Shown here: positions 1-64,000 of the stretch, piece by piece
Layout of the letters: every line of letters starts with the position of its first letter
How positions within the stretch are numbered: position 1 is the stretch's first letter
Source of the DNA: an uncultured Actinomycetota bacterium
Lineage (GTDB): Bacteria > Actinomycetota > Actinomycetes > JAFAQI01
Assembly: GCA_963770565.1 (NCBI GenBank)
Contig: CAVYQE010000011.1
Coordinates: 768,001 to 832,000 of the forward strand
Length of the DNA: 64,000 nucleotides
Direction of reading: 5' to 3'
The notes under the pieces: model-generated
The model's input: the letters and a program-made list of their open reading frames with translations, nothing else
What the model was told of the DNA's origin: nothing
Database searches by the model: none
Translations under genes and position numbers: made by a program

Positions 1-2
1 TC

Positions 3-2309
3 GCCTTCGCCCTGCGCCGCCTGGACGGCATTCACCCCGCGCGGCTGCTCGCGACGGTCCGCGGCCACGACGTGCAGTTGCCGGTGGTATCGCAACTTTC
101 GCCTGATCGATCAACCGCGATCGCCGTCGGCCCGTTGAGCTTGGGGGCGCTTTTCGCCGTACTTCAGGCTCGCGGCGGTGTCCGGCTGGCTCGGCCGTTG
201 TTGTTGCGAGTACACGAGACCACCGGTGGCAACCCGCTTTATGCATTGGAACTGGCTCGGGCCTTGGACCGCCTCGAGATCAGCCCGAAAGCCGGCAGCC
301 CGCTTCCGGTGCCGGTCGGGCTCGACGCGTTGATTGACGCACGCGTCCGTGACGTCGGACCGGAGGTGGCCGAGCTGGTCGCCGCGACGGCGGCCAGCTG
401 GCGTTTGCACGCGATGGATGCGGACGCTGAAGCGATCGAGCTGGCGGTTGCGGCTGGAATGGTCATTGTTGACGAGCCGATCGTGGTCGGTGGCCCTCGA
501 GTGGTGCGGGCGGCTCATCCGCTGCTCAGTGCGTCGGCCTACAACAGCCTGACCGGCTCCCGCCGACGAGCGCTGCACGAGCGCCTCGCCAGCGTCACCA
601 GCGATCCGATCGAGCGCGTCCGACATGCGGCGCTCGCAGCAACCCAGCCCAGCGCCGACCTTGCCGACGAGTTGGATGAGTGCGTTACCGCCGTCCTTGC
701 AGCCGGCGTCCCTGAACTCGCGGCCGAACTTGCCCAGTTAGCCCTGGAACACACGACAGATGGTGCTCGGCGTGCGGTGCGTCTGGACCGACTCGCCGAT
801 GCGAGGTTCCGCGCCGGAGATAGCACGGGTGCCTGGCACGCACAGACAGAAGCAATGGAGGCAACCGAGGTGGGCGCTGCGCGGGCCCGTCGGCGGATCA
901 GGCTCGCGGAGATCGTCGTCGAGGTGGCCGGCTGGGACGACGCCGAGCGTGAGCTTCAGACGGCCGTTGCGGAGGCATCGGACGATCCGCTGGTCCTCGC
1001 TGAGGCACTGCTCACTCTTGCGGCGGCCACCGACGACATCGCTCTGGCCGAGGCTTCATCCCAGCGTGCCCTGGACCTGCTCGGGGCGCAGGAGGAGCCG
1101 GATCCGGTCATCCTCTCGGGCGCGCTCGACCAGGTCGCCGGCGCCCGCTTCCGGGCGGGTCGTGGACTCGATCACGACATGTTCGCCCGGGCGATCGCCA
1201 TCGAGCGCAGTCACCCCCACCGGCGGCTCTCCGACCGCGCGGACACCAGCTACGCAGTGCTGTTGAAGTACGCAGACGACTTGGACGGGTCGGAAGATCG
1301 GCTGTGCTCGCTACTCGAGGAAGCACGCGCGATCGGCGACCTGTCGTCGATCACCTACGCGCTCGGTCACCTCGTGCAGATCAGCCTGTGGCGTGGCCAC
1401 CTGGCACAGGGCCGCGCCTATGCCGAGGAGCACCTTGAGCTTTGCACCTATGGGGAACTCGGCGGCCAGGGGACCCAAGCCAGGTACAACCTCGGCCTGG
1501 TGATGGCGTGTGAGGGCGGTCTGGACGAGGCCGAGCGGGTGCTTTCCAGCCTGCTTGACGACCCGACGACGAGCACTTTGTTTCGAACTCGCGCTTATGC
1601 GACGCTGGGATTCGTCGCGCTCTCGCGCAACGACGCCGCCGGGGCGCTCCTCCTTACGGACCGCTGGCACGAAGGCCTCACCCGGATGCATTTCGGGGAA
1701 CCCGGCTACAGCCGCTCGCATCTCGATCATTTCTGCGCGTTGATCGGCGCCGGTCGGATTGCGGACGCGGAGGCATTCCACACCGAGCTGGACGGACAAG
1801 CTCGACGATCTGGCCGGATGTCCGCAGTGGCGGTCGCACTGACCGGACGGGCGTTGATTGACGCGCACTCGGGCCGACTGGACGACGCCCGGTCTTCGGT
1901 AGCGGCCGCACTGGACTGGTACGACGCCTCACCCCAACGTTTCGATCGTGCGCGCACCCTGCTCATCGCCGGCCAGATCAGCCGCCGCGCCAAGGCGAAG
2001 TCCGATGCGCGGGACCTCCTTACCGAGGCCGTGAAGGAGTTCACATCGTTCGGCGCGATCGCATGGCGAGAGCAGGCAACCGCTGAGTTGGCGCGGGTCA
2101 ACGTGCGGCCAAACGCGCCCTCCGATCTCACCGAGACAGAGCGGCTGGTCGCGCAGCTGGCGGCGGCCGGGCTGAGCAACCGAGACGTCGCTGACCGCAC
2201 CTTCCTCGCAGTCAAGACCGTCGAAGCCAACCTCGCGCGCGTCTATCGCAAGCTCGGGATCAGGTCCCGCGCGGAACTAGGTGCGCGGATGGGCGCTACG
2301 GGTCGATAA
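3..2309 (+). CDS. Large ATP-binding LuxR-family (MalT/LAL-like) regulator, 5'-truncated by window edge
   Basis: Frame is open to the window start (AFALRRL...). TGGNPLYALEL STAND motif, TPR-like helical middle, C-terminal LuxR HTH LTETERLVAQLAAAGLSNRDVADRTFLAVKTVEANLARVYRKLGIRSR. Confidence 0.9.
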   Translation, partial: AFALRRLDGIHPARLLATVRGHDVQLPVVSQLSPDRSTAIAVGPLSLGALFAVLQARGGVRLARPLLLRVHETTGGNPLYALELARALDRLEISPKAGSPLPVPVGLDALIDARVRDVGPEVAELVAATAASWRLHAMDADAEAIELAVAAGMVIVDEPIVVGGPRVVRAAHPLLSASAYNSLTGSRRRALHERLASVTSDPIERVRHAALAATQPSADLADELDECVTAVLAAGVPELAAELAQLALEHTTDGARRAVRLDRLADARFRAGDSTGAWHAQTEAMEATEVGAARARRRIRLAEIVVEVAGWDDAERELQTAVAEASDDPLVLAEALLTLAAATDDIALAEASSQRALDLLGAQEEPDPVILSGALDQVAGARFRAGRGLDHDMFARAIAIERSHPHRRLSDRADTSYAVLLKYADDLDGSEDRLCSLLEEARAIGDLSSITYALGHLVQISLWRGHLAQGRAYAEEHLELCTYGELGGQGTQARYNLGLVMACEGGLDEAERVLSSLLDDPTTSTLFRTRAYATLGFVALSRNDAAGALLLTDRWHEGLTRMHFGEPGYSRSHLDHFCALIGAGRIADAEAFHTELDGQARRSGRMSAVAVALTGRALIDAHSGRLDDARSSVAAALDWYDASPQRFDRARTLLIAGQISRRAKAKSDARDLLTEAVKEFTSFGAIAWREQATAELARVNVRPNAPSDLTETERLVAQLAAAGLSNRDVADRTFLAVKTVEANLARVYRKLGIRSRAELGARMGATGR

Positions 2310-2547
2310 CCGTGCGCTCGGCCGCGACCAATCGATCGCACGGCAGGCCGGCTCGACGGGCCAGCTCACGCACCGCCGCATCGTCGACCGCCGAGAATTC
2401 GAAGAACACCACCTCGTCCGCCAACATGAGGGTGCTCGCCAGGAACGTTGCATCGGCGCCGCTCAGCCGGACGAGCTGATCATCGACCACGCGGACGTCG
2501 GCAGGTGTCACCCCGGGCCAGTAACGCTCGATCAGAAAGCCCCTCAT
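2296..2547 (-). CDS. Small ferredoxin-like-fold protein (DUF4242-like), 83 aa
   Basis: ATG at 2547: MRGFLIERYWPG...EVVFFEFSAVDDAAVRELARRAGLPCDRLV. This pattern is typical of small proteins beside actinobacterial LuxR-ATPase genes. Confidence 0.6.
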   Translation of the reverse strand: MRGFLIERYWPGVTPADVRVVDDQLVRLSGADATFLASTLMLADEVVFFEFSAVDDAAVRELARRAGLPCDRLVAAERTVIDP

Positions 2548-2683
2548 GCGCCGAACGTAGAGCGCGATCGAGCCTCGACGCCAGACCGGCCACCCAGATC
2601 GAGGGTTTCCACGGATTCCCCACGAGCATTGCGCGCCTAACGTCAACGACGTCCAGCCTTGCCAGTCCGACGGGAGATTCTTC

Positions 2684-3232
2684 ATGCGCCGTCCCACTAC
2701 TTCACGACGACTGGCCGCACACGTCGCGATCGTCGGCCTCACGGCGTTGACCCTGAGCTCCTGCAGCGGCTCGTCGCATCCAGCCGGTTCATCAGGTGGT
2801 GCGGCAGGTTCGACTTCCGCAACGACTAGTGGAGCGTCGGCCACGGAGGCGAGCAGCTGCACCCTGGTCACGGCAGCAGAGCTGACTCAGGCAGTTGGCG
2901 TCCGCTATACGGCCGTTCAAGGTTCCGATGGATCGTTCTGTAACGTGACCGGCGCCAATGTGACGGACTCCTTCTTCTTCATTATCGACAAGGAAGGTGC
3001 GCCGCCGAACACGTGGGACGCCCAGGTCGCGATTGTCAAGCGCGACGACGGCTCGGATACCAGCGTCTCAGGCATCGGTGACCGTGCTGTCCAGGGCGCG
3101 GTGAAGGAGTTTGCCGTCGAGGCGAAGGGCTACATCGTGCTCGTGACCAACGCTGACTTCAACAACCCCGCGACCGCCAGCACCTTCGCGCGAAGCAAGA
3201 CGATTTCGCAGCTCCTGATCAGCAAACTCTGA
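2684..3232 (+). CDS. Lipoprotein (DUF3558-like)
   Basis: Lipobox LSSC, S/G/T linker, CTLVTAAEL and VSGIGDRA segments. Confidence 0.7.
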   Translation: MRRPTTSRRLAAHVAIVGLTALTLSSCSGSSHPAGSSGGAAGSTSATTSGASATEASSCTLVTAAELTQAVGVRYTAVQGSDGSFCNVTGANVTDSFFFIIDKEGAPPNTWDAQVAIVKRDDGSDTSVSGIGDRAVQGAVKEFAVEAKGYIVLVTNADFNNPATASTFARSKTISQLLISKL

Positions 3233-3299
3233 CCCCGCCGCCGTCGTTTCCAACCATGGATTCACTCCGCTGCAAGACCCGCACCGCTGGAGGTACGTC

Positions 3300-4814
3300 G
3301 TGCCCTCGTCCCGTTCACGCTTGTTCGGCCTGGTTCGCCGCGGTTTGGTTGCCGGAGTTGCGATTGGGGTGACGATGGCTGGCGGTTTGGCGCTTGCCGT
3401 ACCGGCGAGGTCGGCGCCGGCGCGCGCGGTGGCTGCCGCCGCCGCGCGACCGGGTCCGGTCGGTGCTGCGTTCCCGATCTTGAGCGGTGTGTCGTTGACC
3501 GGCCAGGCCGGCGACATCGCAATGGGCGCCGATGGTACGGCGTACCTCGGGTGGATCTCGGCGAACATCTCCAACAGCAATCTGCGGACGGTGCACTTGT
3601 GTGTTCTGCCGCTCGGCGCGCGGGCCTGCAAGGGCGGGGTCCAGACGATCGACGCGGGCGATCCGTCCACTGCTGCGGACATGTTCGTGCTGGCCCCGCC
3701 AGGCGGCAAGATCACCCTCGTCTGGTATCACGACACTGCGAGCTCGGGTACCGACCCGCACGCGGCACAGATTGCCGAGGCGACCGTCACGAACGGCGTG
3801 CTCTCCTCGGAGACCGATGTGGCAGCCGGCCCGAGTCACGGCCAGCTCCTCGATGCGGTGGTCGGGCCTGGGAGCACGATCTGGACCCTCGCCTACGCGG
3901 GTGGGACCAGCCTGGAGCTGCGCGCGGGCGTCACGAGCAGCCCGGTCCAGGTGAAGATCCCGTTCGAGACCACGTATGCGCACTTGGCGTTTGCGCACAC
4001 CACTCCCATCCTCGCGATCACCGACGGCTCCGAGATCACGCAGCCGCCGTCCTACTCCTACCGACCTGGCAGCACCTGGAAGGCGTTCCGAAAGGTGCCC
4101 GGCGGCGCGTGGCAGCAGGGGATCGACTTCGGTCTGACCGCAACGTCACGCGGCGTCCGGCTGATCACCGGCGACGGCAAGACCAACTACTACACCTCGG
4201 TCGTCTCGCGGTGGAGCGGGACCGCGTTTTCGCCGGTTCGATCGACCGGCGACACCACCGAGGTGACGACTCACGACGACATCACCGATCGCAGCGGTCG
4301 GCTGGTCAACCTCTCCCAAGAGGGCAGCGACTTCGCAGTCGGCAACCTTGCCGACACCCTGCACGCGGCGACCTTCCGCTTCCCGGTGCACGGCACGACC
4401 GCCGGCTTCGCCGCGCAGGTCGCGACCACGCCACGTGGCCACGGCGTGGTGATGTGGGGCGTCCAAAAGGGCACCAACGGCGACACGATCTTGGTGCAGC
4501 CGTTCCGGCTCGCGGGGTTGCACAAGTCGGTGACGAAGCGCGGCAGTCACGGCAATGTGACGCTCGTCGGTCCGGCGTCGTGCCTGCCGGCGTCGAGCCT
4601 GTCGGTCGCGGTGAAGGGCCACGGCAAGTCCGGGTGGAAGGTCGCCAGCCACAAACTGACCTTGGACGGCAGGAAGGTCGGCTCGTCGATCAACGGTGCT
4701 TCGCTGCGGGCCGGTGCGAGCTACACGTTGAAGGGGACGGTCGTGTTTGCCCACGGCTCCTCCCACTCGACCGTGGTAGCCGCGCTGACCTTCCGCACCT
4801 GCCCCAACCCCTGA
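3300..4814 (+). CDS. Secreted beta-rich protein
   Basis: GGAGG RBS upstream, basic plus hydrophobic signal peptide, beta-propeller-like composition, basic C-terminal domain. Confidence 0.7.
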   Translation: MPSSRSRLFGLVRRGLVAGVAIGVTMAGGLALAVPARSAPARAVAAAAARPGPVGAAFPILSGVSLTGQAGDIAMGADGTAYLGWISANISNSNLRTVHLCVLPLGARACKGGVQTIDAGDPSTAADMFVLAPPGGKITLVWYHDTASSGTDPHAAQIAEATVTNGVLSSETDVAAGPSHGQLLDAVVGPGSTIWTLAYAGGTSLELRAGVTSSPVQVKIPFETTYAHLAFAHTTPILAITDGSEITQPPSYSYRPGSTWKAFRKVPGGAWQQGIDFGLTATSRGVRLITGDGKTNYYTSVVSRWSGTAFSPVRSTGDTTEVTTHDDITDRSGRLVNLSQEGSDFAVGNLADTLHAATFRFPVHGTTAGFAAQVATTPRGHGVVMWGVQKGTNGDTILVQPFRLAGLHKSVTKRGSHGNVTLVGPASCLPASSLSVAVKGHGKSGWKVASHKLTLDGRKVGSSINGASLRAGASYTLKGTVVFAHGSSHSTVVAALTFRTCPNP

Positions 4815-4860
4815 CGCCCGAAGCCTGACTCGAGACTCGATCACGGCGGGAGGTCAACGG

Positions 4861-6822
4861 ATGCGCCGGATCGCTGCGAGCATCCTCAGCCTGATGCTTT
4901 GTGCATCCGCCTGTGCTCATGGCGGCGACACCGCGGGCCGTCCGCGCGTCTCGCCGGCGGTCGGCCAGGCGGCGGGCAGCTCCACCCTGAACTTGGTGAC
5001 GGTGCTGGCCAACGCTGGAGTCGCTACGGTCGCCAACGCTTCCGCAACAACGCCTGAGGTGCCCGTCACCGGAACCCGGGTGTTCACCTTGACGACGTGG
5101 CAGGTCGCAAATCTCACCGTCGAGCTCACGGCCAAGAACGGCATCAGCGCCAGCGACCTGAATGCGATGCTGCCGAGCCCGCCCCACGATCCGACGTTCG
5201 CTGACATCATCGGTGGCTGGGTCATCGCGAAGAACGATCCGGATGCGGTTGAAGCCGGGCGGCTGCTCGGACCTCAGGACTGGGCGCAACCAGCTGGTGT
5301 CGTGGTCCCCACGGCAGTCACGACGTTGTTCATGGCCGATCTGCTGCAACACATCACTCTCACGGCGAGTCCGTCACCGACGGGATCCGTGAGCGGTGCG
5401 CTCTATCGCGGGCCGTCGACTGCGACGGTCGAGTCCGCCGCCGTGCCCGACGGGATCGTCGAGGCGCCTTGCACGACTGTCGCCAGGTTCGTGAACAACG
5501 TGCTCGACCAGGTCTTCAGTCTCCTCAAGCTCGATCCCGCCGGCGTCGCCCGATTCGTGAACGGCGCGGCGGGTGGCGGAACGTTCGGTGCGATCGCCGG
5601 GGGTGTGGCTGGCTTCCTCGCAGGCTTCTGGAACCACGTGGTCGACCTCGCTGAACAGTCGGTGCAGTCCCTGATCCAGGCGGTCGAACAACCGGTCCTG
5701 AACGCGATGTCGATCGCGATCGGGGCGGTCGCAGTCTTCACGATGATCAGGTCCTACCTCAAACCCTGGACCACCACCGTGACGCCAGACCCGGCGTCGA
5801 ACAGCTTTCCGCTCGCGCCGTTGCGCAACCCCGGCACCTTCACAGTGACGATCAACCGCAACGCCGAGGTCGAGGATTGGCCGTCCCAGCTGGTCGACTG
5901 TGCAGCCGCTGCAAACGTCGCCCTCCCGACCCTGGCCAAGGAGGGCGCCCCGGTGATCTGGGACGTCCGAGGCCAAGAACCCGGACTAGTGACCACCGGC
6001 GGGACTCGGGGCGTACTGAACAAGCAGTTCACCCAGACTTTGAACTACATGACCGGAAACGAGACACCGCGCGACCGTCAGCACGCCGTTGTGGTCACCC
6101 CGACCGTCAGGGCCACTGTCAGCGTCCGCCGCACCGAAGTTGAGGAACTCAGGAATCTCGTGACGAGCTTCCTGACCGGCAAGGTACCCAAGTTGGTCGC
6201 TCCGTTCGTCAACCCTGTTCTCACGAGCTACATCGAGCTCGCCACCGAGTATCTCGACCGGCTTACCGCGGTCACCGGATACGCGACGATCGTCGTGAGC
6301 CACCACGCCCCGAAACCACCACCGCCCTGCACGCCCGGCGCAGGCATCGTGCAAGCGGGGCACTACGCCGCCTCGATCAGGGCCAGCCTTCGATCCCACC
6401 TTCACGTCTCCAGCGGGATTCCAGTCTCCGGAACGGGCACCCTCACCATGACCGGTGAGATCGACCTCACCTCCGACGGCACGACCGTGACGGGCACCCT
6501 GACCCTGGCGGGCGGCGGAGGTTCCGGCCTCGGACTGCATGGCGTACAAGTCGGCACCAACAGCTCCAGCGGCACCCTCAAAGGCACGATTACCGGAACC
6601 GCGGCACACCCCGAGGTCAGCGGCACCCTCAGCGGCATCGACCAAGTCGCCGGACACACCGCCGCCACGTTTCATGTCCCGCTGCCCCTCAGCCGCGCCG
6701 ACTGCACGTCGATCACTGGCAACGTCACCGACCTGTTCACCGAGGTCCTCGCGGCCTATCACCTCACGAACAACCTCACACTCACCGGCACCGGAATCTG
6801 GACCGCCTCCCGCACCGGGTGA
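4861..6822 (+). CDS. Secreted/lipoprotein of unknown function
   Basis: GGGAGG RBS, signal peptide with ASAC lipobox-like motif, Pro-rich hinge PKPPPPC, Thr/Gly-rich C-terminal domain. Confidence 0.7.
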   Translation: MRRIAASILSLMLCASACAHGGDTAGRPRVSPAVGQAAGSSTLNLVTVLANAGVATVANASATTPEVPVTGTRVFTLTTWQVANLTVELTAKNGISASDLNAMLPSPPHDPTFADIIGGWVIAKNDPDAVEAGRLLGPQDWAQPAGVVVPTAVTTLFMADLLQHITLTASPSPTGSVSGALYRGPSTATVESAAVPDGIVEAPCTTVARFVNNVLDQVFSLLKLDPAGVARFVNGAAGGGTFGAIAGGVAGFLAGFWNHVVDLAEQSVQSLIQAVEQPVLNAMSIAIGAVAVFTMIRSYLKPWTTTVTPDPASNSFPLAPLRNPGTFTVTINRNAEVEDWPSQLVDCAAAANVALPTLAKEGAPVIWDVRGQEPGLVTTGGTRGVLNKQFTQTLNYMTGNETPRDRQHAVVVTPTVRATVSVRRTEVEELRNLVTSFLTGKVPKLVAPFVNPVLTSYIELATEYLDRLTAVTGYATIVVSHHAPKPPPPCTPGAGIVQAGHYAASIRASLRSHLHVSSGIPVSGTGTLTMTGEIDLTSDGTTVTGTLTLAGGGGSGLGLHGVQVGTNSSSGTLKGTITGTAAHPEVSGTLSGIDQVAGHTAATFHVPLPLSRADCTSITGNVTDLFTEVLAAYHLTNNLTLTGTGIWTASRTG

Positions 6823-7073
6823 CCTGTCCTCACCGCGCGCGATTGTGGATCTGATGTGACGCGGGCAGCTCAGCTCGCCTACGGGCCGACAACCGTGACG
6901 CCGGCTCGAAGTGCCGGATCTTGCGGGTAGCAAGGATGGCACGTCGTGCGAGCGCGATCCGTGGCCATGTCTAGGTGAGGGCAATCCAGTAGCCCGTTCT
7001 GAGCGTCCGATCGGCTGGGGTCTGCGGTCGGGCAGCCTCGAAGACGCCTGCCACTTGCCGGTAACCGCCATAG

Positions 7074-7257
7074 CGCTTCCGCAGGCCAGGGGGACCGGCA
7101 GCTCAGAAGACCGCGAAATCGGATTGTCGAAATTCAAACGGATCGCCGGCTGTAGCACCTCCCACCTGCGGCTTTGCGCGGCCGGATGATCCTCGGCTGC
7201 TCACTGGTCGCTCGGAGTGGGCCGAACGACCGTGACCGACCGGCATCCACCGGAAGC
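7074..7257 (+). repeat. att-like junction A (most degenerate copy)
   Basis: TTCCGCAGGCCAG; degenerate core GGATTGTCGAAA (7121-7132); arm pair GGCTGCTC/GGTCGCTC at 7195 and 7206. Aligns by eye with 35521-35720. Confidence 0.65.
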
Positions 7258-7352
7258 GCGGTCGGGGCCGACGGACTTGGCCGTGCCTCCCGCGAGCGAC
7301 CGTCAGCACGCTCAGCGATCCTGCGTTGTTTGACACGCCGCTTACAGGGGAG

Positions 7353-7392
7353 TTGACTGCCGCCGGATAATAGTTCGAATCATGTACAAAGA
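7353..7392 (+). promoter_or_regulatory. xylA promoter and probable ROK-XylR operator
   Basis: TTGACT -35 at 7353; imperfect palindrome TAGTTCGAATCATGTACAAA resembling ROK XylR sites, directly upstream of xylA. Confidence 0.5.
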
Positions 7393-7403
7393 GTGGGGCG
7401 CTC

Positions 7404-8564
7404 ATGACGTCGACGTACCAATCCGCTCCTGAAGACAGGTTCAGCTTCGGGCTGTGGACGGTCGGTTGGCAGGGGGTCGACGTCTTCGGCCCTGCAACAC
7501 GTCCGGCGATGGATCCGGCTTATGCGGTGCACCGGCTCGCCGAGCTCGGAGCCTGGGGCGTCTCATTCCACGACAACGACGTCTTCGCGTTCGACGCCGA
7601 CGAGGACACCCGCGGCAAGGCGCTCGCCAGCCTCCGCAAGGCGCTTGAAGACACCGGCCTGGTCGTTCCGATGATTACCACCAACCTCTTCAGCCATCCG
7701 GTCTTCAAGGATGGCGGCTTCACCAGCAACGACCGCCGAGTACGCCGCTTCGCCCTCGCCAAGGCGGCGCGCAATATCGATCTCGCCGTGGAGCTCGGCG
7801 CCTCGACCTTCGTGATGTGGGGCGGTCGAGAGGGCGCCGAGAGTGCGTTCGCTAAGGACATCAAGGCGGCCCTGGACCGCTATCGCGAGGGCGTCAACCT
7901 GCTGTGCAAGTACGTCCGCGAGCAAGGCTACGACCTGCGCTTTGCCATCGAGCCGAAGCCCAACGAGCCGCGCGGCGACATTTTGCTCCCGACGATCGGG
8001 CACGCGATCGCCTTCATCGACTCCCTCGCCCACCCGGAGATGGTCGGGGTCAACCCTGAGGTGGGTCACGAAGAGATGGCCGGCCTCAACTTCGCGGCCG
8101 GCGTCGCCCAGGCGCTGTGGCACGGCAAGTTGTTCCACATCGACCTCAACGGTCAACACGGCCCGCGCTTCGACCAGGATCTTCGATTCGGCGCCGGCAA
8201 CTTGCGGGGCGCATTTGCTCTCGTCGACCTCCTCGAGTCCAGTGGATACCAGGGGCCCCGCCACTTCGACTTCAAACCTTCACGCACCGAGGACGAGGTG
8301 GGTGTCTGGGCCGCCGCTGCGGCCTGCATGCGCAACTACCGAGTCCTCCGCGAGCGCTCGAAGTCCTTCCGTGCAGACCCGGACGTTCAGGCCGCCTTAC
8401 AGCGCTCCGGCCTGGTCGAGCTCGCCACACCGACTCTCGCCGAAGGCGAAACGCTGGCGACTCTTCGCGCCGAAAGCCACCCAATCGAGGAGATGGCAGC
8501 GCACGGCTTCGCGTTCGAGCAACTCGATCAGCTAGCCATGGACCACCTGTTGGGGCTGCGCTGA
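7404..8564 (+). CDS. xylA: Xylose isomerase (class I, actinobacterial)
   Basis: [46 protein letters not shown] motifs. Confidence 0.97.
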
Positions 8565-8574
8565 GGCCCTGAGG

Positions 8575-9975
8575 ATGCCATTAGTGGCAGGTGTCGACTC
8601 CTCGACGCAATCCTGCAAGGTTGTCGTCCGTGATGCCGAGACAGGTCGACTTATCCGCCAGGGCGCTGCCCCGCATCCCGATGGCACCGAGATCGATCCC
8701 GAGCACTGGTGGACCGCACTCCAGAGCGCAGTCGCACAGGCCGGCGGGCTCGATGACGTCGCGGCCATTTCCGTCGGCGGCCAACAACACGGCATGGTCT
8801 GTCTTGACGAGACTGGACGGGTGGTACGCCCGGCGCTGCTGTGGAACGACACTCGCTCGGCGAGTGCCGCCGCCGACCTGACAGCGGAGCTGGGCGCCGG
8901 CGAGTGGGCGCGGGCAGTGGGTTCGGTGCCGGTCGCCTCCTTCACGATTACCAAACTGCGCTGGCTGGCCGAAAATGAGCCAGCCAACGCTGCGTCGGTG
9001 GCGGCGATCGCCCTCCCGCATGACTGGCTCACCTGGCGTCTGGCCGACCACGGCACGGATGGCAGCCTCGACACCCTTGTCACCGACCGGTCGGATGCCT
9101 CCGGAACGGGTTACTGGTCTCCGGCAACCGGTGCCTACCGCGTCGACCTGCTCGAGCGCGCACTGGGGCGCGCCGACGTGTTGTTGCCCAGAGTCCTAGG
9201 CCCCGCCGATGCCGCGGGCCGAACCCCGTCGGGAGCCCAACTCGGCCCCGGCTGCGGTGACAATGCCGGCGCTGCGCTCGGGCTGGCTTCCGCACCCGGC
9301 GACGTGATCCTCTCCATCGGCACCTCGGGAGTCGCCTGCGCCGTCACCACCGAGCCGACCGCCGATGCCACCGGGACGGTTGCCGGGTTCGCTGACGCCA
9401 CCGGAAATTTCCTGCCGCTTGTCGCCACCCTCAACGCCGCCCGCGTGCTCGCAGCGGTGGCCTCGCTCTTGGGTGTGACCATGGACGAGTTCTCCCGCCT
9501 GGCGTTGACGGCGCCCGGCGGTTCGGGCGCACTGGTACTCGTGCCCTATCTCGAAGGCGAGCGGACGCCGAACCGTCCCGGAGCCAAGGGAGCTCTGCAC
9601 GGGCTCACGCTGCACACCGCGGATCCTGCGTATCTCGCCCGCGCCGCCGTGGAAGGTCTCCTGTGCGGGCTGGCCGACGCACTCGATGCGTTGGTCGGCC
9701 AGGGCGTCGAGATCGAGCGCGTCGTGCTTATTGGCGGCGGTGCGCGCTCGACGGCCGTTCGCCGGATCGCGCCGGCGGTGTTGGGTCGGCCGGTCGTCGT
9801 ACCGGCTCCGGGGGAGTACGTCGCCGACGGAGCCGCTCGACAGGCGGCCTGGGTCGTAGCCGGGGCTGCCGAACCACCGGCATGGAAGCGCGTCGGAGAC
9901 GAGACCTACGACGCTCCCGCGGAGCCATCGGTGCGAGAACGGTACGCCGAGGTCCGTGACCTGACTGAGAGGTGA
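8575..9975 (+). CDS. xylB: Xylulokinase (FGGY)
   Basis: [42 protein letters not shown]; follows xylA. Confidence 0.95.
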
Positions 9976-10033
9976 GGGAAGGGTCGATCAGCCGAACCTT
10001 GGCGCCGACGTGTCGGGAGCTGCAGCCGGCGCT

Positions 10034-11239
10034 TCAGGTCGCCGCAGCTAGGAGCGCGCAACTCGGATCGTCGAGGAGCGCAGTGAACGCCAGTTCGGCA
10101 GCGCCGATCAGCGCGGAGTCCTGACCGAGCTTGCTCGGCACGAGGGCGACATCCGATCGAGGAAGGAATAGGGCCTGACCTTCCAGGACCGCCTCGACCT
10201 TCTCCCCCAGGCCGCCCCAGAGCTGCGACATGGTGCCCCCTATCACGATGACCTGCGGATTGAACAGGTTGATGATCGTGCGAAGCCCAACACCGATCGA
10301 CTCCGTTACCTCGTCGACGGCGGCCATGGCACGATCGTCGCCCCCGGTAGCGGCAGTGATCACCTCTGCGACCGCCGCGGGGCCACCGCCCACTCGCCTG
10401 CCGGCGAGCGCGAGCAGCCGGTTCTCGCCGACGTAGAGCTCCCAGCATCCGCTGGACCCGCACCGGCATTGCGGCCCCGACGGGTCGATCTGGATATGCC
10501 CGACCTCACCGGCATACCCAGCGGCTCCCTCAAGCAGCTTGCCGTCGACCAGAAAGCCGCCGCCGATACCAATGTTCGCGGCCAGATAGACCGCGTGGTC
10601 GTAACCCACCGCGGCACCCCGCAGGTGCTCTGCCACCATTCCGAGGTTGGCATCGTTCCCAGTCCGAACCGGGCGGCCGAGACGCCGCGATATGAGGTCG
10701 GTAAACGGCTCGCCGTGCCAGTCAAGGTTCGGTGCGGAATGCACCATCCCGTCACTGCTCCGCACGGCGGCGGGTACTGAAGCAGCCACCGCCAGGAAAC
10801 GACCCGGCGGGGCTACGTTGAGTATCTCCTCGGCCATCGTTGCTGCCGTCTCCACGACATGCTGCACGTCATGCTTGCCCCGTCGATGCGGGCGGACCCG
10901 TCGCTCGAGCACCGTCCCACCGAGTCCGACCAGAGCGACCTGGAGACGGTCGACCCCGACGTCGATCGCGATGACGTAGTTCTCCGAGCGCGGCAAGACC
11001 AGATGGGACGGCCGGCCGCTTCGGACATGGCGATCCTCGGCCGATGGTGGCCGCTCGTCGACGAGGCCGAGCTCGACCAGGTCTGAGGTCAGGCCGCCGA
11101 TCGTGCTGCGGCTGAGCCCGAGGCTCCTGGTCAGTTCGGCCCGACTGATCGGGCCGCGAGCGTGCACCTCGTGCAGCATCGCTCGAAGGTTCGTCCGACG
11201 CAGCTCTTCGATCCCCGACACCGTGGCCAATCGGGCCAT
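10034..11239 (-). CDS. xylR: ROK-family transcriptional repressor (XylR-like)
   Basis: N-terminal HTH SRAELTRSLGLSRSTI, GRP, NDAN, GEVGH, CRCGSSGCWE zinc motif. Start placed at ATG 11239. Confidence 0.88.
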   Translation of the reverse strand: MARLATVSGIEELRRTNLRAMLHEVHARGPISRAELTRSLGLSRSTIGGLTSDLVELGLVDERPPSAEDRHVRSGRPSHLVLPRSENYVIAIDVGVDRLQVALVGLGGTVLERRVRPHRRGKHDVQHVVETAATMAEEILNVAPPGRFLAVAASVPAAVRSSDGMVHSAPNLDWHGEPFTDLISRRLGRPVRTGNDANLGMVAEHLRGAAVGYDHAVYLAANIGIGGGFLVDGKLLEGAAGYAGEVGHIQIDPSGPQCRCGSSGCWELYVGENRLLALAGRRVGGGPAAVAEVITAATGGDDRAMAAVDEVTESIGVGLRTIINLFNPQVIVIGGTMSQLWGGLGEKVEAVLEGQALFLPRSDVALVPSKLGQDSALIGAAELAFTALLDDPSCALLAAAT

Positions 11240-11246
11240 GATGATC

Positions 11247-12503
11247 TCAGATCCTGCCGGTGGCGCTCGCTCGTCGACGGCTGATGGCGTCAACGCTCGC
11301 GGCAAAGAGCAACACGATGCCGGTGACGAGATAGACGACCCCCGAGGACTTGTTGAGCAGCAGCATCCCGTTGTCGATGACGGCGATCACCGTGCCGCCG
11401 ATGAGAGCATCCACGACGCGGCCCTTGCCTCCGAACAGGCTCGTGCCACCGATGACGGCGGCGCCCACCGCGTACAGAAGCGTCTGCGACCCACCCGTCG
11501 TGGGTGACACCGAATTGTCACGACTGGCGATGAGAATGCCCGCGATGGCCGCCACCGTGGACGAAACCATGAAGCAACTCAGTCTGACCCATTCCACGTT
11601 GATGCCGGCGCGACGCGCAGCCTCCGCGTTGCCGCCGACTGCATACACGTGACGGCCCCATGCCGTGCGGGTCAGCCCGAAGTTCAGCACCAGCATCAGA
11701 CCGATGATGATGACCATGACGACCGGTACGCCTTTGAGCGATTGCAGCTTCGGGTTGACACTGCGTTCACCCGACAGCCAGCCCACCACTCCCAGCGCGA
11801 TAACGGCAACCAACGTGGACTTGGTGGCCCATTTGATCAGTGGCTCGTAGGAGAGGCCGGACCGGCGACGCCGACGATTCGCGAGCAGTCCACCGCCCGC
11901 GTAAGCGGCCACGAACGTGATGGCGACCAGCCAACCGAGCCAGATTGGGACGTTGTCGTTGTTCAACGCGAGGATGAACTTGTTGGCGAACCCGATCGTG
12001 CCACCCTCGCCGATGATGATCAGCAGCACGCCCTGTAATCCCAGGAACGCAGCCAGTGTGACTACAAAGGATGGAATGCCGAGCCTGGCGACCAGCGTTC
12101 CGAGGAACCAGCCGATCGCCGCGCCGGTCGCAAGACAAGCGATCAGTGACGGCACCAGCGGCCATCCGTGGCGAGTGAGCACGACTCCCAGAACGGCAGC
12201 CGCGGTCCCACCCGTATATCCGGCTGAGAGGTCGATCTCACCCAACAGCAAGACGAAGACCAGGCCCATCGCCAGCACGGTGACGCCGGCTTCCTGGCTG
12301 ATCAGGTTGGCGAAGTTGAGCTCCGAGGTGAATGTCCCCGGGCGCAGCGCCGAGAACAACGCGACGAGGACGATCAGGCCCAGGATGGCCGGCAACGAGC
12401 CGACCTCGCCGCCGCGGATGCGGTGGACGTAGTCCTTGAGGAGGCTGCCGATGGTGGGTTGTTCGTCGCTGGCGTCGACCGTCTCGACGGTTTCGGTGCT
12501 CAT
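11247..12503 (-). CDS. xylH: Xylose-type ABC transporter permease
   Basis: GEIDLSAG, IPSFVVTLA, YAVGGNAEAARRAGINV, AVIGGTSLFGGKG. Confidence 0.88.
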   Translation of the reverse strand: MSTETVETVDASDEQPTIGSLLKDYVHRIRGGEVGSLPAILGLIVLVALFSALRPGTFTSELNFANLISQEAGVTVLAMGLVFVLLLGEIDLSAGYTGGTAAAVLGVVLTRHGWPLVPSLIACLATGAAIGWFLGTLVARLGIPSFVVTLAAFLGLQGVLLIIIGEGGTIGFANKFILALNNDNVPIWLGWLVAITFVAAYAGGGLLANRRRRRSGLSYEPLIKWATKSTLVAVIALGVVGWLSGERSVNPKLQSLKGVPVVMVIIIGLMLVLNFGLTRTAWGRHVYAVGGNAEAARRAGINVEWVRLSCFMVSSTVAAIAGILIASRDNSVSPTTGGSQTLLYAVGAAVIGGTSLFGGKGRVVDALIGGTVIAVIDNGMLLLNKSSGVVYLVTGIVLLFAASVDAISRRRASATGRI

Positions 12504-13294
12504 CGCTCGGCGCCCATGCGTCCGGTGGTAATCGCGGTGACGATGTGTTCGCGGTTGGAGTCCTTAGTCGTGACCTGACCGGCCATCTCACCGAGATACA
12601 GCACGGCGATGTCATCGGCGATCTCGAAGACCTCGTTGAGGTTGTGGCTGATCAGCACGACGCCGAGGCCTCGGTCAGCCAGGCGACGCACGAGCCTGAG
12701 AACCTGCTCGGTCTGCGCGACACCAAGCGCCGCTGTCGGCTCATCGAGGATGACGACCTTAGAGTTCCAAAGCACCGCGCGTGCGATCGCCACCGTCTGG
12801 CGCTGACCACCCGAGAGTGCCGCTACGTTGGTACGTACCGAGCTGAGCGTCCGTACAGACAAACTGTTCAGCGTCTCCCGGGCGCGGACTTCCATTGTGT
12901 CCTCGTCGATGAGGCCACGACTCTTGAGCTCCCGTCCGAGGAACATGTTGTGGACCACGTCGATGTTGTCGCAGAGTGCGAGGTCCTGGTAGACGATCTC
13001 GATCCCCAGGGCGTTGGCGTCTCGGGGGTTGTGCACTCGCACCGGCTGGCCTTCGAACAGGTATTCGCCGTCGTCGAAGGGGTAGATGCCTGCGATGCCC
13101 TTGATGAGAGTGCTCTTGCCCGCCCCATTGTCTCCGACCAGCGCGGTCACCACGCCGGGGTAGATGTTCAGGCTGACACCGCGGAGCACGTGCACCGCAC
13201 CGAAGCTCTTGTGCACGTCGCGCAACTCGAGAAGCGGCGCACTTGAGGCATCACGGCCTTCATGCTCACCCGCCGCAGCTGCCGTGACGGTCAC
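12500..13294 (-). CDS. Sugar ABC transporter ATP-binding protein (single domain)
   Basis: GDNGAGKST, LSGGQRQ, ILDEPT; GTG start at 13294 with GAAGGAGG RBS. Confidence 0.92.
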   Translation of the reverse strand: MTVTAAAAGEHEGRDASSAPLLELRDVHKSFGAVHVLRGVSLNIYPGVVTALVGDNGAGKSTLIKGIAGIYPFDDGEYLFEGQPVRVHNPRDANALGIEIVYQDLALCDNIDVVHNMFLGRELKSRGLIDEDTMEVRARETLNSLSVRTLSSVRTNVAALSGGQRQTVAIARAVLWNSKVVILDEPTAALGVAQTEQVLRLVRRLADRGLGVVLISHNLNEVFEIADDIAVLYLGEMAGQVTTKDSNREHIVTAITTGRMGAER

Positions 13295-13331
13295 AGAGCC
13301 TCCTTCGTGATTGATCGGTTTCGTGCCTGAA

Positions 13332-13360
13332 GCCGGGGCCCGCATGTTGCGGACCCCGGC
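13332..13360 (-). terminator. Intergenic stem-loop after the solute-binding-protein gene
   Basis: GCCGGGGCCCGCA-TGT-TGCGGACCCCGGC inverted repeat. Such hairpins commonly stabilise or attenuate transcripts in ABC operons. Confidence 0.55.
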
Positions 13361-13418
13361 CGACCAGGCAGCGTCGGCTCCGGTAAAGACCCTAAGGCCT
13401 GGGGCCGACCGGCACGAC

Positions 13419-14588
13419 TCAGGACGTCGGCACGCCGTACTTCCTGCACAGCTTGGCGAACGAACCGGCGCAGACCTGCGAGGCCTGCTCCTGGCCATCC
13501 TGGATAACCTTCTTGACTTGACTGCGGGTGACCCAGACCGGCGTCTCGAGCACTGAAGGAACCGAACGGTTCAGCGTGGTGTCCTCAGTGTGGCCGTTGA
13601 CCAGGCTGTCCGCTGCGGCCTTGTCGCCCTTGATCAGGTCGATCGCGAGCTTCGAAGCGGCGTTGGCCTCAAAGCTCGTGTTCTTGTAGACGGTCCCGCA
13701 CTGGTAGCCGGCAAGAATGTTGTCCAGACCCTCGACGCCAGCGTCCTGGCCAGTGATCGGGATCTTCCCGGCCACACCCTCGGCCTTCATACGGGCGATG
13801 ATGCCGCCGGCCATGGTGTCGTTGGCAGAAAGAACGCCATCGATCTTGCCCTTGGCCTGGGTGTACATCTGCTCGTAGACCGTGCCCGCCGTGGTGGCGT
13901 CCCAGTTGCCGGATTGCTCGCCGACCTTGTGGTAGGCGCCGGAACTGAACTTCGGGTCGAGGACGGACAGGTACCCCTGCTTGAACAGCGCTGCGTTGTT
14001 GTCGGTGGCCGCGCCGTCGACGATGGCGATGTTGGCCTTCGACTTGCCCTCGGCAGTGAGGCAGCTGACGAGGCCCTGACCTTGCAGCTTCCCGACCTCG
14101 ACGTTGTTGAAGGACACGTAGTAGTTGGCGTTCCCGCCCAGGGTGAGGCGGTCGTAGTCAATCGTCTGGATCCCGGCTGCCTCTGCCTTCTTCTCGCATG
14201 CGGAGCCAGAGTTCGAGTCGAGGTTCACGATCATGAGTACTTTGACGCCCTCGTTGATCATGCTGTCGCAGATATTGCCGAACTTGCTCTTGTCGCCCCC
14301 GGCATTCTCGATGTCAGACTTGAGGCCCGCTGCCTGGAACGCCTTCACCAGGTTGGGGCGGTCCTGACCCTCCCACCGAGGCGAGCTCGTTGTGTCGGGC
14401 AGGATCATTCCGACGTCAGCCTTGCTGGAGGTCGGGGCGCTGCTCGCAGGGCTGCCGCTGCTCGCGGGGCTGCCGCTGCTCGCAGGGCCGCTGCCGCTAC
14501 TACTGCTGCCGCAGCCGGCCAGCATGCTGATCGCAAGCGCCCCTGCAGCAACGAGGACGCCAGTGCGCCCGCTTCCGCTCATTTTCAT
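13419..14588 (-). CDS. xylF: Xylose-type ABC substrate-binding lipoprotein
   Basis: Lipobox LAGC, SSPRW..DRP, IDYDRL, YVSFNN, SANDTMA, ITGQDA. An 18-bp x3 tandem repeat (14439-14492) encodes the SGSPAS linker. Confidence 0.88.
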   Translation of the reverse strand: MKMSGSGRTGVLVAAGALAISMLAGCGSSSSGSGPASSGSPASSGSPASSAPTSSKADVGMILPDTTSSPRWEGQDRPNLVKAFQAAGLKSDIENAGGDKSKFGNICDSMINEGVKVLMIVNLDSNSGSACEKKAEAAGIQTIDYDRLTLGGNANYYVSFNNVEVGKLQGQGLVSCLTAEGKSKANIAIVDGAATDNNAALFKQGYLSVLDPKFSSGAYHKVGEQSGNWDATTAGTVYEQMYTQAKGKIDGVLSANDTMAGGIIARMKAEGVAGKIPITGQDAGVEGLDNILAGYQCGTVYKNTSFEANAASKLAIDLIKGDKAAADSLVNGHTEDTTLNRSVPSVLETPVWVTRSQVKKVIQDGQEQASQVCAGSFAKLCRKYGVPTS

Positions 14589-14640
14589 TCCGTTGGCCTC
14601 CGTTGCTCCAGCACCATCGCGTGACGGGTGTCACCGTGAT

Positions 14641-14657
14641 TGTTTCGAGCGCTAACA
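14641..14657. promoter_or_regulatory. LacI-family operator-like site
   Basis: TGTTTCGAGCGCTAACA has the central AGCGCT and TAACA half-site of LacI-type palindromes; upstream of xylF and of the LacI remnant. Confidence 0.5.
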
Positions 14658-14826
14658 TAGGGCAGTCGTTCGTACGGCACAAGACCCTGGCCGCACAAAC
14701 TCAGCTCGCTGTCAACTCCATGTCTCGCCGTACCGGGCCGTTGCGGGCCCGCCACATTGTCAGCCTGCCAAGGAGCTGACAGGTAGGGCCGAAGGTCACA
14801 ACCCTGTGCCGGGCATCGGTGAAGTG

Positions 14827-15352
14827 CAGGTTCGATACGACACGCTGGGCGGGAGCAGTCATCTGCTTGACCAAGGCCACATGGTGGTGCAGCATGTGCG
14901 CGGACCACAAGGCTGGATTGAGGCCGACGCGAGAAGCGGCTTGGCGGGTCGAGTTGCGTCGCAGGCGCATCTAGGCGCCACGGCGATCTGTCGGCGACTG
15001 GACGGCGCGGTCCGTCTAGGAGATCGGGCGCCTATTGGCCGGGGAATTGGACGTCGACGCGGTCTGTGTCGCGAACCATCAGATGGCGATCGGCGTCCTC
15101 CGCGCGCTCGCCGAAGCCGGCCGGATGGTGGCGGACGATGTGAGTGTCGTCGGCTTCGACGACGGCGCCGAGGCAGAGTGTCTCGTCCCGCCGCTGTCGA
15201 TGGTGCGACTCGACTTCTGCGCTGTCGGCCGCGCCGCGGTCGGTCTCTTGCTCTGCCTGGTCAACAGCGATGAGCGTGACGGGCATGTCGTCGCGCCGAC
15301 TGAGCTCGTCGTCCGGACAAGCAGCATTCGTGACCACGATGCGCGCGACTGA
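14827..15352 (+). pseudogene. LacI-family regulator remnant (no HTH, frameshifted)
   Basis: HLLDQGHMVVQHVRGPQGWIEADAR in one frame; AVCVANHQMAIGVLRALAEAG..DDVSVVGFDD..PTELVVRTSS in another. Confidence 0.8.
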
Positions 15353-16607
15353 GCCGATGCACAACTGGGCGGGAAATGTCCGGTACTCCGCGGCCGAACT
15401 GGTCACGCCGCGATCATTGGGTGACCTTCAGGACATCGTGGCGAAGGCGAGCCGCGTGCACGCAGTGGGCTCCCGACACTCCTTCTCTCGAGTCGCGGAC
15501 ACGGAGGGCGAGCTGGTCGACCTCAGCGAGCTTCCGCAGTCTGTAGAAGTCGACGCCGCTCGCGGCACCGCGTCGGTCGCAGCTGGGATGAGCTACGGCG
15601 ATGTAGCGCTCGCGTTGCACGACCAAGGCTGGGCGCTCTCCAATCTGGCGTCGCTGCCTCACATCACCGTTGCTGGCGGGTGTGCGACGGGGACTCATGG
15701 CTCGGGGGATGGGAACCAGGGCCTGGCTGCTGCAGTGCATTCGATGACGGTTGTCGGGCCGGACGGCGAGCTCCACGAGATGGTGGGGGAGCGCGATCAA
15801 CCGAGGTTCGCCGCGGCCCGCGTTGGTCTTGGCGGCATGGGGATCGTCGCGGAACTGGTCCTGTCCATCGAGCCGACGTACGACGTCGAACAACGGGTCT
15901 ACGAGGATCTGCGGTTCGATGTCGCGATCACGAATCTCGACGAGGTGATGGCAAGCGCGTACAGCGTCAGCCTCTTCACGGACTTCTCGGCACCACGTTT
16001 CACCCAGGTCTGGCGTAAGCGACGGATCGAGCCGGGGGAACGTCACGATTGGCCGACGCGATGGTTCGGCGCGACCGCTGCCAGCGCGCCGCGCCACCCG
16101 GTACCTGGCGCCAACCCCGAGCACTGCACGGTGCAAGGCGGCGAGCCCGGCCCGTGGTTTGCGCGGCTCCCACACTTTCGCTGGGACTCTCCGCCGAGCG
16201 CGGGAGCTGAGCTACAGACCGAGTACCTCGTCGACCGGACGCATGCACCAGCGGTGTTCACTGAGCTCCGGGCGCTCGCACCCGAGATCTCCGCAGTCTT
16301 GCGAGTTTGTGAGTGTCGGAGTATCGCCGCCGACGATTGCTGGCTCAGCCCGGCATATGGTCGTTCGACGATCGGCTTCCACTTCACCTGGCAGCCGGAG
16401 CTGTCAGCGGTGTGGCCAGTCCTCGCGGCGATCGAGCGCCGGCTCGAGCCTTTCGGCCCGCGACCACACTGGGGCAAGCTCCATCGATTTCCTCGGGAAC
16501 GACTCGTCGCGGTCTATCCGCGGCTTAACGACTACAACGCCGAGCGTGTTCGCTTCGACCCTGATGGTGTGTTCTCCAACGCCTCCCTCGAGCGTCTGTC
16601 GGCATGA
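15339..16607 (+). CDS. FAD-linked alditol/xylitol oxidase (AldO-like, VAO family)
   Basis: NWAGN, GSRHSF (covalent FAD His), NLASLPHI, TGTHGSG, YSVSLFT, RLPHFR, ELQTEY, RPHWGK. Confidence 0.88.
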   Translation: MRATEPMHNWAGNVRYSAAELVTPRSLGDLQDIVAKASRVHAVGSRHSFSRVADTEGELVDLSELPQSVEVDAARGTASVAAGMSYGDVALALHDQGWALSNLASLPHITVAGGCATGTHGSGDGNQGLAAAVHSMTVVGPDGELHEMVGERDQPRFAAARVGLGGMGIVAELVLSIEPTYDVEQRVYEDLRFDVAITNLDEVMASAYSVSLFTDFSAPRFTQVWRKRRIEPGERHDWPTRWFGATAASAPRHPVPGANPEHCTVQGGEPGPWFARLPHFRWDSPPSAGAELQTEYLVDRTHAPAVFTELRALAPEISAVLRVCECRSIAADDCWLSPAYGRSTIGFHFTWQPELSAVWPVLAAIERRLEPFGPRPHWGKLHRFPRERLVAVYPRLNDYNAERVRFDPDGVFSNASLERLSA

Positions 16608-17521
16608 CGAGCCTTCCCAGCGGGCAGCAGTTCGAGCTCCGGTACCAGGACCAAGCCGCGGTCGTGGTGGAGGTCGGTGGCGGAGTCCGTCGATATTCGG
16701 CTGGCGAGCGTGAGGTCATCGATGGGTACGACGCAGGTCAGGCGTGCGATGGGTTTAGAGGCCAAACACTCGTCCCTTGGCCAAATCGGGTACGCGATGG
16801 GAGGTGGCGTTACAACCGTGTCGCACTGCAACTGGCAATCACCGAGCCCGCGCGCCACAACGCAGTCCATGGCCTAGTCCACGACGTGCCGTGGGCCGTG
16901 ACCGACCGAAGCGACGCCTCAGTAACCCTGAGCGTGACCCTGGTGCCGCAACCTGGATATCCATGGAGGCTCCAAGTGAGCAACGCTTGGAGGATTGCCG
17001 AGAACGGGCTGTCCGTCTCCACGATCATTACCAATCGCAGTGACACCGCTGCGCCGGTCGCCGCCGGCTTCCACCCATACGTGCAGGTCGGGACAACCTC
17101 CATCGATGACGCAATGCTCACCGTCCCGGCACAGACCCGGATGCTTGTCGACCAGCAGCAGATACCAATCGGTACCGAACCAGTCGCAGGCTCAGCGTTC
17201 GACTTCCGGGAGCCCCGCCAGATCGGCAATCTCCACATCGACCACGCCTTCACCGACCTGCGGCGTGATTCCGACGGGCGCTGCCGACTTCGCCTGACTG
17301 ACGCCCGAGGCGGATCTGGGATGACGCTGTGGGCCGATGAGGCCTACCCATATTTTGAGATCTTCACCGGTGACACATTGCTGGATGCCTCCCGGCGGCG
17401 CCGCGGGCTTGCCCTCGAACCGATGTCGGCGCCACCCAATGCCTTGGTCACTGGCGAATCACTCGTGGTACTCGAGCCGGCGGAGCGATGGATCGGGACC
17501 TGGGGAATCGACCCCGACTGA
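16604..17521 (+). CDS. Aldose 1-epimerase family protein
   Basis: LVPWPNRVRDG, HG, GYPW, GFHPY, ALEPM; ATGA overlap with the oxidase gene. Confidence 0.88.
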   Translation: MTSLPSGQQFELRYQDQAAVVVEVGGGVRRYSAGEREVIDGYDAGQACDGFRGQTLVPWPNRVRDGRWRYNRVALQLAITEPARHNAVHGLVHDVPWAVTDRSDASVTLSVTLVPQPGYPWRLQVSNAWRIAENGLSVSTIITNRSDTAAPVAAGFHPYVQVGTTSIDDAMLTVPAQTRMLVDQQQIPIGTEPVAGSAFDFREPRQIGNLHIDHAFTDLRRDSDGRCRLRLTDARGGSGMTLWADEAYPYFEIFTGDTLLDASRRRRGLALEPMSAPPNALVTGESLVVLEPAERWIGTWGIDPD

Positions 17522-17676
17522 TCCAGCGATCTGCCTGGCCGCGCAGGGCCGCGGGCGGCATCAAGTCTTGCCCGGTGGGCCGCTCCTGCTTTGCTGCTCC
17601 GTGGCCGTCCGGGATGAAGCGGACCGCCCATGGGTTGTTGCGGAACCGGTTCCGGGAGCTAAGCACGCGTTAGTGG

Positions 17677-18336
17677 ATGGCTGGCACGATGTTTCGACCG
17701 CGGGCGCTGCGAACCATCGCCGCGAGCCGCGGCGACCTACTGCCAGGCGTCCACGGTGATGTGTACGACACGGCGGCGCTGACCGAAGACAATGAGCTGA
17801 CCCTCGCCATCAAGTCCCTTGGAGGACTCATGGTGTCCCCCGACGGCTGCCGGGTGGTCACCGAACTCATGCCCACCTGGCGCAACCTGTGGACCCAGCG
17901 CCTCCGCTGGCAGCGCGGCGCCCTGGAGAATCTTGGCGCCTACGGACCGTCCCCGACCATGCTCCGTTACTGGGCCCAGCAGCTCGGCATCGGCTACTCG
18001 GTCATTGCACTCAGTACATTCTGGTTGTTCATCCTCGTCACCGCGCTCGTCACGGACCAGTGGGTTTGGTACCCGTTCTGGATCTGTGTGGGAAGCCTGT
18101 TCGTCGCCGATCGGGTCGTCAGCGCCTGGCGCGGCGGATGGAAGGCACGTCTGCTCGCGGGGCTGCTGATCCCCGAGCTTCTGTACGACGTCTACCTCGA
18201 CGTCGTCTACGTCAAGGGCATCTTCGACATCACCTTCGCTCGCGACACCAAGTGGGGTCATGTTGCCCACGCCTCGCAAACCACCCATGAGACCAACGCG
18301 ACCCAGCAGCGCGAAACCGTCAGGGGCACCTGGTGA
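17677..18336 (+). pseudogene. Processive GT2 glycosyltransferase, C-terminal fragment
   Basis: LTED and QRLRW motifs plus TM helices; the N-terminal DxD nucleotide-binding half is absent. Confidence 0.7.
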
Positions 18337-18557
18337 CCGCCACCCTGCTCACCGCCGGGCTCTCCGAGAACACCATGCACACCCCGTGGTTCGCCGCGCT
18401 CAGCATCTTCGTGGCCATCAACACCGTCCTGTACCTGACCCTGGCGATCATCAAACTGCTCCCGAAGGCCTACCTGAGCGACTGGATAAATCAACACAAC
18501 CGGCGCTCCGAGACTCGCAGCATCTACCCCGAGGACGCGACCGATACCCCGCAGTAA
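18333..18557 (+). CDS. Small membrane protein coupled to the GT2 gene
   Basis: GTGA overlap, one long hydrophobic segment, GC3-rich codons. Confidence 0.6.
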   Translation: MTATLLTAGLSENTMHTPWFAALSIFVAINTVLYLTLAIIKLLPKAYLSDWINQHNRRSETRSIYPEDATDTPQ

Positions 18558-18705
18558 CGGGCTTTGTATGCGGCACACGACCTACACCGAGCCGAGCGGC
18601 TTCGACCCGTCCACGGTGTCGACGGCGGCCGACCAGCTACGGCTGCCCCGGGCGCCCGCACTCAGGTTGACGGTCCTCGGGTGGGGGACAAGCGCTAGCG
18701 CGGGG

Positions 18706-19380
18706 TCAAGTTCGCGGGACCGGAAGATCGCCGACCACTGTGGCTGCAAAGCGCAGCCGGTCGTCGATCAATGCGACGTCGTGCTTGTGGCGGCTCTGCC
18801 AGAGGAACAGCCGGCCGTCGACGATGTGCATTCCGGTCAATGACTGGGCCGGCAGTCCGGATCTGACCGGTGCTGAGATCGCGAACCTCGCGTACTCCTG
18901 ATCCTTGGCGAACAGCACGTAGGTGGCGTCGAAGGCCTCGTCGCCCGTGCTGATCGCGTCCCCGTCCGCATGTCGGCGGAGGTTCTTCCGTTCGGTCACG
19001 TGGAGCCAGGGCACGGTGGCGGGCAGCTGCATGACCAGCATCGCGAAGTAGACGTCCGAGGGGCCAGAGCCGGCTGGGCCGATCGCGCTGCCCGCGGTCG
19101 CGTAGTAGAAGTCATAGACCGCGATTGCGTGCTCGGCGTACGTGCCGGTGATGACTCGGTGCGCGTACTGCCGATCGGACTGCCCGAACGGGTAGAACGT
19201 GTAGCCGTCGTACTGGCTGTTGTCCTCGAAGACATAGCTGTAACCGTGCGAGGCGGCCCAGGATTTCATCTCGTCGTTGTGAGCGCTGAACACCCGCTTG
19301 TTGCGCCGCGCCAACGGGATCGCAGCAGCCACCAGCACAAGCAAAACGATGATCGCGACCACTCGACCCAACGAACCCAC
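18706..19380 (-). CDS. Membrane-anchored hypothetical protein
   Basis: N-terminal TM helix then WAASHGYSY..PFG..TGDEAFDATY. Start placed at GTG 19380. Confidence 0.65.
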   Translation of the reverse strand: MGSLGRVVAIIVLLVLVAAAIPLARRNKRVFSAHNDEMKSWAASHGYSYVFEDNSQYDGYTFYPFGQSDRQYAHRVITGTYAEHAIAVYDFYYATAGSAIGPAGSGPSDVYFAMLVMQLPATVPWLHVTERKNLRRHADGDAISTGDEAFDATYVLFAKDQEYARFAISAPVRSGLPAQSLTGMHIVDGRLFLWQSRHKHDVALIDDRLRFAATVVGDLPVPRT

Positions 19381-19812
19381 CCCCGCGATGCACGAACCGT
19401 CGCCGCACCATATCGATCTCGCCTTAGACCGTGTGGGCCACCGTGCCGGACGGGCCGCTCGGCGGTCGGGACAGACGGCGCCGCAGCTCGGCTCGATCGA
19501 TCCACGGAGTGCACCGTGAACATGTCGGCATCGACGGTCCCCGTTCGTTCGGTACTCATGGCGCGCGACTGCTCCTCGGAACAAGTAGTCGGGTTCGCAA
19601 GTCGCCCACTTGAGGACATTGCGCCATGCCCGTCGCCTTGCGGCCGAATCGTCAGCAAGGCCGCGAACTGGCCTCGCCGGCGTTGCGATCGCGGGGGATT
19701 CACCCGAACGCACCACGCTGCCTTAGCCCGGCCGGCGGTACCGTCGGTTAGCCCACATGCAGCAGTGACATCCATTCGCCACCGAGTTGGGTGGCCGCTT
19801 CGGTGAGGTGGC

Positions 19813-20172
19813 ATGAGCGCCGAACAGCCGTTGGCCACGCGCTCCGAGTTGCTTGCCCTCGTTGTAAGGGGGCTCCATGCGGAGTTCCCTACCGTGGCTG
19901 CTGATCAGGTGGTCCGATGCGTGCAGATTGCCCGGGATGAGGTGAAGTCTGCCTATCCCACCGAAGCGGCTGCGGTCGATGCCACCAAGTTTGTCAGCAT
20001 TGTCGAAACCCAGGCCCGTCTCTACCTCGCGAAGTTCCAAGCGGTCCGCGCGGGGGCCCAGGTGTCTCCGCCGCCGCCTACCGTGCCCGCGGTCATCGAG
20101 CTTGGGGCCGCCGAGCGCCGACGCTTCGGCCGCCATCGTCGCGAGACCGGCGCGTCCAAGGCATTCACGTAG
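19813..20172 (+). CDS. Small hypothetical helical protein
   Basis: GAGGTGG RBS before ATG; LHAEFPTV..VVRCV..FVSIVETQAR amphipathic pattern. Confidence 0.5.
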   Translation: MSAEQPLATRSELLALVVRGLHAEFPTVAADQVVRCVQIARDEVKSAYPTEAAAVDATKFVSIVETQARLYLAKFQAVRAGAQVSPPPPTVPAVIELGAAERRRFGRHRRETGASKAFT

Positions 20173-20211
20173 CAGCGCGCGGGCCGGAATACGGGAGTCG
20201 CCGGAGAGCAC

Positions 20212-20395
20212 GTTCCCAGGTCAGCAGCTGAACCAACAAGCAGCGACAGCCGCTCAGCAGATGTCGTAATTGAGGCTGGATCAACGAGTCATAGCGGCCT
20301 GACCTGCGGGTTTGCTCAGCAAATGATCTTGGGTTGCTCGTCGGTTGCTCTAGGAAAACAGAGTGACCGGTATCGACCCGCAAGAACCAGCGGGA
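20212..20395 (+). repeat. att-like junction B
   Basis: CCAGGTCAG; core AGATGTCGTAAT (20259-20270); CTGACCTGCGG; AAATGATCTT; GGTTGCTC at 20332 and 20343. Confidence 0.8.
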
Positions 20396-20415
20396 CTGTG
20401 GGCCCGAGTGCGTTT

Positions 20416-22776
20416 CTAGCCTGCTCGAACTGGGGGCGGAAATCCGAGACCGGCATACGCCGTGATCCGCTTGCTGTGCGCGCGTACCAGGACGGGCACG
20501 TCGACGTCGACGTAGTCGTGTACTTCGACGTTGGTCTTCCCGGGTGAGGGTCGCAGGGTGCGGCCGACGTACTGGACGACTCGCCCCTTGAACACGATGG
20601 GGAACGCAAGGAAAAGAGTGTCGAGCGCGGGGCAGTCGAATCCTTCACCGAGGAACGAGCCTGTTGCTATGACCAGCAGGGGATGGTCGGGGTTGTCCAC
20701 CGTTAGTCGGGCGACGGCCTCGCGTCGAGCTTTGGCGCTCAGTCCTCCTCGGAGGATCACCGGATCGCGATCAAGGTCGCGTAGTGCGGTTTCGAGGTTG
20801 TCGATGTGCTCTGTCCATTGCGTGAGTACTAGGCAGTGCCGGCCTCGCCCGAGTGCGCTCGAGACGTCGGCTGCGATCTTCCGTGTTCGTGCCTGATCGG
20901 TTACAAGGGTGCGATAGACCTCGGTGATTGCGCCGGGCGCTGATAGATCCGTGACTTCGCATTGGAGGTCGGTCGGGTGAACGATCACGTCGCGATGCAG
21001 GGTGACCTCGCGAGCGGCGTCCATTTCGGTCTGCTTGATGTGGTGCCGGACCGGGCCACACTGCATGGTGATGAGTTCATCGAGTTTGTCGCGCCGGTAA
21101 GGGGTTGCTGTGAGCCCTAGCCATCGGCGTACTGGTAGTTGCCGGAGGGCTCGTTCGAACGCCATTGCCGGAACGTGATGACACTCGTCGACCACGATGA
21201 GGCCGTAGCCGGTCAGTGTGTCGGCGAGATCGTCGCGGCGAGCGAGGGTCTGCAAGCTCGCGAGATCGATGAGTCCGGACAAACGAGTCCGCCCGGCTCC
21301 GAGCTGTCCGGGCTTCGTGCCAAGGAGTGCCTGGATCTGAGATCGCCATTGGTCCAACAGCGGCTTTCGATCACAGACGATCAGGGTGGGGACCTTGTGT
21401 GTTGCGATTAATGAACATGCGATCACGGTCTTGCCTGCGCCCGGTGGAGCCACGAGGAGGCCTTGCTCGTGGGCCGCCAGCGACTCATGTGCTGCTTGTT
21501 GTGATGGCGTCAGCTGAGCCGCGAAGGTGATCTCGATCTTGCCGGTAAGGGGCCGGTCGTCGCTGATTTCGAGCTTGCTGCCGGCGTCGGTCACGAGCAT
21601 CTGGATTGTCTCGAGCAACCCGCGCGGCAGGTAGAGCCAGTCGAGATCCTCGGTGTAGGCACGGATGAACCGAGGCACGCCCCAGGTCGACATGCGTCGT
21701 CGTTCGCGGTCATAGAACTCGGCGTTGTGAAGTGATGCGGAGTGTTTGATCGCGGCGAGCAGCGCAGGTGGCAAGCCGGCGCGCTCGATGGCAATTCCGG
21801 CCCCGAGCCGTGCACGGATCAGCGCAGGAGCAGGAGGGTTGGTCCGGGTGGATGCGGCTCGCCAGAGTTGCTGGGCACCCGGTCCGACGCGAAGGGGACG
21901 CATCGCCGTGGCGAGGTATTCCGCGCGCCGAGGGGTGAGCCGGTCGAGGCTCGACAGGTATGCCCACTGATCCTCGACCGGTTCGAGCGTCGCTAGCTCG
22001 ATGAACACGGTTGTGCCGCGCTTTCGGCACTCTCCTTGCAGGGGCAGCGCGATCAGGTTGCCGATCGACCCGGACGCAGGCAAGAAGTCCTGTGACGGGA
22101 AGAGGCGGTCGTAGCTGGCCAGATCGAGCTCGCCACGAAGGGCCATGGCTTCGCGGAGCAGACCAGCACCGATCCGGCGGGCAGTTGTGGCCGGTACGGT
22201 CCCGGAGAAGAAAATCCAGACGTGCGCTCCCGTGCCCGAACGGGACACTTCGAGCGAGGCTGGAATGTCGACCGCGCGTGCCGCCTTCAAGTAGCTCAGT
22301 GCGTCAAGGAGCGCGGCTTGCCCGTCAAAGTCTGCGACAACCAGTCGGCAGACGTCGCCAGGCATCAGCGGGTACAGACCGGCGTGCGTGTCGCCGGTCA
22401 GGTGCGAGGAGAGGACATCGTCGGTGAACGGCAGGTAGTTGCGCGGTCCGTGCTTCCGCCAGCCACCTTCAACTGCGGGAACCCATCCCGCCTTGCCGGT
22501 ACGTGCATTCTCCCAGCGCAGCGCGTGGACGTCGTCTCGTCCGGCGAACAGAGTGCGGTACAGAGCGAGCTTGCGCTGCACGGGCGAGTGCACATCGACC
22601 CGCCCCTGGATCCCGACGAAAAGAGCGTCCTGGGAGGGCTCGTCCGGCACGACGGATCGGCCGGTGACTCCGAGCAAGTGGTGGAGCCTTGAGTTCTCAG
22701 CCTTGACCGACTCCAACTCGGCGCGAAGTCTGGCAACCTCCTCAGCCGCGGTACGGAATGGGTGCGATCTATCCAT
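20416..22776 (-). CDS. AEP primase-like (TOTE-type) domain fused to SF2 DEAD/DEAH helicase
   Basis: N-terminal coiled coil; VADFD, EVSRSGTGAHVW, GNLIALPLQG (AEP-like); APPGAGKT, DECH, LTAT, QYVGRTLR (SF2). Start placed at ATG 22776. Confidence 0.85.
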   Translation of the reverse strand: MDRSHPFRTAAEEVARLRAELESVKAENSRLHHLLGVTGRSVVPDEPSQDALFVGIQGRVDVHSPVQRKLALYRTLFAGRDDVHALRWENARTGKAGWVPAVEGGWRKHGPRNYLPFTDDVLSSHLTGDTHAGLYPLMPGDVCRLVVADFDGQAALLDALSYLKAARAVDIPASLEVSRSGTGAHVWIFFSGTVPATTARRIGAGLLREAMALRGELDLASYDRLFPSQDFLPASGSIGNLIALPLQGECRKRGTTVFIELATLEPVEDQWAYLSSLDRLTPRRAEYLATAMRPLRVGPGAQQLWRAASTRTNPPAPALIRARLGAGIAIERAGLPPALLAAIKHSASLHNAEFYDRERRRMSTWGVPRFIRAYTEDLDWLYLPRGLLETIQMLVTDAGSKLEISDDRPLTGKIEITFAAQLTPSQQAAHESLAAHEQGLLVAPPGAGKTVIACSLIATHKVPTLIVCDRKPLLDQWRSQIQALLGTKPGQLGAGRTRLSGLIDLASLQTLARRDDLADTLTGYGLIVVDECHHVPAMAFERALRQLPVRRWLGLTATPYRRDKLDELITMQCGPVRHHIKQTEMDAAREVTLHRDVIVHPTDLQCEVTDLSAPGAITEVYRTLVTDQARTRKIAADVSSALGRGRHCLVLTQWTEHIDNLETALRDLDRDPVILRGGLSAKARREAVARLTVDNPDHPLLVIATGSFLGEGFDCPALDTLFLAFPIVFKGRVVQYVGRTLRPSPGKTNVEVHDYVDVDVPVLVRAHSKRITAYAGLGFPPPVRAG

Positions 22777-22784
22777 GCGCCCGC

Positions 22785-23624
22785 CTAGTCCTCCGCCGTC
22801 GTCAGTCCGCGGGTGAGCGCGACGAGGATGTCGCGACGGCGGTCGAGGTCTCGAGGCCATGCAGGCCCACCGCGAAGTGTGAGTTCGCGAACGAGGAGCT
22901 CATGATCGCCCGGCCAACGTGCGAGCAACTCGGCCACACGCTCACGGCCGATTGTTGCGGCAACGTGGCGACCGAGCAGATGCACCGCAGACAGCGGCAA
23001 GTCTGATCCCTCAGCCACCAGGATCGCGTTGCCCACGGCGGTCTCGTACAGACGATCGGTGACTTCGGCTGACTCGATGTACCAGTGCAGAGCTAGCGCG
23101 AGGTCAGCGGCGTCTTTCGTTTCTCGTCAGGCGGAGCGGTCGAGCCACGCGCCAAGCTTCGCAGCCGCAAAACCGGCGGGGGTGGGAACGCGAATCGTGA
23201 TCGTGGGGGATAGCGGCAACGGGAGTGACGCGGTGAAGATCTCGTCGAACGCCCAGACGCTCATTGCTTCGTGTCGGGACGGTGGCTCAACGAAACCCTG
23301 TGGATCCTCGATCGCACCGAACGGAAGAAGGTCGACCGCGATGTCGACGATGCGGAAGCGGATGCCTGTGTTCGCGACGCTTGGAAAGGAGGCGGCGATA
23401 GATCGAAAGGCATCCCAAGATGACAGCGCGAGCGCGACGTCGAGGTCTTGGGTGGCGGTGGTAGCGAACGTGTGACCCAGGGCGGTGTGGAGGACGTCGC
23501 GGCACGTTGCTCCCACGAGCATGACGTCGTCTGGCACAAGGTCGCCAGCTTTGGCGAGGATGGCGCCGACGACCCGTGTGACCGGGTCGAGGACGTCGTC
23601 AGGAGTCTTGGTGAGGTCCAGCAA
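22785..23624 (-). pseudogene. AbiEii-like nucleotidyltransferase toxin interrupted by one in-frame TGA
   Basis: VGATCRD, TQDLDV (Pol-beta NTase), AAKLGAWLDRSA, TGA at 23127-23129, then in frame RETKDAADL...to 22785. Confidence 0.8.
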
Positions 23625-24585
23625 ATCGAGCCTTCCAGTCCGCGGCGACGCTGCGCACCCGAGGATCGTCGCTTGTCAGCAGATCTGCGTAAACCAGCGG
23701 CCATGGTGCGGGGCGCCAGCCGGTCAGTGGTGCGTCGCTGTTGTCCGGTGCTTTCCAGAATTTCCGGCGGAGGAAGATGTTCGCGGGTCCGTCGGTGCGC
23801 CACTTGTTTACCACCGGCAGGCGCGGGTCGAGGGCATCGCCGTAGAGGGTGAGCGTTGCAGGACGGAGCAGGTCGGTCACGGCGCTCTCGCCAGAGAGGA
23901 ACATCGGGTCGTCGGGGTTGACCTTCCGGGGATTCTCAATGTCCCCGCGCCATGCCGCTAGTGCGATCCGTTTCGCTAGGCCGGTGGCGAATGCGGCCGC
24001 CCATAGGTCGAGAAGGCCGGGCTGGCCGAGTCGCTTGTGCTCTCCTGTATATCCGGCCTCTGCCAACAGACTCAGTGTGTTGTGTGCCTGGCCCACCGAC
24101 ACTTGTGCGGCGTGGGCGAGGTCACGCCGCGGCGCGTGCCACAACTGCGGCCAGGCGAGTAACGCGAAGGCGACTTGTGCGCGCCCAGCGCTGAACAGGT
24201 TGCCGGTCGCCTGCCGCGGCGCCTGGTCGCCGCGGTCAGGGCGCGGCCGACCGCGGACGTCGACGAGCACGTCGCCGAACCTGATCCAGGCGTTGCCGGC
24301 GGTGTCTAGATACTGCACATCGGCTCGCCGAAACGCATCCGCCGTCCTGGCTGAAATGAAGGTTGTGAATACAAGTACCGGCACGAACGGCGTGACAGCG
24401 CGGCTGACATCGGCGAACCGCAGCGCAGGACCGACTAATAGCTCGTAGTCCTGCGCCGAGCCTCCGCGGCTGAGACGGATCATCGCCCGATGCATGCCCG
24501 GCTCGACCGCCGAAGCCGGCCCGACTTCGCCGGCCATCTCGTAGCCATCGAGGTATCGCCGGAGTCGCTCGATCGTCCCGTCCAT
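23599..24585 (-). CDS. Type IV TA AbiEi-family antitoxin/regulator
   Basis: YLDTAGNA, wHTH RRDLAHAAQVSVGQAH, LSGESA, LVYADLL..DPR; overlaps the NTase gene. Confidence 0.8.
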   Translation of the reverse strand: MDGTIERLRRYLDGYEMAGEVGPASAVEPGMHRAMIRLSRGGSAQDYELLVGPALRFADVSRAVTPFVPVLVFTTFISARTADAFRRADVQYLDTAGNAWIRFGDVLVDVRGRPRPDRGDQAPRQATGNLFSAGRAQVAFALLAWPQLWHAPRRDLAHAAQVSVGQAHNTLSLLAEAGYTGEHKRLGQPGLLDLWAAAFATGLAKRIALAAWRGDIENPRKVNPDDPMFLSGESAVTDLLRPATLTLYGDALDPRLPVVNKWRTDGPANIFLRRKFWKAPDNSDAPLTGWRPAPWPLVYADLLTSDDPRVRSVAADWKARFAGPHQDS

Positions 24586-24594
24586 CGCTGCCTC

Positions 24595-24649
24595 CGTTCA
24601 CTTGAGAACGATGTTCATAATAACTGAACAACATCGAAAAGTGAACATC
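24595..24649. promoter_or_regulatory. AT-rich promoter with inverted repeats (AbiEi autoregulation candidate)
   Basis: GTTCACTT...GATGTTCA-TAATAAC-TGAACA...AAGTGAAC nested inverted repeats directly upstream of abiEi. Confidence 0.55.
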
Positions 24650-24674
24650 AAAGTGCGGTCGAACTCACGTCCGG

Positions 24675-24785
24675 CTTCGGTTGCTCTCTGGTTGCTCTCG
24701 GAAAACAGAACGCCCGGCACCGACCGGCAACTATCAGAAGTTTCGAGCGGGTCCGGCGGGTGGAATCGACATCGCGGGGAGCGGT
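24675..24785 (+). repeat. att-like remnant C (right arm only)
   Basis: GGTTGCTC at 24679 and 24690; the next ~90 bp resemble 30520-30610; no core. Confidence 0.75.
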
Positions 24786-24786
24786 G

Positions 24787-25209
24787 TTAACCCTCGACCC
24801 ACGCGTCGACGACGGTGACGCCAAAGGGCTCGAAGTGTCGGACGTTGCGGGTCGCGAGTGTGGCACGTCGCGCGAGTGCGATCCCGGCGATTTGGCAGTC
24901 GCGGATTTCGACTGGCCGACCTCGCCGCTGGGCTGCTGCAACGGCGACGCCGGCCGCGTTCGCTGCGACTGTGTCGAACGCGAGCACGCGCCCGTCTAGG
25001 TCGTCCCGGAGAAGTTGCTCGAACGCGTTCTCTAGTTGTGTGCGGCGTCGGCTGGCGCGCAGCAGCTCGAGTCCGGTCCGGACCTCGAGCACAGTGATGG
25101 CGGTGGTCCAGATCGACTCGGCCGGCTGCTCGTCGAGCCAGGTGATGACGGCAGGATCGGGACGGTCGCGCATTAGAGCCGACAGGACGTTCGTGTCGAG
25201 GATGATCAC
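24787..25209 (-). CDS. vapC: PIN-domain toxin (VapC/FitB)
   Basis: MIILDTNVLS, ITVLE, DCQIAGIA, LATRNVRHF. Confidence 0.93.
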   Translation of the reverse strand: MIILDTNVLSALMRDRPDPAVITWLDEQPAESIWTTAITVLEVRTGLELLRASRRRTQLENAFEQLLRDDLDGRVLAFDTVAANAAGVAVAAAQRRGRPVEIRDCQIAGIALARRATLATRNVRHFEPFGVTVVDAWVEG

Positions 25210-25454
25210 CTGTCGAACTGGGCGGGTTGCACCGTCTGGCCGCGCAGCTCGGTGATGTCGTCGCGCAGTCCCTGTCCGCGGAAGCGGCCCGAGATTGCCG
25301 ACCCAAGCTTGACCGGAGCGGGCTGCCCTGTGTGGACCGCGGCGCGGAGGATCTCGCGGACCTCTTCCTCGGTCGAGCGGTCATGAGCCTTTGCGCGGCG
25401 TTGCAACGCGAGTTTCACGTCGTCGTCGAGTTGCCTAACGATCAACTGAGCCAT
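25206..25454 (-). CDS. FitA-like ribbon-helix-helix antitoxin, 82 aa
   Basis: MAQLIVRQLDDDVKLALQRRAKAHDRSTEEEVREIL; overlaps vapC; upstream palindrome TGATAGCGCGATATCA (25462-25477). Confidence 0.88.
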   Translation of the reverse strand: MAQLIVRQLDDDVKLALQRRAKAHDRSTEEEVREILRAAVHTGQPAPVKLGSAISGRFRGQGLRDDITELRGQTVQPAQFDR

Positions 25455-25509
25455 GACGCGATGATAGCGCGATATCAATCCGAGGTCATCCGCGAGTCGG
25501 GGGTTGATG

Positions 25510-25997
25510 CTAGAGGGGAGCGGCTTCTTTGAGGAACGCCAACTGGTCGGCGATGACTTCGGTGAAGTGAGGTTCGACGTAGGGGTCGAAGTGTTGCGAT
25601 GACTGCGGTCAGGTTCAAGTCCTGAGCCGCGGTCGTTAGCACGTGACCGCCGCCCAACGAGGTGCCCCACAACACCACCCGCGCAGGCGCGCCGGTCGTC
25701 AAGAACCGCGCATAGGCAATGGGCAGCGCGCCAATCAATCAGCTGTCGATCGATGTCGAGTAGCTGTCGTGGCTCGCCCGGGCTGTCTCCGAAGTGACGG
25801 TAGTCGAACAGCAGTACCCGGTAGCCGGCAACGGCGAACCGCTCCGCATAGGAGTCCAGCCGCAACCCCCGGACTCCGGCGAACCCGTGCGCCATGACAA
25901 CGATCGGTGTGCTCGCGTCGGACGGCTCGTAGTACCAAGCGGCACAACTCTCGTTGCCGCTGGCAAACGTGACGTCGCGACGCGTGAAGCTTGTCAT
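25510..25997 (-). pseudogene. Alpha/beta hydrolase, frameshifted and internally deleted
   Basis: MTSFTRRDVTF..HGFAG..FDYRHFGDSPG; shift to WGTSLGGG; jump to the C-terminus HFDPYVEPHF..DQLAFL-stop. Confidence 0.8.
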
Positions 25998-26242
25998 CGG
26001 CCGATCTCGTCGTTGTTGGCGGTGAAACGTGGCTCGTCGGCCAACCGCGTCGTCTACCCAGGGAACAATACGGCCGCGTGGGATTGGACCGCGTGCGTCC
26101 GCATGGACGCCGCGCTCGCCGAGCCGCCGCGGAACTGCAACGAACCCACCAGAAATGGTCGGACGCTGAGGGAGGGGTTCCCAATCGCCAGACCGATCCG
26201 ATCGGCTGGAGATCGCCAACCAGTTCGCGCTCTACCGCCCCG

Positions 26243-26325
26243 AACCGCGGGTTTGTTCAGCTGATGATCTTTGGTTGCTCGCTGGTTGCTCCGGGATAGC
26301 AAATCGACCGGTATCGAGCGGTGAT
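26243..26325 (+). repeat. att-like remnant D (right arm only)
   Basis: GCGGGTTTGTTCAGCTGATGATCTTT then GGTTGCTC at 26273 and 26284, GACCGGTATCGA. Confidence 0.75.
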
Positions 26326-26452
26326 CACCAGAGGTGCCAGCAGGTCAGGGCCGGTGTACTCGATCCCACGAAGAGACCGGTTGCTGGACCAGGTGCGTCG
26401 AGTCGGCCAAAGGGATCGGGCCGCGCGGTCCGGCGGCAGCGTCGCTCGGCCG

Positions 26453-27364
26453 TCAGTTGATCACGAACCACGCGAACGCCATGTGGTGTGGCGCGTGCTT
26501 GCTGAGGTGGAGCTTGAACTTGCCGTTCGCCGGAACCGCGGCCTCGACGTAGACACCCGGCGCCGCCGACTGGAGTGTGGCGAGCACGAGGCTTGAGGCG
26601 GTCATGCCGGAGACCGTAACGGTCTTGCTCGAGTGCCCGGACGAGATGCTTGCGGATCCAGAACGCGAGAAGTGCACCTTCCCGTGAACAGACAGCGCGT
26701 TTCCGGTCGAGGAGGATGCGACGACGCCGTCCCCGGAGTGGCTCGTGCCGGCCACCCCGTTGCCCGAGGTGCTCGTCCCCTCAACGCCGGTCGACGTCGG
26801 GCTGGTGCCGACGACGCCGGCACTCGTGTTGCTCAGGCCGTACAGGCCGATGCCGGAGCCGCTGGTGCCCTTGACCGCAGTTCCACTGGTCGAGTTGCCC
26901 GAGACCCCGGTACCGGAGCCGCTGCTGCCGAAGATGCCGTTGGCGGACCCCGTTCCGGCGCCGTTGATCGCCAGACCGGTGGTGGAGGTCGTGCTGCTGC
27001 CTGCGACGTACAGGCCGGCACCTCCGGCGGGCCCGTTGACGACAAGCGTCGTGCCCGTCGCGCCAAGGCTCCCACCGTCCAGCTGCATGACCGGGCTGGC
27101 GGTGCCGCTGAGTTCGGTGGTACTCGAGGCCGAATTGTTGGTGCCGAGGACGAAGTTGCCGCCCGTCGCGGCTTCCGCGCGCCGCTCATCGAGAGCGGTC
27201 AGTGCCACTACTCCCCCCACTGTCGCCAGACCGGTTCGCCAGAGCACACCGCGCCTACTGACCACGGTTGCGGCCTGCACGTCGCGCAGTCGCTCCGATG
27301 CGGCACCATCGCCGAGGCGAGGTGCATCGCCAGTTCCCGTACTGTCCTCACGACGTGTCGACAT
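26453..27364 (-). CDS. Tat-exported Gly/Ser/Thr repeat protein (fibre/solenoid-like)
   Basis: SRRGVL Tat motif, AEA cleavage site, about nine 10-residue GxSxSGxGVx repeats, C-terminal FSRSG beta domain. Confidence 0.8.
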   Translation of the reverse strand: MSTRREDSTGTGDAPRLGDGAASERLRDVQAATVVSRRGVLWRTGLATVGGVVALTALDERRAEAATGGNFVLGTNNSASSTTELSGTASPVMQLDGGSLGATGTTLVVNGPAGGAGLYVAGSSTTSTTGLAINGAGTGSANGIFGSSGSGTGVSGNSTSGTAVKGTSGSGIGLYGLSNTSAGVVGTSPTSTGVEGTSTSGNGVAGTSHSGDGVVASSSTGNALSVHGKVHFSRSGSASISSGHSSKTVTVSGMTASSLVLATLQSAAPGVYVEAAVPANGKFKLHLSKHAPHHMAFAWFVIN

Positions 27365-27461
27365 GCTGCCCCCAGAGACGTGGCTGCTCAGACCGCGACC
27401 CTATGGCCAGGAGAATGCCGCGGCAAGGTTTGACGGGATCTCGACCGATGCGTCTGCGCTG

Positions 27462-29576
27462 TCACCATTGGTCCGCCGGCACGTGGTCCGGGCGCGGCGG
27501 CGCGGTGTAGGCGCCGGCGAATGTGTCGCGTAGCGCGCGGTGCGTGTCCGCGACGATCGGCCAGACGAGTTCGTGGACCTCGGGCGTCCACCGCTGCTCG
27601 TTCAGGCTCGGGATCGCGTGGAAGTGCACCTGGCCGTCGACCAGCTCGGCCACCGTCGGGCGCGGCTGGCCGGTGATCGCGGCGTGACTCAACGCGAACT
27701 GGGTCGCATCGAACCCCTCCGCGTCGAGCCCCAGGCCGCCGAGGGCGTCGTGGATGCCGGCCAAGACGTCGACTGGGTCTGCTGTAAGCGCGTCATACCC
27801 GACGACGATCGTGCGGTCCACCGGAAGCTGCTCGATGCATGCGTTGAGGGTCACCCACAACCGAGCGGCCGTTTCGAGGCTCCCACCTGCCCAGCCGAAT
27901 TGGCTCAGGCTGAGTACGGCGCCAGAGTAGTGCCGTAGCATCAGCACGAACAGCGCATCCGGCACAGACGTGGCGATCTGGGCCGCGATCTCCAGGTTCC
28001 ACGGCGTGGCGTCGCAGTACCACGCAGAGCCTTGCGTGCGAGCGGCTCGGCTCGCGTGCTCGGCGGCCAGCTCGCGCAGGCTCGCGGTGAAGCGGTCGTG
28101 CTCACGCCCGGGCAACCGACCCAGGTACGCGGGCACCACAGAGTGCGCGACATAGAACCCGCCGTACTCGGCCAACCCGAGCACTGCCGGGTGCGAGCCG
28201 AGGTAGTTGCCCATCATCGTCGTGCCCGATCGAGGGGCACCGAGGACGAACAACGCACGTGCCGGCGCGCTGTCCGGCAGCGCGGGGCTCAGCGCAGGAA
28301 GATCGTCGCGGAACAGCCGATCCAGCCATGCCCTGACCCGCAGCTGCACCATCTCGACCGGGACGGGAAGCAGGTCGTCGACACAGGCCTCGAGCACCTC
28401 GCCGGTGGACGCCACGATCTGCGACCACCGTGGGGAGCTCGGATCGGACGCCGTGTGGAACACGACGTCGAGGTGCTGATGGCCCATGTCGTCAATCAGG
28501 GCCGCCCGCACCCCCACCCGAAGGGCCGAGTCGTGCGCAACCGTGGTCACCGCCACACGGTGATCAGGTAACCGCGCAGTGAGCACCTCGCGGAGCTGGA
28601 CCGTGACAAGATCCAGCAGCGTGCGCCCGGCACTCGCCACTGACGCCGCCGCCGGGCGCGCGGGCCCGGCGCGCGATGCGCCGCATCGCAGGAGGTTTGC
28701 AGCCAGGTCCATCGTGTTGATCTGCGCGCTCAGGAACAGGTCGATCATCGCCTGCGGATCACCCTCGTCACCGCGATGCAGCGCGCTCAGGTACGCCGGC
28801 CATTGATCGACGAGGAGCAGCTGCGGCAACCCGGTCGCGCGCAGGAAAGGGACCGATGCGAGTGTCCGAGCGAGCCGGCCGTTGCCGTCCGAGAACGGGT
28901 GAATGTGGGTCAGCGTCGCGTGGAGATAGGCGCCCTGCACGACCGGATGTAGTGCGTCGAACTCGGCGGTGGCGAGCTGGGCCGTGAACCGCCTCATCTG
29001 GTCGCCCACCCCGGCGGCGGGCGCGAACGGCATCAACTCGCCGTTGGTCTTGCGCAGGTAGTTCGACACCGGCTTGTACTGCCGGCGCGGCAGGTCCACC
29101 TCGAGCTTCGTGCCGTCCTCGACGGTGACGGTGTACGTCTGCTGCGCCTCGACGATCATGTCCTGCAGCAGCGCGATCAGGTGCTCGTCGACCACTCGCT
29201 CGGCTGCTGCGGCATCGGCAGCGACGACGAGCGCCCGCCGGTGGCACTCGACGACGAGGTCCGTCGACTCAGCCAGCGTCCACCACGCCTCATCGCTGAG
29301 CGAGTCACGCAGCACCACCGCCGTGACGTCCGGCATCGGCCGCACGAGCTCGCTGATCGCGCTCGAGTCCAACGCAGCGGCGCGGAGGAACCGTTCGCGC
29401 AACTCGTTCCAGGTGTCGGAATCGACGGCCTGCACGGCGGCGCGGAGGGCGGCCGCGTGTCCCTGCCACCGCCCGGAGTCGAAGTCGAGGCCGGCCCAGG
29501 TGGCCACGGGTTCGAACGGGCGGTAACTCGCGTCGAGTGCCTCGACCTCGGCCGCGGTCCGCGGGGTTCGCCTCAT
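27462..29576 (-). CDS. Fic (AMPylase) domain fused to a PAPS-dependent sulfotransferase
   Basis: HPFSDGNGRLAR Fic motif; FVLGAPRSGTT 5'-PSB and RHYSGAVLS 3'-PB motifs in one uninterrupted ORF. Start uncertain (29576 or 29591). Confidence 0.85.
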   Translation of the reverse strand: MRRTPRTAAEVEALDASYRPFEPVATWAGLDFDSGRWQGHAAALRAAVQAVDSDTWNELRERFLRAAALDSSAISELVRPMPDVTAVVLRDSLSDEAWWTLAESTDLVVECHRRALVVAADAAAAERVVDEHLIALLQDMIVEAQQTYTVTVEDGTKLEVDLPRRQYKPVSNYLRKTNGELMPFAPAAGVGDQMRRFTAQLATAEFDALHPVVQGAYLHATLTHIHPFSDGNGRLARTLASVPFLRATGLPQLLLVDQWPAYLSALHRGDEGDPQAMIDLFLSAQINTMDLAANLLRCGASRAGPARPAAASVASAGRTLLDLVTVQLREVLTARLPDHRVAVTTVAHDSALRVGVRAALIDDMGHQHLDVVFHTASDPSSPRWSQIVASTGEVLEACVDDLLPVPVEMVQLRVRAWLDRLFRDDLPALSPALPDSAPARALFVLGAPRSGTTMMGNYLGSHPAVLGLAEYGGFYVAHSVVPAYLGRLPGREHDRFTASLRELAAEHASRAARTQGSAWYCDATPWNLEIAAQIATSVPDALFVLMLRHYSGAVLSLSQFGWAGGSLETAARLWVTLNACIEQLPVDRTIVVGYDALTADPVDVLAGIHDALGGLGLDAEGFDATQFALSHAAITGQPRPTVAELVDGQVHFHAIPSLNEQRWTPEVHELVWPIVADTHRALRDTFAGAYTAPPRPDHVPADQW

Positions 29577-29678
29577 GCGCCATTGCACCACCTACGGAGG
29601 TGAGGGAGTGAACGCCGGTCGCTTTGCCGGCTCTCAAGCCCGACGAAGGCCGCTGCGGGTCACCCGCCGTGAGTCTGC

Positions 29679-30153
29679 CTGCTGGGGATGATCGGGCTCC
29701 GCGTATCTGAGGCGTGCGCTGCGAACATCACCGACATCCGTTACGAGTCCGGCTACGAGCTGCTCCACGTGATCGGCAAGGGCGCCAAACCTGCCGACAT
29801 TCCGCTTCCCATCTCGGTGCTACGCGCAGTCCGGGAAGCGACTGATGGCCGTAGCTGCGGCCCTATCCTTCGGGCCCGGACCGGACGTCGGATGGACCGC
29901 GCCGCGGCCAGCCGAGCGCTGACCCGTGTCGTGCGCACTGCCGGTGTCACCCGCCCGATCAGCCCTCACGGGCTGGCGCCGGACGTTCTGCACCACCGGA
30001 CTCGCTGCCGCCATCTCGATCCGCGACATGCAGTACGCGATGTGTCACGCCGACCCGCGCACCACGCTTCGATACGACATGGCCAAAGCGCCCCTCGATC
30101 GCCACGCCGCCCACGCAGTCGCCGCCTACCTCGCCGGGATGAGCACCGGCTGA
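29679..30153 (+). pseudogene. Tyrosine recombinase C-terminal remnant (frameshift ~29975)
   Basis: GLRVSEA (R), GKG (K), SPHGL/RRTF split HxxR, HADPRTTLRYD (H, Y); N-terminal half missing. Confidence 0.88.
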
Positions 30154-30209
30154 CATTGACGTTCTAGTCGCTACCCATGAGCACGTGAGCGGGGACCTGC
30201 TCGTAGATC

Positions 30210-30615
30210 GCACTCTTGGTTGCTCTGTGGTTGCTCCCAGAAAATTTCGGGCGGAGCATTTCGGGCAGGGGGACGCTTGCGGGGACTGCGTTTGTGCAGG
30301 TCACAGCGATTCCGGTGCCGCGGTTGGGCCGGTGCGTCAGTATTTCTACATAAGTCAGAACTCGGGCCCGTGAGAACGGCATTTCCGCAGGTCAGAGCCA
30401 TGATCAACGATCATGAAAAACCGGCCTTTAGATGTCGTAATACAAGGCGGGTCAACGCTTTCTAACGCCCTGACCTGGGGTTTTGCTCAGCAAATGATCT
30501 TGGGTTGCTCTCTGGTTGTTCTGAGAAAACCGAACGACTGGTACCGACCGGCAACCGTCAGAAGTCTCGAGCAGGTCCCGGCCGGCGGATTCGTACCTAG
30601 GGGAGTGGTCTCAGA
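30210..30615 (+). repeat. att-like junction E (complete, both arms)
   Basis: GGTTGCTC at 30218/30229; GCAGGTCA x2; palindrome CATGATC-AAC-GATCATG; core TTAGATGTCGTAATACAAGGC (30428-30448); CTGACCTGG; GGTTGCTC/GGTTGTTC at 30503/30514. Confidence 0.88.
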
Positions 30616-30653
30616 CCGGGTCCCCAGGGGTGATCAAAGGTGACGATGAGCGG

Positions 30654-31490
30654 TCAGCTCGATCCTCTGGTACGCGGTCGGTTGGGGTCGCGGGCGAGGA
30701 TGGCGAGGAGTTCGTGTGTTTTGGCTGCAATCGCGTCTGGTGCTTCGTGGTCGGGGGCGAAGTGGCCGAGGCCGGGGAGGATCTCGGCATGGCAGTCGGG
30801 GAGGTGCGCGGTCATGGCCGCGAAGGGAATGCGCGTCAGGCTGGGTGGGCTCTTGCTGCCGCCGAGCAGCTGTACCGGTTGGATGATTCTGGTGTAGGCG
30901 GAGACCCGGTTGTCGCAGGTGCCGACGAGGCGGTGCTCGTCCGAGTTCGCTTCCAGTAGCGGTTCCATGTGGGGCCAGGATCGGCGGGTGACCATGGGGA
31001 GGATGAGGCGGAGGTACCAGGCGGGGAGATGCTGCACGATCGGGGGAGCGCCACCGGATTTCCGCACGAAGTGGGCGAACGCGGCGCGACGTTTGCCGTC
31101 GGCGAGTAAGGCGTTGTAGCGCGGGATCCAGGCGACGGACACGCTGCCGTCGATCGATACCCCAGGTTCGTACAAAACTAGTGGGACGGTGATCCATCCG
31201 CGGGCTGCCGCTTCGAGCGCGACCAGCCCTCCGAAGCTGTGCCCGAAGACGGCGACGGCTTTCACGTCGTCGACGACTTCGCTGAGTTCCCGGCACTCCA
31301 GCTCGATGCCAGCGCCGGGATCCCGTGGCGGGCTGCCACCACGTCCTCGTCGTTGGACGATCACGGACCGCCGCCCGCGGGTTGCCAGAGCGTCACCGAG
31401 CGGCAGGTATTCCTCGGCGGTGGCGAGTGCGCCGCCCACGACGACGATGCCCGGTCCATCTCCTACGGACAGCTGGTGCAGGACGGTCAT
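30654..31490 (-). CDS. Alpha/beta hydrolase
   Basis: RRGRGGS, GHSFGG nucleophile elbow, LYEP, GLGH. Confidence 0.88.
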   Translation of the reverse strand: MTVLHQLSVGDGPGIVVVGGALATAEEYLPLGDALATRGRRSVIVQRRGRGGSPPRDPGAGIELECRELSEVVDDVKAVAVFGHSFGGLVALEAAARGWITVPLVLYEPGVSIDGSVSVAWIPRYNALLADGKRRAAFAHFVRKSGGAPPIVQHLPAWYLRLILPMVTRRSWPHMEPLLEANSDEHRLVGTCDNRVSAYTRIIQPVQLLGGSKSPPSLTRIPFAAMTAHLPDCHAEILPGLGHFAPDHEAPDAIAAKTHELLAILARDPNRPRTRGSS

Positions 31491-31918
31491 CGGGTCGCAG
31501 CCGGGTCGAGGTGGGCGAGGATGGCGCGCACCTGATCGTGAAAAGCCGCGTGGTCGACCTGGCTTGCTCGCACGACCGCGTCGAATCGCCCGACCAGGAG
31601 CCGTTTGCCGCGCTTGACGACCGATCTCCCGTCGGGTGTCAGGTCGAGCTTTCGACGATTTCCACCGCCCGGCGTAGCCAGCATCTGCACGAACCCGTCG
31701 GTTTCCAGCCCTCGCACGGTGCGGCTCACGGACGGTTCGGACAGTCCGAGCCAGCAGGCGAGGTCACGCTGGCTCGGACTGTCCAACAGGTCGATCGCAA
31801 AGAGCGCAAGGAACCGTGGATAGGTGACGTCGAGCTGGTCACGCAAGACCCGGTCCGCCGCGAGATCCATTCGCGCGGTGAGCTGATGCAGCGCGAAACT
31901 CAACGGTTCATTCGGCAT
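31487..31918 (-). CDS. MarR-family regulator (probably leaderless)
   Basis: SQRDLA..LGLSEPSVSRTVRGLE..NRRKLDLTPDG; TTGACA -35 and palindrome ACTTACGCATGCAAGT (31931-31946) just upstream. Confidence 0.88.
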   Translation of the reverse strand: MPNEPLSFALHQLTARMDLAADRVLRDQLDVTYPRFLALFAIDLLDSPSQRDLACWLGLSEPSVSRTVRGLETDGFVQMLATPGGGNRRKLDLTPDGRSVVKRGKRLLVGRFDAVVRASQVDHAAFHDQVRAILAHLDPAATR

Positions 31919-32026
31919 ATTGTGAACGTAACTTACGCATGCAAGTCGTGTCAAGCGATGGCTCCACGTCGTGAGACGGCTCACCTCTCCTGCGAAGCGC
32001 AGGATGCGGCGTGCTGCCAGACCGGA

Positions 32027-32392
32027 CTAGGCCCGCTGACGCGATTCAGCGCGGCCTGCGCTGAGGCCGTCGCGCGCGGAGATCAGGATTAGCTCGAGGT
32101 AGCTGGGGTTGCCGTGGATGGTGGCGATGGCGATGACCATGTCGAGGATCTGTTCAAGGGTGAGGTCCGCCCGAATCTCCATGGCCTGTTGTGCGGCGTC
32201 GAGCAGCGGTTGCCCGTCGGCCATCACGTGGGCGCGACTGTTGCCGAACAGCGGATTGGTCCGGTCGGTGTGCTGGAGAAGTTCAGCGGCGATGTGATGC
32301 TTGCTGGTGACGAAGGCGGAAAATCGCGGCAGCCAGGGCGTAAATGCCGCTCCTGGCGCTGTGTCGGTAGCGGGGAGGGCGGCGGCGCCCAT
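32027..32392 (-). pseudogene. TetR-family regulator C-terminal fragment
   Basis: WLPRFSAFVTSK..PLLDAAQQAMEIRADLTLEQIL..ARDGL; HTH absent. Confidence 0.65.
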
Positions 32393-32481
32393 CGCGTCGA
32401 CCCCCTCGGTGTAGACGTTCCGCTGAAAGGGACTTGCAAGTGTCGGTGACAGAAACCTAATAGTTCTTCTATAGTTGTGTT

Positions 32482-33201
32482 ATGGCAATGGTCAGCGTCG
32501 CTCAGGCGGCCGCGCAACTTGGCGTGGGCGTGCCGCGGATCCATCAGCGGATCGCGGATGGGTCACTGCGCGCGGAGCGGATCGGTTCGCAGTGGGCGGT
32601 CGATGAATTCTCCCTCCTTCAGGTCGCGGAGCGCAGGTCGCCGGGCCGACCGTTGTCGGCGCGTTCGGCGTGGGCGCTGATCGCGCTGTCTGTCGGTGAC
32701 GTTGCGGCGCTGGCTGATCTTGCGCCGAGTGAGCGGTCCAGGGCAGCTGCGCGGCTGGCGGAGTTGTTCGGCGAGGCCCGGAGGGTCCCTCGTTCGGAGC
32801 GTGAGGTGCGTCGGGACGCGGCTGTGCTTCGTCAGAGGTTCCGCAACCGAGCGGATCGGGTCCTGCTGAAGGCTGCGGATGCCGACCTTGCCGGGCTACG
32901 TGCGGATGGCCGGTGGGAGTCCGTCCTCAGCCCGGCTGTCAGCGGGATCGCGTCGGGCGAGGTCGAGGGTTATTTGGTCAACGAGCACTTCAAGCCGCTC
33001 TCGGATGACTTCCTGCTGATACCTGCCGATCGCGACGCCAATGTCATCGCGCACGTGCTCCCGGCCGGTCAACGGTCCTATCCGGACTCGCTGCTACTTC
33101 TCGCTGCAGATCTTTCGGAGCATCGCGGGCCGCGGGAGGAGCGAAGAGCGGTTGAACTGCTGCGAGAGATCGCGGATGCGGCGAGGAGCGGGAAGTCGTG
33201 A
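32482..33201 (+). CDS. Excisionase-like HTH protein with extended C-terminus (putative antitoxin)
   Basis: SVAQAAAQLGVGVPRIHQRIADGSLRAERIGSQW; C-terminal LAADL..PRE resembles AbiEi C-termini; TATAGT 6 nt before ATG. Confidence 0.75.
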   Translation: MAMVSVAQAAAQLGVGVPRIHQRIADGSLRAERIGSQWAVDEFSLLQVAERRSPGRPLSARSAWALIALSVGDVAALADLAPSERSRAAARLAELFGEARRVPRSEREVRRDAAVLRQRFRNRADRVLLKAADADLAGLRADGRWESVLSPAVSGIASGEVEGYLVNEHFKPLSDDFLLIPADRDANVIAHVLPAGQRSYPDSLLLLAADLSEHRGPREERRAVELLREIADAARSGKS

Positions 33202-33920
33202 TCGTGCTCCCCGCGATGCCGCCGGAGCAGACCGCGTCGTGGCAAGGCCTGCTTGACATCTACGAGCGTCTCGATGGCGGTTGGACGCTAATCGGCGGAC
33301 AGCTCGTCCACCTGCATTGCGCCGAACGTGGCCAGTTCCCGGTACGGCCGACCAACGACGCAGACACCGTCGTGGACGTACGGGCCGACCCGAAGATGTT
33401 GCGCATCTTCACGTCAACTCTGGTCGAGCTCGGGTTCACCTCGGCTGGCGTATCAGCCGAGGGCTTGGAGCATCGCTGGATTCGCGGTGCCGCGACCGTC
33501 GATGTGCTCCTGCCCGAAGGTGTCGGTGAACGGGCCCGCTCCCGGTTGGGAGTGACCGGCAGCCCGAGCTTGTCGACCAAAGGCGGCACCCAGGCACTAG
33601 CCCGAAGCGAACCAATCCGAGTGATAGTCGAGGGCCGGGAAGGGTCCGTGTGCCGCCCGAACCTCGTTGGGGCCCTCATCAGCAAGGCGGCTGCCCATAG
33701 CAACGTGGGGGACCGTGACACGCGCCGACACCGGCGCGACTTCATCGTGCTCGCCACGCTGATCACGGCGTCGGACTTCCGATCGCAGGAGCTGACCAAG
33801 ACCGAACTGCGTCACCTCCGCTCTGTCAATACGGCGATCGAAGCCGACCGTGAGCTGCTGCTTAGCGTTCCCGATGCGAGCTCGGCGCTTGGTCGCCTGA
33901 GACGAGCGGCTGGTCTGTAG
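33198..33920 (+). CDS. Pol-beta-like nucleotidyltransferase (putative type IV toxin)
   Basis: WTLIGG, RPTNDAD, VDVL, ALISKAAA, RHRRDF; GTGA overlap with the HTH gene. Confidence 0.7.
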   Translation: MIVLPAMPPEQTASWQGLLDIYERLDGGWTLIGGQLVHLHCAERGQFPVRPTNDADTVVDVRADPKMLRIFTSTLVELGFTSAGVSAEGLEHRWIRGAATVDVLLPEGVGERARSRLGVTGSPSLSTKGGTQALARSEPIRVIVEGREGSVCRPNLVGALISKAAAHSNVGDRDTRRHRRDFIVLATLITASDFRSQELTKTELRHLRSVNTAIEADRELLLSVPDASSALGRLRRAAGL

Positions 33921-34013
33921 ACCGACCGTCCTCTCGGCGATTGCGAGACGGTCGTCCCCTGACTGAACTGCTGAGGCGCTTTAGTCGGTGGACGCCGTCC
34001 GTACGGTGACAAC

Positions 34014-34763
34014 GTGAGCGACATCTACCTCGTTGAGTTCGGCGGAGAGGACTCGCCGGGCCGTGCGGAACGCGACGCGGAGCAGCGTCGACTCCGCGCT
34101 CGCTGGACCCAACGGCTCGCCGAAAAGGTCGGCCTGTCCGAGCTGGCCGCGGCCGAGGTGGCGTCCGCGGTGTTTGACCATCGCGATCAGTCGGGGCAGC
34201 CGTGCCTGTGTGGCTGCCACCCGCGGCTGGACGGGCTGCACGATGGCGGCTGGGACTGCCGCTGTACTTGGGACGAGACGCGACGTGAACGAGAAGCCCG
34301 GTCGTGGGCCGAGCGGCTTAAGGACCCGGTGTTCGACGAGCTTCGCAAGGAGCACGACGCAGAAGAGCGCGCGATCACCGCCTGGCTGGGCACGCAGGTC
34401 GACGTCAGCGCGCGACGGGTCACGTCGTTCGCGCCGGTGCAGTGGGACGGAGTGATCGACGGTCACTCGTTCTACTTCCGTGAGCGCCACGGCCAGTGGC
34501 GGATCGAGATCGACCTGGAACCCACCGGCGAGTTTGCCAACCGACTCATTGACGTGCGGGACGGCGACGCCGTGACGGAGTCGGTCCCGATCGAACGCCG
34601 CGAGGTCATCGCCGACGGGCTCGACGGGGCGCTGGGATCAACGCCTGTCGAGCATCTTGCGCATGTCGTGCGCGCGGTCCGGCGCCACCTCGGGCGACAG
34701 CAGTGCGCCCATCCCGGCGCAGTGTTCTTCTGTCCGCTGTGCGGCGCAGCCAGCGCCGAGTGA
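34014..34763 (+). CDS. Cys/His-rich hypothetical protein
   Basis: CLCGCH, CRC, FYFRERHGQW, C-x8-CPLC. Confidence 0.7.
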   Translation: MSDIYLVEFGGEDSPGRAERDAEQRRLRARWTQRLAEKVGLSELAAAEVASAVFDHRDQSGQPCLCGCHPRLDGLHDGGWDCRCTWDETRREREARSWAERLKDPVFDELRKEHDAEERAITAWLGTQVDVSARRVTSFAPVQWDGVIDGHSFYFRERHGQWRIEIDLEPTGEFANRLIDVRDGDAVTESVPIERREVIADGLDGALGSTPVEHLAHVVRAVRRHLGRQQCAHPGAVFFCPLCGAASAE

Positions 34764-34796
34764 CGCTCCCGTCCGCCTACGCCCGATGATGGCGCG

Positions 34797-35294
34797 ATGG
34801 TGATCATCCACGGTACGCAACGGTTCCGGGATCGAATGGCCGCTGCTCCTGCGAATGAGGGTGATGTCTCGACGTCGACTCTCGGGTCGTGGTACGCGAC
34901 CGTGCTGCGCTGGCGTCCAGCGGTCGCGTTGTTCGTGAACGCCTCCACACTGTTGCCGGTGTTCACCCAGTTCGCCCCGACCCGGACCCTGCTCGACCGG
35001 TTCCCGGTCGCTGTCGGCGAGGTTCTCTCGGCCCACGGCGTTCCGCCCGCGGTGATCGCGACGGAGACCGCGGCGATGTCAACGTGCCGCGTCGCACCCA
35101 CCAGGAACCGCAGCGTGGTCGGAACGATGAACGACTTCAGCTTCCTTGCCGACCACCACCGAGCCGACTTCTCCGGCGAACTCGTCGAGTTGTCGGTGCG
35201 GCTGGCGGAAACGCCTTGCAGCCCGCTGTACAAGAGGCACATCAGCCCCGACCGGGAGTTGGCCGCGATGATCCAGAGGCACCTCGCCACCTGA
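34797..35294 (+). CDS. DUF6933-like protein
   Basis: IIHGTQ, LGSWYA, LFVNASTLLPV, TRNRSVVGTMND. Confidence 0.7.
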   Translation: MVIIHGTQRFRDRMAAAPANEGDVSTSTLGSWYATVLRWRPAVALFVNASTLLPVFTQFAPTRTLLDRFPVAVGEVLSAHGVPPAVIATETAAMSTCRVAPTRNRSVVGTMNDFSFLADHHRADFSGELVELSVRLAETPCSPLYKRHISPDRELAAMIQRHLAT

Positions 35295-35354
35295 GACCCG
35301 CAGGCTCAGTTCAAGTCTTGAATCGACACGCGTGGCGAGTTCGAGCTTTAGGCC

Positions 35355-35850
35355 GCGCTGGTTGCTCTCTGGTTGCTCGCAGAAGAGAAGGCAGCCTCCG
35401 GATCGCGGAGCTGGCGATGTCTAGACGACTGTTTCTGCAGGTCAGAGCGTTGTCGGCGTCAGCGCGGCGGCTGACGCCTGGGTTGCTGCACATAAGAGCG
35501 AACTGCTTGGCGCCAGAGCTGCGTTTCCGCAGGTCAGACCCATGATCAACGATCTTGAGAAACCGGCTCTTAGATGTCGTAAATCAGCCGAGATCGCTGG
35601 TCTGTATGCGCCTCACCCGCGGTGTTACAGCCGCGGACGATCTTCGGTTGCTCCCTGGTTGCTCTCGGAAGGCAGAGCGACCGGAACGGCCCGGCAGCGG
35701 CCGGTCTTTTCCGGAAGCCCGCAACCACGCTCTTGGCGATGCGACCAGTCTCCCGGTTGCTCGTCAGTTGCTCGCGCTTCAGTCCTCGATCGCCCGACCA
35801 GCTCGACGCGGGACCTTTGATTTCTCCTCGGTTGCTCGGGGCGCTAGCGC
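35355..35850 (+). repeat. att-like junction F (complete, with extra arm copies)
   Basis: GGTTGCTC at 35360/35371; GCAGGTCAG x2; core TTAGATGTCGTAA (35570-35582); GGTTGCTC at 35646/35657; further copies at 35755/35766 and 35830. Confidence 0.88.
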
Positions 35851-36157
35851 GACCGGTCACTCTCGGCTTGGGTCGCCGCGCACCAGCAGTGGCAAGGTCA
35901 TTTGTATTCGAAGGTGACGGCGATGCTCGGCGGCATCAGAATGCCGCACCAACCCGATTGACCCCATGTTGTCGCGAGCGTGAGCACGCCTGTTTGACTC
36001 GTCGGCGGGGGTCGCGTCCGCTGGCGATGGTTTTGATCTGCGGCGTGTTCATCGCCCGCCGTCGTTTCCGTGACCGCAGAACGGTCGGTGCCGACTCCCT
36101 AACTGGGTCGTGGGTGATTTTTCACAACTCTTCGACTCGCCCCTCTAGGGTGAGCTG

Positions 36158-38242
36158 GTGATTCGACGTACTCTCACGGTCCCGGCTGTCGTCGCTGTCG
36201 TCATGGGGCTGTCACCAGCAGCGTCCTCTCAGGCGTTCACGCCACCGGCCGGCGTCTACGTCGCGTGTGGGTACGACAACGGCACGACTGCACCGGCCAA
36301 CACAGCGGGCACCAAGTGCATGACGTTGCCGGATGCCATCACGGCAGCGCTGGCCAATCACCCCGGTGGGGTCGGATCGACTCAGAAGATCTACCTGATG
36401 CCAGGTCACTACTGTCCGATCGCATTGTGGGCCTCACCGCTCGGCAACCTCGACTACAACGGACTCGACCTGATCGGCGCCGGGAACGCAGGCCTGGCCA
36501 AGGCGACAGATGATGTCAAGGAGCAGGCGTCGCTGGTCAGCTTCGAGTACAACTCGACGTTCTGCGGGAGCACGATCCCGGGCGCGATGGTGTCCGGTGA
36601 TCCCGGCGCCCAGGGAAGCCAGTCACTCGGCTTCGAGGACCTGACCTTCGACGGCACCGATGGTCCTTCAACCGGACTCAGCATCACTGACATCGGCACC
36701 AGCCTGCGGGATGTTGTCGTCCAGAGCTTCTCCGGCACGGGCATCACATTCAACAACCAGCGCGACCAGGGATTTGAGGGCGGCGCGGTTGGGTTTGACG
36801 CTGAGAACTCGGCCATCATCGACAACGGGAACGGCGCGTCGCTCACCGGCAGCTACCTCGGAATCGACGATTCGACGATCGCCGGTAACACGACGTACGG
36901 GGTCGAGCAACTCTCGCAGAGTGGCAGCTTGAACCTGCTGGAGGACACCATCACGCACAACGCGTACGGCTTGTACAACGCGACGACCGGCGTACAGGCG
37001 ATCAACACCGTGCTCGCCGGGAACAGCAACTCTGATTGTCAGGGGTCGAACCTGCCAAGCGGATTCGACGAGAGCAACGACCTGCTCGGTGGCAGTTGCA
37101 CCATCACGACGACCAGCGGCGATGTTGCTTACGAGGCAGCAGATCCAATCGGTACGCCGGCGGATAACGGCGGTCCGACGCCGTCGATTCTGCCCAGCAA
37201 CCAAGCAGTCGGCGCCGGCGAGCAGGAATGCGAGACCCAGGACCATACCGATCAGCGCGAGGCGTACATGTCTGCCGCCGACAGTTGCGACATTGGGTCG
37301 GTCGAGACGGCTGGGAGCCTCAAACCAGATGTGTCGACCACGAACGCCTCCGTTTACTTTCCGCCCACGGATCCGAAAGGTACGGGGGCGCAGGAATCGC
37401 TGCTCAACACCGGTGGCGACCGGGTCGGAGTCCGTTCGGTCAAGGTCACCGGAGACAAGGCGTTCTCGCTCGGGACCGACTCCTGCACGTATACACCGTT
37501 GGAATCCACCTTCGACAGCGACGGGTGCTCGGTCGAGGTCACCTACGACCCGCCTGCTGCACATAGGGCGTATTACGGCGACCTCGTCATCAGTACGACG
37601 CAGTCAGGAGCAACCGGCACGATCAAGATCCCGCTCAGCGGCGGCATCGACTCGACGTCTCTCACGACCGTGTCGCCGCGTTCGGTCATCTACGGCCACA
37701 AGGCCAAGATCGTCGGGGTGTTGATTGATACGTCGACCCATCAGCCGTTGCCACATGCGACGGTCAGCCTGTACGAGGCGACTGGCTCCGGTGCGCTGAA
37801 GTCGGTTGGGCAGACCACAACCAACTCAGCCGGTCGGGCCATCCTGTCCGAACCGCTGGTGTCCGCCGCGCGCTTCAGGTGGCACGACAGCGAGCAAGGT
37901 CTTCACACGTCGGCGCTCAGCACCGTCCGGACCGTAGCGGTGCGGCAGGGGGTTACGGCGAGTCTGGTTGATTCTTCGGTCCGGCATGGACACCGGGCGA
38001 CCGTGATCGGCACGGTGTCACCGCCGGCGCCGAGACGCAGTGTGCAACTCGAGGTGGAGCAGCATGGTCATTGGGCGGTCGTTAACACCGCAAAGATCAA
38101 ACGGACGAAGTCGAAGGCCCTCGAGTACGCCGCTTCGTTCAAGCCGGCCAAGCCAGGTCACGTCAAGCTGCGAGTGGTGATCGCAAAGACCCACGCCTTC
38201 GCGGCTGGTGCCTCTCCGACGCTGACTCTGCAGGTGAGCTGA
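36158..38242 (+). CDS. Secreted beta-helix protein with choice-of-anchor-Q-like and Ig-like domains
   Basis: Signal peptide, STIAGN/DTITHN repeats, DNGGPTPS..DQRE..CDIGSVE, Ig-like domain, basic C-terminal domains. Confidence 0.8.
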   Translation: MIRRTLTVPAVVAVVMGLSPAASSQAFTPPAGVYVACGYDNGTTAPANTAGTKCMTLPDAITAALANHPGGVGSTQKIYLMPGHYCPIALWASPLGNLDYNGLDLIGAGNAGLAKATDDVKEQASLVSFEYNSTFCGSTIPGAMVSGDPGAQGSQSLGFEDLTFDGTDGPSTGLSITDIGTSLRDVVVQSFSGTGITFNNQRDQGFEGGAVGFDAENSAIIDNGNGASLTGSYLGIDDSTIAGNTTYGVEQLSQSGSLNLLEDTITHNAYGLYNATTGVQAINTVLAGNSNSDCQGSNLPSGFDESNDLLGGSCTITTTSGDVAYEAADPIGTPADNGGPTPSILPSNQAVGAGEQECETQDHTDQREAYMSAADSCDIGSVETAGSLKPDVSTTNASVYFPPTDPKGTGAQESLLNTGGDRVGVRSVKVTGDKAFSLGTDSCTYTPLESTFDSDGCSVEVTYDPPAAHRAYYGDLVISTTQSGATGTIKIPLSGGIDSTSLTTVSPRSVIYGHKAKIVGVLIDTSTHQPLPHATVSLYEATGSGALKSVGQTTTNSAGRAILSEPLVSAARFRWHDSEQGLHTSALSTVRTVAVRQGVTASLVDSSVRHGHRATVIGTVSPPAPRRSVQLEVEQHGHWAVVNTAKIKRTKSKALEYAASFKPAKPGHVKLRVVIAKTHAFAAGASPTLTLQVS

Positions 38243-38270
38243 CGCCGGTCTCGTGGGTCACGACAACTAG

Positions 38271-39884
38271 CCTCGCCATTTCGTGATCTTGGTGCTCGAC
38301 ACGGGTTGTGGATGCACGGAAGTGCCTGTCCTGCTTGGGAAACTTGGGCTTGCGATGGACCAAGTTAGGCCGAGCGGGAAGGCACTCCGTGGGTGAAGGG
38401 TAGCCGAGGCAGGAGACGGGTTCGGGTAGTCGCGGGCGACGAGCTGTTGGTGTCGTCGTCGGGGGCGTCGCTGCTGGTCGAGACCAGCCGAGCGACCGGC
38501 CTTGATCGGGAGTTATCGAGGGCGCTGCGCCCGTGGCGTCGACCGCGGGCTGAGCACGATCCGGGCAAGGTTCTCGTCGATGTCGCGCTCGCGGTCGCAC
38601 TCGGTGGTGACTGCCTGGCTGATCTCGCGGTGGTCCGCGCGCAGCCGGACCTGTTCGGTGCGGTGGCGTCCGATCCGACGGTGTCGCGGCTGATCGACAC
38701 CCTCGCTGGGGATGCCGACGCCGCGGTCGCTGCGATTCGGGCGGCTCGCGCCGCGGCTCGGGCGACGGCCTGGGGTCACCGTTGCCCGGTCGGTGACGAC
38801 GGGCCGGTGATCGTGGATCTGGACGCGACGATCGTGTGCGCGCACTCGGAGAAGGAGGGTGCGACGCCGACGTTCAAACGCACGTTCGGGTTCCATCCGC
38901 TGCTGGCGTTCGTCGACCATGGCGTGGACGGCACTGGTGAGCCGTTGGCGGCGTTGCTGCGGGAAGGTCGCGCGACCGCCAACGACGCCGGTGATCAGAT
39001 CGCGGTGCTCGACGCCGCGCTCACCCAGCTGCCCGAGCAGGTCCGAAGCCGGGTGTTGGTGCGCGGCGACACCGGCTCCGGGGTGCACGAGTTGCTGCAC
39101 CATGTCACTGATCTTGGTTTGGAGTACTCGGTCGGAATCTATGGCCGTCAGCCCGTGCTGGACGCGCTCGCTGCGACACCACGACGCGCGTGGCGGTCCG
39201 CGATCGACGTCGACGGCCAGCCACGCGAGGGCGCGCAGGTCGTGGAGGTCACCAGGCACCTGCCCGACACCTTCATCGGCTGGCCGGCTGGGATGCGGGT
39301 CATCGCTCGCCGGGAACGCCCGCACCCGGGCGCGCAGCTACGGATCACCGACGACGACGGCTGGCGGATCACCGTGTTCGCGACCAACACCAAAGGCGGG
39401 CGGATCGCCGAGCTGGAGCTGCGGCACCGGCAACGCGCCCGCGCCGAAGACCGCATCCGAGGGCTCAAGGACTGCGGGCTGCGCAACCTACCGCTGCACG
39501 AGTTCGCCAAGAACACCGTCTGGCTCGAGCTTGTCGGTCTCGCCGCCGAGCTCCTGACCTGGACCCAGACGCTGGCGTTCACCGGCAGCATCGCGCGCTT
39601 GTGGGAACCGAAACGACTACGACTTCGCGTCCTGCACGTCGCCGGCCGGATCGTGACGACCAGCAGACGGAACTGGCTACGGCTGCCCCGCGGCTGGCCC
39701 CGGCGCGACCTGATCAGCAACGGTCACGCCAGCCTGCACGCCCTAACCTGAGCCACCACCCCAACCCCGACGACCAACCGGACAGGCGGCGCAACGAACG
39801 CCGCAGTTCGACAACGCCCACCACCGACACCGCCCACCACACTCGTGGAATCACCAATACCACCAAGATCACGAATGATCGAGG
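38271..39884 (+). mobile_element. IS1380-family insertion sequence
   Basis: Terminal inverted repeats CCTCGCCATTTCGTGATCTTGGTG / CACCAAGATCACGAATGATCGAGG; CTAG duplicated at 38267-38270 and 39885-39888. Confidence 0.93.
38393..39751 (+). CDS. IS1380 DDE transposase
   Basis: VASDPTVSR, DLDAT, GFHPL, LVRGD, HRQRARAEDRIR, WEPKRLRLR. Confidence 0.95.
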   Translation: MKGSRGRRRVRVVAGDELLVSSSGASLLVETSRATGLDRELSRALRPWRRPRAEHDPGKVLVDVALAVALGGDCLADLAVVRAQPDLFGAVASDPTVSRLIDTLAGDADAAVAAIRAARAAARATAWGHRCPVGDDGPVIVDLDATIVCAHSEKEGATPTFKRTFGFHPLLAFVDHGVDGTGEPLAALLREGRATANDAGDQIAVLDAALTQLPEQVRSRVLVRGDTGSGVHELLHHVTDLGLEYSVGIYGRQPVLDALAATPRRAWRSAIDVDGQPREGAQVVEVTRHLPDTFIGWPAGMRVIARRERPHPGAQLRITDDDGWRITVFATNTKGGRIAELELRHRQRARAEDRIRGLKDCGLRNLPLHEFAKNTVWLELVGLAAELLTWTQTLAFTGSIARLWEPKRLRLRVLHVAGRIVTTSRRNWLRLPRGWPRRDLISNGHASLHALT

Positions 39885-42800
39885 CTAGCCGATGACCTTT
39901 CGCGCCTCGTCGTCCTCGAATGGGTTGTGGTTGTTCGGGGTCGAGTTCGGATCCCGCTGCCCGGCCTTGATCAACTCCGCGGTGGCGGTGGTCGGCAGTT
40001 TGCCCTTGACCACAAGCACGAGACTGAGGGTGACGGTCTTCTCACCGCCGATCGTCCGCACCACCCAGTGGCCGGACGACTTCTGAAACTTGCCGCTGCT
40101 TGCCTTCGCCGATTTCAGTGTCAGACCTCGGGGGACCTTCACCGATACGACGTCCCCAGTCGCGGCGAGCGGATAGGAGTCGTGCAAGGACACCGTCAGG
40201 TGAAGGAGCTTGCCCTTCTTGGCCTTACCCGTGACCTTCATCGTGATGTTCAGGTCTCGCTCCTTGATCAGCGATACGCATGCCTTCCCGATCCCCTTGA
40301 CGCTGCTCGATGCCTGGCTGTGGTTGGAAACGGTTGGGCAGTTGTCCTTGGTATTGACAATGCCGTCATGGTCGGCATCGGCACTCATGGCCTGTTGCCA
40401 CGGATCGATGCCTGGCTCGGTCGAGGTCGAGGCGTCGCTGGTGTCAGCGCGCGCGTGCGCCGCCGATTGTGGGGCCCACGCCCAAGAGTCGACTAGGACT
40501 GGTACCGGCGTGTACTGGAGGCCGGCCCAGTCATCGTGGCTGGTCAACTGGCTGCCCACAGGCACGGGGCTCGAGCAACCGTACGCACCTGAATCGTCCG
40601 ACTGGGACTCGGTGACAGCAGATGTGTCGATCCTGCCGTTGTCGTTCCAATCGATCGGCGTGAAGATTGACGCGGCCAGGAGCCCGCAGCTGCCGGCAAC
40701 GACGTTACCGGCGGAGTTTCGAGTGGGTCCCTGGTAAACAGTCGTCGTCCAGTCGCCGAGCGTGTCCCTCTTCACGGTGCCGGCGATCGCGGCGTTCTCG
40801 TTGAGTGCGCCCTCGTTGAGGCTGGGAAGCGAAGCGCGCGAGTAGTCGAGCGGACGGTTGGGCACGACGTCGCGGTAGAGAAGGTTGTAGTTCATGACAC
40901 TCAGGTAGTTCGGCTTGAAGTTCGTGTCGTCACCGCCACCGTGATGCAGCCCAAGGGTGTGGCCGAACTCGTGCATCATGGTGGCCGCTTGGACTTGCGC
41001 AAGGCAGCTGGCGTAGTCGGTGCACTGGGTTGGCCAGCCACCAGCGACAGCGATGGTTCGCGGCATTCTGAGTGCGTTCGGGTCGCGGCTGCTTCTCATC
41101 GCCGGTCCGAGTGTGATCACCGCGGTTCGGCCGGCGATGTCCGCCTCGCCGGTGACGTTCGGGCCGCCACTCATGGCGTCGCCAAAGAAGATGTAGCGCC
41201 AGATCATGTGCTTAGCGCCGAGAATCTGCCAACAATCTGACGAGTTGCGATCCTCGAGGGACCCAAACACACCGGCGCAGTCGCGGTCGCCATCCCGGAT
41301 GTCGATCAGCTGACTCTGGGTCATCGCATGCTCGCCCGGGCGCGGGCTGACCTCGTCGTCGCTGAGCTTCTCGTCATCCGTGGTCGCACCCAGGTGCAAA
41401 CGGATGCCGGTGTGAGACGGGTCGTTCGTCGCGCTCACCGGGCTGTCTGCAAACGCCTCTTGTACGTCGACAAGCGCCTGCTGCTTCGGTGCGAAGCCAC
41501 GGTAGTAGTCAACCTCCGCAAACAGATCCCGCCGGGTTGGCGATGCGCCGTAGGCCTTGAGGTCGAGGTCGCTCTTGCCGTCTCCGTCAAAGTCGAGGCC
41601 TCGGGTCTCCCACTCGTCACAGATGCCGTCACCGTCAGCATCGTCCGAGGTCTGACCAGCCAGGGGCGCGCAGATCGGCGACACCTCTGAGGTGTTTCCG
41701 TCGGCATCTGTTGCCGTGGCGGAATAGCTGACGAAGACGCCGGGATGAGGGACACCGAAGTAGAACGTGCCGTCGGGCTGAACCGTGGCGGTACCCAACC
41801 AGACCGGCGCCGCGCCCCAACTGTCCACCTGATCCGCCGGCTGGGGATCCGCTGCGATCTGTCCAGCGCTCAAGCCGTAGATGTCCACGACTTCGGATGC
41901 GGTCGAGGCGGGCCGTGGGCTCAACGTCCCGGTGACGATGGTTCCGCCGTAGATGGGCAGTCCGGGGTTGTTCGGCTGGATCGTCGACATGACCGCCGTC
42001 GGGAAGTTGATCGCGCCGTTCGCTCCCTCATCGGCGTCGTGTTCATCGTTCGGTAGCGGCTCGTTCGCATCTACCGGCTTGTCGATGAAAGCGATCGGCA
42101 GCTTCGAGACGTCGAGGATCCAGTTGCCTCGAATCGTGTCGTCGTTCACCGTGCCGTCCAACGCGACGCCGTCGCCCGACGTATCAGCGATGATGTTGCA
42201 CGCGCCGGCGCATACGTCTTGCGGGGTCTGGTCGACCGAGTAGCCGATGACGTTGCCGGAGGCTTGGTTCGTCAAGCTGACACCACTGCCGCCAATGCCG
42301 ACCTTGTTGTCGCCGAGGATCCCGATGGCGTTTCCCTCGATCAGATTCTTCGTCGTGGCACTGCCGTCGAGTAGTACGCCGTCCTTGTTTCCAGCGACCA
42401 CGTTCCCGGAGCCGCTCGCCGTGCCACCGATGACGTTGTTCGGTGAGTTCTCGACCTGGATCGCGTCGTCGGAGTTGTGGAGCTTTCCGCTGCCTGCGGC
42501 ATTCGTGCCGATGTGGTTGCCGGAGACGGTGTTGCCGCCCGGACCGTCGAGGTGAATGCCGGCGCCACCGTTGCCCGAAATCACGTTTCCGGCAGTGCCG
42601 ACGCCGCCGATGGTCACGTTGCTGGGTGCGTCGGTGGTTGCCTCGTAAGGCTCGTAGTAGTAGCCGATACCAGGGCCGCCATTGCCCAGTCCCGGGTCGG
42701 AGTCGGGATCGGTCCCGATGTCGTTCGCTTGGATCACGTCTCCGGTATCCGCGGCACCGTCAAGCCGCAACCCGTCGTGCTTGTTGCCGGAGATCACGTT

Positions 42801-44078
42801 GCCAGCGCCAGGCTCTCCGACGACGACATTCGCCGCGTTGCTCACCCAGGCGCCGATGCCGTTGCCAACCGGGTCGCCCTCCGCGTTAAGACCGATCACG
42901 TTGTTGCTCACCGTCGTGCCGGCGGCGTCGATGTCGAGGCCGAGGTAGGTGAGGGTCGAGGTTGATCCGGGCAGCACCGCGTTGCCGGAAATCAGATTGC
43001 CGTCGTCCGGATCCGGTCCGCCGACCACAACATTCTTCGCGGCACTCGATGAAGCGGAGCCGAAGTACGTCACCAGAACGCCGATGTCGTTGGGTAGTGA
43101 AGACGTACCACTGGCGTCCAGTCCGATGGTGTTGCCTTCCACCAGTGTGCCGTCCCCGCCCGTCGCGATGACGATGCCGGGAGCGTCGTTGCCGCTGATG
43201 ATGTTGCGGTCAGCGGCTTGCGGTCCACCGATCACGGAGTTCGCATCGGCGATCTCGATGCCGGCGCTGTTCTGGCCGAAGTCGCCGTTGGGAGCGGCGT
43301 TTCCGCCGCTCGGATCCGTGCCGATCCGGCAGCCGGTCACGATGTTGTGTCCGACTCCGCCGGTCAGCAGGATGCCGATGTTGGCAAAGTTGTCGACGGT
43401 GAGGTTCTCGATGGTGGAGTTGCCGCCCTCGATGGTGAGCGCCGGATCTTGGTTGCCGGACTCGGCCGAACCTGAGATCGCGGTTGCGCTCGCGGTGCCT
43501 CCGTCGATGATGACGGGCTCGGTGATGGCCGGCAGTGTCGAGGTCGGTGCGACCGTCGCGACGCTGAAGGTGATGGTGTCCTTGTCCGTCGACGCGTTCG
43601 CCTCCTGAATAGCGGCACGCAACGTGCAACCGCCGCCGTCGAGTGCATCCACCGCGCAGACCCCGTCCCCGACATCGGCATCGGGTTGGTCAGCATCGGA
43701 ATCCACCACGAATGTCTGAGGTCCGGCATCCGCCTCGGGACGCGCCACCGCTGCGTTGACTGCGGGCGGAACAACCGGCTTCGCGATGCCCCGCTGCGGC
43801 AGCCGCGTGAGCGTGAACTGCTTGTTGAACTTGCCGAGGTCGTAATCAGGCAGGGCACGGTCATCGGCGCGCATCCTGGCCGTTTCTGGAGCCAGGTGAG
43901 TGGCAGGCGTTGCCGCCGACGGGTTGACCCGTGCGACCGAATCGACGGTCGTGACGTGTCTGGCTCCAGGGTGCGTCGGGTGAGCCGTTCCACGTTCGGC
44001 CTGCGCCGCCGGTGCCGCGATCGTGCTACTCACGCACGCGGCGACGATCATCGTCGAGGTGCGCCGGTAAAGCCTCAT
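39885..44078 (-). CDS. Large secreted multidomain protein (CSLREA-like, beta-helix, zinc metallopeptidase, TSP3, DUF11-like)
   Basis: CTLRAAIQEAN, NxISGN repeats, DADGDGICDEWE, HEFGHTLGLHH with YLSVMNY Met-turn, DHDGIVNTKDNCP, DPNSTPNN. Confidence 0.85.
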   Translation of the reverse strand: MRLYRRTSTMIVAACVSSTIAAPAAQAERGTAHPTHPGARHVTTVDSVARVNPSAATPATHLAPETARMRADDRALPDYDLGKFNKQFTLTRLPQRGIAKPVVPPAVNAAVARPEADAGPQTFVVDSDADQPDADVGDGVCAVDALDGGGCTLRAAIQEANASTDKDTITFSVATVAPTSTLPAITEPVIIDGGTASATAISGSAESGNQDPALTIEGGNSTIENLTVDNFANIGILLTGGVGHNIVTGCRIGTDPSGGNAAPNGDFGQNSAGIEIADANSVIGGPQAADRNIISGNDAPGIVIATGGDGTLVEGNTIGLDASGTSSLPNDIGVLVTYFGSASSSAAKNVVVGGPDPDDGNLISGNAVLPGSTSTLTYLGLDIDAAGTTVSNNVIGLNAEGDPVGNGIGAWVSNAANVVVGEPGAGNVISGNKHDGLRLDGAADTGDVIQANDIGTDPDSDPGLGNGGPGIGYYYEPYEATTDAPSNVTIGGVGTAGNVISGNGGAGIHLDGPGGNTVSGNHIGTNAAGSGKLHNSDDAIQVENSPNNVIGGTASGSGNVVAGNKDGVLLDGSATTKNLIEGNAIGILGDNKVGIGGSGVSLTNQASGNVIGYSVDQTPQDVCAGACNIIADTSGDGVALDGTVNDDTIRGNWILDVSKLPIAFIDKPVDANEPLPNDEHDADEGANGAINFPTAVMSTIQPNNPGLPIYGGTIVTGTLSPRPASTASEVVDIYGLSAGQIAADPQPADQVDSWGAAPVWLGTATVQPDGTFYFGVPHPGVFVSYSATATDADGNTSEVSPICAPLAGQTSDDADGDGICDEWETRGLDFDGDGKSDLDLKAYGASPTRRDLFAEVDYYRGFAPKQQALVDVQEAFADSPVSATNDPSHTGIRLHLGATTDDEKLSDDEVSPRPGEHAMTQSQLIDIRDGDRDCAGVFGSLEDRNSSDCWQILGAKHMIWRYIFFGDAMSGGPNVTGEADIAGRTAVITLGPAMRSSRDPNALRMPRTIAVAGGWPTQCTDYASCLAQVQAATMMHEFGHTLGLHHGGGDDTNFKPNYLSVMNYNLLYRDVVPNRPLDYSRASLPSLNEGALNENAAIAGTVKRDTLGDWTTTVYQGPTRNSAGNVVAGSCGLLAASIFTPIDWNDNGRIDTSAVTESQSDDSGAYGCSSPVPVGSQLTSHDDWAGLQYTPVPVLVDSWAWAPQSAAHARADTSDASTSTEPGIDPWQQAMSADADHDGIVNTKDNCPTVSNHSQASSSVKGIGKACVSLIKERDLNITMKVTGKAKKGKLLHLTVSLHDSYPLAATGDVVSVKVPRGLTLKSAKASSGKFQKSSGHWVVRTIGGEKTVTLSLVLVVKGKLPTTATAELIKAGQRDPNSTPNNHNPFEDDEARKVIG

Positions 44079-44179
44079 GAGTAGACCCCATTCCTCATCG
44101 CGATCAGCCCGGATCGACGGCTTCGCTCACTGCGGACTGTTGCATAGCCGCAGTCGCGAGGTCCGAGACTCCCGCCATC

Positions 44180-44566
44180 TCAGCCGTCGTACCCTGCCAC
44201 GGATCGCCAGTGGACTCGCGCTTCTGCGACCTCAACGGCAACAAGCAATCTGGCAGAGGATGGCCTCCAACGCTCACCACAGGCCAGATCGGGACAGCCC
44301 TCCCAGCGAACCGCGTAGACGTCATCTGACCCGGCGAAGGGCGTGCGATAGAGCGCGATCTTGCGCTGCGCGGATGAGTGCGCGTCGGCGGGTCCTTGGT
44401 TGCCGACGAACAGGGCGTCCTGCGATGGATCATCCAATACGACGGAGCCGCCGGTGATGCCGAGTACGCGATGAAGTCTTGAGTTCTCAGCCTTGACTGA
44501 CGCGAGCTCGGCGCGAAGTCTCGCGATCTCGTCGGCGGCGCTGATCGCGCCTGTGGCTTCACCCAT
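44180..44566 (-). pseudogene. Truncated second copy of the AEP-helicase gene (N-terminus only)
   Basis: ARLRAELASVKAENSRLH..PSQDALFVG..RKIALYRTPFAGSDDVYAVRWE matches the start of 20416..22776, then similarity stops. Confidence 0.85.
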
Positions 44567-44582
44567 GTGCCAGTTCGCCGTC

Positions 44583-44937
44583 CTACCTCTTGAGTCGGTC
44601 GGCACAACACTTGGCTCTGGCAACCACTCGATCCAGGAGGATGGACGGCAGCGGGCTGTCGAGTTCGGTGATGCTCGGGGTCGGCGCGCACGGTGGCGAA
44701 CGCGTCAGGTGCGACCTCGCACATCGATTGAACTTGGGCCAGCAGTTGGTCGGCGTCGACACGCAAGGCGGAGGCGGCATCGATCCAATCGTCGGCGTTG
44801 ATCCGCGGTGCCGGGTACTTGCCACCAACCTTCATCGCGAGCTTGATCTTCGGTTCGTAGAAGTCGGGATACGGCAGTGCGCTGCCGATTACGTAGAACG
44901 GCGCCAACCTCACCTGCCGACCTGACAGCAACAGTGC
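44583..44937 (-). pseudogene. HipA-like kinase toxin C-terminal remnant
   Basis: LLLSGRQVRLAPFYVIGSALPY..KLAMKVGG matches the HipA RLAPxYD region; frameshift near 44680; cut off at att arm G. Confidence 0.75.
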
Positions 44938-45237
44938 ATCTTGGTTGCTCTGTGGTTGCTCCCAGAATATTTCAGCGGCCAACTCAACCGCATGAGGACA
45001 CCGCGGGGGACTGCGTTTGTGCAGGTCAGGGCGCTCTCCTGGCGCTAGACGGCGCGGTTGCGCTCTACTTCAACAAAAGGGCGAACTCAGTCGGCGAGAA
45101 GAGCATCTCCGCAGGTCGGGGGCATGATCAACGATCATGAAAAACCGGGGCTTAGATGTCGTAATAGAGCGCGAGGAAGGGCTCTGATCTGGATGTACAC
45201 CCTCCGCAGCCGCCGGCCGGGGCACAACTGGGGCACA
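44938..45237 (+). repeat. att-like junction G (left arm, core, different right arm)
   Basis: GGTTGCTC at 44943/44954; GCAGGTC x2; CATGATC-AAC-GATCATG; core TTAGATGTCGTAATAGAGCGC (45152-45172); GGGGCACA pair at 45219/45230. Confidence 0.88.
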
Positions 45238-45354
45238 GGAGCGGTGCAGCTTGTCGCGTGCATGCTCCCTATAACAACGACGCTGCCTCGGGGTCATGTC
45301 ATGAACTGTTCTCGAGATCGCACATCGCTTCCGGTGCTCGCTCGCTTCGTTGAC

Positions 45355-45996
45355 GGGATGGCGGTGATGGGTACCACGATCGATGTCGTGCTCGCTAAGC
45401 CGAACCCGACACCGGCCGAGCTGATATCGATGAGCGTCGAGGTGCGCCGGGCCGTCGAGCACGCGGAGCGACTGATCGACGCCCTACTGGTACTCGCACG
45501 CACCGACCAGGCCCGTGCGCTCACGGACCCGCTAGACCTGGCCGTCGTCGCCGAGGATGCGCTGGAAGGGCGTACCACTGACGGCATCACCACGACCGCC
45601 GCCCTCAACGAGGCCCCCGTGGCCGGCGACCGGGTGCTGCTGGAACGGCTCGTCACCAACCTGCTCGACAACGCCGAGCGTTACAACGTCGCCGGCGGCA
45701 CCATCGCGATCTCGACCATGATCGACAACGGCGCGACATCCATGTTGCGCGTGGTCAACACCGGCCCGAAGGTCCCGGCCGACATGGTCGAACGCCTCTT
45801 CCAGCCCTTCACCCGGCTCAACGACCGCGTCCGCCACGACGGCTTCGGGCTAGGCCTCACCCTCGTCTCGTCGATCGCCGCGGTGCATGGCGGCACGGTG
45901 GCCGCCACTGCTCAGCCCACCGGAGGCCTGGACATCAGGGTCTACCTGCCCCGCCGCGGCCACGTCACCGTGGCAACCACCGCAGCATTCACCTGA
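45355..45996 (+). pseudogene. Sensor histidine kinase fragment lacking the H-box
   Basis: NLLDNAERYN, NTG, FQPF, GFGLGL HATPase boxes; RFV is followed by DGMAVM with the HELRTP segment missing. Confidence 0.75.
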
Positions 45997-46401
45997 ACAC
46001 ACACGGGTTGACCCGCCGTACGCCGCTAGCGTCGCGTCCCGGGTCGAGCGCGCCGATGGCGGACCCTGGGGCCCCCGCTCACATCCTCAGACGGGAGGCT
46101 AGGCCCGTTGACTCGCCGGCGAGTCTCGTCGCGAATTCCTCGGATTACGTCGATTGATTTTCCGGCGGGGTCCTCCAGGTGCAAATCCTCGAAGTGTTTT
46201 GCCTAGGGATCAGTGCGGCGTCAACGGCGAGCAGGAGCTCGCCAACCACCGAGCGCATGCTCGCCGCGCTCGACCGCTCCCGGGACCGACCCCGGGCCGA
46301 TCCCATTAGTAGGCCCCTTTTCGGAGCGCAGCGGCCTTGGCCTCGCCGGGTTAGGTCTATGGGTCCGGATCCTTCATCGCGCAACTGACCGGATCGGGTG
46401 C

Positions 46402-46430
46402 TTGCACTATTGCGGTTTGGCAGGAATGAT
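46402..46430 (+). promoter_or_regulatory. Sigma-70-type promoter candidate for the riboswitch-Ehr operon
   Basis: TTGCAC-N17-AATGAT ends 8 nt before the aptamer. Confidence 0.45.
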
Positions 46431-46438
46431 GCGCCCTA

Positions 46439-46489
46439 GGCGATGAGGCTCGCCTTTGCCCGCGGTTCGCCCCGCTGATGGCCTCTACC
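46439..46489 (+). ncRNA. Fluoride (crcB) riboswitch 1
   Basis: GGCGA-TGAGGC-TCGCC...GCTGATG-GCCTC-TAC: P1 GGCGA/TCGCC and pseudoknot GAGGC/GCCTC pair perfectly. Confidence 0.9.
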
Positions 46490-46533
46490 GAGCAGCGCCA
46501 ACGTCATGTTGGCGTCGGTAGAGGAGGACCGTC

Positions 46534-47487
46534 GTGATTGCACCGGCGGTGGCTCAGGCCGCGCAGGTCGTCACGGTTGCCGTCGGCGCGCCGTGGATCT
46601 CCGGCGTGATCGCCCGGGTTGAAGCACGGCTGCAAGGTCGCCGGGGGCCGCGGGTGCTGCAGCCATATTTCGACCTGGCGAAGTTGTTCCGCAAGGAGTC
46701 TCTTGCGCCTGATGGCGCGAGCTGGATTTTCCTCGCGGCCCCGTTCATTGCGTTCGTGGCTTATCTCACGGTCCCGTTCCTGATCCCGGTCCTGACGAAC
46801 TTTCCGCTGCCGTTCGGGTCCATGGGCGACATTCTCGGCGGTGGGCTGATCCTCGCGTTGGGTAGCTTCTTCACCGCGACCGCAGCGGCGGAGACGTCGT
46901 CGCCGTACGCGCAGATCGGTGCTTCTCGGGCCAAGACGTTCTCTGCTCTTGCGGAGCCGACGCTGCTGCTCGTGTTTGTCGCTGTCGCGACGATTACCTC
47001 AACGGACCTTCCGTACGCGTTGGCCAAGACTGTGCATCATTCGACCGCGCAGATCGTGCGCCCTGGGCATCTGCTCGCTGCCGCGGCGTTGTTGTGTGTG
47101 ATCCTGTTCGAGACTGGTCGGATCCCGATCGAGGGCCACCATGGCACCAACGAGTTCGGGTTCATCGACGAGGGCAAGCCGTTCGAGCACTCGGGCCCGT
47201 ATTACGCACTGCTGACCTGGGCGTCGCACATCAAGCAGATGGTGCTCTACGTGATCTTCCTTGATGTGTTCCTGGTCCCATGGGGCCTGGCCGGTACTCG
47301 CGGGGTGGGCCCGCTGCTGCTGGCGGTCCCGATCATTCTCGGCAAGTGTGCAGGTCTTGGCGTCGTCGTAGCGGTCATCGACAACACCTGGGCGAAGCTT
47401 CGCCTGTACAAGATCACTGAGTTCCTCGCGGCGGCGTTCCTGCTCGCCGTTCTTTCGACGTTCACGTTGACGTTCGGAGGTGGCTGA
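46534..47487 (+). CDS. Ehr/hydrogenase-4 membrane subunit (HyfC/HycD, NuoH-like)
   Basis: ARLQGRRGP, QPYFDLAKLFRKE, GASR, ETGRIP, EHSGP. Confidence 0.9.
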   Translation: MIAPAVAQAAQVVTVAVGAPWISGVIARVEARLQGRRGPRVLQPYFDLAKLFRKESLAPDGASWIFLAAPFIAFVAYLTVPFLIPVLTNFPLPFGSMGDILGGGLILALGSFFTATAAAETSSPYAQIGASRAKTFSALAEPTLLLVFVAVATITSTDLPYALAKTVHHSTAQIVRPGHLLAAAALLCVILFETGRIPIEGHHGTNEFGFIDEGKPFEHSGPYYALLTWASHIKQMVLYVIFLDVFLVPWGLAGTRGVGPLLLAVPIILGKCAGLGVVVAVIDNTWAKLRLYKITEFLAAAFLLAVLSTFTLTFGGG

Positions 47488-48152
47488 TGCATCCGGTTCC
47501 GACCGTTTTCCAAGGCACCAGTAACACGATTGCGGTGCTCGTGCTGCTGACCGAGTTCGCGATGCTGCGCGCCGACCTGCTGCGGGCGCAGCTTCGGCTG
47601 TACGCCGCGCAGTCGCTGTTGTTGTCGGTGCTTGCGGTCGTGGTGGCAGCCAGCCGGCACGTCCCCGAGCTGTACGTGCTTGCGGGCCTTTCGTTCCTGC
47701 TCAAGGTCATCGTGGTGCCGACCGTGGTGACCCGGTTGCTCCGTAACACGTCGACCGAGATCGCGGGCAGCGGTGCGCTCGGGGTCGCCAGCGAGATCCT
47801 GGTCGCCCTCATTGTTGCGGCCTTTGGCTTCTTCGCGATAGGAGCGCTCAATCTCAACTCGGCGGTGCTGCCGAGGACGGCGTTGTCCCTGGCGTTCGCG
47901 GTGGTGCTGGTTGCGTTCGTGCTGATCATCGTGCGCAGCGACCTGATTTCGCAGGCGGTCGGGTTCTTTTCGCTCGAGAACGGGGTGTCGCTGTCCAGTC
48001 TGGTCGTGGCAAGTGGCCTCCCGCTCATCCTCGAGGTGGCGTTTCTCTTCGACCTGCTCGTGGCCGTAGTGATCTTCGGCGTGCTCGCTCGGGTCACGCA
48101 CGGTCGTTCAGGGACTCTTTCAACCTCGCTGCTCAACGAGCTGCGGGGCTGA
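47487..48152 (+). CDS. Ehr/hydrogenase-4 subunit HyfE-like
   Basis: QSLLL, KVIVVP, SQAVGFFSLENG, PLILE..FD. Confidence 0.88.
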   Translation: MHPVPTVFQGTSNTIAVLVLLTEFAMLRADLLRAQLRLYAAQSLLLSVLAVVVAASRHVPELYVLAGLSFLLKVIVVPTVVTRLLRNTSTEIAGSGALGVASEILVALIVAAFGFFAIGALNLNSAVLPRTALSLAFAVVLVAFVLIIVRSDLISQAVGFFSLENGVSLSSLVVASGLPLILEVAFLFDLLVAVVIFGVLARVTHGRSGTLSTSLLNELRG

Positions 48153-48153
48153 G

Positions 48154-49635
48154 ATGAGCGGGGTCCTGGTCGCGCTGCTGTTCGTCGGGTTCGCGGCTTC
48201 GCTGGTGTGCCTGGTGGCTCCGCCGATGGTGATGAAGGCCGTCACCATCGTCGCCGGAGTCAGCACGCTTGGCCTCACGGTCAGCCTGGTTCCGACCGTC
48301 GCGACGCACAACATCACGGCCGGAAAGTATCTGCGGGCCGACGCCCTGTCCGTCGTCTTCCTCCTTGCCACTGGCGTGCTTTACGCACTGGTGTCGGTCT
48401 ACACCGTGGGATACGTGAAGGGCGAGCACGGCGGCCACGAGGTGGACCGCTACCTGCGGCGGTTCTACATCGGAATCAACGTCTTCGGGGCGTCGATGCT
48501 CGCCGCGCCACTGGTCAACGGGCTCGCGTTGCTGTGGATCGCAATCGAGATCACCACGGTCGTGTCCGCGCTGCTGGTCGCGATCGACATCAGCGACACC
48601 GCCACCGAAGCCGCCTGGAAGTATCTGCTGATCGCCTCGGTCGGACTCGGCGTCGCGCTGCTCGCGACCATCGTGATGGACTACGCTGGCGCGCAGGTCT
48701 TCGGCTCCTCGTTCGATCTTTCGTTCGCTCCACTGATCCAGGCCGGACATCAGCTTCCGGCGACCCCGGTGCGGCTTGCCTTCGTGCTGTCAGTGGTCGG
48801 GTTCGGGACCAAGGTCGGCCTCGCGCCGATGCACACCTGGCTGCCCGATGCGCACGCCGAGGCACCGACGCCGGTGTCCGCGATGTTGTCCGGGGCACTG
48901 CTTACTACGAGCTTCTACGCGGTCTTGCGCTACTTCCAGATCGCCACCGGCTCGTTGGGGTCGGCGTTCCCGCGGCACGTACTGCTCGTCTTCGGGCTCA
49001 TGTCGTTGCTGGTCGCGGCGCTATATCTCCTTGACCAACAAGATATCAAGCGGTTGTTCGCGTACTCCTCCATCGAACACATGGGGGTGCTCGCGATCGG
49101 GATGAGTTTCGCGTCACCGCTCGCTCTGTTCGGTGTCCTGCTGCACGTCATCGCGCACGCCGCCGCGAAGGGCAATGCCTTCATGGGGGCCGGGGTGATG
49201 GTGCGCAAGTACCGCACCAAGCAGCTCACCTCGTTGCGCGGGGGATTGAGCCTGCTGCCGTGGACCGGCCCGCTGCTGCTGGCGTCGGTGCTCGCGCTGT
49301 CGGCAAGCCCACCCTTCGGGATCTTCCGGAGCGAGTTCGCGATCGTCGCTGGTGGGTTTGCCGGCGGCGGAAGCGCGGCGGCAGCGGTAATGGTCGCGCT
49401 GGTCACGGTGGCATTCGTGGGGCTGACTCTGGCCTCGACCCGGATCCTGTTCGCTGCGCCGCCGCGCCCGGGCCCCGGCACCGACAGCCCGATGTACCAC
49501 CCGGGTGAGCCCAGCGGGTGGATGGTGGCACCGATGGTGGGCGGGATCGTGATCCTGGTACTCCTTGGCGTGCACATCCCCGGCGACCTCGCGGAGTTGC
49601 TCCGGCGTGGCGCCGCCGAGCTCGGGGCAACGTGA
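48154..49635 (+). CDS. Antiporter-like proton-translocating subunit (HyfF-like)
   Basis: WIAIEITT, EAAWKY, GTKVGLAPMHTWLPDAHAEAPTPVSA, KRLFAYSSIEHMG. Confidence 0.9.
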   Translation: MSGVLVALLFVGFAASLVCLVAPPMVMKAVTIVAGVSTLGLTVSLVPTVATHNITAGKYLRADALSVVFLLATGVLYALVSVYTVGYVKGEHGGHEVDRYLRRFYIGINVFGASMLAAPLVNGLALLWIAIEITTVVSALLVAIDISDTATEAAWKYLLIASVGLGVALLATIVMDYAGAQVFGSSFDLSFAPLIQAGHQLPATPVRLAFVLSVVGFGTKVGLAPMHTWLPDAHAEAPTPVSAMLSGALLTTSFYAVLRYFQIATGSLGSAFPRHVLLVFGLMSLLVAALYLLDQQDIKRLFAYSSIEHMGVLAIGMSFASPLALFGVLLHVIAHAAAKGNAFMGAGVMVRKYRTKQLTSLRGGLSLLPWTGPLLLASVLALSASPPFGIFRSEFAIVAGGFAGGGSAAAAVMVALVTVAFVGLTLASTRILFAAPPRPGPGTDSPMYHPGEPSGWMVAPMVGGIVILVLLGVHIPGDLAELLRRGAAELGAT

Positions 49636-51143
49636 TGACCGCATCCCCGACGGTGACCGTGAAGTCCGGTGTCGACAGCTGGCGGCAGGAAGTTGCCCGC
49701 CGACATCGGGAAGGACAGCGCCTCGCTGCGTTGTTTGCGACCGCGAGCAAGGGCGGTGCGCTGCGATTGACCGCGGCGCTCGCCACAGCCTCGCGAATCG
49801 ATCTGGTTGATGCCGTGCTGCCGGGCGGGGCGACGAGCTATCCCGCTCTGACGCCGTTGGTACCGGCGGCGTTCTGGTACGAACGTGAGATCCATGACCT
49901 GTTCGGCATCCGGGCCGACGGCCATCCTCGACTCGACCCCCTGGTGCTGCCGCTGCACGATGGCGACCTGCGTCCCCGACCAGGCGCCACGGGGCAGCCC
50001 GCACAGCTCACTCCTGACGAGACGCCAGTGACCGGTCATCTTGCGGGCTCCGGTTTGTTCACCTTGCCGCACGGACCCGTGCGGTCCGGCGTGATGGAAT
50101 CCGTGGAGTACCTCGTCGAAACACCCGGCGAGGACATCCCGCACCTTCGAGTTCGGCCGTATGCGAAGCATCGCGGAATCGAGAAGCGATTCGAAGCCCT
50201 CGACCCAGCGACCGGTGTGCTGCTGGCCGAGCGCGTCGAGGGGATCGCGTCGGTGGCGCATGCGATCGCCTACTCATCCGCGCTCGAAAACCTCAGCGGC
50301 ATCGAGGTTCCCCCTGCGGCGGCGATGATTCGGGTGGTTCACGCTGAGCTGGAACGGATCGCGAACCACCTCGACGCCGCGATGCGGCTCTGCGACGCCG
50401 CGGCGCTCGGGGTCGCGACCGCCCGGTTTGGCTGGCACAAGGAACGCGCGATGCGGCTACGTAGTGCGACCTGTGGGAGCCGCTACGGTCGCGGTGTCGT
50501 CTCCCCGGGTGGGGTCCGCGCCCCGTTGGCGCTACCTGCTGCTGACCTCGCCGCGCAACTGCAGGTGTTGGAACGCGATATCAGTGGTGATGAACGAGCG
50601 GCGATGACCACCGCGTCGCTGCTGGATCGGTTCCGTGGGACCGGCCCGTTGCCGACCGAGCTGGCCAGGCGTCACGGTGCCCTCGGACCGATCGGGCGTG
50701 CTTCGGGTGCGGGCGAGGATGTCCGAGCTTCGCGGCCGTACGCCGGATACCGGACCTTGCAGGTCGATGCTGTCCCCGGACCCGCCGACGAGGATGTGCA
50801 GGCGCGGTTGCGGGTGCGCTGGGCCGAGCTGCACGAGTCCTTCCGGCTCCTGCGGCTCGCACTGGCCAGCCTGGTGGAGTTAGCAAAGCCGAACGGCAGC
50901 CCCGAGCTTCGGACCGACGTTTGGCTTCCCGACGGGCGTGGGATCGGGTGGGCCGAAGCCCCACAAGGCGAAGTGCTGTACGTGATCGACGTGGCCGGCG
51001 GGCAGCTCCAGCGAGTAAAACCACGGTCGGCGTCGTTTCATAACCTGCTGCTCTTCCATGCGGTCTTCGCCGGCGACATCTTCACCGACTTTCCGTTCAT
51101 CGAGGCAAGTTTCGGACTGTCGATCGCAGGGGTGGCGTTGTAG
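49635..51143 (+). CDS. Ehr large subunit (NuoC/D, HyfG-like) without NiFe ligands
   Basis: WYEREIHDLFGI, GPVR, HRGIEK, AERVEGIASVAH (no CxxC), EAPQGE, DFPFIEASF (no DPCxxC). Confidence 0.9.
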   Translation: MTASPTVTVKSGVDSWRQEVARRHREGQRLAALFATASKGGALRLTAALATASRIDLVDAVLPGGATSYPALTPLVPAAFWYEREIHDLFGIRADGHPRLDPLVLPLHDGDLRPRPGATGQPAQLTPDETPVTGHLAGSGLFTLPHGPVRSGVMESVEYLVETPGEDIPHLRVRPYAKHRGIEKRFEALDPATGVLLAERVEGIASVAHAIAYSSALENLSGIEVPPAAAMIRVVHAELERIANHLDAAMRLCDAAALGVATARFGWHKERAMRLRSATCGSRYGRGVVSPGGVRAPLALPAADLAAQLQVLERDISGDERAAMTTASLLDRFRGTGPLPTELARRHGALGPIGRASGAGEDVRASRPYAGYRTLQVDAVPGPADEDVQARLRVRWAELHESFRLLRLALASLVELAKPNGSPELRTDVWLPDGRGIGWAEAPQGEVLYVIDVAGGQLQRVKPRSASFHNLLLFHAVFAGDIFTDFPFIEASFGLSIAGVAL

Positions 51144-51941
51144 ATGCCCTGGGTCTTTCGCGGTCTTCGCAACGGCGTCGTGACCACCGGGTATCCGGCA
51201 CGTTCTGATGACTACGCCGATGAGTTTGCTGGTGCCGTGCAGGTGTGGCAGTCCGAGGCAGATCCCGGGCCGGACGTCACGGGGGTCTGCCCGACTGATG
51301 CCATTGGCTACCAGGGGGAGTTGGTCTCGGTGGATCGCGGCCGCTGCATCCTGTGCGGTGTCTGTGTTCATGCCTACCCCGACATCTTCTTTTACGGCCG
51401 GGGCAGCCACCTTGCCCGACTGGACCGGCGTGCTCTGGTCGTACCGGAAGGTCTCGTCGGCGATGGCGGTGAGGTTGCGGCGGTGCGAACGGAGTTGGCG
51501 CGACGCGTTCGTGCGCTACGTCGCTCGGTGCACATTCGCCATATCGATGTCGGTTCCGACGGGTCAGAGGAATGGGAGATCCAGGCACTAACCAACCCGA
51601 CGTATGACGTTCACCGGCTCGGGATTTTCTTCACCGCCAGCCCTCGCCATGCCGACATCCTGATGATCACTGGCGCTGGCGCGCGCGGCATGATCGAGCC
51701 GCTGCGGCGCACCCAGGAGGCGATGCCCAGCCCGGTCGTCATCATCGCGGTCGGCACCGATGTGATCAGCGGTGGCCTGATCTCCCCGACCTATGCGACC
51801 ACCGGCGGCCTGACCGACGAGATCGAGGTCGACGTCTATGTCCCCGGATCGCCCCCGCCACCGTTTGCGATCCTGCACGGCATCCTGCTCGCGCTCGGCC
51901 GGCTCCCGGCAGGGCGCGAAGTCCCCGGGGCGGCGTCGTGA
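51144..51941 (+). CDS. Ferredoxin fused to NuoB/HyfI-like small subunit
   Basis: CPTDAI and CILCGVC; YDVHRLGIFFTASPRHADIL; Cys sites replaced (GSDGSEE, GTD, PGSPP). Confidence 0.88.
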   Translation: MPWVFRGLRNGVVTTGYPARSDDYADEFAGAVQVWQSEADPGPDVTGVCPTDAIGYQGELVSVDRGRCILCGVCVHAYPDIFFYGRGSHLARLDRRALVVPEGLVGDGGEVAAVRTELARRVRALRRSVHIRHIDVGSDGSEEWEIQALTNPTYDVHRLGIFFTASPRHADILMITGAGARGMIEPLRRTQEAMPSPVVIIAVGTDVISGGLISPTYATTGGLTDEIEVDVYVPGSPPPPFAILHGILLALGRLPAGREVPGAAS

Positions 51942-54088
51942 CGACCGCGGGACTGATCCTCGCCGCCTTGTGCACCCTCGGTGGTGCCGGCGTCCTTGAC
52001 GTGATTGTGGGGCCAACGCGACCGTCTGTCCGGATGGTGCCGTATCTCGCGATCGGCGCTGCGTCGGTGCTGCTCGCGATCGCCGGCTTCCGCGCGGGCC
52101 TTGGCCATGGCGGCAGGCTCAACCTCGGGACCTTCCTCGGCTTCGGGCACAGCGCCTTGCAGGCCGACCCGCTCGCCGGGTTGTTCCTCGCACTCACCGG
52201 GCTCGTTGCCACCCCGATATCGCTGGCATTCGTGGCCTGGTCCCGCGACAGCGACGACGTTCCCTACCGCGGGCTCGCGGCGGCGGTCGCTCTCACGGTG
52301 GCTGCGGTCAGTGTGATCGTGCTGGCCGACAACGCGTTCGTGTTCCTGTTCGCCTGGGAGGGCCTGTCGGTCGCGTTCTTCCTGCTGGCCGGCTACAGGA
52401 GAGAGCGACCAGGGCAGGTCGTCACGAGTATGTTGACGCTCGGGTTCTCCAAGGCATCCGGCGCGCTGCTCCTGCTTGCCTTCGGGCTTCTCTACGGCGC
52501 TACGGGCAGTTTCAACTTCGCGGCGTGGTCACACGTCGGGGGCGTGGCGCACGGCGCTGTCTATGCGCTTGCGATCGCCGGGTTCGCCATCAAGGTCGGG
52601 CTGGTTCCGGTGCAGGTGTGGATGCCCATCGGATACGGAGCCGCACCCGGACCTGCGCGGGCGCTGATGTCCGCGGTGGCCGCTAATGTCGGCTTTTACG
52701 GCATGTGGCGTGTTCTGGGTGTCCTCGGCACGCCGCCCGAGTGGCTTGCCATCACGGTGGTCATCCTCGCGGGACTCACCGCGCTGCTCGGCATTGCCCA
52801 TGCCGCGGTGCAGGGTGACCTGCAACGGCTGATCGCCTACTCCAGCGTCGAGAACGGCGGGTTGATCACCGCCGGCTTCGGGATCGCGCTCGTCGGCGCG
52901 GCAGGCCGGCTGCCCGCCCTGGTCGCGCTCGGGCTGCTGACCAGCAGCCTGCAGATGGTCGCGCACTCCTTCGCCAAAAGCAGCCTCTTCCTGTCATCCG
53001 CCGTCATCGAGCAACACAGCGGCACCCGCGAGCTCGACAAGCTGCGCGGCGTCGGGCTCGACGCGCCGCTAGCGGGCGCCACGTTCTCGATCGGTGCACT
53101 GACTCTCGCCGGACTTCCTCTAACCCTTGGGTTCGTCTCCGAGTGGTACCTGCTCGAGTCTGTTATGCAGCTGTTTCGGCTCTCCTCACTCACCCTCGCG
53201 ATGTCCCTCGCGATCGCGGGCGCGCTCATCGCGCTCGCGGTCGGCTTCGCCGGATTCACCTTCGTCCGGCTCGTCGCGTTGACCATCCTGGGTGGTACCG
53301 GTCGACGCGCCGCCTCGTCGCGTCCTCACCACTTCCTAGGGTTGTTAGGCGGCCTTGGCCTTACCCTGCCGGCGTTCGCTTGCGTCGGGCTAGCCGCCGT
53401 CAGCCCTTGGGAGATTCGGTTCCTTGCCCATGGCCTGTCTGCGCTCGTCCCACGCTCTACGACCGACGGAGCTCTTCAGGCGCCGTGGGTCCTGCAGCCG
53501 ATTTACGGCGGCTTTTCTGCGCTGTCGCCATCCTGGCTCGCGGTGGAGATGCCACTGCTGGGGGTGGTTGTCCTGTGCTTCGTGACCATCGTGACTCGCG
53601 GTTCGTTCCTCGCTGTCCGCCGGGTTCCGCCGTGGCGGTCCGCCTCCGCAGGCGTGGACGGTGATGCGCGCTACACGTCGTTCGCGTTCGCGAATGTCAC
53701 GCGACATGTCCTGGCCAACCTGCTGATGACTCGAAGTGGGCTGTCCCATCTTGAGGGGCACTCCGACGCGACATCAGTCGGCGAGTTCGCCGGGCCTGAC
53801 GTGCCGATCGGAGAAGAACCCGGTGACGGACAGACCGCCGCACCGTCGCGTGTCCTTGTCGCGACCAGCGGTCCCGTCGCGTTCGAAGACGCGGACAGGG
53901 CGGGTGCTTCCTACACGACCGACGTCGTCGAGGTCGTGGAGACGTTCCTCTACCGACCGCTGCTTACTCCGCTGCGACGCGCCGTCGGCGCCGCGAAGCG
54001 GCTTCAGTCCGGACGTCTTGATGCCTATATTAGCTATATCCTGATTACGCTGATTGCGCTCCTCGCAGTCGTGGTTGCGCTGTCATGA
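51938..54088 (+). CDS. Antiporter-like subunit (HyfB-like)
   Basis: FLFAWE, KVGLVPVQVWMP, RLIAYSSVENGG, HSFAKSSLF, GFVSEW, LQSGRLDAY. Confidence 0.9.
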   Translation: MTTAGLILAALCTLGGAGVLDVIVGPTRPSVRMVPYLAIGAASVLLAIAGFRAGLGHGGRLNLGTFLGFGHSALQADPLAGLFLALTGLVATPISLAFVAWSRDSDDVPYRGLAAAVALTVAAVSVIVLADNAFVFLFAWEGLSVAFFLLAGYRRERPGQVVTSMLTLGFSKASGALLLLAFGLLYGATGSFNFAAWSHVGGVAHGAVYALAIAGFAIKVGLVPVQVWMPIGYGAAPGPARALMSAVAANVGFYGMWRVLGVLGTPPEWLAITVVILAGLTALLGIAHAAVQGDLQRLIAYSSVENGGLITAGFGIALVGAAGRLPALVALGLLTSSLQMVAHSFAKSSLFLSSAVIEQHSGTRELDKLRGVGLDAPLAGATFSIGALTLAGLPLTLGFVSEWYLLESVMQLFRLSSLTLAMSLAIAGALIALAVGFAGFTFVRLVALTILGGTGRRAASSRPHHFLGLLGGLGLTLPAFACVGLAAVSPWEIRFLAHGLSALVPRSTTDGALQAPWVLQPIYGGFSALSPSWLAVEMPLLGVVVLCFVTIVTRGSFLAVRRVPPWRSASAGVDGDARYTSFAFANVTRHVLANLLMTRSGLSHLEGHSDATSVGEFAGPDVPIGEEPGDGQTAAPSRVLVATSGPVAFEDADRAGASYTTDVVEVVETFLYRPLLTPLRRAVGAAKRLQSGRLDAYISYILITLIALLAVVVALS

Positions 54089-54450
54089 GTCGCCAGCACC
54101 ATGAGCCGAGCCATCGAATCGAACGCCAGGCAGTGCAACTTACCCTTTACCTAGCCGAGCCACACGTCGGTGACCGACGGTCCGAGGTCGATGAACTCCT
54201 CCGCGCCGCGGTCCGAGCTGGAATGTCGGGGGGAACCGTCTTCGCCGCATATCAGGGCTTTGGTCGACGCCATGAGCACGAGCCAACGATGTGGCATCGG
54301 CCCGATGAAACACCACTGACCGTCATCTTCGTCGACCAGCCGCAACGAATCGAGGGGTTTCTTACGGTCGTCGACGAGATCCTGCCCGATGCGGTTGCGG
54401 TTACTGAGCAGGTGCGGTCCATCCGCTACATCCGGCCCCATCAGCACTAA
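54085..54450 (+). CDS. DUF190 (PII-like) protein
   Basis: LTLYLAE, AGMSGGTVF..GFG, PLTVIFVD..I..FL; ATGA overlap with the upstream gene. Confidence 0.85.
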   Translation: MSRQHHEPSHRIERQAVQLTLYLAEPHVGDRRSEVDELLRAAVRAGMSGGTVFAAYQGFGRRHEHEPTMWHRPDETPLTVIFVDQPQRIEGFLTVVDEILPDAVAVTEQVRSIRYIRPHQH

Positions 54451-54606
54451 TCGATCGAGCAGATCCGGCAACTTATTGGCCGACGCCCGCCTGCGATCCG
54501 GCCAGGCGTTACGCGACGTGACTGGGTTACTGCGCCTCTATTAACTAGGTCGCCCGGTTGGTCCAGCGAGTAGCAAGACTCAAGGCGAAGCGGCGATGCC
54601 TCATCG

Positions 54607-55083
54607 TCATTGCTTGGGTGGGGCCGGCACTACCAGCACAGGCTTCCGTTGCTTGCGCGTCAACGCTTGCGGAACCGAACCATGCAAGAGCCGCTGCGCA
54701 AGCCCCCGGCCGCTCGCTCCAACCACGATCATCAAGACGTCATGCTCATGGGCGACTTGAGCAAGCGCGTGGGCAGGTTCATCTCGCGCAGTTTCATATG
54801 TCCACTCCACAGTTGCCCCCGCAAGCAGCCTTTCTGCGTGCTGTCGCTCCTCCTCCACCGTCCGCTCAGCGGCCACCTCGTAGTCGGCGGCATCAGGATC
54901 GATCGGATAGTCCTGAAGGTCGATTACGTGCAACACCACCAGACTCGCCCCAAGAGCACGGGCGAGATCGGCGGCGACGATCACCGCACGGTGGCTTGCC
55001 GGATGTTGGTCATATCCCACCAGCAGGCGGTTCGAACCACCGAGATGCTCGAACTCAACTCTGGTATCTAGCCGAGTATCCAC
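54607..55083 (-). CDS. Universal stress protein
   Basis: LLVGYD..S..A, LVVLHV, MIVVGASG..LLHGSV..PVLVVP. Confidence 0.9.
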   Translation of the reverse strand: MDTRLDTRVEFEHLGGSNRLLVGYDQHPASHRAVIVAADLARALGASLVVLHVIDLQDYPIDPDAADYEVAAERTVEEERQHAERLLAGATVEWTYETARDEPAHALAQVAHEHDVLMIVVGASGRGLAQRLLHGSVPQALTRKQRKPVLVVPAPPKQ

Positions 55084-55112
55084 CTGACGGATCTCCCTCC
55101 AGCGCGTTAACC

Positions 55113-55179
55113 GGAAGGAGCCATCATCCCGACGGGCGGTTCAGATCCATTCAGAGGGATCTTGGCGGGGTCCATCGCC
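55113..55179 (-). ncRNA. Fluoride riboswitch 2 (variant), upstream of usp
   Basis: Minus strand GGCGATGGACCCCGCC, hairpin AGATCC/GGATCT, GAACCGCC..GATGATGGCTCCT; one pseudoknot mismatch. Confidence 0.7.
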
Positions 55180-55805
55180 GATGAGAGAGTACCTCGAAAC
55201 TCGCCAACGGACCTCGCCAATCTGCATGGCCCGATCCCTCCCTTCTTCGGTCGGAGGGCAGCGCTATCGGAGGCTCTTGGCACATCGGGATTGGGTCCGA
55301 GGTAGCTAAGGCGTTGGACGATGATGTCTGCCGTTCAACATGCCGCCTCGTGCACCCACGAGCGACCCTCATAGGTTGTTGACGTTTCCGAAATCGATAG
55401 GGCATCCTCGGGAACGCTGGCACCCTTCCCGATACAGAACTGTGGGAGGTTCGGTAATTGGCGCACGCACTCGGAGCAGCGGCGGCACTCCTGACCTGTG
55501 CTGCATTGTTGGTTAGCGTCCACCCGGTTGCCCATGCTCCCAACGGCAAGCTCCCCGCGTTGCATCGCGTCCTTGGCGCTTCCTACCGATCGGTGGTTCC
55601 CCTCGAAGCCCACCGCCTTTACGTCGTCATCACCCTGGCGTCAGCAGGGTCCGTTCTCGGGCTATTTGGCGCTGTCGTGTTGGCGAGATCACTCGTGGCA
55701 CTGTGACGAAGGCACCGGACCCGTCGAGCGGAGCAAGTGAGCAGTTGCTTTCGGTATCGTGTGTGCCACACGCTGCTCTGTGGCTGCTCGCGGTAAGGTC
55801 ATCTC

Positions 55806-55869
55806 GGCGATGGAACCCGCCAGGTCGGCCCACAGCCGGCCGAAGCGCCACCTCGGCTGACGGCTCCTG
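55806..55869 (+). ncRNA. Fluoride riboswitch 3 (variant)
   Basis: GGCGATGGAACCCGCC, hairpin GGTCGGC/GCCGGCC, AAGCGCC..GGCTGACGGCTCCTG; one pseudoknot mismatch. Confidence 0.75.
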
Positions 55870-55943
55870 GTTAAATCGCGGCGCTCAGAACGCCGCCTTG
55901 GAGCGGGGGCGAGATAGTGCAACGCTTGCGCTTTGCAAGAAGC

Positions 55944-56165
55944 ATGACGCGTTACAGTGCGGGGCCAACCGCGACCCAACAGATCTTGGAGATCTTCACG
56001 GCGACCGAGCCAGTCCTTGCCAATGTGACGCCTGGCGTGGAATACAAGGCGATCGGCTCGGTGCTGGCGTTCACGATCCGGTGGGTGGCAGTCGCTGAGG
56101 GCCGCGACCCGCGGGAGGTGCTCGACGGGATCGCTCGCAAGTTTGGTCTGACGACAACCGACTAA
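55944..56165 (+). CDS. Small hypothetical protein (73 aa) downstream of riboswitch 3
   Basis: ATG at 55944; amphipathic helices ending AEGRDPREVLDGIARKFG. Confidence 0.45.
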   Translation: MTRYSAGPTATQQILEIFTATEPVLANVTPGVEYKAIGSVLAFTIRWVAVAEGRDPREVLDGIARKFGLTTTD

Positions 56166-56320
56166 CTCGATCGGCGTCTGGTGCGCAGGCGGGGCCCGTA
56201 GGCGTCCGTCGAGGCGCCTAACCCGGAGGATCGACATCGTCGTCCGACGGCGAGGTCAGCCAGGCGGAGTACAGCGAACGCACAGAACTGGCTCGGTGAT
56301 GCTGCCACTCGTCAAACGAA

Positions 56321-57628
56321 TCAGCTGGCCAGCCCATAGGGAAGGTGTTCGTTGGCCTCGATCTCGATAAGCCGGTTGTACTTCGCGACCCGCTCACCAC
56401 GCGCGGGCGCCCCGGTCTTCATATGACCACAGCTGCTGCCGACGGCCAGATCGGCAATGAAGGTGTCCTCGGTCTCACCTGATCGGTGAGAGACGAACTG
56501 CGCCCAACCGGCGCCGCGGCAAGTCGACATCGCCTCGAGTGTCTCGGTCACTGTGCCGATCTGATTGACCTTGATCAAGGACGCATTGCCTACCTTGCGG
56601 GCGATCGCTTTCCGAATGATCACCGGGTTCGTGCACAGGATGTCATCGCCGACGAGTTCCACCCGGTCCCCGATCCGAGTGGTCAGCCGCTCCCAGCCCT
56701 CCCAGTCGGACTCGGCCAGACCGTCCTCCAACAGCCAAACGGGGTAGCGGTCGATGATCTCGACGTATCGCTCGATCATTTCATCGCTGGATAACGCCTC
56801 ACCGGCGACGTGGTATGCGCCGTCGCGATAGAACTCGCTCGACGCTGGGTCCATCGCGAGCGCGATGCTGTCGCTTCCGGGACGGTAGCCGGCTGCCTCG
56901 ATAGCCGAGACCAGAAGGGTCAGGACATCCTCGGGCGCGGTGATCTCCGGAGCGAAGCCGCCCTCATCGCCCAAACCCGTCGCGTAGCCCTTATCCATGA
57001 GGCTGCGGCGCAGCGCGCCATAGATCTCCGCACCGGCCCGCACGGCCTCTGCAACCGTAGGCGCGCCCAACGGAGCGAGCATGAACTCCTGGAAGTCGAG
57101 ATCGTTGGAGGCATGCACTCCGCCGTTGATCACATTGAAGTGCGGCACCGGGATCCGCGGTACCACTCCGGGCGGCGCCAGCGATCGCCATAGCGGTTCA
57201 CCGGAGACCATCGCTGCCGCTCGAGCGACCGCCATCGAAACGCCGACGATCGCGTTGGCACCCAACCTGGACTTGTCCGGCGTACCGTCCAGCGCGATCA
57301 GCGACCCGTCCAGCTCAGCCAGGTCGATGAACTGCCGCCCGCGGACCATGTCGGTGATCTCGCCGTTCACATGGGCCACGGCGTTCAGCACGCCCTGCCC
57401 GTTGTAGCGCGCGGGATCGCCATCGCGTAGTTCCTTGGCCTCGCGCGACCCCGTCGATGCTCCCGAAGGAACCCCGGCTCGCGCGCAAACACCGCCATTC
57501 AGCTCGACGGTGACAGCGAGCGTCGGACGCGAGCGCGAGTCGAGGATCTCGATCGCCGAAAGCGCATCAATGATCAGCAAAGCACCCACCTCCACAGGGT
57601 CGAAGCCCGAAGGGCCAGTCTCGGTCAC
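56321..57628 (-). CDS. eno: Enolase (probably an accessory paralogue)
   Basis: EILDSR, VPSGASTG, GDEGG, LIKVNQIGT, SHRSGET, ERVAKYN. Confidence 0.95.
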   Translation of the reverse strand: MTETGPSGFDPVEVGALLIIDALSAIEILDSRSRPTLAVTVELNGGVCARAGVPSGASTGSREAKELRDGDPARYNGQGVLNAVAHVNGEITDMVRGRQFIDLAELDGSLIALDGTPDKSRLGANAIVGVSMAVARAAAMVSGEPLWRSLAPPGVVPRIPVPHFNVINGGVHASNDLDFQEFMLAPLGAPTVAEAVRAGAEIYGALRRSLMDKGYATGLGDEGGFAPEITAPEDVLTLLVSAIEAAGYRPGSDSIALAMDPASSEFYRDGAYHVAGEALSSDEMIERYVEIIDRYPVWLLEDGLAESDWEGWERLTTRIGDRVELVGDDILCTNPVIIRKAIARKVGNASLIKVNQIGTVTETLEAMSTCRGAGWAQFVSHRSGETEDTFIADLAVGSSCGHMKTGAPARGERVAKYNRLIEIEANEHLPYGLAS

Positions 57629-57931
57629 CGGGCCTCGGCAAGCGAAGCGGCCGTTGGTTCCAGACTGGTCACCGAGGACCCGGACAACCAGAGTCGAAGG
57701 TCATCAGTGTCGACCGCCGCTCGCTCCGGTACGCCGGCGAACATGGTCGTCCGAGACAGCAACGCTCGGTCGATCTCTGCGGACGGGGTAAGCCGATTCG
57801 AAGCCACCACGTCACGTCTGGCGCATGGCTGCGGCCGTTCTTGGTACCAAATACTGGCGACCGCCGTCGAGGCCACGCGGAACCGCGGACGGTGGCGATC
57901 TCTAGCACTTCGCGCAATATGCCCTATCGGT

Positions 57932-58714
57932 TCATCTGATTGCGCGGGCGCGGTCGCGGGCCTTGATCGCGACCGCCACGTCGTTGCTCTCGACCGCATC
58001 GACGCCGATGTCGAAGAGCCGATCGATCACGTCGACGTCGTCGGCAACCCAGGTAGCAACAAACAGCCCATGCCTGTGGGCGCGTTCGACGACGCGGGCG
58101 CCATCGGAAAGGATCGTCTCGACGTCGGGCAGTACGAACGGATGACCGTTTCGGACGCATGCGTCAATCGCGGCTCCGAGACCCTCATGACCCTCGCACT
58201 CGAGGCCGGTCGCGATCTCGGGCGCCGCGCGTCGGAGCTGGTCCAGGGTCGGCAGCTCGAAGCAGCTGACCAGAGCCGCGTCGAAGCCGATTTCGGTGAG
58301 CAGTTGCGCGACAGTCGCGGCGGCCACAGGACCCAAGCCGTGGGTGCCTGGCTCGTCGGCGAGATGCTTGATCTCGAGCTCGACCGCACACCTGCTCGCC
58401 ACCGTGTCGAGGACATCGGAGAGCATGGCGACGTCGGCAAGCGCGGGCTGCGCACGAATGTCGCGCAGCGTCATGTCGCTGACCAGCACCGACTTCCCCG
58501 AACACAGCGTGACCGTCGGGTCGTGGATGACCACTGGCACACAGTCGGCAGTGAGCCGGACGTCCATCTCGAGCATGTCCGCGCCCATCTCGACCGCGGC
58601 TTCGAATGCCGCCAGCGTGTTCTCCGGATACCCCACCGACGCGCCACGGTGGGCGATCACGGCCGGGATGACGAGCCCGGCGACCGGCATGTTCCCCCGC
58701 GCGCCGCCCGACAC
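57932..58714 (-). CDS. Glycerophosphodiester phosphodiesterase family
   Basis: IAHRG, PENTLAAF, EMDV, HD, EIK; start uncertain. Confidence 0.88.
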   Translation of the reverse strand: MSGGARGNMPVAGLVIPAVIAHRGASVGYPENTLAAFEAAVEMGADMLEMDVRLTADCVPVVIHDPTVTLCSGKSVLVSDMTLRDIRAQPALADVAMLSDVLDTVASRCAVELEIKHLADEPGTHGLGPVAAATVAQLLTEIGFDAALVSCFELPTLDQLRRAAPEIATGLECEGHEGLGAAIDACVRNGHPFVLPDVETILSDGARVVERAHRHGLFVATWVADDVDVIDRLFDIGVDAVESNDVAVAIKARDRARAIR

Positions 58715-58715
58715 C

Positions 58716-59783
58716 TCAGCTTCCTGCCATGACGCGGATCGCAGCCGGGTCGATGTCGAGCGTGACCTGAGTTCCTTCGGCCAGCCCCAGCACCCGGGTG
58801 CTCGCGACGTCGGCGAGCAGATCGCCCGCCGGCGTCGCGACCCGTAGCCGGGTGACCGCACCAAGAAATGTTCGGCCCAGGATGCATCCGGACAGAATGT
58901 TTACCCCAGCCTCGGACGGCGCCGGCGCCGGATCGACGTTGATGCCCTCCGGCCGGATGAGCGCGATGATCTCCTGGCCGTGAGGTGCGGTGAGGTCGTT
59001 GACGGTCAGCCGGGCGGGACTGTCGGTGATCAGGATCTCGCCACTGTGACCGACTGTGCCGGACAAGCGGTTCACGGTGCCGACGAACTCTGCGACGAAA
59101 AGGTTGCTTGGGTCGTGGTAGATGTCCGCAGGTCGCCCGACCTGCTGAAGCCGCCCGCCGGACATGACCGCGACCCGATCTGAGATCGAGAACGCCTCCT
59201 CCTGGTCGTGGGTGACGTACACGGTGGTGATTCCCAGACTCGACTGGATGCGGCGGATCTCCTCGCGCACATGCACGCGTACCTTCGCGTCCAGCGCGGA
59301 CAATGGCTCGTCGAGCAGGAGCATCGCCGGCTCGAAGGCCAGGGCGCGCGCCAGTGCTACCCGCTGCTGCTCACCGCCGGACAGCTGGTGCGGGTACCGG
59401 TCTGCGCGGGCGCTGAGCCGCACTAGCTCGAGCAGCTCGTTGGCCTTGGCCGAGCGCTTGGCGCCCGGCTCTCGGCGCACCTTCAGGCCGAACTCGACGT
59501 TTTCGCGCGCTGTCATCGTCGGGAAGAGGCTGTATGCCTGGAAGACCATGCCCATGTTGCGCCGGCTGGCGGGGACGTCGTTCACGCACTCGCCGTCGAG
59601 GACGATCTCGCCCTCGTCGGCCTGCTCGAAGCCGGCGATGATTCGCAGGGCCGTCGTTTTGCCGCATCCGCTCGGCCCGAGCAGCGACAGCAGTTCACCG
59701 GGGTGAACCTCGAGGTCGAGCGAGTCGAGCGCCTGAGCGTCACGGAACCGCTTGGACAGCCCCTGGACCTCCAGGTGGGTCAC
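58716..59783 (-). CDS. ABC ATP-binding protein (PotA-like, TOBE)
   Basis: GPSGCGKT, LSGGEQQR, LLDEP, VTHDQEEA. Confidence 0.93.
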   Translation of the reverse strand: MTHLEVQGLSKRFRDAQALDSLDLEVHPGELLSLLGPSGCGKTTALRIIAGFEQADEGEIVLDGECVNDVPASRRNMGMVFQAYSLFPTMTARENVEFGLKVRREPGAKRSAKANELLELVRLSARADRYPHQLSGGEQQRVALARALAFEPAMLLLDEPLSALDAKVRVHVREEIRRIQSSLGITTVYVTHDQEEAFSISDRVAVMSGGRLQQVGRPADIYHDPSNLFVAEFVGTVNRLSGTVGHSGEILITDSPARLTVNDLTAPHGQEIIALIRPEGINVDPAPAPSEAGVNILSGCILGRTFLGAVTRLRVATPAGDLLADVASTRVLGLAEGTQVTLDIDPAAIRVMAGS

Positions 59784-59816
59784 GTCTCGCCCCTCAATCT
59801 GATCAGGTGCATTCGG

Positions 59817-60614
59817 CTAGTGGGCAAACGCCACCGGGCGTCGCCCGACACTGCGGTGGGTGAGCAGGAACAGGGCGAGCATTGCCAACCAGGTGAGAAG
59901 GAAGCTGAGTACGGCGAGTGCCGCGGAGGCGTACGCCTCGGTGACGCCGATGTGCTGCATATACACCGGGAAGGTGTTGAACAGAAGAAGGCTCGAGATC
60001 GTGTACTCACCGAGCACGACGGCGACGGTGAGTAATGTCGAGGCCAGAACCGCCGTGCGGAGATTCGGCAGGATGACATGCCACAGGGTCTGCCACCAAG
60101 ACGCGCCGACGCTGTGCGCCGCATCGGTCAGCGTGCGGATGTCCACTGCCAGCAGCCCTGCGTCCAGCGACCGGTAGGTGAACGGCAACGCCAGGATGAC
60201 ATAGGCGAATGCGAGCAGCTGAGTGCTCGAGATGATGACCGGCACACCCTGGAACAACCCTACGAAGCCGACCGCGAGCGCGATCGGCGGAACCACGAAC
60301 GGCAGGATCGAGATGAACTCCATCACTGGCCGCAGCGCCGGCAACCGGGTATGGACCCAATAGACCGTAGGCACCATCAGCACCAAGCCGAGCGCCGCGG
60401 TCTCGATGGCCAGGCGAAGCGACAGCGAGAAGCTGCTCCAAAAGTTGTGGTCATGCAGGATCGTGCTGTACCAGTGCAGGCCGTACTGGTGCGGCCCGAC
60501 ATCGAGGCTGAACTGTGCGGTCGAGATCAGCGGGACGAGCAGATACACCGCCGCCATCGTCAGCCAGAACCACGCCCAGACGCGGCGGCGGCGAAGCCCG
60601 CCTACCGCAGCCAT
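59817..60614 (-). CDS. ABC permease
   Basis: DAAHSVGAS EAA-like loop, six TM helices; ATG at 60614. Confidence 0.88.
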   Translation of the reverse strand: MAAVGGLRRRRVWAWFWLTMAAVYLLVPLISTAQFSLDVGPHQYGLHWYSTILHDHNFWSSFSLSLRLAIETAALGLVLMVPTVYWVHTRLPALRPVMEFISILPFVVPPIALAVGFVGLFQGVPVIISSTQLLAFAYVILALPFTYRSLDAGLLAVDIRTLTDAAHSVGASWWQTLWHVILPNLRTAVLASTLLTVAVVLGEYTISSLLLFNTFPVYMQHIGVTEAYASAALAVLSFLLTWLAMLALFLLTHRSVGRRPVAFAH

Positions 60615-61549
60615 CGCATCGCCTTGCGTTGCAACAACGCGTAGATCACGACCGCCACCCCAATGACGACGATCATCCCGAAGGCAAGCGCATCGCCAAG
60701 CTGGGGATTTGACGCGACATCGCCATTGACCACCTCGCCGATCAGGATCGGCACCAGATTGATGTAGCCGCTGCTGAGGGCGTATGGCGTGGCATACGCG
60801 CTGAAGGCGTTGCCGAACAGCAGCACGACCGCACCCAGCAGCGACGGCCACAGCACCGGCAGGCCCACCATCCGCCAGTACTGTGCTGGCGAGGCGCCAA
60901 GGTTGACCGCGGCCTCGCGCCACTCCTCGCGGATGTTGTCGATCGCCGGTGCGATGATCAGCACCATCAGCGGGAACTGGAAATACAGGTAGGTCAGCGA
61001 GAGCCCGAGCGTGCCGTAGATCGTGAAGCCCGAGCTGTAAAGGTGCACCCCCAGATGCGACAACAGTGAGGTGACGGCCCCGGTTGTCCCGAGGGTGGCG
61101 ATGAAGGCGAAAGCAAGCGGCACGCCCGCGAAGTTCGACGCGACCCCGGAAAACGTGGTGACGATCGGGCGGAAGAAGTTCGGCAGTCCGCCGCGCAGCG
61201 CCGCCTGTGCCACGAACAGCCCGAACAGCCCACCGAGCACCGCAGTGATCAGGCTGATCTTGATCGTCTGCTTGAAGGCGTCCAGGTCCTGCGACTGAAC
61301 CAGTTGATGGACATTGCCAAGCGTGAACGCGCCGGAGGCGGTCCGGAACGCCTGCACGACAATCTCGCCGGTTGGGATGAACAGGAAGATCGTCGCGAAG
61401 GCGAAGAACGGCAGCACCGGAAGCCACCGGCCGATCGTGCGGAGCGCAACTCTCCGGCGGCGTCGCAGACTCGACCGGCGTGGCCGCTCAGCCGGTCGTT
61501 GGGTTGCATCGGCTATTGCATCGACGGTGTCGATGCGATCGTCGACCAC
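60602..61549 (-). CDS. ABC permease
   Basis: EAAVNLGAS loop, NFAGVPLAFAF. Confidence 0.9.
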   Translation of the reverse strand: MVDDRIDTVDAIADATQRPAERPRRSSLRRRRRVALRTIGRWLPVLPFFAFATIFLFIPTGEIVVQAFRTASGAFTLGNVHQLVQSQDLDAFKQTIKISLITAVLGGLFGLFVAQAALRGGLPNFFRPIVTTFSGVASNFAGVPLAFAFIATLGTTGAVTSLLSHLGVHLYSSGFTIYGTLGLSLTYLYFQFPLMVLIIAPAIDNIREEWREAAVNLGASPAQYWRMVGLPVLWPSLLGAVVLLFGNAFSAYATPYALSSGYINLVPILIGEVVNGDVASNPQLGDALAFGMIVVIGVAVVIYALLQRKAMRWLR

Positions 61550-61555
61550 CTCGCG

Positions 61556-62743
61556 TCACCCTCCGACGACCTTGGGACCCCACTGTTCGTTCAGGACCTT
61601 ATCCGCCGCGTTCGTCTGTGCGACCGTCGGAAACTGCACGGTGGCATAGGAGGCTGCGGGTGGCAGCAGGGCCGTCAGCGACGCCGGTACCTTGTTTCGC
61701 GCGACGAGGTCCTTGTATCGGGCGGGGTGGGAGTAACCACCGATGTAGGTGAGCTGGCCCTGGTCCGAGAACAGATATTCCAGCCACAACCGCGCGTTGT
61801 AGGGGTTGGCGGCGTACGCGCTGACCCCATCGCAGTAGAAGTTGCCGAACACCCCCGATGCCGGGATGACCACCTCGAACGTCGGATTGCCTTTGAACTC
61901 CTGCTTGAACGCAAGGTTCTCGTAGTCCCACTGAACCGCGATCGGGGTTGCCCCCTTGGCGATCGTGGACGAGGAGACCCCGGCCGGGATGTAGTTGCCG
62001 AGCTTCTTGAGCTTTGCGAAGAAGGTGATACCCGGTTCGATGTTGTCGAGCGATCCGCCGTTGGCCAGCGCGGCACCCATCACGGCGCCAAACGCGTCGC
62101 CTGCGGACCGCGGGTCGCCGTCGAGCGCGATCATTCCCTTGTAGGCGGGGTTGGTGAGGTCCGACCAGTCCTGCGGCGGGTGCTTGACGACGTTGGTGTT
62201 GGTTCCGAACGAGATCGCGCCCCAGTAGGGACCCGCCCAGTGCCCGGCCGGGTCCTTCATCGAGTCCGGGATCGTCGACCAGGTCGACACCTTATACGGC
62301 GAGAGCAGGCTCTGCTGCTGGCCGACGAGCGCGAAGCTCGGAGAGACATCGAAGCTGTCGGGTGCCCGGCCCTGGCCCTTCAGAGTCTTGATCGCTTGGA
62401 TCTCCTCAGCGGAACTGTCCTCCTGACCCTCGCTTTTGACCGAGATCCCGTACTTCGTACTGTAGGTGGTGATTTGTTTGCCGTAGTTCGCCCAGTCCGC
62501 CGGCTCACCGACGACATTCAGATGGCCTTCCGCCTTCGCCTTGGTGACCAGCTGATCCATCCCGCCACTGAACTGCGACAGCGAGGTGGGCAGACCGGTC
62601 GAGGTCTTCTTTGCCGAGCTGCCGCAACCGCCGAGAGCGCCAGCGACGCTGCTGAACCCGACTACCCCGACCGCACCGATTCCTGCGCGCCGCAGCAGCT
62701 CACGCCGTGACAAGTCGCGCGCCAGCATCGCCTCGTGGAGCAC
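61556..62743 (-). CDS. ABC substrate-binding Tat lipoprotein
   Basis: SRRELL, LGGC lipobox, AKAEG, DWANY, SSAEEI; GTG at 62743 with GGAGG RBS. Confidence 0.88.
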   Translation of the reverse strand: MLHEAMLARDLSRRELLRRAGIGAVGVVGFSSVAGALGGCGSSAKKTSTGLPTSLSQFSGGMDQLVTKAKAEGHLNVVGEPADWANYGKQITTYSTKYGISVKSEGQEDSSAEEIQAIKTLKGQGRAPDSFDVSPSFALVGQQQSLLSPYKVSTWSTIPDSMKDPAGHWAGPYWGAISFGTNTNVVKHPPQDWSDLTNPAYKGMIALDGDPRSAGDAFGAVMGAALANGGSLDNIEPGITFFAKLKKLGNYIPAGVSSSTIAKGATPIAVQWDYENLAFKQEFKGNPTFEVVIPASGVFGNFYCDGVSAYAANPYNARLWLEYLFSDQGQLTYIGGYSHPARYKDLVARNKVPASLTALLPPAASYATVQFPTVAQTNAADKVLNEQWGPKVVGG

Positions 62744-62987
62744 GTTTCCCTCCCTGGGTAGGAGCACCCGCGATCGGTCGTCGCCCGTGGCGCGAACCGC
62801 GCCTCGGCTGCGAGTCGTCCGACCTTTGGTGTCGCGGTTACGTATATAACGTCAGTCCGCTATGGTCAATGACTTCCGGGTATCAGACTTGTGGCGACCC
62901 TCACGGGCTCGACTGCCGCCGCGCAGATGCGCTACGTTCCACCGTGTCGTCGCTGCCTGAAGGGGAAGATTGGTCTGACAGATGGGC

Positions 62988-63749
62988 ATGACTGAGCCAG
63001 ACGACTCGCGTCGGCCGCGGCTGCGGTCGGTCTCGGTCCGCGACGAGTTGTCGCAGCGCATCGAGGCGGGACAGCTGCCGCCGGGCGCAAAGTTGCCCGC
63101 CGAGACCGAGCTCGCCTTGGAGTTCGGCGTCTCGCGCGCCACCCTGCGGGACGCGCTGCGCAGTCTCGAGGCCGAGGGCCTGGTCCGCCGGATGCAAGGC
63201 TCCGGCACCTTCGTCACCCAGCGGTCGCGGGTCGCCAACAGCCTCGACGTGAACTTCGGTGTGACCGAGGCGATCTCCGCCGCCGGCATGATCGCCGGCA
63301 TCGCGGAGGGGCGGTCTTGGTCAGAACCCGCAGGGGCCAGCGAGGCCGAGCGCCTCGGGCTCGACCCGGCCGAGGACGTCTACATCATCGAGCGGGTGCG
63401 GACCGCCGACGGTAAGCCGGTCGTGCTGTCGCGCGACGTGCTACCCGGCCACCTCGTCAACGACCGGCCCGACGTCATCGAGGCCATGCTGCACGGGTCG
63501 GTCTACGAGGTGATCGAGCGCGAGCTCGGCACCGCCGTCCAGCACGGCATCGCCCGCTTCCGCCCCGTGCAAGCCGACCGCAGTCTCGCCGAACGGCTGA
63601 AGGTCGACCGTGGCGCGCTGCTGCTCTACCTGTGGCAGCTCGACTACGGCGACAGCGGCGACCCGATCCTGTCCTCGCACGAATACCACCTCGCCGACGC
63701 GTTCGACTTCTCGGTCGTACGACGCGGACCAGGAAGGAGGCTGCCGTGA
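62988..63749 (+). CDS. GntR/HutC-family regulator (UTRA)
   Basis: LPAETELALEFGVSRATLRDAL, GSGTFV, IERVRTADGKP. Confidence 0.92.
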   Translation: MTEPDDSRRPRLRSVSVRDELSQRIEAGQLPPGAKLPAETELALEFGVSRATLRDALRSLEAEGLVRRMQGSGTFVTQRSRVANSLDVNFGVTEAISAAGMIAGIAEGRSWSEPAGASEAERLGLDPAEDVYIIERVRTADGKPVVLSRDVLPGHLVNDRPDVIEAMLHGSVYEVIERELGTAVQHGIARFRPVQADRSLAERLKVDRGALLLYLWQLDYGDSGDPILSSHEYHLADAFDFSVVRRGPGRRLP

Positions 63750-64000
63750 GCGCAGCAATCGGCAAGAAGATGCGGCTGAAGCGGGTCATCGACCCGCACG
63801 GCGTCTCCGTGATCTGTGCGCTGGATCACGGGATGACCTCACCGGTGTTCCTCGACCCGCTCGCGGACATCGAGGCTCGCGCCCGCGAGACGATTGCCGG
63901 CGGAGCCAACGTGATCATGATGAGCAAGGGCATGATCCACCAGGCCTACCCGGCCTTCTCCCCGACCACGTCGCTCGCGCTTCTGCTCTCGGCATCCGCC
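63746..64000 (+). CDS. Class I aldolase (DhnA/LsrF-like), 3'-truncated by window edge
   Basis: GTG at 63746 with GGAGG RBS: GKKMRLKRVI..SVICALDHG..GANVIMMSKG (not in the ORF track). Confidence 0.8.
   Translation, partial: MSAAIGKKMRLKRVIDPHGVSVICALDHGMTSPVFLDPLADIEARARETIAGGANVIMMSKGMIHQAYPAFSPTTSLALLLSASA

Follow-up and report, generated by a model that had tools for sequence, protein, structure and literature searches.

The genome of an uncultured Actinomycetota bacterium contains, on one of its contigs, a composite site that recurs over tens of kilobases, and the question that this locus raises is what kind of process has set such copies in a row and whether the DNA enclosed by them forms a cassette system. 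The stretch analysed here, hereafter the window, is 64,000 nucleotides long and belongs to contig C11 of the source genome (G000, 4.43 Mb), with window position 71598, beyond its right end, corresponding to G000:C11:839598. An earlier inspection of the letters, referred to as the sequence-only reading, had described seven copies, labeled A to G, as junctions of an integrase-less array comparable to an integron.

Anatomy and distribution of the repeats

The composite can be divided into a left module (m1), namely a pair of octamers, about 170 bp and the core, and a right module (m2), namely 75 bp, a second pair and about 60 bp. The window has 22 occurrences of the octamer GGTTGCTC where 2.62 would be expected, a count reached by none of 100 shuffles, and pairs of the form GGTTG[CT]TC-N3-GGTTG[CT]TC occur eight times in the 4.43-Mb genome, all on the + strand and all within window positions 20332–44943. 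Fifteen of the 16 octamers in these pairs are exact GGTTGCTC, and the arms around them are merely 61–85% alike. When up to two mismatches are allowed, 11 of the 13 matches in the genome fall within 7195–44943 of the window, all 11 on the + strand. Regarding the modules, nhmmer searches of the whole genome found m1 at full length in copies E, F, and G only (E-values 9e-91 to 8e-82), and m2 in copies A, B, C, D, E, and F only (6e-34 to 4e-11); both are confined to C11:775–813 kb on the + strand, with no match elsewhere in the genome. The first pair precedes the core by 210, 210, and 209 bp in E, F, and G, the second pair follows it by 75, 75, and 76 bp in B, E, and F, and GCAGGTCA motifs, TGACCTG motifs and a CATGATC palindrome all lie between the pairs, so that pairs, core, spacings and motifs are as the sequence-only reading had described them, including the single orientation, which extends to the genome as a whole. 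Across nine left-module copies (three from the window, four from three other genomes, and two from metagenome contigs), there is little or no variation in the octamer pair, GCAGGTCAG or the core, and the flanks differ. Rfam and tRNA scans gave no match at the repeats. The palindrome was also considered as a terminator, but its folding is not better than that of shuffled sequence (z of -0.6 to -1.6 in four GGTTGCTC-type copies), and for this reason no terminator is claimed.

What had been counted as seven copies of one composite holds for E and F, the only two that carry it whole; G and B are partial, C and D consist of an arm, and A is decayed. Between tandem elements, E and F form junctions of an attP-like kind. 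Copy E (30214–30591, + strand) has its left-arm pair at 30218–30236 and its right-arm pair at 30503–30521, and encloses GCAGGTCA motifs, the palindrome CATGATCAACGATCATG at 30399–30415, and the core at 30428–30444. Copy F (35356–35850, + strand) has pairs at 35360–35378 (left) and 35646–35664 (right), a core at 35570–35582, and two extra near-pairs at 35755 and 35819. Copy G (44939–45237, + strand) is a hybrid, which joins at the core a GGTTGCTC-type left arm (m1, pair at 44943–44961) to the right arm of an element of another type, with the pair GGGGCACA-N3-GGGGCACA at 45219–45237; the core of G, at 45152–45176, includes about 23 nt from the end of glnA, discussed below. Copy B (20208–20420, + strand) is the far-left junction of the array, with a conserved flank, a glnA-end core (AGATGTCGTAAT, 20259–20270) and m2 with its pair at 20332–20350, and lacks the first pair. 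Copies C (24675–24767, + strand; pair at 24679–24697) and D (26245–26361, + strand; pair at 26273–26291) are orphan right arms (m2) without a core. A PIN/FitA toxin-antitoxin pair is next to C, and the block formed by m2 and PIN/FitA is found at 78–84% identity in the relatives G002, G005, G009, and G017.

Copy A (7074–7277, + strand) combines a core-like stretch, a decayed remnant of the glnA end and a degenerate pair (GGCTGCTC-N3-GGTCGCTC at 7195–7213, with two mismatches), and matches m2 with E=4.2e-11. It is not a clean array member: it lies inside a 10.8-kb indel segment (6855–17686) that is unrelated to the array, is missing from the same-genus genome G003, and ends on the right within a glycosyltransferase gene.

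An alternative reading of the copies is a dispersed REP/MITE-like repeat, or a local tandem duplication spread by homologous recombination, and we regard either as extremely improbable here. Scatter of that kind, named by the sequence-only reading as the outcome that would speak against an array, is absent, as composite modules occur at one locus in 4.43 Mb and on one strand; moreover, the cargo of the units is unrelated, and G joins the arms of two element types at the core. A 30-nt palindrome part of the composite (GCAGGTCAG..CATGATCAACGATCATG..) does occur beside a tRNA-Met gene and tRNA remnants on other contigs, and in many relatives, as a dispersed repeat would, but these tRNA-linked palindromes resemble attachment regions of related elements, with tRNA 3′-end repeats 8.1 kb apart. 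The orphan arms C and D are on the side of this alternative, being evidence of non-site-specific events.

The 3′ end of glnA as the common breakpoint

When reverse-complemented, the core, TTAGATGTCGTAA, gives the final codons of glnA together with its stop (...YYDI-stop). This gene is located at G000:C11:839598 (window 71598), 26 kb to the right of G and beyond the window. Copies of the core 12-mer with at most one mismatch are found at window 20259, 30430, 35572, and 45154 and in glnA itself (C11:839597), all in one orientation, and these five account for five of the nine such matches in the genome. In other words, direct repeats holding the 3′ end of the target gene delimit the units, and glnA itself sits at one end of the array. 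The extent first given, 7.1–45.2 kb, has to be redrawn accordingly: the array runs from B (20.3 kb) to glnA (71.6 kb) and continues past 45237. The glnA gene of the source genome contains several frame changes, and therefore the present target may be a pseudogene, or the assembly may contain indel errors. In the literature searched, no account of glnA as an integration target was found, which is not proof that none has been published.

Breaks at the core are also seen in the comparison with relatives, most of which are fragmented drafts whose contigs often end near glnA. Among 36 genomes of the family and 38 of the order, the repeats are held by G002, G004, G005, G009, and G017, and by G007 according to the exact pair. 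In G004, G017, G005, and G009 the left module lies directly 3′ of glnA, and homology to the window ceases at the core. For copy E, homology to the glnA-linked copies of relatives stops at 30444–30449, and for copy F, homology with G005, which covers the DUF6933 gene and m1, stops at 35582. On the other side of the array, the left flank is common to same-genus genomes and divergence occurs exactly at the core of B: contig C24 of G003 is 97% identical over window 17687–20277, diverges right after ...CAGATGTCGTAA, and continues past the core into an arm with GGATGT repeats, and contig C43 of G001 is 81% identical up to 20270. The expectation that module boundaries in relatives would coincide with the cores is thus borne out at E, F, and B. 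Four same-genus genomes lack window 20278–64000, except for a toxin-antitoxin block, an insertion sequence, and matches of 64–81% identity that resemble paralogues.

An intact element is present in the relative G010, where 13.2 kb at the glnA end encode a tyrosine integrase of 405 amino acids. The order is glnA, a 16-bp direct repeat (GTACTACGACATCTAG), the pair AGCAAACG-N3-AGCAAACG, the integrase, the rest of the element, a second AGCAAACG pair, and the 16-bp repeat again. G011 has an arm of the same type beside glnA and an integrase 90% identical to that of G010. The flank of the G010 element on its B′ side shows no synteny with G000, and consequently the far end of the array cannot be placed from G010. 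Other repeats with an 11-bp period occur at the same position in the glnA downstream regions of five of 20 relatives, and the alternative arm repeats found downstream of glnA are AACATCC, TGTGCCCCC (four times), GTGCGCCA, and AGCAAACG. As judged from these sequences, the arm sequence goes with the element type.

Taken with the anatomy, these observations make it highly probable that the repeats are attachment-site junctions of tandem integrative islands that successively entered the 3′ end of glnA. The ancestral attP would have had, in its left arm, a pair of 8-bp arm-type sites with an 11-bp period at about 210 bp from the core, together with a small palindrome and GCAGGTCA motifs; a core whose sequence is identical to the final 13–25 nt of glnA, so that integration would rebuild the end of the gene; and, in its right arm, a second pair of the same octamer at 75 bp from the core. 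A heterobivalent tyrosine integrase of the lambda/L5 type, a class for which lambda Int is the paradigm, would bind to the arm sites as well as to the core and carry out recombination between attP and the end of glnA. Each newcomer would enter at the glnA-proximal core and shift the older elements to the left, leaving attP-like hybrid junctions (E, F, and G) between neighbors. Later decay would have removed the integrase genes, produced the orphan arms C and D by deletion, and brought in an insertion sequence, so that the present units would resemble cis-mobilizable elements (CIMEs), as cargo blocks flanked by attachment sites and devoid of their own recombinase. This order of integration and decay is the one we infer from the present arrangement. 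The earlier suggestion of tandem lambda-type attachment junctions is strengthened by the glnA-end core, the paired arms and the G010 element, and that of polar growth at the right by the position of glnA, which lies to the right, with the glnA-adjacent unit being of another element type whose left arm abuts G. As a separate observation that counts against tandem accretion, copies A, C, and D require additional deletions or illegitimate events.

The same octamer pairs could be operators of a regulator that binds direct repeats, e.g., of the OmpR type, with the composite being the duplicated promoter region of a regulon within the gene cluster. An 11-bp direct-repeat period is typical of winged-helix response regulators, and this is the period seen here; in addition, the G010 pair is just upstream of the integrase start and could therefore also act in regulation. 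As an explanation of the locus, however, this is very improbable, given that the orientation of the copies is constant despite the direction of the flanking genes, with B, C, D, and E abutting the 3′ ends of minus-strand genes, that the core copies the end of glnA and homology breaks exactly there, and that the repeats bound element-sized units and vary in sequence with the element type.

Units, cargo, and the search for an integrase

The units measure 5–26 kb and contain many genes on both strands with their own regulators, and the gene content differs from one to the next, as the sequence-only reading had stated. The first unit includes an AEP primase (TOTE type)-helicase fusion (20416–22860, − strand; Pfam), which is either cargo or a replication gene, and which is 80% identical to a gene of G006 located 1.6 kb downstream of glnA; a primase-related fragment of 241 nt is also found to the left of G, at 44300–44540. 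Unit E-F encodes an HTH_17 protein with an excisionase-family domain (32482–33201, + strand), detected by Pfam (E=3.8e-5, 24.3 bits against a cutoff of 27) and NCBIfam (TIGR01764, E=6.2e-6, 26.5 bits against 28.8), both below the curated cutoffs, and this protein may be what is left of a recombination module. A DUF6933 gene (34797–35294, + strand) is directly to the left of the left arm of F, an adjacency that recurs in G005 and in one metagenome contig. Unit F-G is interrupted by an insertion sequence (38267–39888, + strand) with 28-bp terminal inverted repeats and a DDE_Tnp_1_4 transposase at 38393–39751 (Pfam). Finally, unit H begins at 45165 and fills the window to 64000; these are the first 18.8 kb of its 26.4 kb, which extend as far as glnA. 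Its cargo consists of a histidine-kinase fragment, genes for an NADH-dehydrogenase/Mrp-like membrane complex, a fluoride riboswitch, enolase, and ABC transporter genes (Pfam for the proteins). Matching repeats mark its two arms, with a single GGGGCACA pair at C11:813219 and, beside glnA, GGGGGCACA repeated four times at C11:839450–839491, and the unit contains no internal copy of the core.

Regarding the recombinase, neither the PF00589 scan nor tblastn with the G010 and G011 integrases detected an intact one within the array or next to it, and the description of the units as integrase-less holds. PF00589 has 15 matches in the genome, one in the window and 14 elsewhere; none is in C11:812–841 kb, which covers unit H, and an intact integrase at the array end, which the sequence-only reading had suggested looking for, is therefore lacking there. 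The match in the window is a gene remnant at 29673–30160 (+ strand; 36.2 bits, 37.6 in the genome scan), Xer-like, truncated at its N-terminus, frameshifted, and reduced to the catalytic domain. This remnant, which precedes E, was a candidate for the cognate GGTTGCTC integrase and was rejected: it is 79% identical in DNA to a broken Xer-like gene at C2:463109–463590, and since this homology stops at the gene end, a link to the GGTTGCTC arms is unsupported. The proteins scanned from the units, a subset of the ORFs, include no relaxase, FtsK-like or conjugation gene, and no phage genes were found in the array.

An integrase associated with GGTTGCTC-type arms was then sought more widely, and none was found in 36 family genomes, 4 metagenome contigs, or 64 viral contigs. 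The metagenome contigs carry the left module in three cases and the right module also in one, with an integrase in none of the four; the 64 viral loci have neither the composite nor a related integrase; and a scan of a genome collection for the exact pair gave at least 119 loci, mostly unrelated, with the composite in none among the matches listed. As a consequence, the connection between integrase and arms for GGTTGCTC is drawn by analogy with G010 and G011, and the octamers are putative arm-binding sites. In the G010 integrase, about 80 residues, in which the extra arm-binding domain of a heterobivalent integrase would be expected, precede the Phage_int_M domain; residues 1–100 have no Pfam match, and no PDB sequence match begins before residue 93. 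The AlphaFold model of residues 1–95 has five short strands and a helix, with pLDDT ~90 for residues 11–60, and its fold has no match in the PDB at E≤0.001 (best E 0.27, with the N-domain of Tn916 Int at rank 43, E 1.3). As for excision, every joint in the low-depth contigs of four runs of public reads had at most 24 letters on its shorter side, and such joints are too unreliable to say anything about it.

The reading that would keep the system active is that a dedicated integrase encoded elsewhere excises, captures, and reshuffles integrase-less satellites through their GGTTGCTC arms, which would make the locus a large-cassette analogue of an integron at glnA. In line with this, the octamers are conserved at one locus within divergent arms, and the genome has the 14 further PF00589 matches; moreover, some units that these arms bound in relatives are very small, such as one of about 1.7 kb in G005 (PIN/FitA and DUF6933, between a right and a left arm), and blocks of PIN/FitA, DUF6933 and a 240-aa protein appear in differing combinations in G000, G002, G005, G009, and G017. 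However, no cognate integrase was found, including on the contigs with GGTTGCTC pairs of six relatives; the best genomic matches to the G010 integrase are only 27–35% identical and have no GGTTGCTC pairs nearby; the recent arrival of then-functional elements explains perfect octamers equally well; and resident sites do decay, as in copy A. We consider the active system unlikely. A related version, also unlikely, is that a pool of cargo flanked by attachment sites (toxin-antitoxin, defense, metabolic) is excised, moved between genomes and reinserted at glnA by the GGTTGCTC-specific integrase of a rare helper. It retains some credit because of the perfect preservation of the arm sites, the small size (about 1.7 kb) of units in relatives, and the varying combinations in which blocks are found across genera, and, if true, it would represent a large-cassette counterpart of the integron in uncultured actinobacteria.

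Comparison with known systems

Both integrons and this locus have ordered, co-oriented units between recombination sites, with growth at one end, but the analogy proposed by the sequence-only reading fails at every defining feature tested. The locus lacks intI, attI, and Pc; its junctions are attP-like, double-stranded, and about 350 bp long with arm repeats, rather than attC hairpins; and the units are multigene blocks of 5–26 kb with genes on both strands, whereas integron cassettes are mostly single promoterless ORFs with attC.

The architecture of the junctions is closer to phage attachment sites. In the mycobacteriophage attP sites covered by PMC3203893, pairs of 11-bp arm-type sites flank a common core, and arm sequences differ between related integrases that share a site (attB). 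As described there for L5, Giles, and Cluster K, the common core overlaps a host gene's 3′ end, and arm repeats of ~11 bp form pairs to either side of it, in L5 and Giles as direct repeats. At glnA, arm repeats that differ in sequence from the core likewise flank it on both sides, in E and F (at -210 and +75 bp), in the G010 element, and in unit H (GGGGCACA); the differences are that these are cargo islands without phage genes and that the arms are putative integrase-binding sites.

As to the process, tandem accretion of decayed integrative elements (CIME-like) by site-specific integration is already known, and the locus reveals no new mechanism. The account of tandem structures in PMC5704250 has an element integrate, decay to a CIME, and be followed by further integration at the attachment site that contains the target gene's end, with relatives of ICESt1/ICESt3 that occupy the fda 3′ end of Streptococcus thermophilus and pathogenicity islands of Streptomyces among its examples. 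The features described there and found again here are site-specific integration into a protein-coding gene's 3′ end, resident elements that have kept their att sites without integration genes, and chimeric att sites between neighbors, which may encode different integrases. The locus differs from those examples in its target, glnA, and in its host, which belongs to an uncultured, actinobacterium-like soil lineage of high GC content; moreover, at least four units stand in a row along with orphan arms, with no integrase and with no conjugation or relaxase genes in the units scanned. In this way, a 51-kb variable region of such a genome maps to one hot spot, the glnA 3′ end, where at least five arm specificities compete for one core within one bacterial family; candidate integrase/att pairs are supplied, e.g., that of G010, and the intact, hybrid, orphan, and decayed sites form a natural att series, useful for annotating islands in draft genomes that break at glnA.

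The repeat composite and its modules

The window contains 22 copies of the motif GGTTGCTC, where 2.62 would be expected, and none of 100 shuffles reaches this number. Its paired form, GGTTG[CT]TC-N3-GGTTG[CT]TC, is present eight times in the whole source genome (4.43 Mb, 11 contigs), always within window positions 20332-44943 and on the + strand; when up to two mismatches are allowed in the octamer pair, 11 of 13 genome matches lie at the array locus, all on the + strand. This excess, together with the single locus and strand of the pairs, confirms that the repeat described by the sequence-only reading is real.

Two profiles were built and searched against the whole genome: a left module, m1 (octamer pair, about 170 bp, and core), and a right module, m2 (about 75 bp, a second octamer pair, and about 60 bp). 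The first is full-length only at copies E (30214-30591), F (35356-35850), and G (44939-45237), with E-values of 9e-91 to 8e-82, and partial at B (20208-20420); the second is confined to B, C (24675-24767), D (26245-26361), E, and F, plus a weak match at A (7074-7277), with E-values of 6e-34 to 4e-11. The spacings, 210/210/209 bp from the first pair to the core and 75/75/76 bp from the core to the second pair, are those originally claimed. As for the claim of seven copies of one composite, E and F carry it whole, whereas A, B, C, D, and G are incomplete or altered. A dispersed repeat, scattered genome-wide in both orientations, is excluded by the genome scans, which place the composite at a single locus on the + strand only.

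The octamers are perfectly kept and the surrounding arms differ by 15-40%, a pattern that would fit functional sites; perfect octamers are equally expected if each element was functional on recent arrival. Copy A shows decay after arrival. Seven of nine left-arm copies, with F among them and E and G excluded, also carry a third site resembling the arm sites, GGTTGCTG, ∼60 bp before the core region, with a conserved ACATAAGTGCGAAC behind it, and one metagenome contig has four tandem octamers where others have two.

The glnA 3' end and the anatomy of the array

In relatives, m1 lies directly 3' of a 480-aa gene assigned by Pfam to glutamine synthetase, which ends in ...YYDI-stop (DNA TATTACGACATCTAA). 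The core, first read as TTAGATGTCGTAA, is the reverse complement of this ending, and therefore each core in the window copies the last 13-25 nt of glnA. The source-genome glnA lies on the same contig (C11:839598-841025, - strand), 26 kb right of copy G and about 7.6 kb past the window's right end. With at most one mismatch, the core 12-mer has nine genome matches, five of which are B, E, F, G, and glnA itself, all co-oriented.

Compared with the glnA of one relative, this gene has 90% DNA identity with 8 gaps, and its frame shifts several times in translation; either the gene has become a pseudogene behind the island, or the assembly carries indel errors there. Two more distant glutamine synthetase-like genes are found at C11:590937 and C11:119231. 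About 650 bp from glnA, at C11:838890-838960, is a short inverted repeat (GAAAACTGACCCC ... GGGGGTCAATTTTC), and two contigs of G003, a genome of the same genus, end at similar sequence (C24 and C188), as would be expected of a multi-copy IS or MITE near glnA.

With glnA to the right, copies E and F mark the places where two tandem elements meet: in each, one element's left arm is followed by the core and then by the next element's right arm. Copy G joins m1 and a core that retains some 23 nt of glnA's end to a different right arm, GGGGCACA-N3-GGGGCACA (45219-45237); four matching GGGGGCACA repeats lie beside glnA (C11:839450-839491), and the 26.4 kb from G to glnA therefore form a fourth unit, H, belonging to a different element type. 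This unit has no internal core copy and carries NADH-dehydrogenase/Mrp-like membrane genes, enolase, ABC transporter genes, and a fluoride riboswitch (55108-55188, - strand; 34.2 bits against an Rfam gathering score of 34). Copy B (core and m2) is the far-left junction, C and D hold m2 only, and A has a decayed core and m2. The core-to-core units measure 10.2, 5.1, 9.6, and 26.4 kb, and the island, about 51 kb long, extends from 20271 to window-equivalent 71598. The first three sizes agree with the proposed modules of about 10, 5, and 9.6 kb; the right end of the array is glnA and not 45237.

The first unit (20416-29591) holds many defence/addiction genes, such as a TOTE-type AEP primase-helicase, an AbiEi-like regulator, a PIN/FitA pair, and a 709-aa Fic and sulfotransferase fusion. 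Inside unit F-G, an IS (38267-39888; DDE_Tnp_1_4 transposase, 28-bp terminal inverted repeats, 86% complementary) adjoins the gene of a 1397-aa beta-helix/DUF11 surface-type protein. A DUF6933 gene adjoins the left arm at F, in the related genome G005, and on one metagenome contig.

Copy A lies within a 10.8-kb segment of sugar-utilisation genes (6855-17686) that is absent from G003 and whose right end falls inside a glycosyltransferase gene; this marks A as a decayed fragment that has been displaced, and not as a clean array member. The segment encodes xylose-isomerase-like, FGGY kinase, ROK regulator, ABC transporter, FAD oxidase, and aldose epimerase genes, with an 18-bp tandem repeat in three overlapping copies (14423-14494) in the N-terminal part of a sugar-binding protein gene (13419-14588). 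In its place G003 has 1.8 kb coding for an FKBP-type isomerase and for the beginning of the glycosyltransferase, so that the window's glycosyltransferase (17677-18336) is truncated.

Contig C24 of G003 matches the window at 92% over 1-6854 and 97% over 17687-20277; the match ends directly beyond ...CAGATGTCGTAA, where G003 continues with an arm bearing GGATGT repeats. Contig C43 of G001 follows the window as far as 20270 and parts from it at a core copy, with another core and a GGATGT pair 5.8 kb further on. Window positions 20278-64000 were otherwise not found in four same-genus genomes, except for the PIN/FitA block (G002), an IS (G001), and matches of 64-81% identity resembling paralogues. 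Block homology with relatives stops at the cores at 30444-30449, 35582-35588, and 45174-45182, so that, with the break at B, module boundaries coincide with cores as had been proposed. An operator regulon, in which the composite would be a set of regulatory sites, does not fit, because the copies share one orientation irrespective of gene direction, the core is the glnA end, and these breakpoints would be unexplained. Contig ends inside or beside glnA in several draft genomes (e.g., G007, G013, G022, G023, and G039) fit repeated or variable DNA there across the family.

Integrases and arm types at glnA

PF00589 has 15 genome matches, and the only one in the window (29673-29975, 37.6 bits) is an N-terminally truncated, frameshifted recombinase remnant, 79% identical in DNA to a broken Xer-like gene on contig C2. 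The array is integrase-less, as described, and the intact integrase looked for at its end did not appear, the PF00589 scan giving no match between copy G and glnA.

In G010, a related genome, a 405-aa tyrosine recombinase (Phage_int_M and Phage_integrase domains) lies directly downstream of glnA, in a 13.2-kb element with a perfect 16-bp direct repeat at its two ends, GTACTACGACATCTAG, equal to the end of glnA. On the integrase side, about 105 bp separate the direct repeat from a pair AGCAAACG-N3-AGCAAACG, and a second AGCAAACG pair lies about 60 bp from the repeat at the far end; apart from the octamer, the layout is that of m1, core, and m2. The arm recurs in G011, whose integrase shares 90% identity with the G010 enzyme. 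Among the glnA downstream regions read in 20 relatives, five have other 11-bp-period repeats at the equivalent place: AGCAAACG in G010 and G011, AACATCC in G001, four copies of TGTGCCCCC in G003, and GTGCGCCA in G024. Several of the 20, among them G015, G016, G026, and G031, have none of these motifs and look like empty sites.

No relatives of the G010/G011 integrases were found in the array, their closest source-genome matches, outside it, being 27-35% identical. Nor was an integrase found on the contigs bearing GGTTGCTC-type arms in any of the six relatives holding them, or on four metagenome contigs examined, and 64 viral contigs contained neither the composite nor a G010-integrase relative. 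Residues 1-100 of the G010 integrase have no Pfam match, and residues 1-66, modelled with confidence as strands and a helix, match no PDB structure significantly.

Elsewhere in the source genome, a 30-nt palindrome, GCAGGTCAGGGCCATGATCAACGATCATGGCCCTG, occurs at C2:142375, C2:155650, C2:163749, C1:419472, C8:12844, and C10:170410. On C2, within 21 kb, it comes after a tRNA-Met gene and after two partial tRNA 3' ends; on C1 it comes after a tRNA remnant, with two copies of an 11-bp-period repeat, ATGGGGACA, about 120 bp away. These tRNA-linked sites look like additional tandem islands that lack integrases and have related att regions.

Comparison with known systems

The locus is very probably a well-preserved tandem site-specific accretion of integrative islands whose integrases have since been lost. 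An active integron-like cassette system, the analogy drawn by the sequence-only reading, has nothing positive in its favour and is improbable. Tandem accretion itself is already known, and the locus is a further example, with the glnA 3' end as target; the literature searched held no report of this target, which does not prove it unpublished. In the accretion reading, the N-terminal domain of the integrase would bind the octamers, and the array would have grown by successive integration events, in an order that we infer; any present mobility of the units is hypothetical.

According to PMC3203893, mycobacteriophage attP has a common core flanked by pairs of 11-bp arm-type repeats, and related integrases sharing one site differ in arm sequences; the junction layout of the array matches the attP of such heterobivalent tyrosine integrases. 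According to PMC5704250, tandem growth proceeds in three steps, i.e., integration, decay to a CIME (an att-flanked element without its own recombinase), and further integration at the att site holding the target gene's end, a scheme that the history of the array matches.
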